A stretch of DNA of 64,000 nucleotides from an uncultured Solirubrobacterales bacterium (lineage in GTDB: Bacteria; Actinomycetota; Thermoleophilia; Solirubrobacterales; Solirubrobacteraceae): assembly GCA_963746645.1 (NCBI GenBank), contig CAVVBQ010000005.1, positions 1,864,279 to 1,928,278 of the forward strand, written 5' to 3'. How positions within the stretch are numbered: the first letter of the stretch is position 1; the number at the start of each line of letters is the position of its first letter. Made by a program: the position numbers and the translations under genes. This document shows positions 1 to 64,000 of the stretch, piece after piece. Under the pieces are notes generated by a model. That model made no database searches, was not told where the DNA came from, and saw nothing but the letters and a program-made list of their open reading frames with translations.

Positions 1-1
1 C

Positions 2-1033
2 TTGGAGCTCGTCGGGGAGGCATACGGGTTTGAGGATCTCGGCCAGTTCCGCTCAGGCGTACTCGAAGTTCTCAACCGGATGGTGCCCTCCGAGTGGGCG
101 TCTTACAACGAGGTCGCCACTGAGCCCGAAGAGACCTTCGTGGTGGCGATTCCCGAGATTCCCGAGTACCTAGTCTCCATCTTCTCGAAGCTCGCGCACG
201 AGAACCCGTTGCTGATCCGGATTCGCCGGACGGGCGACGGCCGTCCGTACCGGTTCTCGGACGTGATGGCCCAGCAGGCGTTTCATCGACTTGCCCTCTA
301 CCAAGAGGTCTACCGGCCGCTCGGGGTCGAGAGTCAGATCGCCTTCACCCTGCCCGCCCGCTCGCCATTGGTCCTCGGGATCGCGTTGAGCCGCGGGCAC
401 GAGGACTTCTCAGACCGCGAGGTGCAGCTGCTGTCACTCGCGCGCCCCCATCTGATCCAGGCCTACCGCAACGCCGAGCTGCGGGGTGCCCGCACAGCGA
501 CACTCGCTGCACTCGAGGAAGGCCTCGATACGCTTGGCCGCCACGTCGTGGTGCTCGATCTACACGGACGAGTGGAGTTCGCAACCGACGGCGCGCGACG
601 ATTGCTGGGCGATCCGGATGCGATGCGTCGTGGGTTGACGCAGGAGGTTCGCTCATGGATCTCGGAGCACCGCGGATCACGCTCGGCCACCGAGCCACTC
701 GTGCTGCAGAGTGCCGGGGGGAAGGTACTCGTGCGCTTGTTGCCGAGCCGCCGTTCTGACCGGCGCACGGTGCTGTTGATCGAAGCAGGACCAGGAGAGT
801 TGAGCGCTGCGGCACTGCGCGGACTGGGGCTCACCCCACGTCAGGCCGACACACTGCGTCTCCTCGCCCTCGGCCACTCACCGGCCCAGACGGCGGCCCA
901 GATGAGCATCGCGACGCGCACTGTCGACAAGCATCTCCAGCACATCTACGCCAAGCTCGGTGTCATCTGCCTGTCCCAGGCGACCTCGACGGCCTGGGCG
1001 GCGGTCGGCGTTGAGCGACCAGTCGGCGGCTAG
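2..1033 (+). CDS. LuxR-family transcriptional regulator (N-terminal GAF/PAS-like sensor region, C-terminal HTH); probably 5'-truncated by window edge
   Basis: C-terminal LTPRQADTLRLLALGHSPAQTAAQMSIATRTVDKHLQHIYAKLGV is a LuxR HTH; frame open at window start. Confidence 0.85.
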   Translation: MELVGEAYGFEDLGQFRSGVLEVLNRMVPSEWASYNEVATEPEETFVVAIPEIPEYLVSIFSKLAHENPLLIRIRRTGDGRPYRFSDVMAQQAFHRLALYQEVYRPLGVESQIAFTLPARSPLVLGIALSRGHEDFSDREVQLLSLARPHLIQAYRNAELRGARTATLAALEEGLDTLGRHVVVLDLHGRVEFATDGARRLLGDPDAMRRGLTQEVRSWISEHRGSRSATEPLVLQSAGGKVLVRLLPSRRSDRRTVLLIEAGPGELSAAALRGLGLTPRQADTLRLLALGHSPAQTAAQMSIATRTVDKHLQHIYAKLGVICLSQATSTAWAAVGVERPVGG

Positions 1034-1262
1034 GTCAGGTCATAGTCAGCTATGGAGACACCGCCCTGACTTCAACCTCCCGGACCAGGACAGCCACTCG
1101 GACAAGCTCTCCTGGGCTCAAGGCACTCGAGCGGACTATTCCCGTCACCCACCTGCGCGCGGCTGCGGTTGCTGGCTCGGGCGCAGCGAAGACGGCCGCA
1201 GCCAACCCTTGAACGGACGGCGTCGCCTCGTTTACCACGAGCGAGAGCGTCAACATATTCGT

Positions 1263-1429
1263 GGAACGAAGCAGGGACGAAGCACACGGTGAAAGTAACC
1301 GCCGCCAACGAGCACAGTTGAGCAAACAAATCTGCTCTAGGAGGCAATAAAAGTCCAACGGCACTAACCACCATCACCCCAGCCAAATTTGCAAGCAGGA
1401 GGTCGCCGGTTCGATCTCGGCTGGCTCCA
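1263..1429 (+). repeat. att-like arm copy 1 (167 bp) ending in 3' half of tRNA-Ala
   Basis: Collinear with 3838-4005: shared GGAACGAAGCAGGGAC start, similar middle, near-identical end. Confidence 0.85.
1388..1429 (+). pseudogene. 3' fragment of tRNA-Ala(TGC), displaced att core
   Basis: TTTGCAAGCAGGAGGTCGCCGGTTCGATCTCGGCTGGCTCCA = anticodon loop TGC, T-arm GGTTCGATC, acceptor 3' strand + CCA; no D-arm/5' half upstream. Confidence 0.85.
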
Positions 1430-1780
1430 TTTCACCGGAGGTTCCGGGTCTCGTGTAAACCCGCGGAGAGCACAGATGGCTAGCGCGTTGCTGCTCGTCT
1501 ATAGCATCGATGGCTATGCTCGTGGCAACGTCGATCAGCAACGCGCTTAGCTACTTCGGTACGGTCTTCTTAGCGCGACAGCAGGCATTCTGCTGGGTCA
1601 TGCTCTCTCGCCAAGACTGGACGCTCGGCCGACACGTAGATCCGTCAAGGGCGCGAGACGACATCAACGATCGCTTGACTATGTAGGCCGCCCGCTCGAG
1701 TTTGACGGAGTGGATGTCGGTCTGCAACCGGCACGAGGGAGTCGGCTCTCAGTGGAGTATTGCCTTTCAGTTTCTCGCTC

Positions 1781-2683
1781 TCACGAGCGTCTCGCCGGGC
1801 GCTGGCGGGTCGAGCGATCCGCCTCGAGTGCTTGGGCCTTGGTGGTGGCGATGAACTCGCTGAGCACCTCGACGAAGCGCTTGGGCTCGTCCAGCTGGGG
1901 AAAGTGACCGGAGTCCTCGAAGATCTCCAGACGACTGGTGGGGACCTGGGCGTGCGCGCGGTGGGCGTGGGAAACGGGGATCAGCGTGTCGTTCTGGCCC
2001 CAGACGAAGAGCATCGGCGCGCGTTCGGCCAGGTAGAGGCGATCGGTGGCGTCGACCCGCTGGCCACTGGGCTCGACGACCGAGCGCACCGTGCGCAGGA
2101 ACGCTTCACGGGTGACCTTGTCGGCGAGCGTGGAGTGGCCGCGGGCGCTTTCGCGCAGATCCGTGCCGGGCGGCAGGCCGACGGCTCCCATCGCTCTTCC
2201 CACTATCCGCCCGGCATCGAGCAGCCGTCCGTTGGTGAGGATCGGCAAGACGTACTCGGCACCGGGAAGCGTGGCCGCGCGGAGCAGCGGGCTGACCTCG
2301 CGGCCCAGGCCGCCGCTGTCCACGAGGATCAGCCGTTCGCAGCGCTCGGGAAACTGGTAAGCCATCTGCATCGCAACGCCGCCCCCGAGCGAGTGGCCCA
2401 CGAAAGTGGCCCGGTCATGTCCGAGCTCCTGCAGGATGTCGCGCACGAGACTCGCATGGGCTCCCAATGAATAGTCCCCCGTCGGCTTGGCGGAGCCGCC
2501 ATGGCCGAGCAGGTCGGGTGCGATGACCGTGAAGTGCTTGGCCAGGCCGGGCATGACCTGCGCCCAGGACGTCGAGTCCGACGTGATGCCGTGAATCAGC
2601 ACCACTACCGGGCCGGCTCCGGCCCGGCGATAGGTGTAGCGGTTGCCATGCAGGGTGACACTGCGAAGCCGGTACGCCTTCAT
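1781..2683 (-). CDS. alpha/beta fold hydrolase
   Basis: LIHGITS oxyanion loop, GHSLGG nucleophile elbow, GHFPQLD catalytic His; start moved to ATG of MKAYRLR. Confidence 0.9.
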   Translation of the reverse strand: MKAYRLRSVTLHGNRYTYRRAGAGPVVVLIHGITSDSTSWAQVMPGLAKHFTVIAPDLLGHGGSAKPTGDYSLGAHASLVRDILQELGHDRATFVGHSLGGGVAMQMAYQFPERCERLILVDSGGLGREVSPLLRAATLPGAEYVLPILTNGRLLDAGRIVGRAMGAVGLPPGTDLRESARGHSTLADKVTREAFLRTVRSVVEPSGQRVDATDRLYLAERAPMLFVWGQNDTLIPVSHAHRAHAQVPTSRLEIFEDSGHFPQLDEPKRFVEVLSEFIATTKAQALEADRSTRQRPARRS

Positions 2684-3174
2684 TGCGGTCAACGCTCCTC
2701 TGCTGTTCTGGGCCTGGCCGAACGGTACCGCTAGAGGCCTTTGACGGTTGGCCCGGCACGCGCCAGTCGAGGTGAAGGGGTGGGCCGCCCGACCGCAGGA
2801 CGGTTGGTCGCTGAGACGTACCCACTGCTGATGGCGAGGCGCCGACGAAGGGGATCTGGTAGACCGCAATGACTGGACAACGAGATCTACAACCTCGTAA
2901 GGAGGGTGACCGGATGGAACGGCTGAGCCGCCCGTCGGCTGCCGGTTACCTCATCAAGCGACATGCGTCCGCTGGGGGTCGCGCAAGCTGTTCGAGTTTG
3001 ATTTCGGTTGGCCCGTAGACGATTCTCGGGACTAGACGGTACGAGGGCGGATACGTAGCCTTGGCGAGCGTGTGATCGCGGATTACGGTGAAGCGTTACA
3101 GATCCTCGCCGATCACGATTCTGAGGTGACCATGAAGACGCTTCGCCCAGCGAGCGAGCCGGGCCAAGCCGAGA

Positions 3175-3393
3175 CTATGCGGCGGCGCTGTGCGGAGCGC
3201 TGGGAGCCGGCAGAGCTTCGAGGAGCGTTCGAGGCAGTCTGGTGCTGGCGTCCCAGACCTCGATCGCTACTAGCGTGTGGGTAACACGGTCGTAGTCACG
3301 TAGTCCACCGGGGACTCGCTCGCTGATGACATCGTCGGACTCGCCGGCGGGGAGCCAGGCGATGTCCGCTTCGCGATCGTAATAGGCGTACAT
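3175..3393 (-). CDS. DUF2283-like small protein (putative antitoxin)
   Basis: YYDREADIAWL...GGLRDYD...LVAIEVWDAS matches the DUF2283 pattern YDxEADxxY...DYD...GIEIxxAS; RBS GGAGGAAGCC before ATG. Confidence 0.7.
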   Translation of the reverse strand: MYAYYDREADIAWLPAGESDDVISERVPGGLRDYDRVTHTLVAIEVWDASTRLPRTLLEALPAPSAPHSAAA

Positions 3394-3423
3394 GGCTTCC
3401 TCCAGAGTACCTTGCTCGATCCC

Positions 3424-3690
3424 CTACGGCGAGTCCACACGCCAGGCAGACACGATACGAGCGGTTGTCTCATCGTTGCCAACAGGATGATCGTAGATAG
3501 CTTCAAATCGGACTCCGTATGCAGTTATGCTTCGATGAGCCAATCTGCCTGTCCTTCATTGATCTGGCTTCCTCCGTGTCCGTCGCGAATAGCGTTCTCG
3601 ACATCGGACTGACTCATGCACCGCTCGTCAAGCCGGAGCAGTGCATGAGTAGTCCAGACGAAGCGTTCGATTGGCCAGAGCGGAATTCTA
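3424..3690 (-). pseudogene. DUF4258-like (RelE/BrnT-like) toxin gene interrupted by a frameshift
   Basis: Manual translation: WPIERFVWTTHALLRLDERCMSQSDVENAIRDGH...WLIEA* (TAA 3525-3527), continued in another frame by ITAYGVRFEAIYDHPVGNDETTARIVSAWRVDSP* (TAG 3424-3426); 5' end uncertain. Confidence 0.65.
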
Positions 3691-3837
3691 TGTGGCCATC
3701 CTGCGAACCAGAGCGCATATCGATGCCCGAGAGCATCGATACCTCAACAGCACGAGACGCCTGCCCCTACCTGTTCGAGTCCACAGCACATTCAGGACGC
3801 TCGCGATGCATAGAGCCGAGTACGGCGACACGTTCTG

Positions 3838-4005
3838 GGAACGAAGCAGGGACTAAGCACATAGCGAAAACAACCGCCACCAAAGAGCATCATTGAGCGA
3901 ACAAAGCTGCGCTGGAGCGTCAACGAAGGCCAACCGACACCAACCACCACCATCCCACCCAAATTTGCAAGCAGGAGGTCGCCGGTTCGATCCCGGCTGG
4001 CTCCA
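3838..4005 (+). repeat. att-like arm copy 2 (168 bp) ending in 3' half of tRNA-Ala
   Basis: Direct imperfect repeat of 1263-1429, offset 2575-2576 bp. Confidence 0.85.
3964..4005 (+). pseudogene. 3' fragment of tRNA-Ala(TGC), displaced att core
   Basis: TTTGCAAGCAGGAGGTCGCCGGTTCGATCCCGGCTGGCTCCA with perfect T-stem; 5' half absent. Confidence 0.85.
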
Positions 4006-4209
4006 TTCGGACAATTATCGGCGGCGGAACTAACCGATGTCACGGTACGGTTGCAGCCTACCACCGTCCGTAAAGATCCTGGTAGCCGAGACTCTCCATG
4101 GGACCTGTAGTTTGCTGCCTCACTCACGCCGACGCGTAATGGAGGTACGCGGGAGTGAGAGGCAAGAATTGCCGCCTGGCTTCGTGATCAGGAGACGCTA
4201 CCTCTGCCG

Positions 4210-5061
4210 CTACCGCATTAGGGACAGGAAACGTATGAGGTCTTGCAGCTTCTTGGCCTGGAGGTTCTTGAACGAAGGCATCGGTTCACGCGGCGACAGC
4301 AGTGCATGCTTGATCTGGCGGAACGAAAGTCGTGTGCCGATGTGCGTGAGGTTCTGCCCGGGACCAGGGTTGCCCTCGTCGCCGATCCTGTGGCAGGCCA
4401 GGCAGCCAGACTGGGCGAGAACAGTACGGCCAGCCGCGAATTCTCGTTGCTCGCGCTTGCTGGCCCTCCGTATCGCAATCGGGGTGGGAAGCATTTCTTC
4501 TGGTGTCTGGCCTAGCGGAATTCCGAGCATGAACAGGAGGTCCTCGACGCCCGGAGTGCAATGGCCGTGGGGTTTCAGCTGGCAGTCGTCAACTGTGCTG
4601 AGCCGAGCCTGGGACGATACGAGCCATCGTCCGGCGACTTCTTCGAGGCTGAGCCGGTATCTGCCTAGCGACACGATCTTCACGTCAGGGGTCCCATGCT
4701 CTGTGGTCGACTCGCTGGCAATCAGTGAAAACATCCCTGTCGCGCGGTGCCCTTCGATTGCCAAGTGGCTAGCGATCGCACGCAGAGAGAACGCCATGTC
4801 GTGAGGGAGGCTTGGGGAGGCGGCCGCCGCGAACACGCTTTGCACAGCTTGTTCGCAGACCGCTCCCTGTGATGCGCTCGGCACGATAGTAGGCGAGCGC
4901 GTAAGGTCCGAGCAGAGGGCAGGTGCGTCTCTCAGCAGCTCGTCGCGATAGGGCGCGAGGGCCGCATTCGTGATAGCTGCGTCTGGACTATCGGCTGCGC
5001 TGGCGACACCGAACAGAGCCAACCCCACAAACGGAACCGCGAGCAATCTCGAGCGCATCAT
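4210..5061 (-). CDS. secreted protein with C-terminal c-type cytochrome domain
   Basis: Signal peptide MMRSRLLAVPFVGLALFGVASA; heme motif CLACH and distal PMP Met near C-terminus; ORF track extends upstream to 5178. Confidence 0.75.
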   Translation of the reverse strand: MMRSRLLAVPFVGLALFGVASAADSPDAAITNAALAPYRDELLRDAPALCSDLTRSPTIVPSASQGAVCEQAVQSVFAAAASPSLPHDMAFSLRAIASHLAIEGHRATGMFSLIASESTTEHGTPDVKIVSLGRYRLSLEEVAGRWLVSSQARLSTVDDCQLKPHGHCTPGVEDLLFMLGIPLGQTPEEMLPTPIAIRRASKREQREFAAGRTVLAQSGCLACHRIGDEGNPGPGQNLTHIGTRLSFRQIKHALLSPREPMPSFKNLQAKKLQDLIRFLSLMR

Positions 5062-5226
5062 TACTCGAGAAAGCCTAGCGACGGCCCACCGGCGAGCAAC
5101 CAGATCCGTTCGCTTTGACTTCGGCTGGCTCCGTGAGAGGATCGTCTGCGCACGCCCCGCATCCTCATTGCCTGCCACAATTCGAGGATAGAATCACGCA
5201 AGTGATCGACCCATCGGACGTGTGAT

Positions 5227-5646
5227 ATGAGCGCAACAGACACTGTGATCTCCGTGATGCTGATTGTCCCCGATGGGGCAACAGCCCTTGATTGGTACAA
5301 GAACGCGCTCGGTGCCAAAGAGCTCTGGAACCTGGGCGGCGTGGCGGGTCTTGAGGTCGAGGGCGCCCCCTTCTTTCTACATGAGGTCAACCCACAGAAC
5401 CCTGCTGAGACCGATCCGGCCCGGGCGGCGGTGACGAGCTGTCGGGTCGAGGTGTTCGTCGATAATCCGGACGGCTTCATTGCACGCGCCATCGCCGCAG
5501 GAGCCACAGCCGGGTCGGCAACTAAGGAGCACCAGATGCCCTGGGGCACTCACCGGCAGGGTAGATTCAAAGATCCCTTCGGCCACAATTGGTCCGTTGG
5601 CGACAAGTCGCCACTGAGCGCATTCCAAGCTGAGATGCCGACCTGA
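5227..5646 (+). CDS. VOC/glyoxalase (PhnB-like) protein
   Basis: LIVPDGATALDWYKNALGA...MPWG...GRFKDPFGHNW. Confidence 0.9.
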   Translation: MSATDTVISVMLIVPDGATALDWYKNALGAKELWNLGGVAGLEVEGAPFFLHEVNPQNPAETDPARAAVTSCRVEVFVDNPDGFIARAIAAGATAGSATKEHQMPWGTHRQGRFKDPFGHNWSVGDKSPLSAFQAEMPT

Positions 5647-5674
5647 GGATGACATCGCATCGGGCACACTGTCG

Positions 5675-7396
5675 ATGCCGTGGCGCACAGCAAGGTCGCG
5701 GCGGATCATCGGAGGACGAGGAGTAGGACGAGCCTTCCTTGCGGTGCCCGTGGGTGTATGGCAGACTGCTCGCGTGCGCCGGTGGATCTGGGCATTGATG
5801 GCAGTGGTGGTCACGGTGGTCGTCGCCACCGCGACTGCGGCGACGCCCTCCGTCCTCTTCACGAAGACCCCTCCGAAGCAGACCAATAACACCTCGGCAC
5901 ACTTCGAGTGGACCGGAACGGGGCCCTACAAGTGCTCGCTCGACGGTGCGACTCCCGCGACCTGTACCTCGCCCCAGGACTTCCCCGACCTCTCGGAAGG
6001 TCCGCACAAGTTTTCAGTGCAGGGAAGCGGCACCGGCGCCACCGCTCCCCCACCCGTTGAGTACGACTGGACGGTCGACCTCACTTCGCCCACGACTGTC
6101 GTCACGCAAAAGCCGCCTGCGCTCTCGAACTCCACGGCCGCCACATTTGAATTCAACTCGCCGGACGTCACGGCCACATTTCAATGCTCGCTCAACGGCT
6201 CCCCGGCGCAGACTTGCACCTCGCCTGTCACCTATACCGGCCTCGCGGATGCAACGCGGACGCTTTTGATCCAGGCGGTCGACCCCGCTGGCAACGTCGA
6301 CACACAGGCGCAGCCGATCACATGGACGGTCGACACCACCCCGCCGGATACCGTGCTTGCTAATCCGGGCGACATAGTCGGCGAATCCGACCCGGCGTTC
6401 ACGTTCACCTCCAGCGAGATGAACGCCACCTTCCAGTGCTCCTTCGACAGCGCGCCTTTCGCTACCTGCACCTCGCCGGATCGCGTCGATGTACTTCACT
6501 CCGGCCCTCACCAGTTCAGCGTCCGCGCGGTGGATGCGGCGGGGAACGTCGACCCGACGCCGGCCGTGTACTCATGGACAAGCGATCAGACACCGCCCAA
6601 GCGCCCGGAAGTGACGATCTTTGCCGCTCCACACGCGAAATCAAGCAGCGCCTCGCCGATTCCTAAAGCCGCGCCGGCTCCCGGTCTCAGCCCGACGTTC
6701 ACCAACCCGCTCTCGAAATTGCTGACAACGCCGACCTTCACACTCGGGACGCGACTCCAAGCCCAGTGGAAGAGCGACCCGAGCGCCGTGTCCTATGACG
6801 TGACGGTTACAACCGTCCCCGAGGACTCGACGGGACAGGACGAGCGCGGCGAAGAAGTGATCGAGGTCAAGCAGTACTCCCGCACGAAGCGAACGGCGCT
6901 ACTGCTCACGCCCGGCACCGGCGCCACGGTCTGCGTCAAGGTCGACGCGCGGGACAAGGTCGGGAACGTGTCGAATACCAAGACCTCCTGTACCACGATC
7001 CCCACATCGTTCGCGCCGTTCTGGGGTCCCTATGGGTTCCATCGCGTCAAGGACCCCAAGGCCTGGCGCGGCCACTACATCGTGCTGGGGCATGGGGACT
7101 ACCTCACGCAGCCGATCGGCGATGGGGCGTTCTTCGCACCTTCGAAGGCTGAGCTCGTCGCCGAGCGCTGCCACGGATGCGGTCGCGTCGAGCTCGCGTT
7201 CACGAAGTATCCCGTCGGTGGTCACAAGTTCCAGCAGCTGGCGACAGTTGACCTAGACGGCAAAAGCGATCATCAGGTGGAGGTCGACCTCAAGCTGCCC
7301 CACCGACAGCTCGAGGTCGATGGCAACGGTTACATCGTGCTCTTCAGGCTGAGCGGCAAACCGCGCCTTTCGGGCGTGGGCTTCGATAACAGCTGA
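5675..7396 (+). CDS. secreted protein with three Ig-like repeats
   Basis: Hydrophobic signal segment; repeats F.CSLDG...CTSP..Y..L..G.H...V.A.D.AGN.D; true start may be 5774 or 5798. Confidence 0.75.
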   Translation: MPWRTARSRRIIGGRGVGRAFLAVPVGVWQTARVRRWIWALMAVVVTVVVATATAATPSVLFTKTPPKQTNNTSAHFEWTGTGPYKCSLDGATPATCTSPQDFPDLSEGPHKFSVQGSGTGATAPPPVEYDWTVDLTSPTTVVTQKPPALSNSTAATFEFNSPDVTATFQCSLNGSPAQTCTSPVTYTGLADATRTLLIQAVDPAGNVDTQAQPITWTVDTTPPDTVLANPGDIVGESDPAFTFTSSEMNATFQCSFDSAPFATCTSPDRVDVLHSGPHQFSVRAVDAAGNVDPTPAVYSWTSDQTPPKRPEVTIFAAPHAKSSSASPIPKAAPAPGLSPTFTNPLSKLLTTPTFTLGTRLQAQWKSDPSAVSYDVTVTTVPEDSTGQDERGEEVIEVKQYSRTKRTALLLTPGTGATVCVKVDARDKVGNVSNTKTSCTTIPTSFAPFWGPYGFHRVKDPKAWRGHYIVLGHGDYLTQPIGDGAFFAPSKAELVAERCHGCGRVELAFTKYPVGGHKFQQLATVDLDGKSDHQVEVDLKLPHRQLEVDGNGYIVLFRLSGKPRLSGVGFDNS

Positions 7397-7556
7397 TCCC
7401 ATCGATGGCCAACCCCGCCTGAGGCTCTGGTCACTACGCCGACCCTCGCCGGTCCGTGAAGCGCCTGCTTGATGGTCTCCTATGAGCCCTAGGATCGGGC
7501 ATGGGCTCGATCGCTTCGGCTAGCGCACCGGCCCCCGATAGGCAATAATCCGCAGC

Positions 7557-10500
7557 ATGGGGGCAGGATCACGGACGGTCCAGAGGAGCACGAGGATGCT
7601 TGCCCTACTACTCCTGACGCTCGCTGCGCTCGCGCTGCTCGCTGGCGAGGCCGCCGCCGAGTACCAAGGCACTCCCGGCAAGATCGTCTATGTCGACGGG
7701 GGCGGGGGGATCGCAAGCAAGTTCCCGCTCAAGCTCTGGGACCCGGGTCTCGCCACGCCGAGCGAACCGAACAAGGGCATAAAGATCCTCGAGGAAGAAA
7801 CCTTCCACTATCAGACGGGCCCCGACGAAGTCATCCTCGGCCAAGCCTCGACGCCTGTCTTCTCGCCGGACGGTAGGAAGATTGCTTACTCGAAGATCGA
7901 ACAGGACGATGGCTGGCCCGACGAAGTCGTCGGCTACCACACTGCAATCTGGGTCGCCAACGCGGACGGCAGCGAACCCAAGCAGATCACGTTCCCCGCT
8001 GAAGCCGTCATACCGCCGCCGGAATGCAATCCATGCAACGGCCATTCGGTCGCCGACTACATGCCGAGTTGGAGCCCCGATGGCAACACGATCGCCTTCG
8101 TCCGCTCGGTCCAAGCCGGCGAAATCGACTCGATGTATTCACAGCGAGGAATCAATATTTGGACGGCGTCCGCCAAAGGTGGTGGGGAGACCCAGCTGAC
8201 AACGGGGGAAGACCGCATATACCTGAGCGACGTATGGAGCAAGCGGGGCATCGTGACCGCATACGACGAACCCAACGAAGAGGGACAGGTTCTCGGTCTA
8301 CTCTCCTCGGGTGGCGGCGAACCTAGCATGATCGCCGACCCTAAAGTTGTGACTGACTTCGACGTGTCCCCCGATGGGGAACACGTCACCTACTCGACTC
8401 GCACTGGGACCGGCTTTGACGATCATGTCGTGAACGTGGAAGGCGGCGAAGACGAAATCCTCGCCGAAGGCTTGCCGACTGTCCTCACCCGGTACTCGAA
8501 CACCGGCAACGGAATTCTCCACGATGACTGCGACCAGGTCGAAGTCGCAGGAAAAATGACCAAGCGTTGCGGCATCTTCGAGGAACACACCCCCGACCCC
8601 GAAGGCGACATCCGCAGCGACGAACCCCGTGATCGCTTCGAGCTTGGCTGGATCGACAGCGGCGGCGTCAACTACGACGGCGGCGGGTTCTCCCGCTCGC
8701 TCTGGGACGTTCAGGCCCAACAGCTGCCGGTCCTCTTCATCCCGGGTTTCCTCGGCTCAGAAATCAAGGCTTGCGGCTCGACAGCCTGGTTCAACTATGG
8801 ACACCTCAACGAAATGTCGCTCGCCTCCGACGGCCAGACCAACGCGGTCTGCTCCGACGCCGCCCCAACGGGCGAACTGATCTCACCGTTTGCCTACCGC
8901 GAAATCGCGAAATGGATCAAAGAAACGTTCGGCGCCTCGAACACGCGCTTCAACTGCGAACGCGCCAACGTCCTTGGCTGGGACTGGCGCAAGGCGCCCC
9001 AGCCGAACTTCGAAGCCTTGAACACGAAGATCACCGAAGCGCTCCAGAAAGACAAATGCGCAACTGAAGAGGGAGCCAAGCGCGTCGTGATCATGGCCCA
9101 CTCCTACGGCGGGCTGCTGACACGAGCATTTGTCGAAAAGCCCGAATACGCCAAGCGAGTCGCCCGCGTGGTGACGGTCGGGACCCCCTACTGGGGCTCC
9201 CCCAAGGCGATCTTCCCCTCGGCCTATGGAATCGAGCTCCCGGGCTCATTCCTCAATCACTTCTTCATCAAGGAAGAACTCAAGGACTTCAGTCACAACC
9301 TGGCTGGACTCATGCAGCTCTTTCCGTCCCCCAGCTTCGGTCCTTGGCTGTCCCTCGACGGTGCCGCGGCGATCGGGGGGCGGTCTGTCTCGTCATTCCT
9401 GGGATCGCTTGGAAATAGCACCACGCTCTTTCAAGCCGCGCAGACAAACCACGAATCGATCTATGATCACTTTTTTACCAACTACGACTGGATCGACTAC
9501 CGCGTCGTCGTGGGAACTGGTGTCCTGACCCCAGGGTCAATCTCGATCGAAGGAGGCCCAGGCGACGAATCGACGGTCCACCTCGGCGTCACAAATGGCG
9601 ATGAAACCGTCCCCGCCAAGAGCGCGACGATGGGACAGATGGGCTCGCAACCCAGCGACCCCGGCGTCCACATCCAGGACATCGGGCACATCACGCATAT
9701 GAAGGAGGCCGAATCCCAGCCGGTCGAGAACGACTACCTCGAATACCTGGACTTCGGCCGCACCCCGCGCAAGACCGAAGGGTCGGCCTCGGCCAGCGGA
9801 TCGCTAACCCGCATCTACAGCGGGACTCTCGGAGAACCGAAACCGCAGGCTGTCCTACCTGCGACTGTGGCTCGAGGCACACGCGCTCGAGCGACGGGGA
9901 GTGTACATGCAGCGACACAGGTGTCAGAACCGCTCTCGCTCGAAGAAGCCGCCGAAAACGATCAGATCGACCTGTTCGAGTTCCCCGGCGAAACCCAGTT
10001 CCTAGCTAACTCATTCGAACCGGTGACGATCGCGGGCACGGCCAACGGCCTGAAGCTGACCGTGACGGAGATGACAGAAGAAGGGGCACTCGTCACACTC
10101 GCCTACGGCCCCCTCGACGGCCAGGTCCAGATAGCGACCGGCGAAGAAGGGACCGAGGTCCTCCAGAACGGAACACCGGTCATCGGCACGGTCGTCGAAG
10201 GTGAAGAACCCCAGCCTAAACTGGGCGGCGGATCGAGTGGCGGAGGCGGATCAGGAGGCGGCGGTCCGGGTCCAGGCGGCGCACATAGCCCCGGTTCGGT
10301 TGCCCTCTCTGCGCTGTTCAAGGTCGCCCGCGTGAAAACCGACTCCCACGGCAATATCACCCTCAGTTTGCTCGCACCAGGCGCAGGAATCTTCCGGGCG
10401 CGCTCCACGACCGCTGTCCCGCGGCGATCATCGGGCACCCGGGCGTCGCGGACACACACGGTTCTCTACGGGACTGCAACCGGGAAGGCCAGCCGGGCAG

Positions 10501-10673
10501 GCACCGTCAGACTGGTAATAAGGCCTGCCAAGGCGGGCAGACGTGCCCTGATTGGCTCGGCTCGGCTCAAGGTCTCGGTATCGATCACCTTCACGGCCTC
10601 AGGAGGTTCGACCCGCTCGACTGCCATAAAGGTCCCCATCGTGCGGCCGCGGAGACACGTTGGCGCTCGATGA
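7557..10673 (+). CDS. secreted PD40/TolB-like propeller + LCAT/PGAP1-like lipase fusion with basic C-terminal domain
   Basis: PVFSPDGRKIAY, PSWSPDGNTIAF, DVSPDG repeats; LFIPGFLGS, AHSYGG, GDETVP motifs; Gly-rich linker then K/R-rich beta domain. Confidence 0.8.
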   Translation: MGAGSRTVQRSTRMLALLLLTLAALALLAGEAAAEYQGTPGKIVYVDGGGGIASKFPLKLWDPGLATPSEPNKGIKILEEETFHYQTGPDEVILGQASTPVFSPDGRKIAYSKIEQDDGWPDEVVGYHTAIWVANADGSEPKQITFPAEAVIPPPECNPCNGHSVADYMPSWSPDGNTIAFVRSVQAGEIDSMYSQRGINIWTASAKGGGETQLTTGEDRIYLSDVWSKRGIVTAYDEPNEEGQVLGLLSSGGGEPSMIADPKVVTDFDVSPDGEHVTYSTRTGTGFDDHVVNVEGGEDEILAEGLPTVLTRYSNTGNGILHDDCDQVEVAGKMTKRCGIFEEHTPDPEGDIRSDEPRDRFELGWIDSGGVNYDGGGFSRSLWDVQAQQLPVLFIPGFLGSEIKACGSTAWFNYGHLNEMSLASDGQTNAVCSDAAPTGELISPFAYREIAKWIKETFGASNTRFNCERANVLGWDWRKAPQPNFEALNTKITEALQKDKCATEEGAKRVVIMAHSYGGLLTRAFVEKPEYAKRVARVVTVGTPYWGSPKAIFPSAYGIELPGSFLNHFFIKEELKDFSHNLAGLMQLFPSPSFGPWLSLDGAAAIGGRSVSSFLGSLGNSTTLFQAAQTNHESIYDHFFTNYDWIDYRVVVGTGVLTPGSISIEGGPGDESTVHLGVTNGDETVPAKSATMGQMGSQPSDPGVHIQDIGHITHMKEAESQPVENDYLEYLDFGRTPRKTEGSASASGSLTRIYSGTLGEPKPQAVLPATVARGTRARATGSVHAATQVSEPLSLEEAAENDQIDLFEFPGETQFLANSFEPVTIAGTANGLKLTVTEMTEEGALVTLAYGPLDGQVQIATGEEGTEVLQNGTPVIGTVVEGEEPQPKLGGGSSGGGGSGGGGPGPGGAHSPGSVALSALFKVARVKTDSHGNITLSLLAPGAGIFRARSTTAVPRRSSGTRASRTHTVLYGTATGKASRAGTVRLVIRPAKAGRRALIGSARLKVSVSITFTASGGSTRSTAIKVPIVRPRRHVGAR

Positions 10674-11367
10674 GGATTTGCTTGGCAGTGCCCGCCGGCG
10701 GGACCTGGGCGAGGCCGATAAGAGCGACGAATCCGAGTCGGTGCCGCCGATCGAGGCCATAGCATCGAACCAGCCGATGGCTATACCCTCCGCCAGTGCC
10801 ACTCCCGCTCACTCCGGGAAGGTTCGCTGGCCGCCGGCTTGGCTTACGAACGTTGGCGTCGTCATCGGCCTTGGCCTCATCGTGCTCCTTTCCTCAATGG
10901 CGATCGGAGCCGCGGCGACATCGATGACTGAACACGGAGTCTCGGTGGGCGATTTCCAGTTCGCCGGGACTTCTGCCAAGGCCGAACTGGCCTACAACCA
11001 ACTCGGTCAGAATGGTCGCCGCTCCGCCTGGTGGTTTCTCGCGTTTGAGCTTCCCTTCCTCGTCGGTTACGGTCTACTGCTCTGCGCAGGCTGCGCCTTC
11101 GCTGCCCGCCAGCTCGCGGCGGCGGGGGCCGAACGTCTCGCGCGCCTTGCCCGTTTTAGCGTGGTCTTCGGTTTGCTCGCCGCCGGCTCCGATCTGATTC
11201 AGAACTCGGCCCTTGCAATCAACCTCATGGGCCACTTCGCCCAGCCTGCCCCCCGCATTGCCGAGGTATTCGGTGATCTCATCTGGGTCTTCGGCATCTC
11301 TGCTGGGTTCGTCTTCGTCGCAGGGTGGATCTTCGCGGCGCTCCGGTCCAGGCAAGTGGCGCCCTAA
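10660..11367 (+). CDS. hypothetical integral membrane protein
   Basis: About 4-5 hydrophobic segments; TTG start overlaps upstream stop (alternative ATG 10777). Confidence 0.6.
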   Translation: MALDEDLLGSARRRDLGEADKSDESESVPPIEAIASNQPMAIPSASATPAHSGKVRWPPAWLTNVGVVIGLGLIVLLSSMAIGAAATSMTEHGVSVGDFQFAGTSAKAELAYNQLGQNGRRSAWWFLAFELPFLVGYGLLLCAGCAFAARQLAAAGAERLARLARFSVVFGLLAAGSDLIQNSALAINLMGHFAQPAPRIAEVFGDLIWVFGISAGFVFVAGWIFAALRSRQVAP

Positions 11368-11379
11368 TAAAATCAGCCT

Positions 11380-11416
11380 AGTGCCGTGCGGCGAGCTTCC
11401 GACGCGGCACGGCACT
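11380..11416. terminator. putative bidirectional terminator hairpin
   Basis: AGTGCCGTGC (11380-11389) / GCACGGCACT (11407-11416) between convergent genes. Confidence 0.6.
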
Positions 11417-11444
11417 CAAGGGTTGAAAGGACACGCTTTCCATC

Positions 11445-14400
11445 TCAAGGCGCTACCGGCAACGGCTCTATCGGAAGCCCTCCGGGTCCTCGAGGTCCTC
11501 TGAATTCTGGAGGTTCAGGAAGGGATACACAGAATGGTCCAGCCTTGACTTCACCAATGTAACAGTGCTTATTCGGAGCAGTTATGGTTTTGTAAATAGT
11601 GCCAATAGTTTTTTTGACCGCTTTCCAGACTTTTTTTCTCAATTTTTTTAGGATGACGTTTTCGCTGCAACCTTGGTTTGAGGAGCCTTGCGTTTCAAGC
11701 CAATTGTCCGGGTCTGTCAGAGATTCGCAGACAGGAGGCGGTGAAGAGTTTTGTCCAAGCTGGCTGCCTGTTTCGGGAGCCAGCATCACCGCGTCACTCA
11801 GACTAGCTTCCTGGTGCCAGGCTACATATTCGTATTCCCCTTCTTCTTCTTCCCATTCTTCCCATTCGGCTCCAAAGTCGGTGTAGCCCATCGATATGAG
11901 GAGCATTTCCAGGGCCTCCGCTTCAGCCGCTGCCCTCGCGGCTGCTTCTTCGGACGCTACGCGGGTCGCAGTAGCAGCGCCTTCTTCGGATATGACCCCC
12001 GCGATCGTCGCTGAGAGTGTGATGTCGTACTGACCCGATAGATCGTTTTCACCCACGGGGTCTCCGTGGGTATATCCATAGGGGTTTGTAGACCCCCCGG
12101 GCACTGGGTCTGGCTGCAGGAAGCGCCCGACCTGGGGCACATACGACCGCAGACCCATTGTCACCACTCCCGAAGGCAATTCGGTCGGCACATCGTGAGC
12201 ACCCAGCCACGAGTACTTTGGCGGCAAGCTCGTCCGTGGGACCCCGAACTCGGTGGTGCCGTTCTTGCTCAACAATTCAGTGGCGGTTTCACTGAGAAGC
12301 GCCGTCGCGACGATATCCCCATGGAGGTTCGCGAGCTGTAGCACCGGTGTTTCACCATTGTGCTGCACGGCGACCAGTTCACCGTTGATGCCGCTTATGT
12401 TGCGTTCCCATTTGCCGGAGGCTTCGCCAGACCAGTTCGGCATACCAACCCCGGAGCCGCCGTAGTGTGAGGTGGCCGTGGCCACGACTTTGCCGGTGAA
12501 GATCGTTTCCCGTGGCCTACCTTCAGGATCGAGCACATACCCAATCGTCTGACCACTTTGCGTTTGACTGGCCAGCTGATCGTTGACGTAGTAGGTGTTG
12601 ACGAGTTCGCTGCCTCCAGCATCAGCCGCCGGCAGTTTGGTGATGTTGCCAAACGTGTCGTAGGAGATCCCCGTGTCGGTCATCCTGTCTGCCCCGTCAT
12701 ACGTATGGGGCTGAGCGATGCCGCCTTCGGCAGCACAGGCCCCACCCACACCTGGTTCCCTGGTCGTCAGCGACAGCCGGTTCGTGTCAGCGTCATACGA
12801 GTAGATGCGGGTTGTACAACCTGCGCCTGTAGGCGTGTCCTGTGTCTGGCTCAGCCTGCCGACTCCGTCGTAAGTGTAGTTTTCCGAACCAAGGCTGCTC
12901 GTCTGCGCCAGTGCCTGCCCGTGGATCGACGGCGCCAGCACGTCGCTGTACCACGTACAGCCGCTCGAGCAGTGGGTGGTCTTGACATATTCCACTCGCT
13001 GCTTCTGGCCGGTAGGGGAATAGGTGTAGTTCGCCGACATCCCGTTGGGATACCCCTCAGCGACCATGTGGCCTTCGGTGTCGTAGGACCCGGTGAACGT
13101 GCCAGCCGCGCTGTCCACCAACGTAGTCAGGTATCCCGCGGTGGGGTCGTATTTATAGGTCTGTGTGCCCTTGCCATCGTTGGTCGTTTCCGTGCGGCCG
13201 TCTATGTCGTAGGTGTAGCTGGAGGTGTTTTCGTCCGCATCCGTGTACGCAGTGACTTGAGCGAGCTTGTTGATGATGCTCGTGAGGCTCTTCGTTTTCG
13301 CTTCGACCATCGTGCTTAGTTTTGTGAGCAGTCCAGTCGCCGAGTCGTATTCGTTGGTGACCTTCGGCAGAGCGGTCCCCACGGTGGAGGTGACTTCCTT
13401 TGTCGAAAGCCTTCCCGCCCCGTCATAGGTCATCGTGGTCGTTCGCGTCGTCGTGCCAACCGTGTCAACGGTAACCAGAGGCTGGTCCCAAATGTTGTAT
13501 TTCGCGGTCGTGACCGGCAGGCTCGGAAGGCCGCCTTCCGGCTGAGCGGCAGGCTGCGATTGACAAGACAACCCGACCCACTCGGCGTGTTCCCCGCAAC
13601 TCGGGTATTTCGAATTGGCGCCGGACGCGTAGTAGATCGTCTGGGTTCCGTGAGTTCCACCGTTGGAGATCACTTCTTTCCAGGTCCACTTCTCCAGTCG
13701 ACTGTTGCCGGTATCGAGGACGAACGCATTGTTGGTGCCATCGAGGGCAAGGCCAGCCGGCGTTTTCATTTGCGCAGCGCCGGTGCCGACCGTGCCGAAT
13801 TTGTACACGTAGCTGCCTCGCGAGGAGAAGGTCTGCACACGATTGTTCCCGCCGTCCGCGACGAGAATGTTGCCTTCGGCGTCCATGGCCAGGCCTTCGG
13901 GTTTCGACAGCTGCCCGTTCCCGCTGCCGAGTGAGCCAAACTGCCCCATGTAACTGCCTTCATGGCTGAACTCCTGGACCCGGTTGTTGCCGGTGTCAGC
14001 CACCCATACGTTCCCGGCTTTGTCGAGCGTCATGCCCTTGGGAGATTTCAGCTGGCCGTTCCCGGCACCGGAGGAGCCGAACCCTGCGACTTCGAGCAGG
14101 GTGGAGCCCGTTGGCGTCACCTCTTTTACGCGGCTATTGCCGGTTTCCAGCACATAAAAGGGGCCCGCTGCGCCGGATTCGCCGAACAACAATGCCGTAG
14201 GTGCTTTCAGCGGAAAGGCGAATTCAGTGGTTTCGTAGGTCTGGATGAACGTGCCTGCGCTGGTGAACGCCTCGATACGGTTGTTACCGGTATCGGCCAC
14301 CCAGACATGGCCTTCTTTGTCGATGGCGATGCCTTCTGGTTTTTTGAACTGCCCCGCGCTCCCGCCAACGGTCCCCCACTTGTTCATGTATTCACCAGAA

Positions 14401-17400
14401 GAGTTGAACTCCTCGACCCGGTTGTTTTCGGTGTCCGCCACCCAGAGGTGACCTTCTTTGTCTCTGGTTATCGCGCCTGGTTTGGACAGCTGACCGTTGC
14501 CGGTCCCCAGGGATCCATAGGCAGCCGCATAGGTGTAGGACATAGGCGCCACTTCGCCCGCCGCACCCGCTGCCGGGCTACGGGTTTCAGTGACCTCACC
14601 GGTGGCTGGGTCGTACTGGGTCGTGTGCACGAGTTTCAGGCCGCTTGGATCTGAGGTCACCGAGGTGGGCTTGTGCAGTAGCCACCCAAGTTTTCCCTGA
14701 CCGTTATAAGACGTCACGGTCGTGCGGATGTCTTCTTCTGGTTTTTCGACTATCTGTGCACCCTCTGTCATCTTCGTCACGAGCCGGTATGGGCCGCCTT
14801 CCGAAGGCGCTCCTTCGTCGTAGTGATACTGCACGTGCGCACGAGCCTGAACTTCGGTCCCACTGGGCAACTTGATCGTGTGCAGCGGCCCTAGAGTGCT
14901 GGTCAACTCCGTACCTTCGCTACCGTAGGTGCTCTGGGAGTCGAGCGTACGTGAGACTTCCGCCGATTTCGCGCCTTGGAGCGCCGTTTCTCGATTGTCT
15001 GGGCTGAGCGTCCTAACGACGTCGTTGAAAGAGTTGTATTCGGAGGTCGTTGTCCCGCCACCGGGCATGGCAGTGTTCACGAGCCGGTCGTTGCTATCCA
15101 GGTAGTACACGGCGGCGCGCCTGTAGTCGCTGGCGGGCGAGGTCTGCGGCTCATCCGGCGCGAAGATCGCGGTTGCGTCCGCGGGATCGTCTTCCTGGCC
15201 CCACGCAGCCACTTCCGAGCTACCCATCGCGTACGGAGCGCCGCTACCCTCGATCGGCACTTTGTAGGCGATCGTAGTCACCGCCGTGGTGCCTGTGCTC
15301 GGCGGGGAGGGGGCTTCGGTCTGAACGTTGCCGGCGGTGTCCTTCACGATCCTGTTGTTGGCGCAGTCATCGATGTATAGCGCGCCGGTCGCGTTGAAGG
15401 CGAGCCCAGCGGGGGATTTGAACTGACCTTCCCCGACTCCCACCGTGCCGAAAGTCGTCAGGAAAGCACCCGTCGTACTGAACTCCTCCACCCGGTTGTT
15501 GCCCCTGTCAGCTACGTACAGTGCCCCCGTTGCGGGATCCGTAGCTATGCCTTCCGGACCTTCGAACTGACCATTACCGACGCCTTTGGTGCCGAACTTT
15601 GCGATGAATTTGCCAGTACCGTCGAACTCCTGGACGCGATTGTTGCCCAAATCGGTGACGTAAGCGTTCCCGCCCGAGAACGCGATGAACATCGGTTCAG
15701 CGAATTCACCGTTGCCAGCGCCTTTTTTGCCGATTTCTCGGAGCAACGTGAACGTCGTGCCGCTCTGGGAGTACTCGTCGACGCGAGAGGTGGTGCTCGC
15801 CAGGTCGGCAACCCAAATGTTGCCGCTTGGATCGATCGCCACGCCATAGGGATGAATGATCTGACCTTTGCCGAATTCGGCGATGTATTTGCCAGACGGC
15901 GAGAACTCCTCGACACGCCCGTTTTTCTGATCGGAGACGTAAACGTTGCCGGTGCTCGGATTGACCGCGATGCCCGCCGGACCATCGAACTGACCGAGAC
16001 TCGTGCCAAGCGACCCGTAAGCGCCCAGATAGGCTCCGAACTGCGAGAACTTCTCGATACGGTTGTTCGAGGAATCCGTAACCCACAGGTTGCCCGTCGG
16101 GTCGACCGCGTCGGCTATCGGTTTGTTGAACTGACCGTTGCCAGAACCGAGGCTCCCGATCGCCATCCCGTAGTTCGGCGAGGGGGTCGGCCACCACTGC
16201 GACACGCGGTTGTTGCCGCTATCCATCGCCATGATTGTGCCGGTCGCCGACACGGCTACCCCCGTTGGGGTTTTCAGCTGCCCGGCGCCCGTTCCGACGG
16301 TGCCGAACTTCGCCACAAACGTTCCCGTGGCCGTGAACTGCTGTACACGGTTGTTGTTGTCGTCGGCCACGACCAGGTCCCCGCTCAACGGTTCGTACGC
16401 GATTCCCATCGGGCTCGAGAACTGCCCATTGCCCGTGCCAGAGGCTCCGAACTGAGTGAGGTACGCACCTTCAGCGGAGAACTCCTGCACCCGGTTGTTG
16501 CCCATGTCGGTCACGTATAGGTTGCCGCTCACGAACACGATGCCTCGCGGATTTTTCAGTTGGCCGTTTCCGGTCCCCGTTGAGGCGACCGTGCGCATGA
16601 ACGTGCCGGTGCTCGAGAACTCCTCCAAGCGATTGTTGCTGAAATCAGCCACCCAGACGTTACCTTCGGGATCCAGCGCCACACCGCTCGGCGCGCTCAA
16701 CTGGCCAGCACCCGAACCGCACCCGCCGAACGCCCGGATGAATGTTCCGGAGGGGGACATCTCCTCCACGCGGCACAGCCCCTGATCAGTGATGAAAAGG
16801 TTCCCGGTCGACTGTTCTATCGCCACCCCCCACGCGCCTTTGAACTGGCCGTTTTCGGTACCGGTCGACCCGACCGATTTCAGGTATTCGCCGGACGGCG
16901 AGAACTCCTCTACACGGTTGTTCGCTTCGTCTGTGACCCACAGGTTGCCGCTGGCGTTGAACGCCGCGCTCGTGGGCTGTTTGAACTGGCCGCCACCCGT
17001 ACCGACCGAGCCGAACTGGATCGTGCTCGTGGGCGTCAGGCCCGCCACCAGCGAGCTGGATGTGCTTGACACCGTCGTCGCCCCGTCCGCGTTGAACGCG
17101 GTCACCCGAGCCACAAGCTCATAGCCCGCATCAGCCACCGTCGGCAGATAGCTCTGGTTGCGAGCGCCGTAGATCAGCGAGCAGTTCGATTCCAGCAACC
17201 CGCACCGCTCCCATTGGTACGCATAACTCAACGGCGAATTGCTCCACGTACCGTTGGTGACACTGACCGATTTACCCAGCACCGGCGACAACGTAGACAG
17301 CGCGGGCGTCGCCGTGTTCGAAGGCGCCGCGCTTTCCCCGAGGGCGGCAGCAGCCGGCGGCCGACTGGCCGACACGAACCGTCCAGTGTTCGTGTCGCCG

Positions 17401-20400
17401 GCATTCGAGCCGTAGGCGAGCAGCCAGGGCTCCTGCCCAGGCGAAGAGACCGCGGTCACATGACCTGAAACGTCGTACCCATAGGTTGTCTTCAACGCCG
17501 GCGAGACACGTGGGTCCCACTCGGCCCGCAAACGACCCTGTGTGTCATACGAATACTGGACGATCGACGTGGTCGTCATTTTCGAGGACGCCGGGTCCCA
17601 GCCCGTGAAGCTCACTTTGGTCAAGCGCCCGTTGTAGTCGCCCCAGCCGCTCGGAGCTTCGCTCGAAGCAGTTGTGCTCGTCGCGTAGGTAAATGTCAAC
17701 TCACGACAACCCTTGTTCAGCGTCGGCGAGCACGAAACCCCACTAGGCACCGGCCCCAGCACCTTTTCGGGCTCGGTGATCCCGCCCACCGTTTTGAAGG
17801 CGAACGTCGTGACGTTGGTACCACCTGCACCTTCACTGATAGAGGGCACCCATACGCCGCCGGCACCGCCGGCGGGAATCGCGAAGGTTGTGGTCGACCC
17901 ACCGTTGACGAGCAGGTAGATCGTTTTGCCAGAGACGGTCTTTTCCGTCAGCACCAGTCCCGCATCCCCTGCTGGAGGATTGAATTTTCCAGATCCGGCG
18001 CTCGTAAAGATCGTCTGCCCGCCGCTCGGCCCGATCAGCAACATGCTCCCATTGGGCTGTTTGATGAGGCTCTCCTCGCCTCCGACGCTCATACCCCACT
18101 GCGGTCCGAGCGGCCCACTGGAGCCCGCCGTCAGATGACGAGAGAGGTATGTGCGACTCAGCGTCAGGTTCGTTGAACCGGCCGCCACCGAAACATCGTT
18201 GCTGCTGAGGCTCATCTCACCGGTAACGGGCTCAACCAAGCCAGGGCCGGCGGCAACGGGGCTCGCATGATGGACAGTCACCGTAATGTTTTCGCTCGCC
18301 ACGTTGCCGGCCTTGTCCGTCGCCACTACAGACAACGTGTGCTGTCCGGCGCCGAATTCTTCGCCGTTGATCGATACTTCCTTGCTGGTGGCCGTGCAGG
18401 GCCCGGGCGAGCAAGACCCAGACGAAGCTCCGATCGCCACGCCGTCCATCTGGAACGCTATCGATTCGATCCCTGAGCTTTCGATGCTCGAGCCGTCGGA
18501 GGCTGTCGCCCTAAGGCGGTAGTTGCTCTCTCCGATTTCATGGCTGGCCGGCAAACCGATCAGGGTGACATTGTGCGGGGCGGTGCTGTCCATCGAGACG
18601 GTGATGCTCGTCGATGCCGCCAATGTCGTGGCGTCCTCTACTTTCGCTTCGATCGTGTCTTTGCCATCGGGGAGCCCTTTAAGGCTGTACGGCAGAGGTT
18701 CTTTACCGCTGCTGTGCCCGGCTTCGCATTTCACTTCGTAGTTCCAACACTCGTCGCACTGCACCCCCTCGCAACCAGGCACCGCCGAGAACCCATGACC
18801 CCATGACACTTCTTGGGGAGAACTAAAGCTGTCGGCCGAGATGCCGATGCCTGGATCGTTGGCTATCAACCCAATCTCCGCCGTGTTCCCACTCGCCCAC
18901 CGGCCTGGGTAGGCCCCATTTGGAGAAGCGCCGAATACGGAATCGGTGGTGTCCACACTGACCGATGGACCTTTTTCCTGATTGATCTGCACACCCGCGC
19001 TTTCTAGCCTGCTCTCCCCGAACGAACCGGATTTCAGGGCTTCGACCTTGAAGATCACGGAGTTTTCTTCGTGCAGCGAGTTGACCGGTGCGACCGCGCA
19101 ACCGGCTTCGCCGCAGACTTTGACACCGGGGTAGTAGGTGGCTGCGGTTTTCGGAGGAAACGATTCTATTTTTTCTATTTCGCCATTGTTGCGCCGTAGT
19201 GAGAGAGACGTCGAGAGGGTCGGTTCGAACGAGTACTGTTCTTCGGTGACGTTCCCAACCACACCGTAGATGCGCGATTGGTGCTGGGTCCGATATTCGA
19301 CGTATCCGCTTTGGCCGGGGGTGTATTCCCCCGCCGCCTCGATGAACATGCAGCTGCAGCCTCCCGAGGTGAAGGTACTACTGCCACCGTATACCCAGTT
19401 GCCGGCCAAGCTCCCCATTTTGAGGAGCATCGCCGTGTCTTCGACAGTCGGGTCCACGACGATTGGGTAGCGGTACTTACCATCTCGGTACTTCACACTC
19501 AGACTCAGGACGTTGCCAGCCAGGCTGGTGGACACCGGAACAGACATCCCTGTCGCGTCCCGCGCCATGGGAGCCGGCACACCGGCGAGGGGGTGACCGT
19601 CCTCAACCACCTCTATCCGTCCGCCACCGTGGCCCGAGACCAATCTCGCGCCGGCCGGTACCGACAGTCTGAAGGACAGTTGGCTCGGAGAATCCTTTGA
19701 GCGCAGCATGGTGAAGCTCTCGAACCCGGTCGAGGTGGGCTTGACGAGCACGTCACTGTCGATCTGCGAGTTGGGGAACAAGACGGCTTGGCCGTCGAGC
19801 CTGCCGTCACTGACCAATGGGGACCCTGAAGCGTCGAGTGGCGTTAGCGACACCTTGCTGGCGGAGAGCTCAATGCCGTCACTGAGGCTCGTCGGTATGT
19901 CCACGGGGGTTGCGGGGTCCCGTGGCGTGAACCCCGAGCTGGTTCGCGCCAAGTTCAGATTGAGGGCGGCCTCGTCTCCCGGCCCGGTGGCAATCGGGGC
20001 TACCGATTCCACCACCGCGTGCTTGCCGCTGGACAGTTCGACCAAGGCGGTGTGCCGGCTAAGGTACCGGGAGATCCTCTCGTCCGCGGGGAGTGAGAGC
20101 GTGTCCGCCGTCCGCTCCACCACGCCAGGGAGCACTTCCTGCGTAAGCGTCGCAACGGAGCTGTCTCCCATCCGCGAGTAGGCAGTAAGAGATGCTTCGG
20201 TGATCGCACGGGATTGGGGGTCGGATAGCCGGATCGCTTCCTCGGCCTTCTGTTGTTCACCCGCTACCAGCACGTCGAGTTCCGGGATGACCAGCGATCC
20301 CGAGATCGGTCCGGCGCTGGGCGCCAGGAGCGCTTCTGGGTCCGCTTGGGCACCGGCGACGAAGCCGATCACCCCAGCGCAAGAGAACAGCACCAGCACG

Positions 20401-20423
20401 ACTGACCGCATCGATCTGAGCAC
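11445..20423 (-). CDS. giant secreted RHS/YD-repeat protein with three NHL beta-propeller clusters
   Basis: Signal peptide; YD repeats (YSYDTQGRL, YTYDIDGR, YTYDGVGRL); NHL repeats GxGxGQFxxPxGIAVD..GNxxVxDxxNNRVxxF at ~17030-16200, ~16170-15350, ~14530-13690; RHS core end GRFLQPDPVPGGSTNPYGYTHGDPVGENDLSG. Confidence 0.9.
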   Translation of the reverse strand: MLRSMRSVVLVLFSCAGVIGFVAGAQADPEALLAPSAGPISGSLVIPELDVLVAGEQQKAEEAIRLSDPQSRAITEASLTAYSRMGDSSVATLTQEVLPGVVERTADTLSLPADERISRYLSRHTALVELSSGKHAVVESVAPIATGPGDEAALNLNLARTSSGFTPRDPATPVDIPTSLSDGIELSASKVSLTPLDASGSPLVSDGRLDGQAVLFPNSQIDSDVLVKPTSTGFESFTMLRSKDSPSQLSFRLSVPAGARLVSGHGGGRIEVVEDGHPLAGVPAPMARDATGMSVPVSTSLAGNVLSLSVKYRDGKYRYPIVVDPTVEDTAMLLKMGSLAGNWVYGGSSTFTSGGCSCMFIEAAGEYTPGQSGYVEYRTQHQSRIYGVVGNVTEEQYSFEPTLSTSLSLRRNNGEIEKIESFPPKTAATYYPGVKVCGEAGCAVAPVNSLHEENSVIFKVEALKSGSFGESRLESAGVQINQEKGPSVSVDTTDSVFGASPNGAYPGRWASGNTAEIGLIANDPGIGISADSFSSPQEVSWGHGFSAVPGCEGVQCDECWNYEVKCEAGHSSGKEPLPYSLKGLPDGKDTIEAKVEDATTLAASTSITVSMDSTAPHNVTLIGLPASHEIGESNYRLRATASDGSSIESSGIESIAFQMDGVAIGASSGSCSPGPCTATSKEVSINGEEFGAGQHTLSVVATDKAGNVASENITVTVHHASPVAAGPGLVEPVTGEMSLSSNDVSVAAGSTNLTLSRTYLSRHLTAGSSGPLGPQWGMSVGGEESLIKQPNGSMLLIGPSGGQTIFTSAGSGKFNPPAGDAGLVLTEKTVSGKTIYLLVNGGSTTTFAIPAGGAGGVWVPSISEGAGGTNVTTFAFKTVGGITEPEKVLGPVPSGVSCSPTLNKGCRELTFTYATSTTASSEAPSGWGDYNGRLTKVSFTGWDPASSKMTTTSIVQYSYDTQGRLRAEWDPRVSPALKTTYGYDVSGHVTAVSSPGQEPWLLAYGSNAGDTNTGRFVSASRPPAAAALGESAAPSNTATPALSTLSPVLGKSVSVTNGTWSNSPLSYAYQWERCGLLESNCSLIYGARNQSYLPTVADAGYELVARVTAFNADGATTVSSTSSSLVAGLTPTSTIQFGSVGTGGGQFKQPTSAAFNASGNLWVTDEANNRVEEFSPSGEYLKSVGSTGTENGQFKGAWGVAIEQSTGNLFITDQGLCRVEEMSPSGTFIRAFGGCGSGAGQLSAPSGVALDPEGNVWVADFSNNRLEEFSSTGTFMRTVASTGTGNGQLKNPRGIVFVSGNLYVTDMGNNRVQEFSAEGAYLTQFGASGTGNGQFSSPMGIAYEPLSGDLVVADDNNNRVQQFTATGTFVAKFGTVGTGAGQLKTPTGVAVSATGTIMAMDSGNNRVSQWWPTPSPNYGMAIGSLGSGNGQFNKPIADAVDPTGNLWVTDSSNNRIEKFSQFGAYLGAYGSLGTSLGQFDGPAGIAVNPSTGNVYVSDQKNGRVEEFSPSGKYIAEFGKGQIIHPYGVAIDPSGNIWVADLASTTSRVDEYSQSGTTFTLLREIGKKGAGNGEFAEPMFIAFSGGNAYVTDLGNNRVQEFDGTGKFIAKFGTKGVGNGQFEGPEGIATDPATGALYVADRGNNRVEEFSTTGAFLTTFGTVGVGEGQFKSPAGLAFNATGALYIDDCANNRIVKDTAGNVQTEAPSPPSTGTTAVTTIAYKVPIEGSGAPYAMGSSEVAAWGQEDDPADATAIFAPDEPQTSPASDYRRAAVYYLDSNDRLVNTAMPGGGTTTSEYNSFNDVVRTLSPDNRETALQGAKSAEVSRTLDSQSTYGSEGTELTSTLGPLHTIKLPSGTEVQARAHVQYHYDEGAPSEGGPYRLVTKMTEGAQIVEKPEEDIRTTVTSYNGQGKLGWLLHKPTSVTSDPSGLKLVHTTQYDPATGEVTETRSPAAGAAGEVAPMSYTYAAAYGSLGTGNGQLSKPGAITRDKEGHLWVADTENNRVEEFNSSGEYMNKWGTVGGSAGQFKKPEGIAIDKEGHVWVADTGNNRIEAFTSAGTFIQTYETTEFAFPLKAPTALLFGESGAAGPFYVLETGNSRVKEVTPTGSTLLEVAGFGSSGAGNGQLKSPKGMTLDKAGNVWVADTGNNRVQEFSHEGSYMGQFGSLGSGNGQLSKPEGLAMDAEGNILVADGGNNRVQTFSSRGSYVYKFGTVGTGAAQMKTPAGLALDGTNNAFVLDTGNSRLEKWTWKEVISNGGTHGTQTIYYASGANSKYPSCGEHAEWVGLSCQSQPAAQPEGGLPSLPVTTAKYNIWDQPLVTVDTVGTTTRTTTMTYDGAGRLSTKEVTSTVGTALPKVTNEYDSATGLLTKLSTMVEAKTKSLTSIINKLAQVTAYTDADENTSSYTYDIDGRTETTNDGKGTQTYKYDPTAGYLTTLVDSAAGTFTGSYDTEGHMVAEGYPNGMSANYTYSPTGQKQRVEYVKTTHCSSGCTWYSDVLAPSIHGQALAQTSSLGSENYTYDGVGRLSQTQDTPTGAGCTTRIYSYDADTNRLSLTTREPGVGGACAAEGGIAQPHTYDGADRMTDTGISYDTFGNITKLPAADAGGSELVNTYYVNDQLASQTQSGQTIGYVLDPEGRPRETIFTGKVVATATSHYGGSGVGMPNWSGEASGKWERNISGINGELVAVQHNGETPVLQLANLHGDIVATALLSETATELLSKNGTTEFGVPRTSLPPKYSWLGAHDVPTELPSGVVTMGLRSYVPQVGRFLQPDPVPGGSTNPYGYTHGDPVGENDLSGQYDITLSATIAGVISEEGAATATRVASEEAAARAAAEAEALEMLLISMGYTDFGAEWEEWEEEEGEYEYVAWHQEASLSDAVMLAPETGSQLGQNSSPPPVCESLTDPDNWLETQGSSNQGCSENVILKKLRKKVWKAVKKTIGTIYKTITAPNKHCYIGEVKAGPFCVSLPEPPEFRGPRGPGGLPIEPLPVAP

Positions 20424-20663
20424 GAAGCATCCCCCCGAGTGTTCGCTTTTACAAAGCCCACCGAATGAGTGGGCTGCGCGACGAGAGGACTGTAGCTGTT
20501 TGTTGATTGTTAGGGAATAGTAAGTACTGACTATTCATTATTGACTAGTATCAACAGATCTGTATCCAATATACAGTACTAGTTTGCACTTCACTAGTTC
20601 GGCCGTCAGAGGGCTTACCGGTCACTACGGCGCCGATCGAGGTATTACGCCGGCTGTGCGGTC

Positions 20664-20709
20664 TTGGACATGAACTAGAGACTTGTATAAATTTAGAGCA
20701 TCATCTAAA
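20664..20709 (+). promoter_or_regulatory. putative promoter and TetR operator
   Basis: TTGGAC-N16-TATAAA followed by inverted repeat TTTAGA-N6-TCTAAA (20692-20709), 10 bp before the TetR ATG. Confidence 0.5.
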
Positions 20710-20719
20710 CTTCAGCCCG

Positions 20720-21370
20720 ATGCCAGCTCGAGCCCCGGCTACAGGTCTGCGCGAGCGCCACAAGCAGCAGCGCCGTGAGCGCATTCTTGGGGCGATCCGC
20801 GAGCTGCTAAACCAGCGTCCAGACGAGACACCAACGGTTGAGCGCATCGCCGAGCTAGCAGACCTATCCCCAGCGACCGTTTTCAATCTCGTCGGACCGC
20901 GAGAGCAGCAGTGGGCGGCGCTGTGCGAGGAGCTGGTTGGCGAACTCGATGCCTGCCTTACTTTCGCTGCTGAGGAGGACCCGCGAGAGCAGGCACGCAG
21001 GATCGTCAGTGAGACGGCGGAGCTATTCATCGCCGATGCTGCCGTCTTCAGGCATCTTGTCAATAGTTGGGAGCGCAGCGGCCCGCTGCTTCAGGAGAAC
21101 CCGGTCCCGCAGTTGCGGGCCGCGTTGCGCGGTGGGCAGGCGATTGGGATGCTCAGGCCCGAGCTTCACCTCGAGGCATTGGTCGGGCACATCGCGACGG
21201 CATGTGGCGGCGCATTGCGTCTCTGGGCGGCGGGCCAGATCTCAGATGCGGCGTTTTGCACACGCGTACGCTTTGCGGTCGACGTGGTCTTCGCTGCGGG
21301 CGCGAGCGAGGACTGGGCCACGGAGCTGTCCGCGCCGCTGACGCGTAAACGGGGGCGTGGATCACGGTGA
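20720..21370 (+). CDS. TetR/AcrR-family regulator
   Basis: RRERILGAIRELL...TVERIAELADLSPATVFNLVG HTH. Confidence 0.9.
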   Translation: MPARAPATGLRERHKQQRRERILGAIRELLNQRPDETPTVERIAELADLSPATVFNLVGPREQQWAALCEELVGELDACLTFAAEEDPREQARRIVSETAELFIADAAVFRHLVNSWERSGPLLQENPVPQLRAALRGGQAIGMLRPELHLEALVGHIATACGGALRLWAAGQISDAAFCTRVRFAVDVVFAAGASEDWATELSAPLTRKRGRGSR

Positions 21371-22314
21371 CACGAGCCGCTGCATCGTTCGAGGTAGCGC
21401 CTGGTGTTCGTCTGGCCGCGGACACCTTCGGGGACCCCGATGCTCCTACCGTGCTCCTGCTGCACGGCGGCGGCCAGACTCGACACGCCTGGCACACCAC
21501 CGCCATGAACCTCGCGGACTCTGGTCGGCGGGCGATCACAGTCGATCTGCGCGGACACGGCGAGAGCACCCACCTCCGACCCCCCGCGTATGCGCTTGAG
21601 GACTTCGCCGCCGACGTGCGTGCCTTGACCGCTGCTATCGGGGAGGACTCGATCGTGATCGGAGCCTCGCTGGGCGGCATCTCAAGCCTGCTGGCACTCA
21701 CGGAGTCACCTTCTGCTCCCGCCACCGGGCTAGTTCTCGTTGACGTCGCTCACCGCTTCCAACCACGCGGCGGGGGACGGATCGTGAGCTTCATGGAGGA
21801 ACACCCGGATGGCTTTGCCAGTCTCTCTGACGCCGCCGCCGCGGTCGCCGCCTATCTTCCTCGCCGCGCACGTCCCCGCGACACGAATGGCTTGCGTCAC
21901 AACCTCCGACGCAACGACCACGGACGCTGGGTGTGGCACTGGGACCCAGAGATCCTTACCCAGGCCCGCCCGCTACTCCACAACCAAGTGCAGCTCTCCA
22001 AGCGCCTCACAACCGCCGCCACACGACTGCGCCAGCCCTGCCTACTCGTCCGCGGCGCCGACAGCGACGTGCTTAGCGCCGGCATCGCCCGCGAGTTCAG
22101 CGAGCTTGCACCGACCGCCACTCTGGTCGAGGTCCCGCACGCGGGACACATGGTTGCCGGCGATAACAACGACGCCTTTACCGAAGCGATCCGCACATGG
22201 CTCGACAAGTTTGCGTCACGCACCTCCCCGACGCTGGCCAAGCAACATCTCACGACGACTTCGGTTGCTGGCCGCAACCGTGCACGGGACGGGCAAACCC
22301 GATCTGGCGGGTGA
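21367..22314 (+). CDS. alpha/beta fold hydrolase
   Basis: LLHGGGQT, GASLGG, AGHMVAGD; GTGA overlap with TetR stop. Confidence 0.9.
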   Translation: MTRAAASFEVAPGVRLAADTFGDPDAPTVLLLHGGGQTRHAWHTTAMNLADSGRRAITVDLRGHGESTHLRPPAYALEDFAADVRALTAAIGEDSIVIGASLGGISSLLALTESPSAPATGLVLVDVAHRFQPRGGGRIVSFMEEHPDGFASLSDAAAAVAAYLPRRARPRDTNGLRHNLRRNDHGRWVWHWDPEILTQARPLLHNQVQLSKRLTTAATRLRQPCLLVRGADSDVLSAGIAREFSELAPTATLVEVPHAGHMVAGDNNDAFTEAIRTWLDKFASRTSPTLAKQHLTTTSVAGRNRARDGQTRSGG

Positions 22315-22345
22315 CGTCGCGCGCATGCGCGTACAGTCCACCATC

Positions 22346-23254
22346 GTGCGGATCGTTAGTCTCGTACCCCACGCCACCGAGCTGCTGTTCGCGCTCGAGC
22401 TAGGCCCCGAAGTCGTTGCGGTTACGCACGAGTGCGACTACCCTTCCGCGGCGCTATCCGTCGAGCGGGTAACGCGCGACGTGCTACCCGCCGGCCTAAA
22501 TGCCGCGGAGATCGACGCGGCGGTGCGTGAGCGTACTCTGCACGGTGAGGCGATCTACGAGCTTGATCGGGAGACCATCGCTTCCCTTAGCCCAAACCTG
22601 ATCGTCACACAAGCCCTCTGCCCCGTGTGTGCGGTCTCCTACACCGAGGTGGCCGAGCTCGCCGAAAGGATTCCCTCCCAACCCCAAGTGATCTCGCTCG
22701 ATCCGCATACATTGGACGAAACCTTGGGCGATATTCGCACGCTGGCGGCAGCCACCGACCGTCATCAGCGAGGAGCGGAGCTGGTTGGAGAGGCAACCGC
22801 GCGCATCGATCGCATAAGAAGCGCGGTGCGAGGCCGACGCCGCCCGCGGGTCATGGCGATCGAGTGGCTCGATCCCGTCTATGTCGCCGGTCATTGGACC
22901 CCCGAGCTGGTTGAGTTGGCTGGCGGACAAGACTTGCTGGGTTCCCCGGGGGAACCCTCTGCCACTGTCTCTTGGGAGGCGATCATCGCCGCTGAGCCCG
23001 AGATCGTGGTGGTTATGCCTTGTGGCTATGACGGCCCCCGGGCACACACAGAGGCCCTTGCTTATGCGAGCCAGCTAGCCGCCCTATCGGCCCAACGAGT
23101 CCTGGCCGTAAATGCATCTGCCTACTTCTCCCGTCCCGGCCCACGCCTGATCGACGGCTTGGAGTTGCTTGCCCACATATTGCACCCCGAATGCGTCCCC
23201 GACGCCCCCGATGTCGCACTCCCGGTAGACCTGAGCACCTCGGGCATCCAATGA
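22346..23254 (+). CDS. cobalamin-binding/BtuF-like substrate-binding protein
   Basis: RIVSLVPHATELLFAL...VAVTHECDYP...YFSRPGPRLIDGLELLA; the ORF-track start at 21809 overlaps the hydrolase and is not used. Confidence 0.8.
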   Translation: MRIVSLVPHATELLFALELGPEVVAVTHECDYPSAALSVERVTRDVLPAGLNAAEIDAAVRERTLHGEAIYELDRETIASLSPNLIVTQALCPVCAVSYTEVAELAERIPSQPQVISLDPHTLDETLGDIRTLAAATDRHQRGAELVGEATARIDRIRSAVRGRRRPRVMAIEWLDPVYVAGHWTPELVELAGGQDLLGSPGEPSATVSWEAIIAAEPEIVVVMPCGYDGPRAHTEALAYASQLAALSAQRVLAVNASAYFSRPGPRLIDGLELLAHILHPECVPDAPDVALPVDLSTSGIQ

Positions 23255-24756
23255 TCTTCAGGCGCAGACCCGGGCCCATGCTGGAATGGATAGCGATGCT
23301 CCCATCGATGCGCCTAGACTCACGCCTCCGTACCCCTGCACTCAATCTCACCCGGCTGGTCACGCCCATCGCGCTTACCGGTCTACTGCTAGCCGCGTGC
23401 GCCTCTGGGTCTGGGTCGGGTGCCGGCGGGCATGAGCACAGCGGGGCGACGGCCAGCACAGCTGGTCCCCGTCCCCTTGCTTCGCGCCCCTATGCCCGGC
23501 CGTCAAACTTCGCGCCGACGACACTCAGAGTCCCTCCGGGTAACAGTGGCAAGCCTTTCGACGTACCTCACAGCCTTACCGTTCCACCCGGCTGGAGTGT
23601 AGAAGTGTGGGCGCGCATTCCCGATGCACGCTTTGCCGTATGGACCCCCCAGCACGATCTGCTCGTCAGTGCCTCAACGTCCGGCCAGGTGGTGGAGTTG
23701 ACTCCCGGGCAGAAGATGACAGCGGCAAGTCAGAAAGTGCTGGCGTCAGGACTCTCAGGACCGCAGGGCATGGCTTTTGACACCTTCAAAGGCACCCGGT
23801 TTCTCTATATCGCCGAGACAAACCAGATCGATCGCTACGTGTGGAAGGGCAATGGAAGGCTCGGTCCACGCACGGTCGTAGTTAGCGGATTGCCCGACAC
23901 CGACCCCTCGGGGGACGATGTGCATCGTGCCAAGAGTGTCGCCATCGGACCCGATCACACGATCTATGTGACAGCTGGTAGTGCTTCCAACGCAACCCCC
24001 ACCGACAGAGGCGAATCTCCTCCACGCGGCACAATCCTGGCCTACAGCCGTAATGGCACCCACATGCACGTGTTTGCCCGCGGGGTGCGCAACGGTGAGG
24101 GTCTGTCATTCGCGCCCGACGACGCGCTATGGACAGCCGTCAACGAGCGCGATGAAGTCGCCTACCCCTTTCACCGCTCCTATGGAGAACAGGGCGAAGC
24201 CTACGGCGAGGTGATCAAGTCCTACGTGAACGAACACCCCGCCGACGAGCTCGCACGGCTGACGCCGGGGCGCAACCTCGGCTGGCCATTCTGTGACCCC
24301 GACCCCGACGTGACCCCAGGCGACCCCTCCGCCGCGCTGCAATACGCCAATCTTCACCTCGACGCTGACGTACAAACAAACCCTGGCGGGAGTGTGCTCA
24401 ATTGCGCCGCCCTCGCGCCAATCGAGCGGGGGCTGCCAGCGCACAGCGCTCCTTTGGGCTTTCATTTTCTAGAGGGGACTAAGCTCGTCCGCCCGTGGTC
24501 ATCTGGCGCGGTGGTGGCTGTACATGGGTCTTGGGACCGCACACCGCCTCGGGCGCCAGCGGTGCTTTGGCTTCCGTGGCAGAGCAAAGCACGCACCCTG
24601 GGAGGAGCCATCCCACTCATCAGCGGCTTCCAGGAAGCTTCTGGTGCCCGCTGGGGACGTCCGGCCGACGCCGTGGCGGGTCCAGACGGAGCCCTGTATG
24701 TGACCGATGACACCGCGGGCGCCGTCTACCGCATCAGGCCCAAGCACATCCGGTAA
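23251..24756 (+). CDS. glucose/sorbosone (PQQ-dependent sugar) dehydrogenase-family lipoprotein
   Basis: Lipobox LLAAC; FARGVRNGEGLSF, GRNLGWPFC, AHSAPLGFHF, HGSWDR, GRPADAVAGPDGALYVTDD; ATGA overlap. Confidence 0.85.
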   Translation: MIFRRRPGPMLEWIAMLPSMRLDSRLRTPALNLTRLVTPIALTGLLLAACASGSGSGAGGHEHSGATASTAGPRPLASRPYARPSNFAPTTLRVPPGNSGKPFDVPHSLTVPPGWSVEVWARIPDARFAVWTPQHDLLVSASTSGQVVELTPGQKMTAASQKVLASGLSGPQGMAFDTFKGTRFLYIAETNQIDRYVWKGNGRLGPRTVVVSGLPDTDPSGDDVHRAKSVAIGPDHTIYVTAGSASNATPTDRGESPPRGTILAYSRNGTHMHVFARGVRNGEGLSFAPDDALWTAVNERDEVAYPFHRSYGEQGEAYGEVIKSYVNEHPADELARLTPGRNLGWPFCDPDPDVTPGDPSAALQYANLHLDADVQTNPGGSVLNCAALAPIERGLPAHSAPLGFHFLEGTKLVRPWSSGAVVAVHGSWDRTPPRAPAVLWLPWQSKARTLGGAIPLISGFQEASGARWGRPADAVAGPDGALYVTDDTAGAVYRIRPKHIR

Positions 24757-24788
24757 GTGGCGCTCTGCCATCACGGGGACGAATCCCG

Positions 24789-24837
24789 TTGACATCATCC
24801 TAGGTTCATGTTACTGTCGGTCTCATGAATTACTAGG
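24789..24837 (+). promoter_or_regulatory. sigma70-type promoter with overlapping palindromic operator for module 1
   Basis: TTGACA (24789-24794)-N17-TACTGT (24812-24817); TTCATG-N13-CATGAA flanked by CCTAG/CTAGG. Confidence 0.65.
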
Positions 24838-24900
24838 GTCGTCGCACACCACTACAAAATAGGTGGTGCCGGCGCAGGTCGGGTGCTTGGGGGAGACGAG

Positions 24901-25668
24901 ATGGGAAGGCGCAGGACTAGAATTTTCCTGATTGCGCTGCTTGCTTGTGCCTGCGTGCTCCTAGCAGGCGCCGCTTGGGCAGCCGACACGCTGGTAGTAC
25001 ACGAGAGCTTCACCCCCAACAAGCTGGGGGTCCCCACCAATCTCTCGATAACCGCGAAATTCAGCTCCACTACCGGCGCCCCACCTTCGCCGATAATCAA
25101 GCTCACGCTCTATGCCCCCGCCGGCTTGAGAATCGACGCACGCGGCGCCGGCGCTTGCAGCGAACGCGTGCTTCAGCAACGTGGGCCTAGTGGTTGTCCC
25201 GCAAACTCGCGCGCGGGCTTCGGTGGCGGGGTGGGGCTCGTCGAACTGCCCAAATCTGTCATCCATGAGCCCTTCACAATCGACTTCTTCTTTGCTCCCT
25301 CCCAACATGGACATATCACTTTGCTCGCCTACGCCAGCGCCATCGCCCCAGTTTCGGTGGAACTTGTCGTGGTCGCTAGGGAAGTCCCTGCGCCCAAGCC
25401 CTACGGGCTCGGCTTCAGCGTCGAAATACCTACCGTCTCCACCATACCCGGGGCGTCCTTGGCCTCGGTCGAAAGCGCCTTTGCCACATTTGGGGCGACC
25501 AATGTCGCCTACTACGAGACAGTCCACGGCAAGCGCACGCTCGTGCATCTACGCGGCATGATCTCGCCCAAGCACTGCCCCCCAGGCGGCTTTCCAAGCG
25601 AGGGCAAGATCGACTTTGCCGACGGTACCACCTTGACCGTCAATCCCACAATCCCGTGCCCCAAGTAG
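24901..25668 (+). CDS. secreted 4-Cys beta-domain protein A (uncharacterised)
   Basis: Signal peptide; C-x12-CPxxS motif and terminal CP.GGF...CP; paralog of 25671-26411 and 59621-60457. Confidence 0.8.
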   Translation: MGRRRTRIFLIALLACACVLLAGAAWAADTLVVHESFTPNKLGVPTNLSITAKFSSTTGAPPSPIIKLTLYAPAGLRIDARGAGACSERVLQQRGPSGCPANSRAGFGGGVGLVELPKSVIHEPFTIDFFFAPSQHGHITLLAYASAIAPVSVELVVVAREVPAPKPYGLGFSVEIPTVSTIPGASLASVESAFATFGATNVAYYETVHGKRTLVHLRGMISPKHCPPGGFPSEGKIDFADGTTLTVNPTIPCPK

Positions 25669-25670
25669 GC

Positions 25671-26411
25671 ATGGCAAAAAAAATCTCATCTGCGCTTTGC
25701 CTAGCCTTCCTCGCGATCCTAGCCCTAGCTCCGGCAAGCGCACAAGCCGTCTCCGTCACAATCGCACCGTCTCTTTCACCAAACCGACTTGGCGCGGAGG
25801 GTGCACTCACACTCACGATCCATTTCACCGAAGGCGGATCTGAAGACGTACCATCACCCGTGCGCCGCTCAGTCCTGCGTTTCCCCGCCGGGCTCGGTAT
25901 CGAAATTCCCCATCTGCGCAGCTGCTCCATCACACGCTTGCGTGCCCGCGGTCCAAGCGGTTGCTCGGCACAGTCCGAGCTCGGCCATGGACACGCCATT
26001 GCGGAGGCTTTGGCGGGATCGCAGCTCATCACCGAGAACATCTCCCTATGGCTCTTTCTTGGCCCTTTTCACAATCTTGAGCCGAGCTTTGAGATTCTCG
26101 GCCAAGGCTTTACCCCGTTTGACGAGAACGTCGTACTCACCGGTACCGTCGTACCCGATCAGGCGCCCTACGGGGAAGACTTGGTGCTCTCCATACCTCC
26201 GATCCTCACCGTCCCTTTGGAGCCCGACGCCTCGATAGTGACGATGACCCTCACAGTCGGCGCAAGCAAACCGCCCCACCCCGCCCAAGCCAACATGGTC
26301 GTCGTACCTTCAACCTGTCCTGCCAACGGTTTCCCGTTCGCAGCCGAATTCACCTATGCCGACGGCTCGTCCGGCAGCGCCCTCGCCGATGCGAGATGTC
26401 CCAAACGATGA
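25671..26411 (+). CDS. secreted 4-Cys beta-domain protein B (uncharacterised)
   Basis: Signal peptide ending AQA; SPNRLG, PSP, C-x12-C, CPANGFPF...C motifs shared with A. Confidence 0.8.
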   Translation: MAKKISSALCLAFLAILALAPASAQAVSVTIAPSLSPNRLGAEGALTLTIHFTEGGSEDVPSPVRRSVLRFPAGLGIEIPHLRSCSITRLRARGPSGCSAQSELGHGHAIAEALAGSQLITENISLWLFLGPFHNLEPSFEILGQGFTPFDENVVLTGTVVPDQAPYGEDLVLSIPPILTVPLEPDASIVTMTLTVGASKPPHPAQANMVVVPSTCPANGFPFAAEFTYADGSSGSALADARCPKR

Positions 26412-26442
26412 AAAGTAACCACAGAGAAAGCGAGCGTCAGAG

Positions 26443-26958
26443 ATGAGCAGTCAGAAAAACCAATCTAAATATCTCCAAGGCGCCCTCGTCGCTCCCCTCG
26501 CCTGCCTGACGCTCCTATCACCCTTTGCGCCCCTCGCACCCGAAGTGACTCACGCATCCGAGCACTCCACACGCAGCTTGGCACGCCAAGCGCGTACGGT
26601 CACTTTGAATGAGAGCGGCAATCTGCACCTCACCAGCAGGCACGGGTTCACCTTGAATGAGCAGGGCCCGGCAAAAGGCACGGTCTCAGGCACGATCTAT
26701 GTTCACTTGAAGATCGTCTCCTCAAGCCACGTCACGGCCGAAGTGAATATTTATCCCAAAGGTGGCTCGATCTCTGGCTACGGTACGGCCAGCTACCGCA
26801 GGGAAGGAGCCAAGGGCAATTTCTCAGGCTCACTCTCGATCAATCGCGGGAGCGGAAGCTTTAACCATGCCCAAGGCTCGGGGCTGAGCTTCAGCGGCAC
26901 GATCCAACGATCCAACTACGCCGTGACTGTGCGCGTGAGCGGCACAGTCACGGACTGA
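26443..26958 (+). CDS. small secreted all-beta protein C (uncharacterised)
   Basis: Signal-like N-terminus; alternating beta pattern; paralog of 60472-60981 (LSFSGTIQRSNxAVTVRVSG). Confidence 0.8.
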   Translation: MSSQKNQSKYLQGALVAPLACLTLLSPFAPLAPEVTHASEHSTRSLARQARTVTLNESGNLHLTSRHGFTLNEQGPAKGTVSGTIYVHLKIVSSSHVTAEVNIYPKGGSISGYGTASYRREGAKGNFSGSLSINRGSGSFNHAQGSGLSFSGTIQRSNYAVTVRVSGTVTD

Positions 26959-26979
26959 CTCTGCCCGAGGAGGCCAGCG

Positions 26980-27672
26980 ATGCTGGAGCTACGCGAACTC
27001 GTCAAGCACTATCCATCCATTGGCGGGGAGACGGTGCGGGCCGTCGACGGGGTGAGCTTGAAGGTGAATGGAGGCGAGATGGTCGCCCTCTACGGGCCGT
27101 CGGGATCGGGCAAGACGACTTTGCTGCTGATGGTCGCAACCTTGCTCGCGCCGACCGCCGGTGAGGTCCTCATCGGGGGGCGCGATATCTCCTCGCTGTC
27201 TGAGCGAGAGGCCTCACACTTCAGGCTCTCCGAACTCGGCTTCATCCGCCAGAACTTCGACCTGCTCCCCGGTGTGACCGCGATCGACAACACCGTGCTC
27301 AAGCTGCTCAAGGCGATGCGCTGGCGCGAGGCTCAGCGCGAGGTCACACCCCTGCTTGAGCAGCTCGGCCTCGGCGAGCGTCTGCACCATCGCTCGGAGA
27401 CGCTCTCCATGGGCGAGCGCCAGCGCGTGATGATCGCACGCGCTCTTTCGACCAAGCCCTCCATGCTGCTCGCCGACGAGCCCACCGGCAGCCTCGATAC
27501 CCAGCGTGGACGCGAAGTGCTTGAGCTGCTGCGAGGCCTGTGCCGCGAGCGAGGCGTTGCCGTCGTACTTGTCTCCCACGACCCGATGGCTGCGGATTAC
27601 GCCGACCGTGTCTATGGCCTGCGCGACGGCAAGCTCTCGGACAATCATGCCCCCGAGCGAATGCTCGCCTAA
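26980..27672 (+). CDS. ABC transporter ATP-binding protein (LolD/MacB-like)
   Basis: Walker A GPSGSGKT, signature LSMGERQ, Walker B LLADEP, H-switch VSHD. Confidence 0.95.
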   Translation: MLELRELVKHYPSIGGETVRAVDGVSLKVNGGEMVALYGPSGSGKTTLLLMVATLLAPTAGEVLIGGRDISSLSEREASHFRLSELGFIRQNFDLLPGVTAIDNTVLKLLKAMRWREAQREVTPLLEQLGLGERLHHRSETLSMGERQRVMIARALSTKPSMLLADEPTGSLDTQRGREVLELLRGLCRERGVAVVLVSHDPMAADYADRVYGLRDGKLSDNHAPERMLA

Positions 27673-27675
27673 GCC

Positions 27676-30198
27676 GTGAAGCTCTCCAACGCCCTGCACC
27701 TCTACCGCCTGCGTTTGCGGGCACGCCTGGTGCAGGAGTGTCTTGCGGTTGTGGGGATCGCCGCGGGCGTCGCCTTGCTGTTCGCCTCCCAGGTCTCGAG
27801 CACGAGCCTGCAGGGCTCTGTCTCCCAGCTCTCGCGCGGGATCGTTGGCAAGGCGAGCCTGCAGCTGCTCGCACGTGGCCCCGTGGGACTTCCTCAGAGC
27901 ACGCTCGTGCGCGTGAGGGCGATTCCCGGCGTGCGCGTCGCGGCTCCCTTGCTCGAAGCTCCGGCTGATGCGATCGGGCCGCATGGGCGCGAGTCGATCG
28001 AGCTGGTGGGAGCCGACACTAGCCTTGCCCAACTCGGTGGCACGCTCGTGCGCCACACCTCCCTGACACCGTTCGGAGAAATCGGTGCAGTCGTGCTGCC
28101 TGCGCCGCTAGCCCGCACTGTCGGTGTGACTAAATTCGGCGAAGAAGTCACGCTTCAGCTCGACGGCCATACGGCCGAAGTGCCGCTCTACGCCCAGCTG
28201 AGCGAAAAACAGATCGGCCAACTGGTAGCGAGCCCGATCGCGATTACTCAGCTCTCATACGCACAGCAGCTGACCGGCCTGTCCAATCGAGTCAGCCGCA
28301 TCCTCGTGTATCCCGCCCCAGGATCTTCCGCGCACGTGCGCAGTGCCCTCGAAGCGCTCGCCGCGGGCCGTCTGAACGTCGAGTCGACCGGCTATGACGA
28401 AAAGCTGTTCGCGAAGGCCGCCGCAGCAAGCAATCAGTCCACTGCCTTGTTCTCGGTGATTAGCGCGCTCGTGGGGTTCCTGTTCGCCTTTAACGCGATG
28501 TTGCTCACGGTGCCGCAACGCCGGCGCCTGATCGCCGATATGCGCCGCGACGGCTATACCCCCGCGACCGTAATCGGGGTCTTGCTCTTCGACGCGATCG
28601 CACTCGGCCTGGTCGCGTGTGCGCTCGGCCTTGCCCTTGGCGACGAGCTCTCGATTCACCTGTTTCACTCCAATCCCGCCTTCCTCTCGCTTGCGTTCGC
28701 GCTCGGTTCCCAACGCGTGGTGACCTGGCAGAGCGTTGCGATCGCCGCGGGCGGCGGGATGCTGGCCGCGATCGTGGCGGTACTCAGCCCCTTGCGCGAC
28801 ATCCTCGCCCGCGATCCGCTCGCGGCCATAGCCCCTCGTGAGCAGGCGGGAGCCGGACCTTCCAACGGCAAGCGGCGCTCCTTTGCTGGGCTGGCTTGCC
28901 TCGGCGGCGCAACAGCACTGCTCTTGGCCGCACCCGACGCGGCGATCCCGGGCATGGTCTTGCTCGTCGCGGCTCTGCTCCTGGAGTTGCCGATCGTGCT
29001 GGGCGCCACGCTCGTACTGGTCAAGCGGCTTGGCTCCCTGATCGTGAGTCCGATTCCACACGTCGCCACGATGGAGCTGAGCGCCGCCCGCTCAAGGGCC
29101 GTCGCGATCGCGGCCACCGGTGCAATTGCCGTCTTCGGCAGCGTGGCGATCGGAGGAGCTCACGGCGACCTGCTCGCGGGCCTTGAAAACGCGGCGCGCG
29201 ACAGCAACGCCTTCACCAACCTGTGGGTGGCCCCGGCCGGCTCCTATAACTTGCTGAAGACCGCGCCGTTCGCCCCCCGTGACCGCACGAAGCTCGAACG
29301 GCTCCCTGGCGTGAGTGCGGTGCGCCTGTATCGCAGCGGACTGCTCGACTATGGCGAGCGTCGCATATTGGTGATCGCCCCGCCCGATGCCTCTACCCCA
29401 CTGCTGCCAGCCGACCAACTGCTCGTGGGCAATCTCGCACAGGCCACCGCGCGCGTGCGTGCAGGCGGCTGGCTGGTCATGTCGCAGGCGCTAGCCGAAG
29501 AACACAGCTTGCACGTCGGCGACTCCTTTACGTTGCCGACACCCCAGCCTAAGACGTTTCATATCGCGGCACTCTCCACGAACATCGGTTGGGCGCCTGG
29601 CGCGATCCTGATGAGTTCTTCCGATTACGCGCGCGCGTGGGCAAGCCAGGACGCGAGCGCCTACAACGTGCTGCTTGCCCCCGGGGCTTCGGCGACCGCA
29701 GTCGCACGCGAGATCGAAGGGGCCTTGGGTCACGGTCCTGGGCTCGCCGTGCAAACCGCGGGGCAGCATGCCAATCAACAGCGCGCACTGAGTCGCGAAG
29801 CGCTGTCCAGCCTCACCCAGATCGCCACCTTGATCCCAATCGTCGCGGTGCTCGCGATGGCGGCCGCAATGGGCGCAATGGTCTGGCAGCGCCGCCCACG
29901 CCTTGCCAAGCTGAAGCTGGAGGGGCTTCCCCGAGCCGAACTGTGGCGCACGATCCTGCTCGAGAGCCTCATGCTCCTACTCGTCGGCTGCCTTACGGGG
30001 GCCGCCTTCGGGCTGTATGGGCAACAGTTGGCCGATCGTGCGCTGGCCCACGTAATCAACTTCCCGGTCGTCTATTCGGTAACCGCGACGGGAGCGATCA
30101 CAAGCGTGGCGCTCGTAAGCGCAGCAGCGCTCGCGATCATCGCGCTCCCCGGTTACTTGGCAAGCTCGGTACCGGCAGCGCTTGCTCTGCAGGACTGA
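27676..30198 (+). CDS. ABC permease, fused double MacB/FtsX type
   Basis: N-terminal TM, large extracytoplasmic loop, TM bundle, second loop, TM bundle; 840 aa. Confidence 0.9.
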   Translation: MKLSNALHLYRLRLRARLVQECLAVVGIAAGVALLFASQVSSTSLQGSVSQLSRGIVGKASLQLLARGPVGLPQSTLVRVRAIPGVRVAAPLLEAPADAIGPHGRESIELVGADTSLAQLGGTLVRHTSLTPFGEIGAVVLPAPLARTVGVTKFGEEVTLQLDGHTAEVPLYAQLSEKQIGQLVASPIAITQLSYAQQLTGLSNRVSRILVYPAPGSSAHVRSALEALAAGRLNVESTGYDEKLFAKAAAASNQSTALFSVISALVGFLFAFNAMLLTVPQRRRLIADMRRDGYTPATVIGVLLFDAIALGLVACALGLALGDELSIHLFHSNPAFLSLAFALGSQRVVTWQSVAIAAGGGMLAAIVAVLSPLRDILARDPLAAIAPREQAGAGPSNGKRRSFAGLACLGGATALLLAAPDAAIPGMVLLVAALLLELPIVLGATLVLVKRLGSLIVSPIPHVATMELSAARSRAVAIAATGAIAVFGSVAIGGAHGDLLAGLENAARDSNAFTNLWVAPAGSYNLLKTAPFAPRDRTKLERLPGVSAVRLYRSGLLDYGERRILVIAPPDASTPLLPADQLLVGNLAQATARVRAGGWLVMSQALAEEHSLHVGDSFTLPTPQPKTFHIAALSTNIGWAPGAILMSSSDYARAWASQDASAYNVLLAPGASATAVAREIEGALGHGPGLAVQTAGQHANQQRALSREALSSLTQIATLIPIVAVLAMAAAMGAMVWQRRPRLAKLKLEGLPRAELWRTILLESLMLLLVGCLTGAAFGLYGQQLADRALAHVINFPVVYSVTATGAITSVALVSAAALAIIALPGYLASSVPAALALQD

Positions 30199-30203
30199 CC
30201 CAG

Positions 30204-30896
30204 ATGGCAGAAGACGAGCGGCGGCGCCCCTACAAACAGGTGGCGCGCGCGCAGGCCCAAGAGCGAACGCGCGAGACTCTGCTGCAAGCGGCAACTGAAG
30301 AGGTCGAGAAGGACGGCTGGAAGCAGGCATCGCTGGAGTCGGTCGCCGAGCGCGCGGGCGTCACCAAGCAGACAGCACTACGCCATTTCGGCTCCAAGCA
30401 AGGCCTACTCGATGCTGTTCTCAATCGAACAAGCTCGACGATTGTCAGAGAACGCGCCGAAGCGCCGGTCGGAGATATCCCAGGAGCGGTCGCCAACCTG
30501 GTGCGCCACTATGAGCGCTACGGAGACGTTGTCACGCGCCTACTGCCCTACAGGGACGCCGTGGTCCGTGTGCTCGGGCCAGACCGGCGCGACTCGCTCG
30601 CGCGTCGCGCCGTCGATCGCGGCCACGAAGTACACAGAGAGTGGGTCCTGAGCACGTTTGAGCCGCAGCTTGAGCATCTCGATGCGCGAACGCGCGAACG
30701 CCGGCTGGCGCAGCTTGTGGCGGTGTGCGACGTGTACATGTGGAAGATCCTCAGGCGCGACCTTGGCCTCAGCTTGACGCACGCCGAAGCAGCGCTCGTC
30801 GAGCTGATCGATCGTTTGGTCGAGCCAGACACGCCAAAGCGAAAGAAGAGCAAGCCACCAGTGCGAACACCGACACGACGACGCAAGCAGACATGA
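30204..30896 (+). CDS. TetR/AcrR-family regulator
   Basis: RETLLQAATEEV...SLESVAERAGVTKQTALRHFGSKQGLL; ATG 5 bp after permease stop. Confidence 0.9.
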   Translation: MAEDERRRPYKQVARAQAQERTRETLLQAATEEVEKDGWKQASLESVAERAGVTKQTALRHFGSKQGLLDAVLNRTSSTIVRERAEAPVGDIPGAVANLVRHYERYGDVVTRLLPYRDAVVRVLGPDRRDSLARRAVDRGHEVHREWVLSTFEPQLEHLDARTRERRLAQLVAVCDVYMWKILRRDLGLSLTHAEAALVELIDRLVEPDTPKRKKSKPPVRTPTRRRKQT

Positions 30897-32137
30897 CCCG
30901 TCTGCTTGCCTATACCTCACCGGCACGTGGACACCTATACCCAGTCGTGCCGATCATGGCGGAGCTCGCTCGGCGAGGCCATCACGCCTCGCTCTACACG
31001 CTTGCTGGCGAGCTTGACCATTTGGCGCCGCTTGGGATCGAAGGCTCGGCGATCGACTCCTCGATCGAGGCCATCCAGATCGAGGATTGGCGCACTCGAT
31101 CGCCGCTTGGTGCCATCCGTTCGGTGATGAGTACCTTCGTCGAGCGCTCGGCGCACGAGGCTCCCGACCTGCAGCGCGCGATCGCCCAGTGCGATCCAGA
31201 TGTGCTGCTGATCGACATCAACTGCTGGGGGGCCGCGACCGTGGCGGAGGCCTCGGGACTGCCGTGGGCGATGTACTCGCCCTACCTGCTTCCGTTGCCT
31301 TCAAAGGACGCCCCTCCCTATGGGCCTGGACTACGTCCCCTGCGCGGCCCGCTCGGGGCCATGCGCGATGCGATTGTGGGCCGCATCGGCGAGCGCATCT
31401 CCTTCCAAAGGGTGATGCCACAGGTTAATTCGCTTCGTATCCAGCACGGTCTACCGGCGCTCGTGCGGTTCACCGAGTTGCTCGAACGTCCAGCCGTACT
31501 GCTATCGCTTACTGCCGAGGGTTTCGAGTATCCGCACAGCGACTGGCCCGCGAACGTTCAACTCGTGGGCCCGATGAATTGGAGCCCACCTGGGCCCCCA
31601 CAAACCAACAAGCCATCTGGGCTGTCGGACTTGGACGACCCCTTGGTGCTAGTCACCTGCTCAACCGAGCGCCAGCGCGATAAGCGCCTGTTGCACGTGG
31701 CACTGGAAGCGCTGCCGGCCGCCGGCATCTCCGTGCTTGGTACCACCGCGGCGCATGACCCCGAGACATTCCACGCCCCAGCCGGCAGCAGGGTCGTGCG
31801 CTTCGCATCACACGAGGCGATCCTAGGACGAGCAACGTGCGTAGTGTGCCACGGCGGCTTGGGGATCACCCAAAAGGCATTGAGCGCGGGGGTCCCCGTC
31901 GTGGTGGTCCCCTTCGGACGAGATCAAGCCGAGACCGCGAGACGCGTCGAGTTCGCGCAAGCAGGCGTTCGCCTCTCTCCCCGCCGTCTCACACCGGCTC
32001 GGCTCTTGCGGGCGGTGCGCACGGCAATCGATCTACGACCCGGCGCACAGCGTGTGTGTCAGACGTTTGCCGCGGCGGGAGGCCCACCAGCGGCCGCGGA
32101 TGCGATCGAAGCGCTCGCCTCGACTCGTCAAGAGTAA
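30893..32137 (+). CDS. family-1 (MGT/UGT-like) glycosyltransferase
   Basis: PARGHLYP N-terminal motif; FASHEAIL...VVCHGGLGITQKALSAGVPVVVVPFGRDQ donor-binding motif; ATGA overlap. Confidence 0.9.
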   Translation: MTRLLAYTSPARGHLYPVVPIMAELARRGHHASLYTLAGELDHLAPLGIEGSAIDSSIEAIQIEDWRTRSPLGAIRSVMSTFVERSAHEAPDLQRAIAQCDPDVLLIDINCWGAATVAEASGLPWAMYSPYLLPLPSKDAPPYGPGLRPLRGPLGAMRDAIVGRIGERISFQRVMPQVNSLRIQHGLPALVRFTELLERPAVLLSLTAEGFEYPHSDWPANVQLVGPMNWSPPGPPQTNKPSGLSDLDDPLVLVTCSTERQRDKRLLHVALEALPAAGISVLGTTAAHDPETFHAPAGSRVVRFASHEAILGRATCVVCHGGLGITQKALSAGVPVVVVPFGRDQAETARRVEFAQAGVRLSPRRLTPARLLRAVRTAIDLRPGAQRVCQTFAAAGGPPAAADAIEALASTRQE

Positions 32138-32212
32138 GACGCCCGCCCGCCCAGTGGCGTATCTTCGCTTCGGGGTGAGCGCCGCTGATCCATCAGTGAC
32201 ACTAGGTGCGAA

Positions 32213-33430
32213 ATGCTGACGGTGCTTGGCGTCGTTCACGTCTCCCCGGGCACGTTCTTTGCGATCATCGCCGCCTCCGCACTCGCGGCCACGGTCGCTG
32301 CCACCGCGGGGGCCCGCGGCTTGATAGTGCCCGTAGTGGTTGTCGAGCTGTTGCTCGGAGTAGTACTCGGGCCGCATGTGCTGGGCCTGAAAGTCACACC
32401 TTTCATCCTGTTCTTCTCAGACCTCGGGCTCGGCTTGCTGTTCTTCTTTGCCGGCTATGAGATCGACATCCACCGAATCACGGGCCAGCCGCTGCGCTTG
32501 GCGCTGATCGGCTGGGCGTTGTCGCTCGCGCTCGCATATTCGATCGGCGGGTTGCTTGCGGCCGCAGGCATCGTGCTCTCACTGCTCTATACCGGCTCGG
32601 CGCTCGCAACCACGGCAATCGGCACGCTGATTCCCGTCCTCTCCGACGCCGGTGAGCTGCGCACCCGCTTCGGCACCTATCTGCTCGCGGCCGGGGCAGT
32701 CGGCGAGTTCGGCCCGATCCTACTGCTCACTTTGATCCTCTCCACTCAGAGCACGGCCCACAATGCTTTGATCCTGGTCGCTTTCGTGGGACTCGCGGTG
32801 GGCGTAGCGTTGTTCGCCGTGCGCTCCTCCGAGCGCACCTTGCCACTCTTCGAGCAGACTTTGGAGAGCAGCTCACAACTGGTCATACGTTGGATCCTGG
32901 TACTCGTCTTCGCGCTTGCCTTGCTTGCCTTCGAACTCGGGCTCGACCTCCTGCTCGGCGGCTTTGCCGCGGGGGTGATAACACGCCAGGTACTCAAGAC
33001 GCGCGAGCTGCCGGGCTTCGACTCGAAGCTCACGGCTGTCGCCTTTGGCGTGTTCGTGCCGTTCTTCTTCATCGTCAGCGGCATGAACCTCGACGTGAAC
33101 GCCTTGTTCACGAACGTCTCCGGCGTGTTGAAGATGGGGCTCTTTTTCGTGCTCTTCCTGGTGGTGCGGGGAACCCCCGCGCTGTTGCTCTACCGCGGGG
33201 TGCTTGGTGCGCGCGACCGATTCGCGCTCGCTTTCATGAGCTCAACGCAACTACCGCTCGTGCTGGCAATCACGGCCTTGGCGACCGCCAGTGGCCACAT
33301 GCGAGCCTCCACTGCGGCCGCCCTGGTCGGAGCGGCTGTCCTCTCAACGCTCGTGTTCCCGATCGTCGGTCTGCGTTTGAGGGGGGACATCGACGCCGAG
33401 CTCGAGCTTCACCCGGCGAACGTCTCATAG
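32213..33430 (+). CDS. cation:proton antiporter (CPA2/Kef-like)
   Basis: Many TMs; LGLLFFFAGYEID, TAIGTLIPVL, FGVFVPFFF motifs. Confidence 0.85.
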   Translation: MLTVLGVVHVSPGTFFAIIAASALAATVAATAGARGLIVPVVVVELLLGVVLGPHVLGLKVTPFILFFSDLGLGLLFFFAGYEIDIHRITGQPLRLALIGWALSLALAYSIGGLLAAAGIVLSLLYTGSALATTAIGTLIPVLSDAGELRTRFGTYLLAAGAVGEFGPILLLTLILSTQSTAHNALILVAFVGLAVGVALFAVRSSERTLPLFEQTLESSSQLVIRWILVLVFALALLAFELGLDLLLGGFAAGVITRQVLKTRELPGFDSKLTAVAFGVFVPFFFIVSGMNLDVNALFTNVSGVLKMGLFFVLFLVVRGTPALLLYRGVLGARDRFALAFMSSTQLPLVLAITALATASGHMRASTAAALVGAAVLSTLVFPIVGLRLRGDIDAELELHPANVS

Positions 33431-33474
33431 CGCAACCGCCCATGACCGTATCGGCTGGGCAAATTCGCGAACTC

Positions 33475-34395
33475 TCAGATATCTGGCAGGTATTCAATCT
33501 CTGGGGAGCGCAGAGCGATGCCCAAACCTCGTAGCGACACTCGACCGGACTGGGGGTAAAAGCACATGTCGCTCGGCTCGCGCGTTCCGTAGGCGAGATA
33601 GGTCATCCCCAGCTCTCCCGGGCGGATCGCGTGCGCGACACCGGTTCCCGCTGGACGAGAGACCACATCTCCGCTGCGCAAAGGATGCTCTTCAGGGCTC
33701 TCCACGCCTCGTTGCCACAACTCCAGCACGCCTTCGCCTCCCAAGAGTACGAACAGCTCCTCCTCCATCGAGTGACAATGCGCGGCAGCGCCCTGCTGCC
33801 CAGCGGAGAGCACCACATGGTTGAGGCCGCTGGTCGCCGCGCCGGCCACCTTGGCCATGCGCCGAGCTCGTCCGTCGAAGACCGGGGACACGTCAGCCAA
33901 AGCCACCACGTTGCGCGGACGCTCAGCGCTCGGCTCGGGGCAATCGGGGGGACCGGCGGCGGCCTCACGCGCGAATGGGTGATCGATACCGCCCAACTCG
34001 ACCCAGCGCGGGAACGACCAGGCCACGCCGGCGCGAGGCAGTGCCGTGAGCGAAGCGTCCCGCCGCTGGCCAAATACGAGCACGTCCAGACCGCCGGCAC
34101 CTCCGCGCAGCGTGTGCGGTCCACGTTTGGGGCGGTGCACAATGCAATCACCGGGCCCAACCGCATAAGTGTGGCCGTCCTGCCACAGCAGACCTTGGCC
34201 GCCCAGCACGAAGAAAATCTCCTCGTCGGCTCCGTGTTCGTGTGCCGGCGTCGAGAAGTGACCTTCGGCCACCTCTATACGGCGCAAGCCAACGGTGCGT
34301 GAGCCTGCTTCGCGACCGAGATCGTGCCACTTCCCCTTGATATGCCCAACCGTGAGCTCGCGCGAGCTACCGTCGTTCAGATTCGCGAACTTCAC
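33475..34395 (-). CDS. bicupin protein
   Basis: Two cupin motifs AHEHGADEEIFFVL and AHCHSMEEELFVLL; start set at GTG of VKFANL (uncertain). Confidence 0.8.
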   Translation of the reverse strand: MKFANLNDGSSRELTVGHIKGKWHDLGREAGSRTVGLRRIEVAEGHFSTPAHEHGADEEIFFVLGGQGLLWQDGHTYAVGPGDCIVHRPKRGPHTLRGGAGGLDVLVFGQRRDASLTALPRAGVAWSFPRWVELGGIDHPFAREAAAGPPDCPEPSAERPRNVVALADVSPVFDGRARRMAKVAGAATSGLNHVVLSAGQQGAAAHCHSMEEELFVLLGGEGVLELWQRGVESPEEHPLRSGDVVSRPAGTGVAHAIRPGELGMTYLAYGTREPSDMCFYPQSGRVSLRGLGIALRSPEIEYLPDI

Positions 34396-34514
34396 CGGCC
34401 TGAAGGTACCAGTCCACTCCAGTCTGGGAGAAAGCACGCCTTGCTTGACAGCAGGGCCCTCGCCAGACACGATAGGCGCATCGCCAACCGCAACGTAGCG
34501 CTGGAGGACAGACA

Positions 34515-36794
34515 GTGACCGGCATGTTGTACGGATTGGCGAAGTCTTGTGTGCGTCATCGGTTCGTGGTTTTTGGCTTGTGGCTGGTCGTAACGGTCGT
34601 GCTGGTGAGCGTGTCCCACAGCTTGGGAGATAACACCAACGACAATCTTTCGCTGCCTGGAACCGACAGCCAGCGCGCAACCGACACGCTCAAGCATTCC
34701 TTTCCCGATCAGGCAAATGGCACGAGCCCAATAGTCCTGCATGCCTCCAGCGGCAAGCTCACCGATGCCAAGTACGCAAGCGCCGTCGATCAGGCCGCCG
34801 CAGACCTCGCCAAAGCGGCAAATGTGGCATCAGTGGTTAATCCGCTTACGCCTCAAGGCGCATCCGCGCTGAGCAAGGACAAGGCAACCGGCTACCTGTC
34901 TGTGACGCTGGCAGTGCCTCCGGGAGAACTCTCGGTCGACGAAGCACAGGCGATTATCGACGCCGCCAACCCTGCCAAGCAGGCGGGACTAGAGGTGGAG
35001 ACCGGCGGACAGCTGGGCCAGAAGGTCTCCAAACCCGCTACCGAGTCCAGCGAGCTGATCGGGATCGTGGCGGCGATGGTAATCCTGACATTCACCTTCG
35101 GAACGATCATTTCAATGTTGTTGCCGATCCTCAATGCGATCTTTGCGCTGCTCTCAACCTTGGCGATCATCCGCATCCTCGGCCATGTCATCGCCGTGCC
35201 CACAGTCGCGCCCACGTTGGCCACGATGATCGGGCTGGGGGTTGGGATCGACTACGCGCTGTTCATCGTGACGCGCCACTTCCGTGGGTTGAGCGAAGAG
35301 CTCAAGCTGAACGAGTCGATCGCACGTGCGGCCGCCACTTCGGGAGGCGCCGTTTTCTTTGCCGGAGGGACGGTCACTATCGCGCTTGTCTCACTCGCGG
35401 TGGCCAATATTCCGCTTGTAACAACGATGGGCCTTATGGCAGGTGTCGCGGTCGTAGTCGCCGTGCTTGCCGCGCTCACGCTGCTGCCGGCGACGCTCGC
35501 GATCACGGGACACCACATAAATTCGTTGCGTGTGCGCGAGCTCAGCCCAAGTACCCCTTCGCGGGAAAACGTCGCGGCTAGATGGGCACACGCGGTCGCA
35601 AGGCATCCGCTCGTGGGGGGTCTCGCGGCGCTCGCGATACTCCTGCCGCTGACGATTCCACTGCTCTCGCTCACGCTCGGCCAACAGGACACGGCCGCTC
35701 TATCCACATCCACCACCGCACGCCGTGCCTATGACCTGATTTCTGCGAACTTCGGCCCAGGTGTCAACGGTCCCTTGCTCGTGGCCGTTTCGCTGGGCTC
35801 GCCCGCCAAGGCGCCTTCATCGGCCTCTCACAGCTCAAGCGCAGCGAGCGGCTCCTCAGCGGGCTCCGGCTCGGGGGCGCAAAGCGACCCTCGAACCAAT
35901 GACCCCCGCCTGCAGAGCTTGCAGAAGGACGTCGCCTCCACGCATGGGGTGGCGACGGTCACTCCGCTCCAAATAGACCAAGCGGGCACAACCGCCTATT
36001 TCAACGCAATCGCCACCACGGGGCCCGCCGAGAAAGCCACCGAAGAATTGGTCGAAGATCTGCGATCGAAGACAATCCCAGCGGCGGAGAAGAACACCGA
36101 CATGCAGGCCGACATCGGCGGCAGCACCGCCGGCTATGTCGACCTTGCCACCCGCATCTCAGAAAAGCTGCCGTTGCAGATCGCCGTCGTAATCGTGCTC
36201 AGCTTCCTACTCCTGATCCTCTCCTTCCGCACGGTCGTGGTGCCCGCGCAGGCCGCGGTCATGAACCTGCTGTCGATCGGCGCCTCCTATGGGGTCCTCA
36301 CAGCGGTCTTCCAATACGGATGGTTGAGTGGCTTGATCGGCCTGAGCGGACCGGTCCCGATCGTCTCCTATGTACCGCTGTTCATGTTCGCGATCCTGTT
36401 TGGACTCTCGATGGACTACGAGGTATTTCTTGTCAGCCAGATTCAGGAGCATGTGCATGCCGGCGAGGACAACCGCAGCTCGGTCGTTTCCGGCCTTTTG
36501 ACGAGCGCCCGCGTGATTACAGCCGCGGCACTCATCATGGTGTTCGTGTTCGGCAGCTTCGTTCTCAACGGCGATCCCACGATCAAGCAGTTCGGTGTCG
36601 GGCTCGCGGTCGCCGTAGCACTCGATGCCACCGTGGTGCGCTGCCTGCTGGTGCCTTCGTTGATGGTGCTAATGGGCAAGATCAACTGGTGGATCCCCCA
36701 TTGGCTGGACAGGGCGCTCCCGCACGTGAGCATCGAGGGCGCCGAGTTCTTTCAGGCACGCGACGAGATCGCCGAGCCAGAACTGGCCGGCTAG
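34515..36794 (+). CDS. MMPL-family (RND) lipid transporter
   Basis: GLGVGIDYALFIVTR and FGLSMDYEVFL motifs; two TM bundles. Confidence 0.95.
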   Translation: MTGMLYGLAKSCVRHRFVVFGLWLVVTVVLVSVSHSLGDNTNDNLSLPGTDSQRATDTLKHSFPDQANGTSPIVLHASSGKLTDAKYASAVDQAAADLAKAANVASVVNPLTPQGASALSKDKATGYLSVTLAVPPGELSVDEAQAIIDAANPAKQAGLEVETGGQLGQKVSKPATESSELIGIVAAMVILTFTFGTIISMLLPILNAIFALLSTLAIIRILGHVIAVPTVAPTLATMIGLGVGIDYALFIVTRHFRGLSEELKLNESIARAAATSGGAVFFAGGTVTIALVSLAVANIPLVTTMGLMAGVAVVVAVLAALTLLPATLAITGHHINSLRVRELSPSTPSRENVAARWAHAVARHPLVGGLAALAILLPLTIPLLSLTLGQQDTAALSTSTTARRAYDLISANFGPGVNGPLLVAVSLGSPAKAPSSASHSSSAASGSSAGSGSGAQSDPRTNDPRLQSLQKDVASTHGVATVTPLQIDQAGTTAYFNAIATTGPAEKATEELVEDLRSKTIPAAEKNTDMQADIGGSTAGYVDLATRISEKLPLQIAVVIVLSFLLLILSFRTVVVPAQAAVMNLLSIGASYGVLTAVFQYGWLSGLIGLSGPVPIVSYVPLFMFAILFGLSMDYEVFLVSQIQEHVHAGEDNRSSVVSGLLTSARVITAAALIMVFVFGSFVLNGDPTIKQFGVGLAVAVALDATVVRCLLVPSLMVLMGKINWWIPHWLDRALPHVSIEGAEFFQARDEIAEPELAG

Positions 36795-36861
36795 CCAAAT
36801 CCGCCCCGCCGCGCTAGGCTCAAGGCCCCCCACGCGAGACGAACAGGAAACGGAGCCCACC

Positions 36862-38253
36862 GTGAACAGCATCCTGGAGAACCGTCAACTCAAGAGCCAG
36901 CTTCCTCCTGGCCCGAAAATGCCCGCGACCTGGCAGACCGTCGCCAGTTGGACCCGACCCACGGTCGGCCTACTGCGCGCGCGCGCGCGCTACGGCAAGC
37001 GCTTCACCGTCCGCTTCCTCGGACAGCCACCATTCGTGATCCTGTCGAACCCCGATGAGATCAAGGAAGTCTTCCAGACGCCGCCGGACGTCCTGCACCC
37101 CGGCGAGGGCGCGCGCATCCTGGAGCCGATCGTCGGCCCCAACTCGGTGATCCTGCTCGACGAGGCTCCCCACCTGGAGCAACGCAAGCTGCTCTTGCCG
37201 GCCTTCCACGGTGAGGCGATGCAGAGCCTCGCCGGACTGATGAGCGAGCTGACCGAACAAGAGCTGGCCAGCTGGCCGCGCGAGCAGCCGATCGCCTTGC
37301 ACCCGCGCCTGCAGCGACTCACGCTTGAGATCGTGCTGCGTGCCGTGTTCGGGCTGGAGCGGGGCGCACAGCTCGACAGGCTGCGCCAGCTGCTGACAGA
37401 AGTGCTCGAGTTCGCCGAGAACCCGATCTCTTTGCTGCCGTTCGCTCAACGCATGCTTGCCGGGCGCGGACCGATGGGCCGCCTTGAACGGCTCGGCGAG
37501 GAGGCCGACGCGATGATCTTCGAGTTGATCGACGAGCGTCGCCGCGCAGGTGGAGGCGGCCCCGACGTGCTCGCCCTGCTGCTTTCCGCCAAGCACGAGG
37601 ACGGCTCTGAGATGAGCCACGCCGAGCTGCGCGACGAGCTCGTGACAGCCTTGGTCGCCGGACACGAGACCACCGCCTCACAGCTGGCTTGGGCGTTCGA
37701 GCAACTCGCCCGGGACCCACGTGTCGTGGCGCGGCTGCAAGAGGAGATCGCAGACGGCGAGGACGACGCTTACCTGACTGCCACGATCCACGAGATTATG
37801 CGCCGCCGCCCGGTGCTGATCAATGCCGAGCCGCGCCTTGTCAAGAAGCCGGTGAGGATCGGCGGCATCGAGTACCCGCCCGGCGCCGTCCTGATCTTGA
37901 GCGCCCACCTCGTCCACCACGATCCCGTCATCTACCCCGACCCGTTCGCGTTCCGTCCCGAGCGGTTCATGGAGAGCGAGGGTGGACAGGCGCCGGGGAC
38001 GTACACGTGGCTCCCCTTCGGCGGAGGCCGCAGGCGCTGTCTCGGCGCGAGCTTTGCAATGCTCGAGATGAAGATCGTGCTGCGGGCGGTGCTCGAGGCG
38101 AACCTGTTGGTAGCGGTCGGCGACCAGCCCGAGCGGCCGCGCAGACGCTCCATCACAATCAGTCCTTCGCGTGGGTGCGAAGTCATATTGCGGGCACGCC
38201 CGAACGTGGCGGTTGAACGAGGACCAGCAGAGCAAGTCCCTGTGCTTGTCTGA
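36862..38253 (+). CDS. cytochrome P450
   Basis: I-helix AGHETT, ExxR (EIMR), heme motif FGGGRRRCLG. Confidence 0.95.
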   Translation: MNSILENRQLKSQLPPGPKMPATWQTVASWTRPTVGLLRARARYGKRFTVRFLGQPPFVILSNPDEIKEVFQTPPDVLHPGEGARILEPIVGPNSVILLDEAPHLEQRKLLLPAFHGEAMQSLAGLMSELTEQELASWPREQPIALHPRLQRLTLEIVLRAVFGLERGAQLDRLRQLLTEVLEFAENPISLLPFAQRMLAGRGPMGRLERLGEEADAMIFELIDERRRAGGGGPDVLALLLSAKHEDGSEMSHAELRDELVTALVAGHETTASQLAWAFEQLARDPRVVARLQEEIADGEDDAYLTATIHEIMRRRPVLINAEPRLVKKPVRIGGIEYPPGAVLILSAHLVHHDPVIYPDPFAFRPERFMESEGGQAPGTYTWLPFGGGRRRCLGASFAMLEMKIVLRAVLEANLLVAVGDQPERPRRRSITISPSRGCEVILRARPNVAVERGPAEQVPVLV

Positions 38254-38381
38254 TCGCACGCGTTGACAGCAGGACCCGCTCTCGTTTGACATGAAGCCGG
38301 GTCGGGTACCACCGCTAGACCAGTCCAGGCGCGGCGTAAAGGGGTGCTCGCCTGACAGTCAAGCGCAGCAGGGAGGCAGAG

Positions 38382-39356
38382 ATGGTCGGTCGGCTTCGGT
38401 TTCACATGAGCCTGTTCGCGGGCTTTGTCGTGCTCGCAGCGGTACTTGCGGCGATTTGGCTTGCTCCCGCCGCCGGGGCGTACGGACGTCACCATGGCCA
38501 ACCTGCGCGCGGCGGGCCCCCACACGGGGGACTGCCTCATAAAGGCCCATTTCCCGGGAAACCGCCTCACGGAAAACCGCCACACCCAATTCCACCAGCA
38601 CCCAGCTATCTCGCGCTCGGCGACTCGCTTGCGTTTGGCTACTCCCAGGCGAAGTTCAACAGCCTCTTCCCGAACGAGAACCCCGCCGCCTATAACACCG
38701 GCTACGTCGATGACTTCGCTCACCTGCTGCGCATTGGCCACCCAAATCTGCAGGTGATCAACGACGGCTGCCCCGGTGAGACGACCGAATCGTTCATCAA
38801 GGGACCGTGCGAATACCAGCTGGCTTTCCCTCTGCACCACCCCTATGTCGGCGGGCCAACTTCATCGCAGCTCTCTGACGCCCTCACCTACTTGCAGGCC
38901 AACCCCAACACCGGCACTATCACGCTCGACATAGGTGCCAATGACGCGCTCGGCGTGATCGAGCACACGTGCGAAAAGAACGTGGAATGTGTCATCAAAG
39001 AAGCACCCGCTCTGTTTGCGCATATCGGCGCGAACCTCGGCCTGATCTTGGCCGACCTACGGGGCGCCGACCCTCACGCCACGATTGTTGTACTGGGGCT
39101 GTACAACCCATTCGGCGAAAAGCTGCCTGGTGGAAACACCTTGACGGCACAGCTCAACGAAGTTATGAAGCAGGTCTCTGCAACGGTCAGCGCGCGCTTT
39201 GCCAATCCATTGCCGCTGTTCAATCCGCCAGGCGCGCTTGAAGAACCGACAATCTGCTTGCTCACAAACATGTGCACGCCGCTCGAAGACATTCATCCCA
39301 CCGACCTCGGTTATGCGGTGCTCGCAGGAGTGATCGCCAAGCAGTACTTCTTCTGA
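38382..39356 (+). CDS. secreted SGNH/GDSL hydrolase
   Basis: Signal peptide, His/Pro-rich linker, LALGDSL, IGAND, DIHP. Confidence 0.9.
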   Translation: MVGRLRFHMSLFAGFVVLAAVLAAIWLAPAAGAYGRHHGQPARGGPPHGGLPHKGPFPGKPPHGKPPHPIPPAPSYLALGDSLAFGYSQAKFNSLFPNENPAAYNTGYVDDFAHLLRIGHPNLQVINDGCPGETTESFIKGPCEYQLAFPLHHPYVGGPTSSQLSDALTYLQANPNTGTITLDIGANDALGVIEHTCEKNVECVIKEAPALFAHIGANLGLILADLRGADPHATIVVLGLYNPFGEKLPGGNTLTAQLNEVMKQVSATVSARFANPLPLFNPPGALEEPTICLLTNMCTPLEDIHPTDLGYAVLAGVIAKQYFF

Positions 39357-39358
39357 GC

Positions 39359-40561
39359 TCAGTGCGGCGGCGCGGGGGCAGGTGAGCCCCCGTGCCTGAC
39401 GCGCTCGCGCACGTCGGCGTAGCGCGTAACCTCGTACAGGATCAGCAGACTCAACACGAAGGCGAGGATCGCAAGCGTCGCAAGCGAGGAGATCTCAAGG
39501 GCGAGTGTGATCGGTACCAAAGCCAGTAGCACCAGCGCACACACCAGTCGTCGTCCGCTGAGCGAATGGGTGTTGCGCAGGCGGAAGGCGACGTGCGCGA
39601 GCAGGTAGGTGGCCGTTCCGCCGAGCAGGGCCGCGGTGGGCACCAGCTTGAGGGGAATACTGTCGCCCTCCAACGTGATCTTCAGGCCGACGGCGAGTAG
39701 GGCGATCCCGGCGACCATGGGGAAGTGCAGATAGGAGTAGGAGTCGCGTGCAAGTTCGTTGCGTACGCGGCCCTCCTCGCTATTTGACAAGCGCCGCTCG
39801 GCGACGAGCGCGGTGACGTCGAAATAGGCCCACCACAGCGTCGCCGCCACAATCACGCCGAGTACGGCGGCCACGATGGCACTAGTGCTGATGGTGGCAT
39901 GGGCGCCCACGCCGAGCGCCACGATCGACTCGCCCAAAGCGATCAGCACGATCAAGCCATGACGCTCGGCGAAATGACCGGGCACTAGCTTCCAGCCATC
40001 CGCGCCGAACAAGAAAGGCCCGCCCATGTCGAGCACCAAGGCCAGCCCCCACAATGCCAGCTGCAAAGCACCACCGGTAAACGCCGCGATGAACAGCAGG
40101 CCAGCGCCGATCGCGGTGCTGTAGGCAAGACCGGCAACCGAATGGCGCAGAGCCGGATCGTCGCGTGAGGCGATCGCGAACAACGCGATGTGGGCGGTCC
40201 GCACGACGGCGTAGGCACACGCGAACAGGAGTGCCTCGCCGCCGAAGGCCCCTGGTACACACAGAGCGGTCACGAGCATGGCTGCCATCGCGGTGAAGAT
40301 CACGAGCCGCACGCTGCCCTCCTCGGGATCGACGACGCTCGTCAACCATGCATAGCCCGTCCAAGCCCACCACAGCATGCCGAGCACGAGCAGGCCTTTG
40401 AGCAAGCCGATCCAGGTGGGAGTGCGCGCCATCAAGGTCGTGCACTGGGTCAGCGCGAGCACGAACACGAGATCGAAGAAAAGCTCCAGCGGCGTGACCC
40501 GCTCGCCTTCGCGCATCACGGCCGTGAGCCTTGGCGTGCGCCTTTCAGAGACAGTGCTCAC
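39359..40561 (-). CDS. ltrA: low temperature requirement protein A family
   Basis: VTPLELFFDLVFV, HFAERHGLIVLIALGES. Confidence 0.9.
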   Translation of the reverse strand: MSTVSERRTPRLTAVMREGERVTPLELFFDLVFVLALTQCTTLMARTPTWIGLLKGLLVLGMLWWAWTGYAWLTSVVDPEEGSVRLVIFTAMAAMLVTALCVPGAFGGEALLFACAYAVVRTAHIALFAIASRDDPALRHSVAGLAYSTAIGAGLLFIAAFTGGALQLALWGLALVLDMGGPFLFGADGWKLVPGHFAERHGLIVLIALGESIVALGVGAHATISTSAIVAAVLGVIVAATLWWAYFDVTALVAERRLSNSEEGRVRNELARDSYSYLHFPMVAGIALLAVGLKITLEGDSIPLKLVPTAALLGGTATYLLAHVAFRLRNTHSLSGRRLVCALVLLALVPITLALEISSLATLAILAFVLSLLILYEVTRYADVRERVRHGGSPAPAPPH

Positions 40562-40603
40562 ACACCCATCTTCGCAAGCCTCGCAATCCCCTACGCTTGA
40601 GCG

Positions 40604-41401
40604 ATGAACCTCGCGGGCGCCACAGCGCTCGTCACTGGAGCCAATCGCGGTATCGGCCGTGCCCTGGTCGAGCGACTCAGTGAGCTGCCCCTGCGCAGTG
40701 TGCTTGCGGGCGTACGCTCGATAGAAAGCTTTCAGCAGCTGCCACCCTCGTCCGGCGGAGCCCAGACCGTGAAGGCAGTCCGGATGGACCTCTCCTCACA
40801 AGCAAGCATCGAGGAGTGTTGCGATCAGCTTGGAGATGAGCTAGGCCAGATCGACCTGCTGATCAACAATGCAGGCCTGATGACCGGCGGGCTGCTCGAG
40901 GAGCAGGCGATGGAGGAGGTGTACGCGATGTTTCAGGTCAACCTGGCTGGGGTCGCGCACCTCACTCAGCGCGTGCTTCCGGGAATGCTTCAGCGCCACA
41001 CTGGCACGATCGTGAACAACGCCTCTATAAGTGGCTATGCCTACTTTCCCGCCGCCAGCACGTATGCGGCGTCTAAGGCCGGCGTGGTTGCTTTCACCGA
41101 ATCGCTGCGCCGCGAGCTGCGGGGTACCGGCGTGCGCGCCATGCACCTGGTGACCCCGGGGGTGGCGACCGAGATGTTGACAGTTACCGATGAAGTGTAC
41201 GGACGCCACATGGACACCTCTGGGTGGGATCGGATACCGGTGGGCGATTGGGCCGGGAAGGTGGTGAGTGCAATCGAAGCCGACCGGCGAGTGCTCAGGC
41301 CGGGCGGGCGCTCAGAGCTTGCGAAGCTCGCAGCCCATGGTCCTACATTCCTGCTCGACGCAATCACCACACGCCTGTTCAACAGACAACCACGCCGCTG
41401 A
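40604..41401 (+). CDS. short-chain dehydrogenase/reductase
   Basis: TGANRGIG, NNAG, YAASK. Confidence 0.9.
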   Translation: MNLAGATALVTGANRGIGRALVERLSELPLRSVLAGVRSIESFQQLPPSSGGAQTVKAVRMDLSSQASIEECCDQLGDELGQIDLLINNAGLMTGGLLEEQAMEEVYAMFQVNLAGVAHLTQRVLPGMLQRHTGTIVNNASISGYAYFPAASTYAASKAGVVAFTESLRRELRGTGVRAMHLVTPGVATEMLTVTDEVYGRHMDTSGWDRIPVGDWAGKVVSAIEADRRVLRPGGRSELAKLAAHGPTFLLDAITTRLFNRQPRR

Positions 41402-41423
41402 GGCCAGGCTCCTGCGGTAAGCG

Positions 41424-42665
41424 CTACGCGGCCATGCCGGCCCCGCTGAGCGCTCGCTCACGAACGGGCAATGCGGAGCTCCTCGCGAGCAGCTCCGGCT
41501 TGCCCAGCACAACCTGAACATCGCGGATACGCCGCTCGGCGAAACCAGCCTCGCAGTAAGCGAGGTAAAGCGTCCAGATACGCCTGAAACGCTCGTCATA
41601 GCCGAGGTTGGCGAGCTCCTCGACATTGCGCTCGAAGTTTGCACGCCAGTGGCGCAGTGTGTGGACGTAGTGGTCGGTGATGTCCTCCACGTGGACAATC
41701 ATCATGTCGGTGCGCCGCTTGACGCTGCTTGCGATTACTTGCATCGATGGTAGGCACCCGTTCGGGAATATGTAGGTGTTCATGAAACTCCTGGAGGCCT
41801 TCTCGACGTCGTAGGCGCGGTCTTCGATCGCGATCGCCTGCAACAACATTGCTCCGTCAGGCTCGAGCAGCTCCGAGCAGCGAGCGAAGAAAGTGCCGAA
41901 GTGCCGCCAGCCCACCGCCTCGATCATCTCGATCGAGACGAGCTTGTCGTAGGTCCCGTGTAGATCGCGGTAGTCCTCGAGCAATACGTCCACGCGATCC
42001 TGAAGGCCGGCACGATGGACCTGCTCGAGCGCATAGCGCTGCTGCTCGCGCGAGATCGTGGTGGTGGTAACACGGCAACCGCGCGTGCGGGCGGCATACA
42101 GCGCGAAGGCTCCCCAGCCGCTGCCGATCTCAAGCACATGGTCATCGGACTGCAGGTCGAGCTTCTCGCAGACGCGCTCCAACTTGGCAAGCGCCGCTTC
42201 TTGCAGTGTCATGCCTGGGCGCTCGAACAGGGCACACGAGTAGGTCATGCTCGAGTCGAGCATCAACTCGAACAACTCGTTGCCGAGGTCATAGTGAGCA
42301 GCAATGTCGCGGCGACGACGTTGGCGCGTATTGCGGCTGGTAAGTGCGCGAGCGCGTTGCATCGGAACCAGCAATGGCGCGAGCGCTTTGCGAAAACCGT
42401 CGAGACCGTGGGCGTTACAGGCGGCGACCCTCACGACACTGACCGGATCGGGCGAATCCCACAGCTGCTGCGCATATGCCTCGGCTAGGCCGTTACTGCC
42501 CCGCAGCAGCTTGCGCCATACGAGTGGAGAGCGCACGTCGATGGTGGCCGCGGGCGCACCCACGCCGAAGGTAAGCCGCCGGCCTTCCTCGACAACCGTC
42601 AGGCTCCCCGCGCTAATGCGGCGTAGAAACCAGTGTGCGATCGCGCGCGAGAGCCGTACGGTCAT
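41424..42665 (-). CDS. cfa: cyclopropane-fatty-acyl-phospholipid synthase-family SAM methyltransferase
   Basis: IAAHYDLGN, MTYSCA, VLEIGSGWG, SIEMIEAVG, YIFPNG. Confidence 0.9.
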   Translation of the reverse strand: MTVRLSRAIAHWFLRRISAGSLTVVEEGRRLTFGVGAPAATIDVRSPLVWRKLLRGSNGLAEAYAQQLWDSPDPVSVVRVAACNAHGLDGFRKALAPLLVPMQRARALTSRNTRQRRRRDIAAHYDLGNELFELMLDSSMTYSCALFERPGMTLQEAALAKLERVCEKLDLQSDDHVLEIGSGWGAFALYAARTRGCRVTTTTISREQQRYALEQVHRAGLQDRVDVLLEDYRDLHGTYDKLVSIEMIEAVGWRHFGTFFARCSELLEPDGAMLLQAIAIEDRAYDVEKASRSFMNTYIFPNGCLPSMQVIASSVKRRTDMMIVHVEDITDHYVHTLRHWRANFERNVEELANLGYDERFRRIWTLYLAYCEAGFAERRIRDVQVVLGKPELLARSSALPVRERALSGAGMAA

Positions 42666-43426
42666 GCGGGGCCGGCACCGACGTGTGCATACACCGGCAC
42701 ACCCTTAAGCTTCAAGAGCGCGGCCTGTGAATAGATCGCGACGAGCGTGCACAGTGTGGTTTTCCGCAACTTGCCAAGCGCGGCGCGCGTGAGCTCGCGC
42801 CGGCGCAAGGAGAGCGTCGCATCGAACGCAACTCGCCCTTCGCGACTGCTCGAGATGTGGACAGAGAGCATCTGCGCCGGTGCGGTCAGGCGCCACTCGT
42901 AGCGGTGATCCATCCCCATGAAGGGGGACACGTGCAAAGCCTTGGCAAAACCACCAGCCAGCACCGGACTGTGAGCGTCCTTGGGCGCCCGCTCCTCGTC
43001 CCTGGAACCCGCTTGGAGAACGTAGGTGTGGCGTTCACCCCACGGCGTGTTGGTGACCTCCGCCACGACGGCATCCACCTCGTCACCTGCGCGATCCATG
43101 CAGTAGTAGAAGCTCACAGGGTTGAAGCAATGGCCCAGCGCGCTCAGGTTCGCCAGTAGTCTGATCGGCCCCTGCGGTCTCACCCCCGCCTGTGCCTCAA
43201 CGGTGTCGCGCACCACATCTTGAAGCGGCGTGCCTGCGTCGCCGAGATAGTCACAGCGGCGGAAACGGATCGAGCTTGGGGTGCGGGCGAGCAAGCGCCC
43301 GTCGAGCAGGCCCGGCAGCTCGTCGAGGTCAATGTAGGCGAGCGCGAGCCGCTGGCGAAACTCGTGCGAGCGCACGGCAAAGCGCCGGTGACGCACCGTT
43401 CCTTCGTAGATCGCACTGGCACTCAC
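42662..43426 (-). CDS. DUF1365 protein
   Basis: GTVRHRR, FNPVSFYYC, EVTNTPWGERH, KALHVSPFM. Confidence 0.9.
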   Translation of the reverse strand: MSASAIYEGTVRHRRFAVRSHEFRQRLALAYIDLDELPGLLDGRLLARTPSSIRFRRCDYLGDAGTPLQDVVRDTVEAQAGVRPQGPIRLLANLSALGHCFNPVSFYYCMDRAGDEVDAVVAEVTNTPWGERHTYVLQAGSRDEERAPKDAHSPVLAGGFAKALHVSPFMGMDHRYEWRLTAPAQMLSVHISSSREGRVAFDATLSLRRRELTRAALGKLRKTTLCTLVAIYSQAALLKLKGVPVYAHVGAGPA

Positions 43427-44667
43427 AGCCGTGCTCCGAAGCGCTCAGCCACCGCGAGCCCGCTGACGACACCGTCCTCGTGAAAGCCCCATCCCCAGTA
43501 GGCGCCGCAGTAGTTGGTGCGGTTGCGGCCGCTTATCTCAGGCCAGCGCGCCTGTGCCCGGACACCAGCAGCTGTGTAGACCGGGTGGGCGTAGGGGATT
43601 GTGCGAATCACCTTGGCCGGGTCAATCTCTTCGGTGCGGTTGAGTGTGACGCACAGCTCGCGGTCAGCCTTCAGCGATTGCAGACGATTCATGTGGTAGG
43701 TGACAGTGGCGCGATCGCTGGGCTGTTCGAGCAGGTGGTAATTCCAGCTCGCCCACGCACGGCGGCGGTGAGGAAGCATGCGCACATCGCTGTGGAGCAC
43801 CGCCTCGTTGCCCTGGTAGGGCAACGCACCGAGTATTTCCCGCTCGCGGTCGGTGGCATCGGCAAGTAGTGCAAGCGCCTGGTCGGAGTGAGTCGCGATC
43901 ACGATCTCATCGAAGCGCTCCGCCTCTCCTACGCGCGAGGTCACAAACACCCCCTCGTCACGACGTTCAATCCTGTGGGCCGGGGTGGCAAGCCGCAATC
44001 GCTCGCGCCAAGGGTGGACGAGCGCCCGCACATATCGCTCAGAGCCACCGGTAATCGTGCGCCAGTGCGGGCGGCCGCGCAGGGTGAGCATCCCATGGTT
44101 GTCGAAGAACTCCACGAGGAACCGAGCCGGGAAGCTCCACATGTGCCGTGGGTCGGCCGACCATACGGCACACACCTGCGGCACGATCAGACGTTGCACG
44201 AATGCTTCGGAGAATTCGTGCTGCGGCAGCCACTCGCCAAGTGAGGCGTCCCCGCTCCCGCCATTCAAGAGTTCGCGGCCTGCGCGGTTGAAGCGCAGCA
44301 AGTCGGAGATCATGCGATGAAACCACGGCTTAACGAGGTGTGCCCGCTTTGCGAACAGGCCATTCGGTGACGCACTGCTGTACTCGAAGTCGCCGATCCC
44401 ATCGCTCACGCCGAAACTCATATTCGAGGGTTGGGACTCGACTCCGAGCCGGGCCAATAGCCGTTCGAAGCTCGGATAGTTACGGTCGTTGAACACCATG
44501 AAGCCCGTGTCCACGTCAAGCGTCCGATCGGGCGTGTCCACCCGGATCGTGTTGGAGTGGCCGCCCGCGCGATCCCCTGCCTCGAACACCACGATGTCGT
44601 GATCGCGGTGAAGCAGATGGGCGGCAACCATGCCGGAGATCCCACATCCGGCGATGGCGATTCTCAT
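43423..44667 (-). CDS. FAD-dependent oxidoreductase (amine-oxidase-like, cfa-linked)
   Basis: GCGISG Rossmann motif, GGHSNT, VDTGFMVFN, ASWNY, WGFHEDG. Confidence 0.9.
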   Translation of the reverse strand: MRIAIAGCGISGMVAAHLLHRDHDIVVFEAGDRAGGHSNTIRVDTPDRTLDVDTGFMVFNDRNYPSFERLLARLGVESQPSNMSFGVSDGIGDFEYSSASPNGLFAKRAHLVKPWFHRMISDLLRFNRAGRELLNGGSGDASLGEWLPQHEFSEAFVQRLIVPQVCAVWSADPRHMWSFPARFLVEFFDNHGMLTLRGRPHWRTITGGSERYVRALVHPWRERLRLATPAHRIERRDEGVFVTSRVGEAERFDEIVIATHSDQALALLADATDREREILGALPYQGNEAVLHSDVRMLPHRRRAWASWNYHLLEQPSDRATVTYHMNRLQSLKADRELCVTLNRTEEIDPAKVIRTIPYAHPVYTAAGVRAQARWPEISGRNRTNYCGAYWGWGFHEDGVVSGLAVAERFGARL

Positions 44668-44721
44668 TGTGGAGCCGAAGTACGCATCTCCTAAGTTATT
44701 CGCGGGAGAGACCCGCGCGGA

Positions 44722-45387
44722 TCAGGCCACGGTGGCGAACTGCCTATCCACACCGTCGAGCAACCCCCAGTTACCGCCCAACGCGGCAGTGGCACGCTCG
44801 ACCATGCGATCGGCCTGCGCGGCGGCCTCGTCCTCGTCGCCACTCATCAGCTTCGCGATCAGCTCACGCGCATGACGGGCGTGCTCGACGTCGAGCGTGG
44901 CATGCAGCTCGAAGTACTCAACCGCAGGGCCTTCTGGGCTGTAGCCATAGCGCTCGACGAGCCCGGCTAGCTTCGTCTTAGCGATCTCGGGCTGGCTTGC
45001 CTCGATCGCATAGAGGACCGCCAAATGCTCCAGTACATCCTCACCGGCAGTCCAAGCTTGCACGCAGTGCTCGGTCTCGTTCAAAGCCTCATCGCGCGAT
45101 GCCTGATCGCCCGCAACCGCTGTCACCGTCGCGAACTCGTCCCACAGCGCAATGTGGGACTGCTCCTCGGCGGCGTGGCGCTCGAGACCGGCGCGAAGCT
45201 CTGGGTCAGCCTTGGCGGCGACGCTGTGCGATGCCTGCGCCAAAGCCACGACGGCATGGCGGTACTCGCCCGCATAGAACCCGAGCTCCTCGGCGCTGAG
45301 CTCGCCGGCGGACCAGCGCTGGTAGAAGGGGTGCTCGAGCACGTTGCATTCGCGCCTGGCCTGGTCGATCCTGGCAATTACATCCAT
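44722..45387 (-). CDS. CADD/PqqC-like heme-oxygenase-fold diiron enzyme
   Basis: LEHPFYQRWSAG, EYRH, EEQSH, LYAIE, YFELHATLDVEH metal ligands. Confidence 0.8.
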   Translation of the reverse strand: MDVIARIDQARRECNVLEHPFYQRWSAGELSAEELGFYAGEYRHAVVALAQASHSVAAKADPELRAGLERHAAEEQSHIALWDEFATVTAVAGDQASRDEALNETEHCVQAWTAGEDVLEHLAVLYAIEASQPEIAKTKLAGLVERYGYSPEGPAVEYFELHATLDVEHARHARELIAKLMSGDEDEAAAQADRMVERATAALGGNWGLLDGVDRQFATVA

Positions 45388-45495
45388 CGCACGGCTCCTT
45401 CTGGTTCGTTGATCTGGAAGAGCGCCCAAGGGCGCGGGCAGGGACTCCCGGAGCGGGAAGTATTGCGTGCGCTCCGGGCGCCAACGGCCGCGGAC

Positions 45496-45783
45496 TTATG
45501 CGGCGGCGGGATGGGCCTGTGCCCAGGCGGCAATCTCGTGTGAGCCGTCGACGACGGTGCCGTCATCGAGCACCAAGGTCGGCACCATACGGTTACCGGT
45601 GAGGCGCTCGACCTCCTGGCGACCTTTAGTCATATTGAGGGCTTTGGGCATGATCCCCAACCCGTAGGACTTGACCACCTCGGGGTCATAGCCAGCCTCA
45701 CGCAAAGCCTCATGCGCGTTCCTACAAGGGTGTCCCCCGGGGCGGGGTGACTTGAACAGTCCGTAGCAGACGTAGAGCTTCAT
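45496..45783 (-). CDS. glutaredoxin/GST N-terminal-like small protein
   Basis: HPC...AL...LTGNRMVPTLVLDDG...GSHEI thioredoxin-fold pattern. Confidence 0.75.
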   Translation of the reverse strand: MKLYVCYGLFKSPRPGGHPCRNAHEALREAGYDPEVVKSYGLGIMPKALNMTKGRQEVERLTGNRMVPTLVLDDGTVVDGSHEIAAWAQAHPAAA

Positions 45784-45793
45784 CCGATCCTCC

Positions 45794-46375
45794 TTATTGG
45801 ACGGTGAGCTTGCCTTCCATGCCAGCCGCTCGGTGTCCTGGAACAGAGCAGTAGAAGACGTAAGTGCCCGGCTTGAGGTTGAGTTTGAGCGTCTTTGATC
45901 CACCTTGGAAGGTGGGCGTAGCCCCGAGCACCTTGGTGCCCTGAGCGATCGTGATGTTGTGCGGCAAGGGCGACATGTTGGCGAAGCTGATCGTGACGGC
46001 ACCAGCTTTCGTCGACAGGTTCTTGGTCGTGTAGCGCAGCTGGCCCGCAGGGTCGGCTTCCTCCTTCAAGGACGAAGTGCCCGAGCCCGATGCGGCTTCG
46101 CGGCCAGTCTGGGTGACTGGGGCAACTGTCGCCTCGGCACTGGATCCGCCCGAGGTCGCGACGGCCATCGAGACGGTCGCGAGCACGAGCACGACCGTGA
46201 TCGCGATCACAGCGCGCTGACCGCCCAAGGTGCTTGGGAAGTTGGGATTGCGCGAGCCGATGCCGAGCGAGAGGATCAAGGCCCAAGCCACTAGCAAGCC
46301 GCCCGCTATGTAGTACGGCACCTTGCTTTTCTCGGCCGCGAGGACCGGGGCAATGTGGACGATCGTTGCATGCAT
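45794..46375 (-). CDS. membrane-anchored plastocyanin/azurin-like copper protein
   Basis: Two N-terminal TMs; HNITI...YVFYCSVPGHRAAGM type-1 Cu ligands. Confidence 0.85.
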   Translation of the reverse strand: MHATIVHIAPVLAAEKSKVPYYIAGGLLVAWALILSLGIGSRNPNFPSTLGGQRAVIAITVVLVLATVSMAVATSGGSSAEATVAPVTQTGREAASGSGTSSLKEEADPAGQLRYTTKNLSTKAGAVTISFANMSPLPHNITIAQGTKVLGATPTFQGGSKTLKLNLKPGTYVFYCSVPGHRAAGMEGKLTVQ

Positions 46376-46423
46376 TCCGCGCGCGAGCCTAACCGATCCT
46401 CCGGTGGGTATGCTCTCTCGCCG

Positions 46424-47305
46424 ATGACCGACGCGGTGCGCACCCCGGAGGAGTTGCTCGAAGGTCTCCCCGACTTCCCGTTCAAGGCGCACTATCGCGA
46501 GCACGATGGTTTGCGACTCGCGCATATCGACGAGGGCGACGGTGCCCCGGTGTTCTTTATGCACGGCGAGCCAACTTGGTCGTTCCTGTGGCGCAAGGTG
46601 ATCGCGCCCGTACGCGATGCGGGCTTCAGGTGCATCGCCCCGGACCTACCCGGCTTCGGTCGCTCAGACAAGCCGATCGAGCTCGACTGGTACTCCTATG
46701 ACCGTCATGTGGAGGCGATCGCACCACTGCTTGAGCAGCTGGATGTGCGCGGCGCCACGATGGTTGTGCACGACTGGGGTGGGCCGATCGGCTTGCGCCT
46801 TGCGATCGAGCACCGTGAGCGCTTCGAGCGGCTCGTGATCCTCGATACGGGCTTGTTCACCGGCCACCAGAAGATGACCGACGCATGGACGGCCTTCAGG
46901 GACTTCGTCGAGCGCACCGAGGACTTGCCCGTCGGCTTCCTGGTGCGAGGCGCTTGCAAGAACGACCCGGGTGAGGACGTGATCGCAGCCTATGAAGCGC
47001 CTTATCCGAGCGTGGCCTCGAAGGCCGGGGCGCGGGCCTTTCCGCTAATGATCCCGCGTGAGCCCGATGCGCCTGGCGCCGAGGCTGGGCAGCGCGTACT
47101 CACCGCACTAAAGGACGACAAGCGCCCAACCTTGATGCTGTGGGCGGATTCCGACCCGGTGCTGCCGCTATCCACAGGGGAACGCTTCGCCGAGGCCATC
47201 GGCCGCGAGACGCCGCGCGTGATCGAGAACGCTTCGCACTTCATGCAGGAGGACGCGGGCCCGGAGATCGGGCGCCAGATCGCCGAGTGGCTGACTGCCG
47301 GCTGA
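46424..47305 (+). CDS. haloalkane dehalogenase-family hydrolase
   Basis: HGEPTWSFLWR, HDWGG (Asp nucleophile + halide-binding Trp), HFMQED. Confidence 0.85.
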   Translation: MTDAVRTPEELLEGLPDFPFKAHYREHDGLRLAHIDEGDGAPVFFMHGEPTWSFLWRKVIAPVRDAGFRCIAPDLPGFGRSDKPIELDWYSYDRHVEAIAPLLEQLDVRGATMVVHDWGGPIGLRLAIEHRERFERLVILDTGLFTGHQKMTDAWTAFRDFVERTEDLPVGFLVRGACKNDPGEDVIAAYEAPYPSVASKAGARAFPLMIPREPDAPGAEAGQRVLTALKDDKRPTLMLWADSDPVLPLSTGERFAEAIGRETPRVIENASHFMQEDAGPEIGRQIAEWLTAG

Positions 47306-47367
47306 CACCCCCCATTCGTCCTGCCCTACGCGCGCGCGTAGGGCAGGACTTTCCGAACCGTCTCCGC

Positions 47368-48264
47368 TCAACTGTTCCCGTCCGTGAGCTGGGGCGTCGG
47401 CGGCGCCGCCTCCAAGCCCGGCTCGGAGTGGGAAGCGCGCAGCTCGTAGCCACGACGTACGCTCGCGTCGGCGCCCGCCAGCACCTGGTCGGCCTTCATC
47501 GCCCGTGCCATTCCCTCGGACAGCCTGCGCGGCAAGAGCGTGCCTAGCGTGTTGGTGCGCTTGGCGGACTTCGGTACCCACACATCGACGATGCCATGCT
47601 GCAAAGCATCGACGATCGCATCGGCAACGTCAGTGGGCTGCAGGCTCTTCAGACCGCGCGCCTCGCCGAGACCAGAACCCAGTTCAGTGTTGACAACGAA
47701 GGGCATTACGTAGCTGACGTCGATGTTGGCTTTCATCAGGTTCAGCTCCCCGCGGACCGCCTCGGTGAGACCGACGACGGCGTGCTTAGTGGCCGAATAG
47801 GTGGCGCCACCGGGCGCACCGAACTTGCCAGCCTGAGAGGAAATGTTCACGATGTGGCCGCGGTCGCGCGGGACCATCCGCTCCAAGGCGAGCTTCGTGC
47901 CGAGGATGACACCGTGCAGGTTAATGTCAATCATGCGTCGTGCGGTCAGGTCGTCCTCGTCGATGAAGCGCCCGATCTGCATGATCCCGGCGTTGTTGAC
48001 GAGCACGTCGATCGGCCCGAGTTGCTCCTCAGCACGATCGAGGAAAGCCGAGAACGAGTCGCGCTCGGTCACGTCGAGCGGCAAGGCCACAGTGCTTGCG
48101 CCGAGCTCTGAGGCGGTCTGCTGCGCGGCGGCGAGGTCGACGTCGCCGATCGCGACCTTCATTCCTTGGCGCAGCAAGGCTTGGGCCGTGGCCTTGCCGA
48201 TTCCGCGCGCCGCGCCGGTGATCGCCGCGGTCTGTCCGGCAAGGATTCGTGGCTGCTTGGCCAT
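47368..48264 (-). CDS. short-chain dehydrogenase/reductase
   Basis: TGAARGIG, NNAG, YSATK. Confidence 0.9.
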   Translation of the reverse strand: MAKQPRILAGQTAAITGAARGIGKATAQALLRQGMKVAIGDVDLAAAQQTASELGASTVALPLDVTERDSFSAFLDRAEEQLGPIDVLVNNAGIMQIGRFIDEDDLTARRMIDINLHGVILGTKLALERMVPRDRGHIVNISSQAGKFGAPGGATYSATKHAVVGLTEAVRGELNLMKANIDVSYVMPFVVNTELGSGLGEARGLKSLQPTDVADAIVDALQHGIVDVWVPKSAKRTNTLGTLLPRRLSEGMARAMKADQVLAGADASVRRGYELRASHSEPGLEAAPPTPQLTDGNS

Positions 48265-48650
48265 GCTGTCTCCTCCTGAAAATTTGGTTGCCTAGCCAAA
48301 GCTAGCGCTCCTTGCCCTGCCGCGCATAGCGGCGCGCATAGGCTCCAGAGAAGGGGCGAGTTCACCGCATCTTCTCTGGCCTCGCGGGGTTTATACGTGC
48401 AGGTCATCCCATCAGGCCTACGGATGGCCCCGGAGAGGGGACCGGACCCGGGTGATCCACGGCTTCGCCCGGGTCCGTGTATTGGAGGATGGGCGTAGCC
48501 CGCCCGGGGGAAGGCGGGCCCGCCCGCCTTCGTTGCAAAGCGCATTTAGGGAGGTCGGGCGGCCCGGGGGGACCGCCCGACATGCGCAGCGCAGAGCTTG
48601 ACCTCGAGCTATGACAGGCTGGCGGCGACTAGGCCCGATACGCTTGTGGG

Positions 48651-49541
48651 GTGGCGTCGTTTCTGTTTCACGATCAGCGCATCGCCTACACCGAGTACGG
48701 CGCGGGCCTGGCGGCCCTAACCAGTAGCGGAACACGTGGCAAGACCACCCGTCGCACTGCCGCTGAAAAGCGCCCGGTGATCTTGGTGCATGGTCTGTTG
48801 CTCTCACAGAAGATGCACCGCCCGCTTGCCGAAGATCTCGCAGCAAAGGGCAACCGGGTGATCACGGTGGACCTGCTTGGCCACGGCGAATCGGACCGCC
48901 CTCGCGACATGTGGCGCTACTCGATGTACTCCTTCGGTGAGCAGCTAGTGGCATTGATGGACCATCTTGAGATCTCCGAGGCGGCGATCATGGGCACTTC
49001 GCTCGGTGCCAATGCGGCGCTGCAGGTCGCGGCGACCGCGCCGGAGCGCTTGCGCGGGATGATCGTGGAGATGCCAGTACTCGACAACGGCCTGCTTGCT
49101 TCCGCACTGGCGTTCACGCCAATCCTTGTCGGGCTCACGTTCGGTGAGCCCATAATGAAGCGTGTGGCAAGCATCGCCAAGGCGGTGCCGCGACGGCTAT
49201 TGCCCTACTACGGCAATGTGCTACTCGACTTGGTGCGCCAGGACCCGGGGCCAGGCGGAGCGCTACTGCAAGGCCTGTTCTTTGGACGAATCGCCCCGCA
49301 TCGCTCGGAACGACGCGAATTCAAGACACCAACGCTGGTGCTCGGTCATCGGCGCGACCCGGTCCACCCCTTCTCAGATGCGGGCATGTTGGCCGAAGAG
49401 CTTCCTAATGCACGCTTGATCGAAGCCGACTCGCTTGTCGAGCTGCGCTTGCGACCAGAGCGACTCACGGAGGAGATCGCAGGGTTCCTCGACGAGCTGT
49501 GGGCTGCAAAGCCGCGCCGCCGAGCCAAGAAGCCAGCCTGA
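48651..49541 (+). CDS. alpha/beta fold hydrolase
   Basis: LVHGLLL, DLLGHG, GTSLGA. Confidence 0.85.
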   Translation: MASFLFHDQRIAYTEYGAGLAALTSSGTRGKTTRRTAAEKRPVILVHGLLLSQKMHRPLAEDLAAKGNRVITVDLLGHGESDRPRDMWRYSMYSFGEQLVALMDHLEISEAAIMGTSLGANAALQVAATAPERLRGMIVEMPVLDNGLLASALAFTPILVGLTFGEPIMKRVASIAKAVPRRLLPYYGNVLLDLVRQDPGPGGALLQGLFFGRIAPHRSERREFKTPTLVLGHRRDPVHPFSDAGMLAEELPNARLIEADSLVELRLRPERLTEEIAGFLDELWAAKPRRRAKKPA

Positions 49542-49591
49542 CGAGGGCGCGGCACCTTCAAGAGCGCCAGAGGGCGCGGAACACCGCGCTA

Positions 49592-50707
49592 CTACTTCGG
49601 CGGGAACAGTTCGAATTCGTTTATCGCGACCGTGCCGGGGTTGGCGGCGGTCGAGGAGATGGGCGCCTTGGCGAGCCAGAGCACGATGTAGCGGTAGCCC
49701 TTGCCCTTCGTTTTCAAGGCCAAGGTGGTGTTTTTCTTCTTTAGGACTTTCAGTCCTACGATCCGATTCCAGGCGGGATCGGAGATCGAGGCGGGCAAGG
49801 TTTTGCCGACCGCCCCATACACTTCTACAGTGATGCCGGGGGTGGTTGTCTTGACGACCACACTGCCTAGCTTTTCGGGGCTCTTGAGGTCGAGCACCAG
49901 GCCCTCGGCCATCTTCGGTGCAACGGTGGGCTGCACCTGAGCCGTCCAAGCTGTGCCGGCTTCGCCGTCGATCGCGAGACTGGGATCGCCGAACAGGTTG
50001 GCTGGATAGGCGTAGGGGTTGTAGACGCTGGCGGCATCGGTGTCCAAGAGGATCGGACTGGGCGCTTCGGCACCCGTTTCGGAGTCTTCCGAGCCGGTGC
50101 TTTCTTTCGGGCTCGTCGTCGATTCGCTGCTCGTTTTGGTGGGCGTTGTCGTTGTGCTCGGCGTTTTGGTCGTTTTCGTTTCGGGCGGGAACAAGGAGTT
50201 GTTGGCTTCCGTGTTGGCGCCACCGCTGGGTGTGGGCGTGGGCGTTTGTGAGGGGATCGGGGGCGTGGCTTTGACGGTGGTGGGCGTGCCGGGCGTGGGC
50301 GTCGTGCCAGGCGTGGCAGTCGGCGTGGTGGGTGTTGTCCCCGGCGTGGGCACAGAAGAGGTGGTCGTGCCCAAGCCAGTCACGGCAACTACGGCGACCT
50401 TCGGCTTGGGCTTGGTCTTGTTGAGCGCTGCGTACGCGGCGACCGAGGCACCGATCACGAGCAAGGCGGTCGTGGCAAGGATCGCGATCCCGGTGCGCCA
50501 ACCTGGGCCACCGCTGAGGCTGCCGGGCACGCCGGTACCACACTGAAGGCACCAATCTTGGCCATCCTGTAGAGGCAGCCCACATTTCGCGCACGCCCGC
50601 GTCGCAGCTGGGGCCCCTGAAGGAGACCCGTTCGGGCCAGTGTCACTAGACCCCTGTGCTCCGTTGGATGCGACGTCAGACGTCGGCTTGGTGAGTTGAT
50701 CACTCAC
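49592..50707 (-). CDS. single-pass membrane protein: zinc ribbon, TM, Pro/Thr-rich stalk, C-terminal discoidin-like domain
   Basis: CAKC...CLQC, hydrophobic helix, PTTPTATPGTTPT tract, AIDGEAGTAW. Confidence 0.65.
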   Translation of the reverse strand: MSDQLTKPTSDVASNGAQGSSDTGPNGSPSGAPAATRACAKCGLPLQDGQDWCLQCGTGVPGSLSGGPGWRTGIAILATTALLVIGASVAAYAALNKTKPKPKVAVVAVTGLGTTTSSVPTPGTTPTTPTATPGTTPTPGTPTTVKATPPIPSQTPTPTPSGGANTEANNSLFPPETKTTKTPSTTTTPTKTSSESTTSPKESTGSEDSETGAEAPSPILLDTDAASVYNPYAYPANLFGDPSLAIDGEAGTAWTAQVQPTVAPKMAEGLVLDLKSPEKLGSVVVKTTTPGITVEVYGAVGKTLPASISDPAWNRIVGLKVLKKKNTTLALKTKGKGYRYIVLWLAKAPISSTAANPGTVAINEFELFPPK

Positions 50708-51723
50708 AGCTGACCATTCTTACACCTCGGCGGGGGACAACCCCCCGCCAGGATGTCATTGCCCGTGGGGCTCAGCTTGGAATCCAGTTCGAGCTGCCAG
50801 TAGTAGCGCGTGAAGGTAACGTCGCGGCGGTACTCGCCGATGTGCGGGGCGAGGTGCTCTCCCGCGGCCATGCGCACGATCAACTCGGGGTAGGTGCGGC
50901 CGGGAAGCGCGGCGAGAGCCGGCGCGGCGAAAGCGCCGCCGAAGCGGGTGTTGACGTCGGTGATGCGGATGCCCAAGGAGGGGTCGCGGAACACCTGGAT
51001 CGTGGCGGGCCCGCGCACGCCCAAGGCCTCCATCACCGTGTGCCCCAAGTCAACCAAGTCGGGGGCCTCGATGACTGTGCCCTTGATCGACTCTCCCCCA
51101 CGCGACTCGAGCATGGTCCGAGGAATCGCGTTTAGGCAGCGTCCGCTTGAATCTCCGAGGCAGTCGATCGACAGCTCGGGGCCGTCCATCGCACGCTGCA
51201 CCATGGTGGGCTCGTCCACGTAATCGACGAAGAAGCGTGCCTGCGAGGGATCGTGGGCCAGGTGGATCGAGCGTGCTCCCGATCCCTGGCGCGGCTTGAC
51301 CATCACCGGGTAGTCGAGTGCGTCGAGGTCGGCATCGGGGAGCGCTGTGGGAGGTGAAGGCAGGCCGAGACGCTCGAGCAAGAGGTGGGCCTCGTACTTG
51401 TCATACGTTGCGCGAGCTACCTCCGCGGAGGGCACAAGCGCCGGAAGGACCTCGCTTTCCCGGGCCCGGGCGAGCGTCTCGATGTCGAGATCGGTGAGCG
51501 GCAGGACCGCACCCACCCCGTGGAGCTCGCACAGGCGTACAAGCTCCGGTACATACTCAGGATCGTCGATCGGCGGGGCACTCGCACGCACTTGGGCCGC
51601 GTACTGGGCGGGGGCGAGCGGGTTGGGATCTACTGCCACAACCGTCGTGAGCGCGGCGAAGCAGGACACGATGTCATAACGCTTGCCTACCCCCGTGAGC
51701 ATGATGGCGGGAGTCACTCCCAT
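50704..51723 (-). CDS. ATP-grasp enzyme (carbamoyl-phosphate-synthase-like, EPS-linked)
   Basis: YDKYEAH, VMVKPRQGSGA, ELSID, DVNTRFGG. Confidence 0.85.
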   Translation of the reverse strand: MGVTPAIMLTGVGKRYDIVSCFAALTTVVAVDPNPLAPAQYAAQVRASAPPIDDPEYVPELVRLCELHGVGAVLPLTDLDIETLARARESEVLPALVPSAEVARATYDKYEAHLLLERLGLPSPPTALPDADLDALDYPVMVKPRQGSGARSIHLAHDPSQARFFVDYVDEPTMVQRAMDGPELSIDCLGDSSGRCLNAIPRTMLESRGGESIKGTVIEAPDLVDLGHTVMEALGVRGPATIQVFRDPSLGIRITDVNTRFGGAFAAPALAALPGRTYPELIVRMAAGEHLAPHIGEYRRDVTFTRYYWQLELDSKLSPTGNDILAGGCPPPRCKNGQL

Positions 51724-52298
51724 CCTCCCGTTTGGCCCTTGTAGAGGCCCTCGCCACCGAAGACGATCGTCAAGGTGCGCGCCAGGATACGCAGGTCGAA
51801 GGCGAGGGAGCGATGCTCGATGTAGTAGAGGTCAAGCTCGATGCGCTCGCTCCAGGGCAAGGAGGCGCGTCCATTGACTTGGGCCCAGCCGGTGATGCCA
51901 GGTCTGATCACAAGCCGCCCGCGCTGGCGCTCTGTGTACTGAGCCACTTGCACGGGGATTGTGGGGCGGGGCCCGATGAAGGACATATCTCCGCGCACCA
52001 CATTTACGAGGTTGGGCAGCTCGTCGAAGGAGGTCCTGCGCAGAAAGGTTCCCACGCGTGTGACCCGCGAGTCGTTCTCGTTGATGGCAAGACCCGCGCC
52101 GATGTGCTCGGCACCGTCCACCATGGTGCGCAGCTTGAGCAAGTCAAACGGCCTGCCGTCCTTGCCCACTCGGCGCTGCCTATAGATCGGGTGTCCACGC
52201 GACTCTGCGCGAATCGCGATCATCGCACAAACCATCACGGGCGCCGCCAGGACCAACACGATGCATCCGCCAACGACGTCAATCGCGCGTCTGATCAT
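51714..52298 (-). CDS. priming sugar (phospho)transferase, bacterial sugar transferase family
   Basis: KLRTM, RRTSFDELPNLVNV, MSFIGPRP, PGITGWAQVNGR. Confidence 0.95.
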   Translation of the reverse strand: MIRRAIDVVGGCIVLVLAAPVMVCAMIAIRAESRGHPIYRQRRVGKDGRPFDLLKLRTMVDGAEHIGAGLAINENDSRVTRVGTFLRRTSFDELPNLVNVVRGDMSFIGPRPTIPVQVAQYTERQRGRLVIRPGITGWAQVNGRASLPWSERIELDLYYIEHRSLAFDLRILARTLTIVFGGEGLYKGQTGGWE

Positions 52299-53515
52299 CG
52301 GGTGCCCTCGGCGGCATCCCAGGAGGCGGCGGTGCCGTGACGCAACCAGTCCCACAGGCCGGCAGCCGGAGATGCCGTGGTGAGCACGTAATAGCGGGCG
52401 ATCAAGAAGAGTCGCGTGCGAAGCGATCCCGCGAGCGCAGCAGCCAAGAGTAGGCCGAGCTGCAAGACCAAGGTCAACAGGTAGAGGGAGCCAGCGCCGG
52501 CAGCTACCAAAGCGACGTTGGCGACCAAGGCCAAAGTGTGCAGAAACGGGGTCAAGTAGCGAAGCAGGCGGTGGGAGAAGATCATCGAGGCATAGGAGGG
52601 TGAGTAGCCGCGTGGAGAGAGCATTCCACCACGTAGGACGATCGGCCACGTGTGGCTCATCATGCGCCGCTTGCGCTTCCACTCTCCCTCGATCGAGGGG
52701 ACCATCTTCTCTGAGGCGAGGGCGCTTGATACCTCGATGGCGCGCCAGCCACGCTTGACCATGTTGAAGGGGAATGAGAGGTCGTGGCCCATGATTGGGT
52801 CGACCACGATGTAGGAGGAGCGCCGTGTGGCATAGATCGCGCCATTGCCGGCCGTGATCGAGCACAGACGTGACTCGCGCGCGCGCAAGGCCATCTCATA
52901 ACGCCAGTACATGCCCTCCTGATTGGTTGCTTGAACGCCGGGAGCAGAGCTCCTCAGAAAGCGCACACGTCCACAGGCGTAGCCGACGTGTGGATCGGTG
53001 AAAGCGCCCACGAGCTCACGCAAGGCGCCGGGCTCCCACAAGGCGTTGGCGTCGGAGAAGGCCACGATATCCCCGCGCGCCTGCTCGACAGCGGTGTCCT
53101 GAGCGACGATCTTGCCGCCGCGAGGCAACTCGAGTACGACGTCAGCGCCTGCGACGCGCGCGCGGAGTGCAGTCGCGTCAGAGCACCCGTCGCAGACCAC
53201 GATCAACTCGAAGAGCTCGCGCGGATAGTCGAGCTGCAAGGCATTCTCGATCTTCGCCTCGATCACTTCCTGCTCGTCATGAGCCGCCACGATCAAAGAG
53301 ACAAAATGCGCCCCCTGCTCGTGCGTGGCCACGATCGCCGGCGCTGCCTCGGTACTGCAATTTTTAGGGATCGCTGTTCGTGCGTACTGGTCCGAGCGGG
53401 CCCTTGGCGCTGGCGCGAGGACGCGTGCGAGCAGGCCAATGGCAAGCGCGTACCCGATCTGGGTCCACAAGATCAGAGCGATGCAAGCCCAGAACACGAC
53501 TTCGAGCGCGGTCAT
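52295..53515 (-). CDS. family-2 glycosyltransferase
   Basis: IVAAHDE, DGCSD, FSDAN, GHDL, RKRRM; N- and C-terminal TMs. Confidence 0.9.
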   Translation of the reverse strand: MTALEVVFWACIALILWTQIGYALAIGLLARVLAPAPRARSDQYARTAIPKNCSTEAAPAIVATHEQGAHFVSLIVAAHDEQEVIEAKIENALQLDYPRELFELIVVCDGCSDATALRARVAGADVVLELPRGGKIVAQDTAVEQARGDIVAFSDANALWEPGALRELVGAFTDPHVGYACGRVRFLRSSAPGVQATNQEGMYWRYEMALRARESRLCSITAGNGAIYATRRSSYIVVDPIMGHDLSFPFNMVKRGWRAIEVSSALASEKMVPSIEGEWKRKRRMMSHTWPIVLRGGMLSPRGYSPSYASMIFSHRLLRYLTPFLHTLALVANVALVAAGAGSLYLLTLVLQLGLLLAAALAGSLRTRLFLIARYYVLTTASPAAGLWDWLRHGTAASWDAAEGTR

Positions 53516-53563
53516 CCCGATAACTCTATGTTCGACTTGGGACGGCGATTGAAAATTGGGAGC

Positions 53564-54712
53564 TCAAAGGGAGCGGTAGAGCGCAAGCGTCTGGAGCGCA
53601 ATCTGCTCCCAGGAATAACGTCCATCGGCCGCCGCCCTGGCCTTCGCACGCATCTCGGACAGAGCGGTCGTGTCCGCCAGCAGCTCTCTGAGCGCCCGAG
53701 CAAGAGCGCGCGCGTCGCCCGCCGGGACCACACGCGCGGCACCTGTACTCGCCATCTCGGGAAAGCCGCCCACATCGCTAAGCAAGAGTGGCTTGCCAAA
53801 CGCCAAAGCGGTAAACAAGACACCAGACTGGTCGGCCTGCAGGTAGGGCAACACCACGAGGTCCGCGCGTTCGAAGTAAGCAGGCAGCTCGTCATCGCCG
53901 ATGAAGCGTGGGTCGAAGCGTACCTTCGCGGGCGCACTGGCCTTCAGAGCTGAAATATCCATCTTGGGCATGCCCGCGATCCATAGCTCGGCGTCCTCGA
54001 TCGGTGCCTCCCCATGGGCGCTGCCGTGCCAAGCATCGAGCAGCACATCAATCCCCTTATAGGGACGCATCAGACCGAACATGAGCACGACGGGTTTATT
54101 GCGTTGAGCTGCAGGGGCCGCAGGCACCCCCTCACGCGCGGGCGCACGCACACGTGGGGCACCAGCCAAGTGGGCGAACACGCCGTGGGGAATCACGTGC
54201 ACACGATCGCCGTCGGCGCCGAGCTCCTCGACCAGGCGTGCACGACCCTGCTCTGAGTGCACGACGATCGCATCGAAGCGGTCGTACAAGCGTCGCTGAG
54301 CCGCTAGCTGGCCGGGGCGCGGCTCGCGCGGGAGCACGTCGTGCGCGGTGAGCACGAGCGGACGGCGACGCTCGGTTCTTTTCGCGGGCGGCAGTAGGTA
54401 TCCGTCCAGATGCTGGACAGCCAGCCACTGGAAGTGAACGACGTCCGCGCTGCGTGCCGCACGGTGGTAGCGCAGCATGTCGGGTACGTGTTGCGCCAGC
54501 TTGCTCGCCAGGCGTACCCGCCCGGAGGGAGCGCCGAAAGCGGCGCGGTAGAAGAACTCGTGGCGCACATACCCGTTGGGCCTAGCAACTGGTCCATAGG
54601 CAAAGTGGCTGGTGAACAGCTCCACGTCGACGCCAGCGCTCGCCAGCGCATTGCACAGCGCATGGTCGTAGGGTGGCGTATAAGCGGAGGGGTCGATGAC
54701 GTGAACGCGCAC
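53564..54712 (-). CDS. family-4 glycosyltransferase
   Basis: FGLMRPYKG, VLPYLQADQSGVLFTALAFGKP; start set at GTG of VRVHVIDP. Confidence 0.9.
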   Translation of the reverse strand: MRVHVIDPSAYTPPYDHALCNALASAGVDVELFTSHFAYGPVARPNGYVRHEFFYRAAFGAPSGRVRLASKLAQHVPDMLRYHRAARSADVVHFQWLAVQHLDGYLLPPAKRTERRRPLVLTAHDVLPREPRPGQLAAQRRLYDRFDAIVVHSEQGRARLVEELGADGDRVHVIPHGVFAHLAGAPRVRAPAREGVPAAPAAQRNKPVVLMFGLMRPYKGIDVLLDAWHGSAHGEAPIEDAELWIAGMPKMDISALKASAPAKVRFDPRFIGDDELPAYFERADLVVLPYLQADQSGVLFTALAFGKPLLLSDVGGFPEMASTGAARVVPAGDARALARALRELLADTTALSEMRAKARAAADGRYSWEQIALQTLALYRSL

Positions 54713-54748
54713 CAGGGGAAGACAATACGGCGAGCGGTACATAGGCGG

Positions 54749-55912
54749 GTGACGCTTGCCGTGACGTTCGTGCTCGCGGCGCTCAGCTACTGGCTCACGG
54801 TGTTTCCTCGAGTGTGCCTTCACATAGCGCGCTGGCAGCGACAGGCAAAGCGTATTCCCGACCCCGTGCTACGCGGATTAGCGCTCGCCGCGCTGTCGGA
54901 AAAGCGTGGCAACATCGAGGGCGCAGCCGCGTTCGCTGCGTTCGCACCCTGGGCGAGCCGGGGTGCTGCCACTAAGGCAACCGGTGCCTTCCAGGCCGCT
55001 TATAACCTGCTCGACATGCTCGGCGAGCAGCCGAGTGCTGACCCTGTGCTCGATGGAGAGCGCCTGCACAATGCACTGCTGTTTGCCTTGGGCTGGCCTG
55101 CTCGCACACCGCCTGCCGACGGCGTAGATCCAGGCGTGCAGACACTCGACTGGTACGAGCACCATCCTCAAAGCAATGACGGCGGCTACCTGGACAGGCT
55201 TTTGGAGGAGTGCCGCGGCGCATTCGCGAGTCTGCCTAACTACGCCGTCGCTGCGCCTGCGGCACGGGCGGCAGCGGAGCGAATCGTCGCCTTTCAGAGC
55301 CTTAACCTGAGCGAGTCTCAAGGTGACCATGCGGGGCTCGAGCAGTGGGCACACAACGCCACCCCACCAGGCGCCGGACTGCAGTGGTGGGAGACCGCCG
55401 CCGCCGCTGGCTCCTCACTTGGGGTACACGCACTGATCGCGGCGGCGGCCGACGTAGAGCTTGAGGTGTGTGACGCGAAGCTGCTCGAACAAGCCTATTT
55501 TCCGTGGATCGGCGGACTGCACTCGCTGCTTGACAACTTGATCGACAAACATGAGGACGAGGCCGCGGGCCACCGCAGCCTCGTCGAGTACTACGGCCCT
55601 GAGCGTGCAGCCGAGCGAATGCGTTGGATGGCCGAGCAGGCGACCTTTCTGGCCGAAGATCTCCCCCACAGTCGACGCCATACGGTGGTGCTCGCAGGCA
55701 TGATCGGCAACTACCTATCTACCCCAGAAGCGCACACTGAGGAGCTGGCTCCGGTTAGCCAAGCAGTACTGGCAACCACGGGAGGTCTCGCCCGACCAAC
55801 GATGTTGGTATTCGAGCTACGACACCTGCCCGACCGCCTGCACAAAACTGTCGCTCACGGAGAACGATGCGTAGAGCATCCCGCAGCGCCCGACCTGGAC
55901 AGTTTCAGATAG
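54749..55912 (+). CDS. DUF2600 / tetraprenyl-beta-curcumene synthase (YtpB)-like terpene synthase family
   Basis: IPDPVLRGLAL, WWETAAAAGSSLG, YFPWIGGLHSLLDNLIDKHED resemble YtpB blocks; start uncertain (54701 or 54749). Confidence 0.8.
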   Translation: MTLAVTFVLAALSYWLTVFPRVCLHIARWQRQAKRIPDPVLRGLALAALSEKRGNIEGAAAFAAFAPWASRGAATKATGAFQAAYNLLDMLGEQPSADPVLDGERLHNALLFALGWPARTPPADGVDPGVQTLDWYEHHPQSNDGGYLDRLLEECRGAFASLPNYAVAAPAARAAAERIVAFQSLNLSESQGDHAGLEQWAHNATPPGAGLQWWETAAAAGSSLGVHALIAAAADVELEVCDAKLLEQAYFPWIGGLHSLLDNLIDKHEDEAAGHRSLVEYYGPERAAERMRWMAEQATFLAEDLPHSRRHTVVLAGMIGNYLSTPEAHTEELAPVSQAVLATTGGLARPTMLVFELRHLPDRLHKTVAHGERCVEHPAAPDLDSFR

Positions 55913-55940
55913 GGTTTCTGCACAGGTCAAGTAAGAGGGT

Positions 55941-56014
55941 GGTCGGTAGCTGAGTACAGTCGCCGGCCGATCCTAAGCAGGAGGGGGGTCGGTAGCATGG
56001 TCAGCTGCCGGCCG
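55941..56014 (+). repeat. imperfect tandem direct repeat (46-bp period) upstream of ABC operon 2
   Basis: GGTCGGTAGC at 55941 and 55987, each followed 10-11 nt later by GCCGGCCG (55962, 56007). Confidence 0.7.
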
Positions 56015-56036
56015 GTTACAAGGGAGAGGGACACGC

Positions 56037-56741
56037 ATGCTGGAGCTGCGAGATCTCGTCAAGCATTATCACACAGCCGGGGAGGAGACCGTACGCGCGG
56101 TCGATGGCGTGTCGCTGTCGGTTGCTACGGGTGAGATGGTGGCCCTATATGGGCCAAGCGGCTCGGGTAAGACGACACTGCTGTTGATGGTCGCGGCGCT
56201 GCTAGCGCCCACCAGTGGAGAGGTACTCGTCAACGGCCGCGACATCTCCTCGCTCTCAGAGCGCGAGGCGTCGCACTTCCGTCTTGCAGAAATGGGGTTC
56301 GTGCGCCAGAACTTCGACCTGTTGCCGGGAGTTACGGCGATCGACAACACGGTGCTCAAGCTGCTCAAGAACACGCCCTGGAAGGAAGCCCACGAACGCG
56401 TGCAACCGCTGCTCGAGCGCCTGGGCCTCGGCGGGCGCCTCACGCACCGCTCTGAGACGCTCTCGATGGGCGAGCGCCAGCGCGTGATGATCGCGAGAGC
56501 GCTCTCTACCGAGCCCAAGCTACTGCTCGCGGACGAGCCGACGGGTAGCCTCGACACGCAGCGCGGACGCGAGGTGCTGGAGCTACTGACCGAGCTTTGC
56601 CGCGAACGTGGGGTGGCGATCGTGCTGGTTAGCCACGATCCGCAGGCCGCCGGCTACGCCGACCGTGTGCTGGCTTTGCGCGATGGCCGACTGGTCGACT
56701 ACGACCCCGAGCAGGGGTTTGCCCCTGCCAACACCAAGTGA
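56037..56741 (+). CDS. ABC transporter ATP-binding protein, paralog of 26980-27672
   Basis: GPSGSGKT, LSMGERQ, LLADEP; long stretches identical to copy 1. Confidence 0.95.
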   Translation: MLELRDLVKHYHTAGEETVRAVDGVSLSVATGEMVALYGPSGSGKTTLLLMVAALLAPTSGEVLVNGRDISSLSEREASHFRLAEMGFVRQNFDLLPGVTAIDNTVLKLLKNTPWKEAHERVQPLLERLGLGGRLTHRSETLSMGERQRVMIARALSTEPKLLLADEPTGSLDTQRGREVLELLTELCRERGVAIVLVSHDPQAAGYADRVLALRDGRLVDYDPEQGFAPANTK

Positions 56742-56814
56742 GTCGCGCTGAGGAGCGTCAGCGCGACATGAGCCCAAAGATCGCAGTGCCAATCATGAGG
56801 TCCGGGGGGGTCCT

Positions 56815-59331
56815 ATGAGGTTTGCGAACGTGCTTCACCTATACCGCGTACGTTTGCGTGCTCGGGCGCTGCAGGAGTGCTTTGCGATCGTGGGGATCGC
56901 CGCTGGGGTGGGATTGCTGTTTGCCTCCCAGATCGCGAGCTCCAGCCTGTCGAGCTCTGTGGGACAACTCAACAGTGGGATCGTGGGTACAGCGAAGCTA
57001 CAGCTGACGGCCCGCGATGCCCACGGACTCCCGGAAAAGCTGGTGGCCGAAACTCGGCACCTGCAAGGTGTGAAGGTGGCGGCACCGCTACTCGAAGTGA
57101 GCGCTAATGCGGTAGGGCCCAAGGGGAGTGACTCGGTGGAGCTGGTGGGAGCCGACTCGGCACTTGCCGAACTGAAAGGCGCGCTCGTGCGTAAAGTCGC
57201 GCTCACTCCTTTCGCCGGGGTGGAAGCGGTCGTGCTGCCCGTGCCTGTCGCCCAGACGCTCGGCGTGAGGAAATTTGGCGACATCGTGCACTTCCAGGCG
57301 TTGGGGCACTCAAGCGAAGCGGCGCTCTATTCGCTGCTCACCGCAAAGCAAGTCGGTGCGCTCACGTCTAGCCCGATCGCGGTGAGCACGCTCGAATACG
57401 TCCAGAATGCAAGCGGCCTGCCTGGGCGCGTGAGCCGCATTCTGGTCGAGCCCAAGCCGGGACAGACGGCCACCGTGCAAGCCGGGCTAATGCGTCTCGC
57501 TGGTGGACACTATGGCGTGGAGGCCGCTAGCTACGACGAAGCGCTGTTTGCCAAGGCCGCCGCTGCTACCAACCAGTCAACGCAATTGTTTGCGGTGATC
57601 AGCGCCTTGGTGGGCTTCCTGTTTGCCTTCAACGCGATGCTCTTGACGGTACCCCAGCGCCGGCGCTTGATTGCCGACTTGCGCCGCGATGGCTATACGC
57701 CTAAGGCGGTGATCGCGGTCCTGATGTTCGACGCTGTTGTGCTTGGCACGATCGCATGCGCGATTGGACTGGTACTCGGTGACGAGCTGTCAATCCACCT
57801 GTTTCACTCAAACCCCGGTTACTTGTCCTCGGCGTTCGCGGTCGGCTCCGAGCGTGTCGTGAATTTGCAGAGCGTTGCGATATCGGTGATCGGCGGCATG
57901 GGGGCAGCGAGCGTGGCAGTACTCAGTCCGTTCAAGGACATTGTCTCGCGCAACCCGCTCGCCGCTATCGAAACCAAAGAGGGCACGAGCGGAAACACCT
58001 CCCTGCTGCTCACACTTGGCGGGCTACTGTGCCTGGCGGTGACAGTCGTGATCTTGCTGGCGGCTCCCCAGGCGGCAATCGTGGGAATGGTGACGTTGAT
58101 CGCCGCCCTGTTGGCCTTGCTGGCGCTCCCGCTTACGTGGATGCTCGCATTCGTGCGCAGGATCGCGCCCACGATCGTGAGTGCCGTGCCACATATCGCG
58201 GTGATGGAGCTGCGCGCTGGGCGATCGCGGGCGATCGCGATCGCTGCCACAGGGGCGATCGCGGTGTTCGGAAGCGTGTCGATCCAGGGCGCTCACAGCG
58301 ACCTCCTGAAGGGCCTCTACAACGCCGCTTCTGACGTGAACGCATCCACCGACATATGGGTGTCGGCTGCGGGGAACTCCAATCTGTTGATGACCTCACC
58401 GTTCGCGCCAACCCAGTTGAGCAAGCTCAGCGAGCTGCCGGGGGTGAGTGCAGTGCGCGTGTATCGAGGAGGCCTGCTCGATTACAAGGACAGACGTATA
58501 TGGGTGATTGCGCCACCCGCAGAAGCCTCTCCCTTGGTGCCGCCCACTCAGCTCGTGGAAGGCAACGTCAAGCAGGCCGATGCCCACTTGCGCGAAGGTG
58601 GCTGGGCCGTTGTATCGCTGGCGCTCGCCGAAGAACACAAATTGAAAATCGGCCAGTCGTTCACACTGCCGACGCCCAATCCCACAACTTTCAAGGTGGC
58701 CGCTGTGAGCACTAACATCGGCTGGGCGCCAGGTGCGATCGTGATGAGCTCAGACGACTACGCGAAGGCTTGGGGAAGCACGGATGCAAGCGCATACAAC
58801 GTGCTGATGAAGCCAGGCGTGGCGCCTGAGCAAGGCGTGCACGAGATCAGGGCGGCCCTAGGCAGCGGAACGGCACTTGCCGCGCAGACTTCTGAACAGC
58901 ACGCCAACACGCTACGCGCGATCACACGTCAAGGCCTTGAAAGGCTCTCGCAGATCGCCACCCTGATCTTGGTGGCCGCCGTAATGGCGATGGCTGCCGC
59001 GATGGGCGCCATGATCTGGCAGCGCCGCCCGCGGCTTGCGAAGCTCAAGCTAGAGGGCTTTCCTCACCGCGAACTGTGGTACACAATCGTGCTTGAGAGC
59101 CTGATGTTGCTCGGCGTGGGCTGCTTCAGCGGCGCGGTCTTCGGGCTGTTCGGCCAGCAATTGCTCGACAGAGCCCTGAACATCGTCATCGACTACCCGG
59201 TGGTCAGCTCGGTGGGAGTGATCGTGGCACTATCGAGCCTCGCGCTCGTAACCGCCTCGGCAGTGTTGATGGTGGCGATCCCCGGCTGGTTCGCCGCCAA
59301 GGTGCCGGCCGGCCTGGCCCTCCAGGACTAG
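56815..59331 (+). CDS. ABC permease, fused double MacB/FtsX type, paralog of 27676-30198
   Basis: Shared blocks ISALVGFLFAFNAMLLTVPQRRRLIAD, WQRRPRLAKLKLEG and terminal LALQD. Confidence 0.9.
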   Translation: MRFANVLHLYRVRLRARALQECFAIVGIAAGVGLLFASQIASSSLSSSVGQLNSGIVGTAKLQLTARDAHGLPEKLVAETRHLQGVKVAAPLLEVSANAVGPKGSDSVELVGADSALAELKGALVRKVALTPFAGVEAVVLPVPVAQTLGVRKFGDIVHFQALGHSSEAALYSLLTAKQVGALTSSPIAVSTLEYVQNASGLPGRVSRILVEPKPGQTATVQAGLMRLAGGHYGVEAASYDEALFAKAAAATNQSTQLFAVISALVGFLFAFNAMLLTVPQRRRLIADLRRDGYTPKAVIAVLMFDAVVLGTIACAIGLVLGDELSIHLFHSNPGYLSSAFAVGSERVVNLQSVAISVIGGMGAASVAVLSPFKDIVSRNPLAAIETKEGTSGNTSLLLTLGGLLCLAVTVVILLAAPQAAIVGMVTLIAALLALLALPLTWMLAFVRRIAPTIVSAVPHIAVMELRAGRSRAIAIAATGAIAVFGSVSIQGAHSDLLKGLYNAASDVNASTDIWVSAAGNSNLLMTSPFAPTQLSKLSELPGVSAVRVYRGGLLDYKDRRIWVIAPPAEASPLVPPTQLVEGNVKQADAHLREGGWAVVSLALAEEHKLKIGQSFTLPTPNPTTFKVAAVSTNIGWAPGAIVMSSDDYAKAWGSTDASAYNVLMKPGVAPEQGVHEIRAALGSGTALAAQTSEQHANTLRAITRQGLERLSQIATLILVAAVMAMAAAMGAMIWQRRPRLAKLKLEGFPHRELWYTIVLESLMLLGVGCFSGAVFGLFGQQLLDRALNIVIDYPVVSSVGVIVALSSLALVTASAVLMVAIPGWFAAKVPAGLALQD

Positions 59332-59620
59332 AGCGCAACGCCGATAAGTGGCACACCGCAAGCAGCGGCGCACCCGCCAGGTCAGCACAAGCGGTTGGCC
59401 AGCACGAGCAGCGCGTGCCGGCGAGCAGCTGTACCGGCAAGCCACCACCGCGTATTCCCAGACTGAGCTGGCCGATCAGGCTGCCGTTCCACAGTGCTGC
59501 CATCGGCATACCCCAGGCGATCACTCGCCAGAGTGAAGGCTCACCAAGGCTAGCCTGGGGATGCCCAAAATCCCGCCCCGCCGCTGGACTAGCTGGACGG
59601 GACGGGACCTCAAGTCGCGC

Positions 59621-60457
59621 TTATTTCTTCTTGCGGACCGGCGGCGGACAGGGCACGTTATGCGTCGCGACAACTTGGCTGCCATCGAGGAACGTGAACT
59701 GCGCCGAGAACGGAAAGCCGCCGCTTGGGCATTTCGTTGGAAGCGAGATGCCCTGCGGTTTGTAGCCGACTAGTTTTCCGTGGACGCGCTTGTAGTACGT
59801 GAGATGACTGGGACCGATCGTTGAGTTGACGTTGATGATCGACACCGGCGGTCCGTTGGTGACGCTTTTGATTTCTGGGATCGTGGTGTCGAGATCGCCC
59901 CCGAAAGCGCCTTCCCCGGGCAACAGTTCGCCCGCGAAGACGATCTGCGCGTAGACCGGAGCAAGTCCGTTGGCATAGAAGAGCACCACGATGTTGCCTT
60001 CGTGCGGTGGTCCCATCAAAGCCTGGATTTCAGGGATCTCATGGCCCGCATCGGCCCCGAATGGGACCTCGACAAAGGCGCTGCCATGGCCAAGCCGAGA
60101 GTTCGGCGGGCAGCCGGCGATGCCTTTTTCGACCAATGCTTGGGGCTTGCAGATGGAAAGCCCAAGCGTGGTCGTCACGTAGTTCATGCCCTTGGGCATG
60201 CGCAGGCTGACATGGGTAAGCGGTGATGGCAGCCCACCGGTGGTGCTGCCGATCGTAAAACCGAACCCAATCGTCGTCGAAGCACCCAGCCTGTTGGGGC
60301 TAAACGACGTGTGCAAAGCAACCGTCTCTTCTGCCTGTGCCGAAGCACATACCCAGGAAGGCACAAGCAGGCAGCCGGAGACGACTAGCGCAAGCGCTAG
60401 GGCATGTCTTGGCAGGGGGATGCGGCTGAGGCCCCCGCCTATCCGCACTCTGGTCAA
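59621..60457 (-). CDS. secreted 4-Cys beta-domain protein A' (paralog of A/B)
   Basis: Signal peptide; SFSPNRLG, C-x12-CPPNSRLG, YYKRVHGK, CPSGGFPF...CP. Confidence 0.8.
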   Translation of the reverse strand: MTRVRIGGGLSRIPLPRHALALALVVSGCLLVPSWVCASAQAEETVALHTSFSPNRLGASTTIGFGFTIGSTTGGLPSPLTHVSLRMPKGMNYVTTTLGLSICKPQALVEKGIAGCPPNSRLGHGSAFVEVPFGADAGHEIPEIQALMGPPHEGNIVVLFYANGLAPVYAQIVFAGELLPGEGAFGGDLDTTIPEIKSVTNGPPVSIINVNSTIGPSHLTYYKRVHGKLVGYKPQGISLPTKCPSGGFPFSAQFTFLDGSQVVATHNVPCPPPVRKKK

Positions 60458-60471
60458 GGTGTCTCCAGCCG

Positions 60472-60981
60472 CTAATACGACATTGGTCCGCTCACGCGCA
60501 CCGTGACGGCGTCGTTAGAGCGCTGGATCGTGCCGCTGAAGCTGAGAGCGGACGCTTTTGCTTTGGAGTAAGTGCCGCTCCCTTTGGTGATCGCCAGAGT
60601 GCCAGAGAAGGTGGCGGTGGATCCCGCAACCCGATAGCTGGCTTTGGCGCTGCCGCTGATCGAGCCGCCACCTTTTGGATAGACCTGAACGTTGGCGCTC
60701 ACGCTGCGGGTCGAGGTGACCTTGAGCTGAAGATAGAGCGTCCCGGCGAGCGTGCCTTTGGCGGCGCCGGACTCTTTGAGTTCGACTCCGTGTTTATTCT
60801 GCAGATGTAGGCTGGCACTGTCTTTCAAAGTGAGCGAGCGCGCAGCTTTGGCGTGCGGCGACGCGGCGCCGGCGGCACCCGTCCCGAAGACAACGATTGT
60901 GGCTGTCGCGCCTAGTGCAAGCGCGGCAGACGAGATTCGCAACCGCGCACTCATGCGCTGGCGTGCTGGCTTGGTCCCCAT
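60472..60981 (-). CDS. small secreted all-beta protein C' (paralog of C)
   Basis: Signal peptide; YPKGG.SISG, LSFSGTIQRSNDAVTVRVSG; RBS GGAGGG before ATG 60981. Confidence 0.8.
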   Translation of the reverse strand: MGTKPARQRMSARLRISSAALALGATATIVVFGTGAAGAASPHAKAARSLTLKDSASLHLQNKHGVELKESGAAKGTLAGTLYLQLKVTSTRSVSANVQVYPKGGGSISGSAKASYRVAGSTATFSGTLAITKGSGTYSKAKASALSFSGTIQRSNDAVTVRVSGPMSY

Positions 60982-61230
60982 TGATCCCTCCATGTGGCTG
61001 TTGACGTCGCTTCCCATTAGAACAGACCCCTCTCCTCCGAGCGACTTCCTAAGCCCAAAGCCTAGTCCACATAACAGAAAGGCAGGGCAGTTAGACAATT
61101 CTAGTGCATATAGGCCTACGAAGTTCAACCCGTCAGGTAGGCGCGAGTTGCGGGAAAGCCGAGATCGTGGAGCCTTTGCTGTGACGCTACGCAAGAGCGC
61201 GCCCCGCCGCGCTACCCAACTTCAAGAGCC

Positions 61231-62217
61231 CTACCCGGCCGCACGACCACTAAAAGCAACCTCGACCTGCCGGCCCTTCGCGGTGAGCCTCCACGCGTTG
61301 GGCTCACCGCGGGCCCTGGGCATGCCAGCCTTTTCGAGCAGACCAAGGTTGGTGAGGCGCATGAGCAGCTTTGAGATCTGGCCCTGGTCTGAGACCCCGG
61401 AGGCTTCGGCGAGCTTACGATTGGAGGCCCCAGGCGCTTGGGCGACCGCCATCAGGACGCGCATAGTGCGATAGGTGAGGCGCATGTCGAGGCCGCGCAG
61501 TGGATCGACGGCTGGGCGGCTGGCGCGGGGCGGCAGCTTGGGGGTGGGTCGCGAGAGCTCGCGCTTGGCCGCGGCCGCTCCGAGATAGGGCAACACGATC
61601 ATCGACATCAGCGGACCCAGAAGCTCGAGCAGGGGAGCGGACTCGTCCTCCAACATGCGTGAGTGGATGAGCGAGAACACGCCGCCAACGACCCCTTCGG
61701 CGGTGAGTGGTGGTGGCTCTTCGCGGCTCTTCGCTTCGCCTCGCCCCTCTTCCACGGCCGCGATGACTTGGGTTAGAGCGCGCCGGCGACGGCCTAGTAC
61801 GTTGGGTCCGGCTGCAAGCGCCTCCGCTATCACGAGCCGGCCAATCGCCTGCTCGTAGTCCAAGAGATCGAGCAAGGCGGCGAGCGCCGCTCTGATCCGC
61901 TCACGCCACTTCCCCGGCCGCTGATAGACGGGCACAACGGTCGCGGCGATCCGGTCGATCGCGGCGTCGAACGCCGCCAGGAAACAGTCCTCGCGGTCTT
62001 CGAAGATCTCGTAGAACGTGCGCCGTGACACCCCTGAGCGGGCTACCACCTGACCGACGCTCGCCTCACCAAAACCGTGCTCGGCAACCACCTCGACCAT
62101 GGCTGCGAGCATTCGGGTGCGCTGGATCTCTGCGACATGCGCGCGGCCGAGTCCGTTGCCTCCCTCCTCGGGCCCATCGAGCGCGGAATCGTTGCTTGGC
62201 GCTTCTCTGGAGGGCAT
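61231..62217 (-). CDS. TetR-family regulator fused to C-terminal MarR-like winged HTH
   Basis: N-terminal ASVGQVVARSGVSRRTFYEIF; C-terminal SNRKLAEASGVSDQGQISKLLMRL...WRLTAKG. Confidence 0.85.
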   Translation of the reverse strand: MPSREAPSNDSALDGPEEGGNGLGRAHVAEIQRTRMLAAMVEVVAEHGFGEASVGQVVARSGVSRRTFYEIFEDREDCFLAAFDAAIDRIAATVVPVYQRPGKWRERIRAALAALLDLLDYEQAIGRLVIAEALAAGPNVLGRRRRALTQVIAAVEEGRGEAKSREEPPPLTAEGVVGGVFSLIHSRMLEDESAPLLELLGPLMSMIVLPYLGAAAAKRELSRPTPKLPPRASRPAVDPLRGLDMRLTYRTMRVLMAVAQAPGASNRKLAEASGVSDQGQISKLLMRLTNLGLLEKAGMPRARGEPNAWRLTAKGRQVEVAFSGRAAG

Positions 62218-62292
62218 GAGTTGGTACCTCGGGTCGAATACCTCGGATGGCAAGCCGCCAGACTCGGGCGGCCGCCCAGAAGCGCTCTCCGT

Positions 62293-64000
62293 TTATTTCT
62301 TCCGGCTTTTGTGCCCGTTGTGCCGCGCCTTTACTTTGCGGGTCTTGTGTTTGGTGCAGCCTGTTGGTGTGACGGGTGTGTTTTGTGTGAGTGTTGCGCC
62401 GTTTTGGGCGGTGAATGTGGTGGGCATGGTGAGTTTGGTGGTGCAGAGGTTGCCGTTTGCGGCGAGCGCGCTGTTTGGTCCTTGGGGTAGCTTCAGGTCG
62501 AAGTCGCCGATCGGCACGTCGGGGACTTGCTTGAAAGTGGTGCTCGTGATCCCGGCTTTGCTGATGAACGTCGTACCGACTAGGTCGACGGTGACGCCGT
62601 AGCCTTGTAGGACTACGACGAGGTCTGGGAACGCCTCCCCTCCGTGCGAGACGAAATACACAGGACCGTAAAGCTCCACAGGCAGGACCGGCGTGTGTGC
62701 AATGGCAGTCCCGATCTTTGATCCTGCCGGACATGACGCGGGGTTCTCGTCAAACGTTGCTGCTGCACAGGCCTTTTGGAGGGTGGTGAGCCTTGAGGGT
62801 AGTTGCTTTGGCAGACTGACCTTGACCTTCGCGATGTTCGCTTGGTTACCCATCGAGTTCTTGGGATAGGTGAGCTTCGCGTCGATGCTCGCACCACTAG
62901 CCCGCGACGTCCTTCCACTCGTCGATACTTTGAACGAGGGTTTGAACCCGAGACGAGCACAGTTCGTTACTTGGAAACGAGACGACACAGGCTCTAGGAG
63001 TCCCTGACCGCCGGTGAGAGTTCCCGTGATCGCTTGGGGATTGCAGTCGGTGGGGTTGAAAATGAATCCCGGCCGGTCGATGTTCACGTTGATGACCCGC
63101 AGGTCGAGCGGGATTCCTTGCAGCATTGTTGGTAGGGGATCAGTGTTGACCGTTAGCGCTGCTGTATGCGGGTCAACGGTGATCGTGCCTCTGACTACGA
63201 CGGTGCCGAGATCGAAAGGTCCAGCCTTTGCCGGTACAACGACGCTCAGCCCGTACGGAGCACCCTTGTAAGAGCCAGTAGCGAATACCTGCCCGCCGTG
63301 CACATAGAACGGTGTCGCACCGGCGCCAGCGGCCACCGTTAGGTCCCCGATCTCAGATTCCAGACCGCACGTCCCTTGAGAGGCTAGTGGTTCCTGGCAC
63401 AGTTTGATCGTCGAGAGGGTCCCCAACAAGCCAGTCGGCAAGTGCATGCTGACCCCACCCAACTGCTGGTCCCCATCAGCCCTGCTCATCGTCAAGGACA
63501 GCGGGCTGAACGCACCAGCCTGGTTGCTGACCGTTCCCGCCGCAAAACCTGGAGCGAACTGAGCAGGCGCAGGACAAGGACCGCCACCCGGACCACTCGT
63601 GATCTGAAACGAATCATCCACCGTCACAGGTGGGTTACCCGACCACGGAGTTAGTTCGACACTCGTCGTATACGTCCCGCACTCGTGCGGATTGACCAAC
63701 GGTGACCTGGTTCCGCCATCGAAGTCGACCTTCAATTCCCCGAACGGCAATTGGGGGCTGTTATCGAACACCGACCTGATCTGTCCCGTCTGAGGATCCA
63801 GTTCGACGTGACCCGGGATCTTCAGGATCACCCCGTGACCTTCGGCCACCAGGTACAGAGCAATCAACGACCCGAACGGGTTTTCGCTCTGCCGGCCGAG
63901 GTACAGATGACCCCTCAGGGGATCGGATAGCACCGGCGTGACGATTTCAACCGAAGCGAGCTGTGAGGAATCGGGACATTTCGCCGGGGTTCCGTGATCG
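62293..64000 (-). CDS. large secreted-type protein made of tandem 4-Cys beta domains (5'-truncated by window)
   Basis: Frame open to window end; repeats with C-x9/11-C-xxxS-x-[IL][GA] and a second Cys pair; basic tail KHKTRKVKARHNGHKSRKK. Confidence 0.85.
   Translation of the reverse strand, partial: DHGTPAKCPDSSQLASVEIVTPVLSDPLRGHLYLGRQSENPFGSLIALYLVAEGHGVILKIPGHVELDPQTGQIRSVFDNSPQLPFGELKVDFDGGTRSPLVNPHECGTYTTSVELTPWSGNPPVTVDDSFQITSGPGGGPCPAPAQFAPGFAAGTVSNQAGAFSPLSLTMSRADGDQQLGGVSMHLPTGLLGTLSTIKLCQEPLASQGTCGLESEIGDLTVAAGAGATPFYVHGGQVFATGSYKGAPYGLSVVVPAKAGPFDLGTVVVRGTITVDPHTAALTVNTDPLPTMLQGIPLDLRVINVNIDRPGFIFNPTDCNPQAITGTLTGGQGLLEPVSSRFQVTNCARLGFKPSFKVSTSGRTSRASGASIDAKLTYPKNSMGNQANIAKVKVSLPKQLPSRLTTLQKACAAATFDENPASCPAGSKIGTAIAHTPVLPVELYGPVYFVSHGGEAFPDLVVVLQGYGVTVDLVGTTFISKAGITSTTFKQVPDVPIGDFDLKLPQGPNSALAANGNLCTTKLTMPTTFTAQNGATLTQNTPVTPTGCTKHKTRKVKARHNGHKSRKK

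Follow-up and report, generated by a model that had tools for sequence, protein, structure and literature searches.

Type VII ABC systems act at the outer face of the membrane. In YbbAP-TesA of E. coli, a Type VII ABC transporter-lipid hydrolase complex (PLoS Biol 2025, PMC12646458; PDB 9GE6-8), YbbP is an extractor of hydrophobic compounds, which it hands to a soluble partner in the periplasm (PMC12646458), a GDSL hydrolase. In LolCDE-LolA the extractor contains a LolC/LolE pair and the soluble acceptor is the open half-barrel LolA. A third relevant arrangement is that of AttEFGH (Agrobacterium) and Rv0986-0988 (M. tuberculosis), where Rv0987 corresponds to AttF plus AttG and the secreted partner is AttH or Rv0988. 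Here we analysed a 64-kb window (64,000 nucleotides) from an uncultured soil bacterium of the Solirubrobacterales, which holds two modules best read as paralogous, lineage-specific ABC machines of Type VII (MacB/LolCDE class). Each copy is old and independently conserved, and genes of two uncharacterised secreted-protein families always lie next to it.

Copy 1 (24789-32137, plus strand) is a tight seven-gene operon in the order A1, B1, C1, ATPase, permease, TetR and GT1, with intergenic gaps of 2, 31, 21, 3, 5 and -4 nt. In copy 2 the genes for DUF2600, the ATPase and the permease on the plus strand converge on those for a large repeat protein, a TetR-wHTH regulator, C2 and A3 on the minus strand. 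All genes named in a preliminary description of this DNA were found where it had placed them, and its minus-strand list, given in transcription order, is correct. HMMs of the two families, run over the 64 kb, matched three genes of the A family, two of the C family and no others.

Table 1. Features of the two modules in the window
Feature	Positions	Strand	Remarks
Promoter-like TTGACA (24789-24794) and 23-bp palindrome (24806-24828)	24789..24828	+	Proposed TetR operator, copy-1 operon
A1	24901..25668	+	255 aa, secreted 4-Cys protein, A family, HMM E 6e-98
B1	25671..26411	+	246 aa, second A-family paralog, HMM E 2e-84
C1	26443..26958	+	171 aa, secreted, basic, Cys-free, predicted small beta-barrel
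ABC ATPase 1	26980..27672	+	LSMGE signature; ABC_tran 3e-34
Permease 1	27676..30198	+	840 aa; FtsX x2 + MacB_PCD; fused double FtsX/MacB-type
TetR-family regulator, intra-operon	30204..30896	+	TetR_N 2e-11
GT1 glycosyltransferase, MGT subfamily type	30893..32137	+	EryCIII-like_C, UDPGT; start overlaps TetR stop by 4 nt
DUF2600, first gene of copy-2 ABC operon	54761..55912	+	PF10776 1e-67
ABC ATPase 2	56037..56741	+	LSMGE; ABC_tran 7e-35
Permease 2	56815..59331	+	838 aa; FtsX x2; type-2 clade member
A3	59621..60457	-	A-family 4-Cys, basic C-terminal tail (…VPCPPPVRKKK); convergent with permease 2
C2	60472..60981	-	C-family barrel protein; HMM E 4e-64
TetR_N + C-terminal MarR-like winged-helix regulator	61231..62217	-	TetR_N 6e-9, MarR_2 3e-5
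Large Cys-rich secreted repeat protein	62293..64000	-	C-terminal 568 codons; runs past window end

The permeases have 10 TM segments and two outside domains of about 220 aa, between TM1-2 and TM7-8 (by hydropathy, the TM segments of permease 1 lie at residues 22-40, 261-371 (three), 402-449 (two), 475-493 and 716-838 (three)). They share with YbbAP-TesA the fused single-chain 10-TM permease with a separate ATPase, the position of two Porter/Sabre-type outside domains, and a soluble protein partner, genetically linked, at the outer face. Unlike YbbAP-TesA, the modules have two novel families, A and C, in the place of the hydrolase, belong to a Gram-positive-type actinobacterial lineage, come in two paralogous versions joined by TetR/GT1 or by DUF2600, and carry the ATPase signature LSMGE, which had been singled out beforehand and is present in 79 of the 82 module ATPases. 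A profile of the permease family searched against the PDB matched LolC (1e-6), then LolF, LolE, MacB and YtrF, making LolC the nearest solved relative by sequence, while YbbP was absent from the matches at E≤1. For ATPase 1 the best NCBIfam models were LolD (193 bits), DevA, FtsE, MacB and YbbA, all under cutoff. The logic of LolCDE-LolA, an extractor with a soluble beta-barrel acceptor, is likewise similar; however, the scores fall far under the equivalog cutoffs (193 vs 308 bits; 27 vs 362) and the module permease is a fusion. We know of no outer membrane in Solirubrobacterales.

The preliminary description had likened the modules to AttE-H and Rv0986-0988. The architecture is shared, with an ABC ATPase, a double FtsX-type permease and a secreted partner in one operon, but membership was rejected: C and A lack an AttH/CrtC-type domain, and among solved structures the permease is nearest to LolC. 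A tblastn search of the permease against PLSDB (72,556 plasmid records, which may or may not include an attFG-bearing plasmid) gave matches at ≤35% query coverage, in Rhodococcus and Nocardia only.

To assess conservation, C alone served as the anchor for 79 Solirubrobacterales loci in other genomes. The parts travel together, ABC genes adjoining C in 79/79 of these loci and an A-family gene in 76/79, and this near-absolute synteny bears out the earlier proposal of a selected functional unit. Between the copies the ATPases are 81% identical, the permeases 62% and the C proteins 56%, and A-family identities are 27-32% overall (A1/A3 31%, A1/B1 28%, B1/A3 32%). Synonymous sites had been said to differ, and the same codon is indeed used at only about 50% of identical residues; these sites are saturated between the copies. 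Because the type-2 permeases are monophyletic and make their own clade, the modules are, as judged from the permease tree, two ancient paralogous systems and not a recent duplication; the idea of a local duplication was wrong, the two types being separate orthologous lineages. The statement that every paralog pair is intact held for the ATPase, the permease, C and the A family. It failed for the regulators: copy-1 TetR and copy-2 TetR-wHTH gave no BLASTP match at 1e-3 and have only the TetR_N HTH in common, so that a paralog pair is not demonstrable. The best NCBIfam match of the copy-2 protein is FasR-like.

The ATPase also reaches 154 bits against the Lcn972-group ABC model TIGR03608, and in lactococcin-972-type loci genes for secreted proteins precede those for an FtsX permease and an ATPase, a layout similar to that found here. 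A bacteriocin and immunity locus of this type, in which A, B and C would be secreted toxins and the ABC genes would confer self-immunity, is nevertheless highly improbable, as TIGR03608 ranks under LolD, DevA, FtsE and MacB and no Lactococcin_972 domain was found in Pfam and profile searches of the module proteins. Bacteriocin loci are, moreover, usually sporadic and variable, whereas the modules are syntenic across the order, and A3 has at least 1616 homologous clusters that are 65-92% identical.

The A, B and C proteins carry their own N-terminal Sec-type signal peptides, that of B1 ending in ASAQA. Four cysteines, as first proposed, are invariant in the A-family alignment, and mature A1, B1 and A3 contain exactly four. 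A was modelled as a beta-rich fold with four Cys, for which no known structure was a clear match: the AlphaFold2 model of A3 (pLDDT 82) had no convincing PDB fold match, and Foldseek matches of the A family to peptidases reached a TM of only about 0.2. A and C matched no characterised family in NCBIfam, PADLOC, PDB sequence profiles or Pfam, the last searched up to E≤10. The A3 signal peptide contains a lipobox-like VSGC, and lipobox-like cysteines occur in the signal peptides of 7/11 A3-type, 40/55 A1-type and 13/69 B1-type proteins. Since a good AxA SPase I site likewise closes these signal peptides, lipidation of the A proteins is uncertain.

The repeat protein, whose reading frame stays open as far as base 63999 and is cut by the window end, is 91% identical to its closest relative, of 982 aa (L083:5220-8168). 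It contains 18 Cys and an internal repeat (E 3e-10), carries a basic tail resembling that of A3, has no Pfam match and adjoins the module only in close relatives. Its membership of the A family was rejected by HMM, and in hhalign the E value was about 0.01 (4% probability).

For C, the beta-barrel read from the sequence was confirmed in the AlphaFold2 model, a small, closed, calycin-like barrel of 120 residues and eight antiparallel strands, with a pLDDT of about 90 in the later strands of the mature domain (residues ~90-170) and lower values in the first ones. Its best Foldseek matches, PodA, DUF3224, AbyU, avidins and lipocalins, were weak (best E 4e-3, TM 0.4-0.5), and further barrel enzymes nearby were PyrI4 and a dirigent-like synthase. 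The calycin-like barrels (PodA 5K21, DUF3224 2Q03/2OOJ, AbyU, avidins, lipocalins, YceI/BcnA) are up-and-down barrels of eight strands and of the same size as predicted C, but have no sequence relationship to this secreted, basic, Cys-free protein. Proteins with the folds nearest to modelled C bind or transform small hydrophobic molecules. At least 1586 clusters of C homologs were found, all named hypothetical, and 26 positions are invariant in the very highly conserved C. Such strong conservation of C and A3 would also be compatible with enzymatic or structural functions.

An FtsEX-like regulator, in which ATP-driven movement of the outside domains would switch on an extracellular enzyme (the A family or C), such as a hydrolase acting on the wall or on lipids, or a barrel enzyme that modifies terpenoids, would agree with the conservation of C, with the barrel enzymes among its fold neighbours, and with the Type VII systems FtsEX-EnvC/RipC and YbbAP-TesA, which operate in this way. 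We consider it improbable, given that Pfam, NCBIfam and profile searches detected no catalytic motif or hydrolase family in A or C and that the matches of A to peptidases are so poor.

The preliminary description had spoken of a secretion module that exports a hydrophobic molecule and/or assembles a disulfide-bonded surface structure. Either such assembly or a Lol-like route, in which the ABC machine would extract A1 and A3 as lipoproteins and hand them to C so that they are released into the wall or an outer layer, would make A, B and C the objects handled by the machine. The relatedness to LolC and LolD, the lipobox-like cysteines of the A1 and A3 types, the four invariant cysteines, the basic tail common to A3 and the neighbouring repeat protein and the very strong conservation of A3 are in line with this reading. 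It is unlikely all the same: the AxA sites, the scarcity of lipoboxes in B1-type proteins, the closed barrel of C and the lack of LolA or LppX entries in the Foldseek lists for C and A argue against the Lol-like route, sortase, S-layer or pilus features were not found, and DUF2600 and GT1 would be left without a role. Secretion of A, B and C by the machine is likewise unlikely in view of their own Sec-type signal peptides and the site of action of Type VII systems.

Upstream of A1 lies the palindrome TCATGTTACTGTCGGTCTCATGA, which occurs only once in the window. It was found 5′ of the first A-family gene in 29-32/40 type-1 loci with TetR and in 1-2/26 without, with just 2 stray matches in 1.48 Mb. 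Because it tracks with the TetR gene across genomes, it is the likely TetR operator of copy 1, and the TetR control proposed earlier is thereby supported for this copy. The tracking of the promoter palindrome with TetR is a new observation of this analysis.

The A-B-C-ABC core is kept without TetR and GT1 in 25 or more loci. About 40% of type-1 loci lack these two, GT1 being present in about half, and 2/10 type-2 loci lack DUF2600, so that the genes expected to define the substrate are not obligatory members of the modules. In the other 8/10 type-2 loci DUF2600 lies directly 5′ of the ATPase, and it also occurs in a third, more distant module. The copy-2 protein is a full-length homolog of YtpB/BalTS (Pfam 229 bits; tetraprenyl-beta-curcumene synthase 5YO8, E 1.5e-32), and PF10776 is linked to EC 4.2.3.130. 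Hence, of the lipid and terpene enzymes to which the modules had been said to be linked, the terpene link holds for copy 2. Most of the lipid genes that lie between the modules have this neighbourhood in close relatives only. The second motif, LLDxxxDxxED, is intact, whereas the first, DYLDNLCD in YtpB/BalTS, reads NLLDMLGE here (N(Y/L)LDxLxE in module copies), and this altered Asp-rich motif (NxxDxxxE) recurs in 10/10 module-linked copies; the activity of DUF2600 is uncertain for this reason. The partner of ytpB in B. subtilis is ytpA, and the YtpB literature examined offers no parallel to an operon shared with a Type VII ABC.

GT1 matched TIGR01426 MGT over its full length (1e-33), its best models being macrolide-family, OleI and Mgt glycosyltransferases. 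This fits a resistance or detoxification cassette, in which a TetR-induced, MacB/BceAB-like transporter would guard the envelope from lipophilic or lipid-II-cycle antibiotics, GT1 would inactivate macrolide-like compounds and A, B and C would serve, outside the cell, to capture or shield the target. Drug-inducible efflux typically involves a TetR with its operator, the ATPase is similar to bacteriocin-export families and to MacB, and in B. subtilis heptaprenyl-PP, the YtpB substrate, interferes with BceAB-mediated bacitracin resistance. Such a cassette is still unlikely: GT1 scores far under the MGT cutoff (117 vs 260 bits), the core persists without TetR and GT1, three dedicated secreted proteins are not a requirement of known MacB or Bce resistance systems, and two ancient syntenic paralogous systems look housekeeping rather than accessory.

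We tentatively favour, at a little under even chances, Type VII ABC extractors of lipophilic substrates that work with the new outside partners A, B and C and of which type 1 is TetR-repressed. A, B and C would be exported by Sec and, because all have signal peptides, would be partners of the machine rather than its cargo. By analogy with the family, the ABC machine would act by mechanotransmission. The permease would take a hydrophobic envelope molecule out of the outer leaflet and pass it to the small basic barrel C, and the 4-Cys A-family proteins may be membrane-proximal or wall-associated docking or acceptor components. For type 2 the likely cargo would be what the large-terpene synthase DUF2600 of the same operon makes, or the polyprenyl that it uses, and for type 1 a lipophilic compound to which the MGT-type GT1, co-transcribed with the ABC genes, adds a sugar, with the type-1 operon probably repressed by its own TetR at the 23-bp promoter palindrome and presumably induced by a small lipophilic ligand. 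In this most likely reading the machine would pull a greasy envelope molecule from the membrane and hand it over to the secreted proteins.

The two gene sets of the window map to the positions listed in the table, and since the mapped coordinates agree with the gene list of the preliminary description, the order on the minus strand included, that list was right. The seven genes of copy 1 form a plus-strand operon with successive intergenic gaps of 2, 31, 21, 3, 5 and -4 nt, and in copy 2 three plus-strand genes converge with four minus-strand genes, transcribed in the order repeat protein, regulator, C2 and A3. The G+C content of the window is 60-66%.

Genes of the two copies and their positions in the window
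Gene	Position (nt)	Strand	Remark
A1	24901-25668	+	copy 1
B1	25671-26411	+	copy 1
C1	26443-26958	+	copy 1
ABC ATPase 1	26980-27672	+	copy 1
Permease 1	27676-30198	+	copy 1
TetR	30204-30896	+	copy 1
GT1	30893-32137	+	copy 1
DUF2600	54761-55912	+	copy 2
ATPase 2	56037-56741	+	copy 2
Permease 2	56815-59331	+	copy 2
A3	59621-60457	-	copy 2
C2	60472-60981	-	copy 2
TetR_N + MarR-like regulator	61231-62217	-	copy 2
Large Cys-rich repeat protein	62293 to past window end	-	no stop up to 63999

By BLASTP, the copies share 81% identity in the ATPase, 62% in the permease and 56% in C, and the pairwise identity of A1, B1 and A3 is 27-32%; HMMs built from homolog alignments detected three genes of the A family and two of the C family in the 64 kb, and no others. 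The copies had been described as a duplication in which every paralog pair is intact, which holds for the ATPase, the permease, C and the A family, but not for the two TetR proteins, which are not a demonstrable pair, have only the HTH domain in common and give no BLASTP match at 1e-3. The paralogy itself stands, although not as a recent event. The same codon is used at only about half of the residues identical between the copies, and the duplication is therefore old; recent duplication or gene conversion was ruled out by this codon comparison together with a neighbour-joining tree of 71 permeases, in which the eight type-2 sequences (those like copy 2) form one clade with no type-1 member inside. 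The copies are thus rather two ancient paralogous systems.

The C alignment was scanned against one genome per GTDB species, which yielded 182 relatives, and the best 80 of these provided 79 loci for the analysis of synteny, all from Solirubrobacterales or Solirubrobacteraceae MAGs. The preliminary description had staked its functional unit on the co-occurrence of the components in other genomes, and among these best 80 of the 182 relatives mapping by tblastn and HMM placed an ABC ATPase of this family next to C in 79/79 loci and an A-family gene next to C in 76/79, one of the three remaining loci lying at a contig end. In the same set, the type-1 order is A-(A)-C-ATPase-permease, after which TetR stands in ~60% and GT1 in ~50% of the loci, and the type-2 order is C-A beside (DUF2600)-ATPase-permease, in convergent or co-directional orientation, with DUF2600 in 8 of the 10 type-2 loci. 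The closest relatives of the window are uncultured Solirubrobacterales MAGs from soil, and the closest one carries both modules on one contig, ~25-45 kb apart, as in the window. The original observation was confirmed, both gene sets being present, paralogous and syntenic in relatives, and what the sequences show is a genuine pair of Type VII ABC systems, lineage-specific and strongly conserved, together with two new families of putative partner proteins, a link to a terpene synthase and a predicted TetR operator. The module is known so far from MAGs alone; no RNA runs were found to hold the sequence, the matching runs being soil DNA metagenomes only, and a literature search found no paper on this module.

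A1, B1 and A3 each have a signal peptide and exactly four cysteines in the mature part, none of which varies within the family. AF2 predicts for A3 (pLDDT 82) a beta-rich fold in which one helix lies between the members of the first Cys pair, and Foldseek returned no convincing PDB fold neighbour for it (best E 8e-3, TM <= 0.44). C1 and C2 consist of a signal peptide and a basic, Cys-free domain of ~120 residues with 26 invariant positions, modelled by AF2 as eight consecutive antiparallel strands (pLDDT ~65-85 in the first strands and ~90 from residue 90 on), that is, the 8-stranded antiparallel up-and-down barrel of the calycins and lipocalins as far as the predicted model goes. Its top Foldseek matches, all of them weak, are PodA, DUF3224, AbyU, avidins, lipocalins and BcnA, which are small barrels with hydrophobic small molecules as their ligands or substrates. 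An identification of C as YceI (polyisoprenoid-binding), taken from one JGI name (P0083), was rejected, as BcnA of the YceI family ranks 48th in Foldseek and there is no Pfam YceI match. A match of A or C to a characterised family of other function would have told against the unit, and none appeared in Pfam, NCBIfam, PADLOC or the PDB sequences: the 67 aligned members gave nothing recurrent in Pfam even at E<=10, NCBIfam and PADLOC held no A- or C-family match, and PDB sequence profiles gave no match for either at E<=1. The A family comprises ~1500 clusters at 50% identity and the C family at least 1586 clusters at 90% identity. A locus bearing bacteriocin plus immunity genes of the lactococcin-972 type is extremely improbable, there being no Lactococcin_972 precursor domain and no Pfam match for A, B and C.

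Downstream of the type-1 module of one relative (L037:13958-20366) we observed genes for an MMPL protein, a DrrAB-type ABC-2 transporter and LtrA, and one more A-family gene standing on its own, so that this family is not confined to the module. The Cys-rich repeat protein of copy 2, of which the window holds the part at 62293-64000 (minus strand), has in the closest relative a counterpart (L083:5220-8168) of 982 aa with 18 Cys and an internal duplication (~335-526 vs 758-937, E 3e-10), and a 1244-aa fn3/NHL/PD40 protein is encoded upstream of it. The repeat protein has C-x12-CPxxSxLG in common with A3, as well as a Cys pair at the terminus and a basic tail, a K/H/R C-terminus after the final Cys. 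Membership of the repeat protein in the A family was nonetheless rejected, since the HMM was negative and hhalign gave E ~0.01 and 4% probability over C-x12-CPxxSxLG, which leaves the resemblance unproven.

The ATPases are ordinary ABC_tran domains whose top NCBIfam models are LolD, DevA, FtsE, MacB-N and YbbA, at 171-193 bits and all under the equivalog cutoffs, and the signature LSMGE is found in 79 of 82 orthologs. FtsX (PF02687) occurs twice in both permeases, with MacB_PCD (6e-8) in addition in permease 1, and hydropathy gives 10 TM segments with ~220-aa outside loops after TM1 and TM7. A profile of seven permease sequences matched LolC (1e-6), LolF, LolE, MacB and YtrF in the PDB. Having an ATPase of the LolD/MacB/FtsE clade and, in both permeases, the 4-TM unit of FtsX type, in which a large extracytoplasmic domain separates the first helix from the second, the two systems are placed by their sequences in the Type VII ABC superfamily (MacB/LolCDE/FtsEX). 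Apart from a trivial LolE_TM match, PADLOC found no defence system.

LolCDE provides the best sequence matches of the module, which fall far under equivalog level (LolD 193 vs a cutoff of 308 bits; lolCE 27 vs 362). LolA is an open half-barrel, whereas C is a predicted closed 8-strand barrel, and LolA, LolB and LppX are absent from the top 50 Foldseek matches for C; for A, Foldseek listed one entry of DUF1329, a family that we take to be LolA-like, at rank 44 (TM 0.17-0.19). According to the PROSITE rule, a lipobox-like Cys is present in the signal peptides of 40/55 A1-type, 7/11 A3-type and 13/69 B1-type proteins (regions 24901-24990 for A1 and 60340-60457 for A3 in the window), and in the A1 and A3 types a stretch rich in Ala, Ser and Pro comes after it, together with an AxA SPase I site. 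A1- and A3-type proteins are possibly lipoproteins. That A, B and C are the objects handled, Lol-like lipoprotein release included, seems to us distinctly unlikely: the Lol-like variant draws on the lipobox-like Cys of the A1 and A3 types, but the AxA site after this Cys and the small share of B1-type proteins with a lipobox speak against it.

With YbbAP-TesA the module shares its topology, a single fused 10-TM permease with outside domains at TM1-2 and TM7-8. No YbbP chain was among the PDB matches of the seven-sequence profile at E<=1, the best match being LolC instead, and whereas the partner TesA is a GDSL/SGNH hydrolase, the adjoining secreted genes here are A, B and C, without a family match. 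A GDSL lipase gene lies at 38382-39356, 6 kb downstream of the copy-1 operon and outside the conserved core. Control of an outside enzyme in the manner of FtsEX is, in our judgement, very unlikely. The likeness to AttE-H and Rv0986-0988 that had been proposed for the module holds, as far as the comparisons reach, for the architecture only; there is no secreted partner of the AttH/Rv0988 type by Pfam, A and C members having no Pfam match at E<=10. For the kinship of the permease with AttF/AttG, a tblastn of permease 1 against 72,556 plasmids, a set that may lack attFG-bearing plasmids, gave just five partial matches in Rhodococcus and Nocardia. The prenyl synthase that the preliminary description placed next to Rv0986-0988 is not mentioned in the review consulted.

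The characterised Type VII ABC systems listed in the paper on YbbAP-TesA (MacAB-TolC, LolCDE-LolA, FtsEX-EnvC and YbbAP-TesA) act on the outer face with an extracytoplasmic partner, and the 10-TM fused form, YbbAP, is an extractor of hydrophobic compounds, which it hands to the soluble TesA (PLoS Biol 2025, PMC12646458). By analogy, the systems described here would work by mechanotransmission on the outer face, without a transmembrane path for the substrate. As A, B and C have signal peptides of their own, they are probably not secreted by the ABC machine, and they are most simply read as its partners. The permease would extract a lipophilic envelope molecule, C, with its calycin-like barrel, would receive it, and the A-family proteins would dock or accept nearby. 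This general model of an ABC extractor, a C receiver and A-family docking or acceptor proteins is a tentative one, to which we give slightly less than even chances. The interpretation put forward earlier, a duplicated secretion module linked to lipid and terpene enzymes, is supported in part.

The copy-2 DUF2600 protein (PF10776, 229 bits) is a full-length homolog of the solved tetraprenyl-beta-curcumene synthase 5YO8 (E 1.5e-32, residues 2-333); EC 4.2.3.130 is assigned to PF10776, and in B. subtilis heptaprenyl-PP is converted by YtpB. In the module-linked DUF2600 copies motif 2, LLDxxxDxxED, is intact, and motif 1 is N(Y/L)LDxLxE in 10/10 where 5YO8 has DYLDNLCD, so that they do not have both Asp-rich motifs as in 5YO8. 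These motifs are presumably catalytic. GT1 of copy 1 shows a full-length, sub-threshold match to the MGT (macrolide-family) glycosyltransferase subfamily; a cassette for antibiotic resistance or detoxification is an alternative that we consider unlikely. Under the extractor model, because DUF2600 and GT1 are operon mates, the type-2 substrate would be a large terpenoid or polyprenyl precursor and the type-1 substrate a glycosylated lipophile, with TetR sensing a small ligand, specific substrates of which we are less confident than of the general model. A long shot, and quite improbable, is that the Solirubrobacterales have an envelope-lipid trafficking system of their own, in which a Type VII ABC extractor, a new soluble barrel carrier, C, and new 4-Cys, possibly lipidated A-family acceptors would be the counterpart in function of LolCDE-LolA, although the lineage is regarded as Gram-positive, with one of the paralogs serving a large (C35-type) terpenoid made by DUF2600; if true, it would be the first described export or hand-off route for sesquarterpenoid-like membrane lipids.

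A third, more distant module was seen in three relatives (L038:1-5739, L044 and L022), comprising PadR, two ATPases, a permease and DUF2600, and it repeats the DUF2600-ABC link. One ATPase is a degenerate ABC ATPase and the second is 57% identical to ATPase 2, the 857-aa double-FtsX permease shows 34-38% identity and DUF2600 38%; no A- or C-family gene was detected beside it in these three loci.

Turning to the regulation of copy 1, a 23-bp palindrome, TCATGTTACTGTCGGTCTCATGA, is located at 24806-24828, 12 nt after TTGACA (24789) and 73 nt before the A1 start, and the regulator of the operon has a TetR_N HTH (2e-11); both elements of a TetR-type operon, an HTH protein and a palindrome at the promoter, are present in the sequence. 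The pattern TGTTAC-N5-GTAACA, searched with <=2 mismatches, has a single occurrence in the window. It was found once each upstream of the first A-family gene in 29/40 TetR-bearing type-1 loci (32/40 including sites slightly further upstream) and in 1-2 of the 26 type-1 loci without TetR, one of these being on a truncated contig and the other a poor match, with only two stray matches in 1.48 Mb. Across genomes, this co-occurrence with the TetR gene strongly favours the palindrome as a candidate operator of the operon's own TetR. TetR-less type-1 operons (L046, L051, L065, L067, L074 and L077) bear another, perfect palindrome, CTAAGTGTATACTTAG, ~200-240 nt upstream of the first A gene and at the position where a TetR-type operator would be, which suggests another regulator. 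An AT-rich hairpin (CACCAC-N10-GTGGTG, 24847-24868), situated in the 5' leader after the proposed operator and before the start of A1, matched no Rfam family; Rfam found no RNA family over the whole window either, and scans of both modules for sigma-70 and terminator consensus gave no excess over the shuffled background.

The genes between the copies encode a Na+/H+ exchanger, a cupin, MMPL, a P450 that matches terpenoid oxygenases best, the GDSL lipase, LtrA, SDRs and hydrolases, a CFA-synthase/DUF1365/amine-oxidase triad, a cupredoxin and a glycan cluster of ATP-grasp, polyprenyl-phosphate sugar transferase (Bac_transf), GT2 and GT4. P450, GDSL, LtrA and SDR genes recur beside type 1, and the glycan cluster was rejected as a type-2 part, being present only in the close relatives L003 and L083 and in none of the eight type-2 loci besides. 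The intervening genes are an envelope-lipid neighbourhood and not parts of the unit. At 41424-44667 (minus strand) CMAS, DUF1365 and a flavin amine-oxidase-like gene stand side by side, and next come a TenA/haem-oxygenase-like gene and the cupredoxin. Downstream of the ATP-grasp gene, a 371-aa ORF (49592-50707, minus strand) has a weak GltJ-like NCBIfam match alone and no Pfam family, and a 375-aa counterpart is kept in the closest relative. The longest ORFs of the sugar transferase (51714-52865) and GT2 (52295-53515), both on the minus strand, overlap by 570 nt; the true sugar-transferase start is probably near 52298, because the call in the relative is only 194 aa. Upstream of copy 1, the plus strand encodes at 7557-10673 a 1038-aa protein with PD40 beta-propeller repeats and an LCAT/PGAP1-like lipase domain, of which the closest relative has a 1026-aa counterpart, also upstream of copy 1. 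The 2992-aa ORF at 11445-20423 (minus strand), which is rich in NHL repeats and also has SGL/beta-propeller regions, RHS repeats and DUF6531, is a giant RHS/teneurin-like surface protein, possibly of the polymorphic-toxin type.

The function proposed for the module is read from its gene context and points to no new kind of machine, and the finding will concern specialists of ABC transporters and of the actinobacterial envelope. What defines a Type VII ABC system is its outside partner (MacA-TolC, LolA, EnvC, TesA), and only a handful of partner types is known. In the present case such a transporter has two large, uncurated families as obligate neighbours throughout an order of soil actinobacteria that is abundant but almost unstudied, which makes the A and C families a concrete candidate for a new class of Type VII partner. 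In addition, a predicted pair of TetR and operator is defined for the copy-1 operon, and the DUF2600 large-terpene synthases obtain a first genomic context that hints at the destination of their product.

Follow-up and report, generated by a model that had tools for sequence, protein, structure and literature searches.

Protein C, a small, apparently exported protein encoded in a 64,000-nucleotide stretch of an uncultured Solirubrobacterales genome (hereafter the window), and its paralogue C′ represent a divergent branch of the dirigent/allene oxide cyclase (AOC) barrel superfamily that has so far escaped annotation and lies outside strict PF03018, as shown by structure prediction and profile comparison. 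Computation also shows that C is genetically coupled to a type VII ABC transporter, and gene order and fusions show that it is coupled to protein B, a beta-sandwich protein encoded next to it. From sequence, models and analogy, we propose that C may serve as an extracytoplasmic ligand-binding module working with the sandwich protein and the transporter, a reading to which we assign a probability of roughly 0.5. The barrel identity of C and the existence of B-C fusions are new here.

Paralogous genes with a shared motif and a predicted barrel fold

The window encodes C in one operon (copy 1) and C′ beside a second set of related genes (copy 2; Table 1). The two proteins are 56% identical across 125 residues (E 6e-46). 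C′ is contained in an open reading frame at 60472..61194 (-) that is listed from a TTG at 61194, and we take the ATG at 60981 as its likely start because of the alignment of homologues and an upstream GGAGGG box. An alignment of 28 homologues locates the conserved part in the final ~125 residues; beyond a basic segment, a hydrophobic segment and a [TS]-x-A site, the N-termini show no conservation of sequence. From this residue pattern, we infer that the N-terminus of C and C′ is a Sec signal peptide.

The motif characteristic of these proteins is the most conserved stretch of the C family. Its form among 106 diverse members is I-x-[RKG]-G-[ST]-G-x-[YF]-x-H-A-x-G (model residues 89-101), with conservation, in mature numbering, of 96% for G92, 95% for a polar S/T93, 98% for G94, 100% for Y/F96, 74% for H98, 80% for A99 and 71% for G101. 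Six-frame translation of the window finds the full motifs confined to C and C′, and the shorter pattern GSG[ST][FY] occurs one extra time, at 19466. The first-pass annotation had described C and C′ as short, signal-bearing proteins with both motifs; the open reading frames, the motif positions and the N-terminal pattern agree with it, the signal being a prediction.

Table 1. Coordinates of the genes, domains and motifs discussed, given as positions in the window
Feature	Position	Strand	Remarks
Protein A, secreted beta-sandwich	24883..25668	+	First gene of copy-1 operon; no Pfam/NCBIfam family
Protein B, secreted beta-sandwich	25656..26411	+	31 bp upstream of C
Protein C	26443..26958	+	ATG start, 171 aa; predicted signal peptide and dirigent/AOC-like 8-stranded barrel
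Putative Sec signal peptide of C	26443..26556	+	~Residues 1-38, site T-H-A|S
Predicted barrel domain of C	26596..26952	+	~Residues 52-170, strands b1-b8
Motif INRGSGSFNHAQG of C	26839..26877	+	End of strand 6 and b6-b7 loop
ABC ATPase, LolD/MacB/YbbA-like	26980..27672	+	21 bp downstream of C; PF00005 3e-34
FtsX-type permease, 840 aa	27676..30198	+	FtsX and MacB_PCD, two stretches each
TetR-family regulator	30204..30896	+	ATG 30204, 5 bp past permease; TetR_N 5.8e-11
Copy-2 module	54410..59331	+	Convergent with A′-C′
DUF2600 (terpene-synthase-like) gene, copy 2	54410..55912	+	PF10776 1.2e-67
ATPase, copy 2	56037..56741	+	ORF
Permease, copy 2	56815..59331	+	ORF
Protein A′, beta-sandwich	59621..60457	-	Directly downstream of C′
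Protein C′	60472..60981	-	Paralogue of C, 169 aa from ATG 60981
Motif ITKGSGTYSKAKA of C′	60553..60591	-	Begins at 60591
Big, large secreted protein of A/B-like repeats	62293..63999	-	Extends beyond window edge

AlphaFold2, supplied with a 106-row alignment, modeled residues 45-171 of C as an eight-stranded meander barrel with a mean pLDDT of 94.0 and a pTM of 0.82. The model contains eight strands and zero helix, which bears out the earlier claim that the protein is all-beta. DSSP assigns the strands, in mature numbering, to residues 8-23, 26-35, 39-47, 52-61, 64-77, 80-94, 100-111 and 117-126, and the motif occupies the end of the sixth (80-94) and the loop that follows. When the sequence is read by phase on the model strands, the inward positions appear hydrophobic or Gly/Ala, alternating strictly with a Ser/Thr-rich face. 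The same phase reading places E73 (91% conserved) in the hydrophobic, inward phase of strand 2, near the barrel end opposite the termini, and R156 (also 91% conserved) in the b7-b8 loop neighboring that end. The hydrophobic pocket of dirigent proteins has a conserved Asp40 and Arg141 at its ends (as described in PMC4340379), and E73 and R156 of C would recall this conserved acid and Arg.

A Foldseek search of the PDB with the C model returned zero matches at E<=1e-3, and the best rows were PodA (2.4e-3), the Diels-Alderase Cyc15, 2q03, dirigent proteins (TM <=0.65) and allene oxide cyclase. Comparison of the model with 48,161 chains by VIA-align gave 2q03_B (12.5; rmsd 2.4, 111 residues aligned), PodA (10.9), PloI4, AtDIR6 and PsPTS2 (10.7 each), Cyc15 (10.4), 2ooj (DUF3224) and the JAC1 dirigent domain (10.1 each), AOC (10.0) and 3c5o (9.4). 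Avidin-type barrels scored about 6.5-6.8, and YceI/lipocalin rows were absent from the 50 VIA-align matches listed, which leaves room for a fold of that kind. The aligned spans of the model run from residue 6 to 126 with 2q03 and from 4 to 127 with AtDIR6. Eight-stranded membrane barrels, namely OmpW (10.1), OprF (9.9) and OmpA-type proteins (9.8), score nearly the same as dirigent proteins, and the Z value alone therefore reports barrel geometry rather than kinship. In the ESM Atlas, C falls with unnamed actinobacterial clusters, the nearest named family being DUF3224 at a score of 0.81, which we treat as a lead only. The first-pass annotation had guessed at an AOC/dirigent barrel and suggested AlphaFold modeling and a structural search; these returned a closed-barrel topology with the dirigent/AOC group as top neighbors.

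Sequence relationship to dirigent-like proteins

Neither C nor C′ has a Pfam match at E<=1, PF03018 and the AOC families included, and Pfam and NCBIfam together assign no family to C, C′, A, B or A′; for C′ and A, NCBIfam lists only chance rows below threshold. Among relatives of C, the commonest weak Pfam match is Dirigent, found in 4 of 106 members and 3 of 150 representatives (overlapping sets). The best of the 106 relatives reaches E 0.0052 and 16.9 bits and falls far short of the PF03018 gathering threshold of 29.1 bits. An additional weak match, to AOC_like, was found in one of the 150 representatives (E 0.074). Every weak Dirigent or AOC_like match falls within the last third of the protein and runs co-linearly along positions 76-140 of the 148-position profile. 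One homologue (P0083) bears the JGI name "polyisoprenoid-binding protein YceI," which finds no backing in Pfam, as neither P0083 nor C matches any family there at E<=1.

For profile-profile comparison, we assembled bacterial proteins matching Pfam Dirigent from a sample of the phylum, aligning 18 of the 25 loci after setting aside six matches that were short or weak and one locus whose genome is unpublished. Using hhalign, a diverse alignment of the C family (A2) matched these 18 PF03018-type proteins with 94.3% probability (E 9.7e-8) over 61 columns covering strands 4-8 only, pairing GGSISG of the C family with GGSITVEG and SINRGSGSFNHAQG with AITGGTGLYRNARG. Close orthologues of C alone (A6) reached 88.8% (E 2.5e-6) against the same set. 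The C motif aligns, co-linearly and at the same strand end, to ITGGTG-x-Y/F-x-x-A-R-G of the dirigent-like proteins; a conserved 13-residue GGTG-Y/F stretch at the end of strand 6 is described for bacterial dirigent-like proteins in PMC9344732.

The best structural match of C is DUF3224 (2q03, 2ooj; function unassigned), yet alignment A2 shows no profile-profile similarity to 12 DUF3224 proteins, represented by their Pfam-matched regions alone (0.57%). The dirigent-like set itself reaches just 11.5% against DUF3224, so the negative result for C is uninformative; taken together, the three values place C nearer to the dirigent-like set in sequence than either is to DUF3224. DUF3224 proteins were not found in the source genome. 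A single-sequence search of PDB sequences with C gave nothing useful. The C-family profile found PodA (pyocyanin demethylase, 5k21) at E 0.042 over 25 residues, with the motif aligned to the ITGGTGEYANSKG segment of PodA, an enzyme that, as a point of difference, acts on a phenazine. De novo beta-trefoils (0.005) and a lumazine-synthase fusion outrank PodA in this search because of chance similarity to the last two strands of C. Of the interpretation offered in the first-pass annotation, the part concerning fold and superfamily is thus upheld by the model, its structural neighbors, the PF03018 profile match, the PodA motif alignment and the position of the motif on strand 6; the functional part is weighed below.

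The bacterial dirigent-like (DIRL; PF03018) proteins surveyed in PMC9344732 have a signal peptide and a single ~125-aa, eight-stranded barrel, as predicted for C. They also bear G-[ST]-G-x-[YF] at the end of strand 6, belong mostly to soil Actinomycetota and have no assigned function. C differs in falling below the PF03018 threshold, in its motif ([RKG]-G-[ST]-G-x-[YF]-x-H-A as against GGTG-x-[YF]-[RS]-G-A-R-G), in the absence of the two conserved Cys residues of strands 3-4 that are given for 42 of 49 DIRLs (PMC9344732), and in its residence in a conserved ABC-transporter operon, of which the survey reports no example. Plant dirigent proteins and AOC (PsDRR206, 4rev; AtDIR6, 5lal; PsPTS2, 8th2; AOC2, 1z8k) are, like the predicted C, secreted eight-stranded meander barrels. 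The plant proteins assemble as trimers, their pocket is defined and their substrates (monolignol radicals, allene oxide) are known; identity to C is 12-16%. To our knowledge, bacterial dirigent-like proteins are known from sequence surveys alone, and no function has been assigned to them.

The C family comprises 1586 proteins at E<=0.01 among 2000 candidates from a 90%-clustered collection, or 460 representative clusters at 50% identity (E<=1e-3). Invisible to Pfam, it exceeds the 49 genomes that PMC9344732 gives as surveyed. The few named homologues are "hypothetical" proteins of Solirubrobacteraceae MAGs. The distribution is patchy: across the order, at least 15 of the 121 genomes sampled, from at least 9 of 48 genera, carry the family, and across the phylum at least 3 of 201 do, these being the present genome and two of the same class. 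Three genomes of the same family carry PF03018 matches over the cut-off without a C match, and PF03018 genes in same-family genomes have no relatives of A, B, the ATPase or the permease within 1.5 kb. Of the 25 PF03018 loci, three, all from other families, have a nearby ABC ATPase of an unrelated type.

Transporter operons and domain fusions

In copy 1, A, B, C, the ATPase, the permease and the TetR gene lie in this order on one strand, A and B overlapping by 13 bp and the subsequent gaps measuring 31, 21, 3 and 5 bp. The best NCBIfam rows for the ATPase are LolD, DevA, FtsE, MacB and YbbA, every one of them below its cut-off. A hydropathy scan of the permease finds ~10 transmembrane segments and two extracytoplasmic domains of ~220 aa each (residues 41-260 and 494-715), and YbbP is described in PMC12646458 as having ~10 transmembrane segments and two large outside domains. 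As a single sequence, the permease has zero significant matches to any solved chain, and as a profile its sole match is 5xu1 (E 0.0075). With sequence resemblance to solved chains negligible, we use "YbbP-like" in reference to architecture. A complex prediction for the permease (840 aa, 62-row alignment) with C (127 aa) scored 0.12 against a mark of 0.32, a value that speaks neither way.

We compared 79 related loci, selected as the best among 205 confirmed stretches and drawn exclusively from MAG records of Solirubrobacterales. These loci are close relatives (52-86% identity) and are thus hardly informative on the family's distant half. An ATPase and a permease are present in all 79. In 71 loci, those of the A-B-C-ATPase-permease type, no more than 200 bp separate C from the start of the ATPase, and 73 of the 79 have an A/B-type gene at most 400 bp from C; in most loci, an A-type gene is found upstream of B. 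The remaining 8 of the 79 resemble copy 2, in that C is followed by an A′-type (A2-type) gene and a DUF2600-ATPase-permease unit stands alongside. A TetR match follows the permease in 15 loci. Two further C paralogues, 34% and 31% identical to C, are encoded elsewhere in the source genome. The third paralogue of the genome belongs to an ATPase-permease-DUF2600-C-A operon and the fourth to a C-A-Big cluster whose flanks are free of ABC genes for ~9.5 kb in both directions. ABC clusters thus house three of the four paralogues, and the DUF2600 terpene-synthase-like gene is found in two clusters.

Longer relatives of C link it directly to the sandwich protein. In a set of 65 (64 longer proteins with a C domain, plus P0140), 60 consist of a B domain followed by a C domain, three are Big-repeat proteins ending in a C domain (P0277, P0300 and P0318), one is a fibronectin-III protein ending in a close relative of C, and one is an apparent miscall. 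The B-C fusions carry a basic, Pro/Ala-rich linker in place of the C signal peptide. Of the 60, 54 have a parsable linker; 51 of these linkers reach the 13 residues needed for scoring, and none of the 51 contains a hydrophobic segment, as compared with a hydropathy maximum of 2.18 for the N-terminus of free C. The signal peptide has therefore truly been lost and the fusions are genuine. Fold prediction for one natural fusion, P0127, yields a model in which both domains fold (pLDDT 79, pTM 0.62); Foldseek with this two-domain model returned meaningless rows alone (TM <=0.22).

Sulfatase-family proteins of 674-733 residues from two other genomes, of related lineages, carry C-like domains that are more remote from C (profile E 1e-9 to 4e-18), at the C-terminus in each of the four examined. 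One of these genomes has three such genes in tandem, beside a DsbA-like gene. The motifs of the sulfatase-borne domains (e.g., VGGTGDFRG) are intermediate between the canonical motif and that of C. The C barrel is a mobile C-terminal module of extracytoplasmic proteins, and it is the A/B sandwich, more than the transporter, that accompanies it most constantly. Through the B-C fusions, the evidence points to a partner that the first-pass annotation had left unnamed, the adjacent sandwich protein B.

Proposed role and alternative explanations

Type VII transporters perform ATP-driven work on the outer face of the membrane, including the extraction and handover of lipids, with LolCDE passing its cargo to LolA and YbbAP to TesA among the examples described in PMC12646458. 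Against this background, we envision that C and C′ are exported by Sec as ~125-residue, eight-stranded meander beta-barrels, and that C binds a small, probably hydrophobic molecule outside the membrane, as the superfamily and the alternating strand pattern would suggest. C would act jointly with an A/B-type sandwich, in trans here and in cis in the B-C fusions. Synteny and analogy suggest that the sandwich-barrel pair is an outside accessory of the 10-helix, FtsX/MacB-type (type VII) transporter of YbbP-like architecture. If the parallel with LolCDE-LolA and YbbAP-TesA applies, a molecule drawn from the outer leaflet by the transporter would pass to the B/C pair, which would take it up, present it or convert it. 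In C′-type clusters, and speculatively, this molecule may come from the DUF2600 terpene-synthase-like enzyme. The TetR genes, and DUF2600 in one cluster type, fit a lipid or a terpenoid without proving either.

The systems here and the E. coli systems YbbAP-TesA and LolCDE-LolA share an ATPase together with an FtsX-type permease of YbbP-like layout, and a partner gene that adjoins the transporter (as described for E. coli in PMC12646458). The handling of hydrophobic molecules from the outer leaflet, described there for the E. coli systems, is proposed for C by analogy. They differ in the partners, which here are a dirigent-like barrel and sandwich proteins as opposed to an SGNH hydrolase or a LolA fold; in the host, an actinobacterium as opposed to a Gram-negative proteobacterium; and in the permease, whose sequence is not detectably similar to the solved ones. 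Among the full-text matches listed in a literature search, no paper links dirigent-like proteins with FtsX/MacB transporters, which is weak evidence of absence.

The first-pass annotation had cast C as an extracytoplasmic carrier or stereo-directing partner for the substrate of the transporter, a role that stays a hypothesis here. Observations against the ligand-binding reading proposed above include the patchy distribution of the family, the transporter-free C-A-Big cluster, and the C-like barrels that end sulfatases and a fibronectin-III protein, which fit a general docking or anchoring module equally well. Such a module would have no small-molecule role; it would tether B, Big and the sulfatases to an envelope component or to the permease, and the transporter would be a mechanotransducer in the manner of FtsEX acting on EnvC/PcsB. 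In every fusion, the domain occupies the C-terminal end (60 B-C, 3 Big-C and 1 fibronectin-III, and 4 of the 4 sulfatase-family proteins examined), and some type VII systems have nothing but proteins as partners, FtsEX-EnvC being the instance given in PMC12646458. However, the strictly conserved residues of C are Gly and interior-phase positions, not a surface patch. TetR regulators, as encoded in the operon, are usually small-molecule sensors, and we know of no member of the dirigent/AOC neighborhood that serves as an anchor. We consider pure docking distinctly improbable. C might instead be a cofactor-free enzyme, like AOC, PodA and the barrel Diels-Alderases, that cyclises, couples or demethylates the molecule extracted by the transporter, just as TesA hydrolyses the one presented by YbbAP. 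Nearly all of the characterized structural neighbors are catalysts or reaction guides (AOC, PodA, PloI4, Cyc15, AbnU, PyrI4 and dirigent proteins), and the partner of YbbAP is itself enzymatic (as described in PMC12646458). In addition, the 91%-conserved E73 (inward phase, strand 2) and R156 recall dirigent Asp40/Arg141 (PMC4340379), and the DUF2600 gene accompanies 8 of the 79 loci and two clusters of the source genome. Nonetheless, we find catalysis unlikely, given that the closest structure, 2q03 (DUF3224), is without known activity, that sulfatases and repeat proteins, each with a function of its own, carry the domain as an appendage, an arrangement more typical of a binding module, and that biosynthetic enzymes are absent next to C in the most common cluster type (71 of 79).

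If the resemblance to dirigent/AOC proteins were convergent, C would be an unrelated small eight-stranded barrel with a Gly-rich hairpin that mimics the motif by chance, as might be argued from the lack of Foldseek matches at E<=1e-3, from the negative hhalign result against its best structural match, DUF3224, and from the weakness of the PodA sequence match, which ranks below de novo beta-trefoils. Yet two different C alignments give low hhalign E values, the DUF3224 result is uninformative in view of the 11.5% reached by the dirigent-like set, the aligned segments are co-linear and put the motif at the equivalent end of the strand, and the sulfatase-borne domains supply intermediate motifs; we regard convergence as very improbable.

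Returning to a ligand-binding C that works with B and the transporter, we see a slim chance that its role extends further: C barrels stationed on the type VII transporter, with their sandwich partner, would receive an extracted membrane lipid (in C′-type clusters, a large terpenoid made by DUF2600) and guide its cofactor-free cyclisation or coupling. If true, this would amount to an extracellular "extract-and-direct" pathway with no described counterpart, and the C barrels would be the first bacterial dirigent-like proteins with a readable job. As read from gene context, the C family would join LolA-type chaperones and TesA-type hydrolases as a third class of extracytoplasmic partner for type VII transporters. 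Its fixed set of partners, comprising a membrane-extracting ABC transporter, a sandwich protein and a TetR regulator, makes the ligand question for bacterial dirigent-like barrels testable. The setting of these C-type operons is the little-studied Thermoleophilia of soil.

Paralogue sets and neighbouring genes in this genome

Two further paralogue sets were located outside the window. The third cluster (L100) contains two ABC ATPase genes, a permease, a DUF2600 gene, a C-type barrel and an A-type beta-sandwich, and the fourth set (L099) consists of relatives of C, A and Big, the large secreted repeat protein; its flanks are free of ABC transporter genes for about 9.5 kb. In the window, a regulator gene is placed between C' and Big, and its relatives adjoin C'-type clusters in two other loci (L054 and L070). 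The beta-propeller gene lies immediately 5' of A; of the 79 loci screened, the closest one, L005, is the only one where a relative was detected on the 5' side of A.

Features of the window and related loci
Feature	Location	Strand	Details
Open reading frame	window 11445-20423	-	2992 residues; upstream of copy 1 cluster
Secreted glucose/sorbosone-dehydrogenase-like beta-propeller	window 23191-24756	+	PF07995, 2.9e-7
Regulator	window 61231-62253	-	TetR_N + C-terminal MarR-type winged helix
Third cluster	L100 (G000:C5:1728500-1748400), 4649-11045	single strand for all genes	
C-A-Big set	L099 (G000:C5:2917500-2937400), 5738-10100	-	fourth paralogue set
Additional A-like gene	L099, 17242-17760	+	
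Sulfatase-family genes, C-like dirigent-type barrel at C-terminus	L127, 693-7112	+	PF00884 + SGSH_C
Sulfatase-family gene, same barrel	L126, 2547-4574	+	PF00884 + SGSH_C
Neighbour of sulfatase-barrel gene	L126, 4615-5508	-	weak squalene-hopene-cyclase repeat matches, E 5e-6, at cut-off

Barrel fusions and Dirigent matches in relatives

The sulfatase-barrel proteins of L126 and L127 span 674-733 aa, and one same-family genome carries a tandem array of three such genes, after which comes a DsbA-like gene. With its weak squalene-hopene-cyclase repeat matches, the neighbouring gene at L126 is possibly a further terpenoid link. Proteins matching PF03018 (Dirigent) above cut-off occur in three same-family genomes (L106, L107 and L109); a C-family match is absent from these genomes, and no relatives of A, B or the transporter lie within 1.5 kb of their PF03018 genes. 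One representative of another architecture, P0166 (471 aa), bears the C barrel at its C-terminus, a lipoprotein-type N-terminus (LAGC) and a weakly matching SurA_N/PpiC-like region (E 0.0035).

Interrupted permease homologues

The permease homologues of two MAG loci (L006:5724-8252 and L017:7360-9786) each contain one in-frame stop, which could reflect either a pseudogene or an assembly error.
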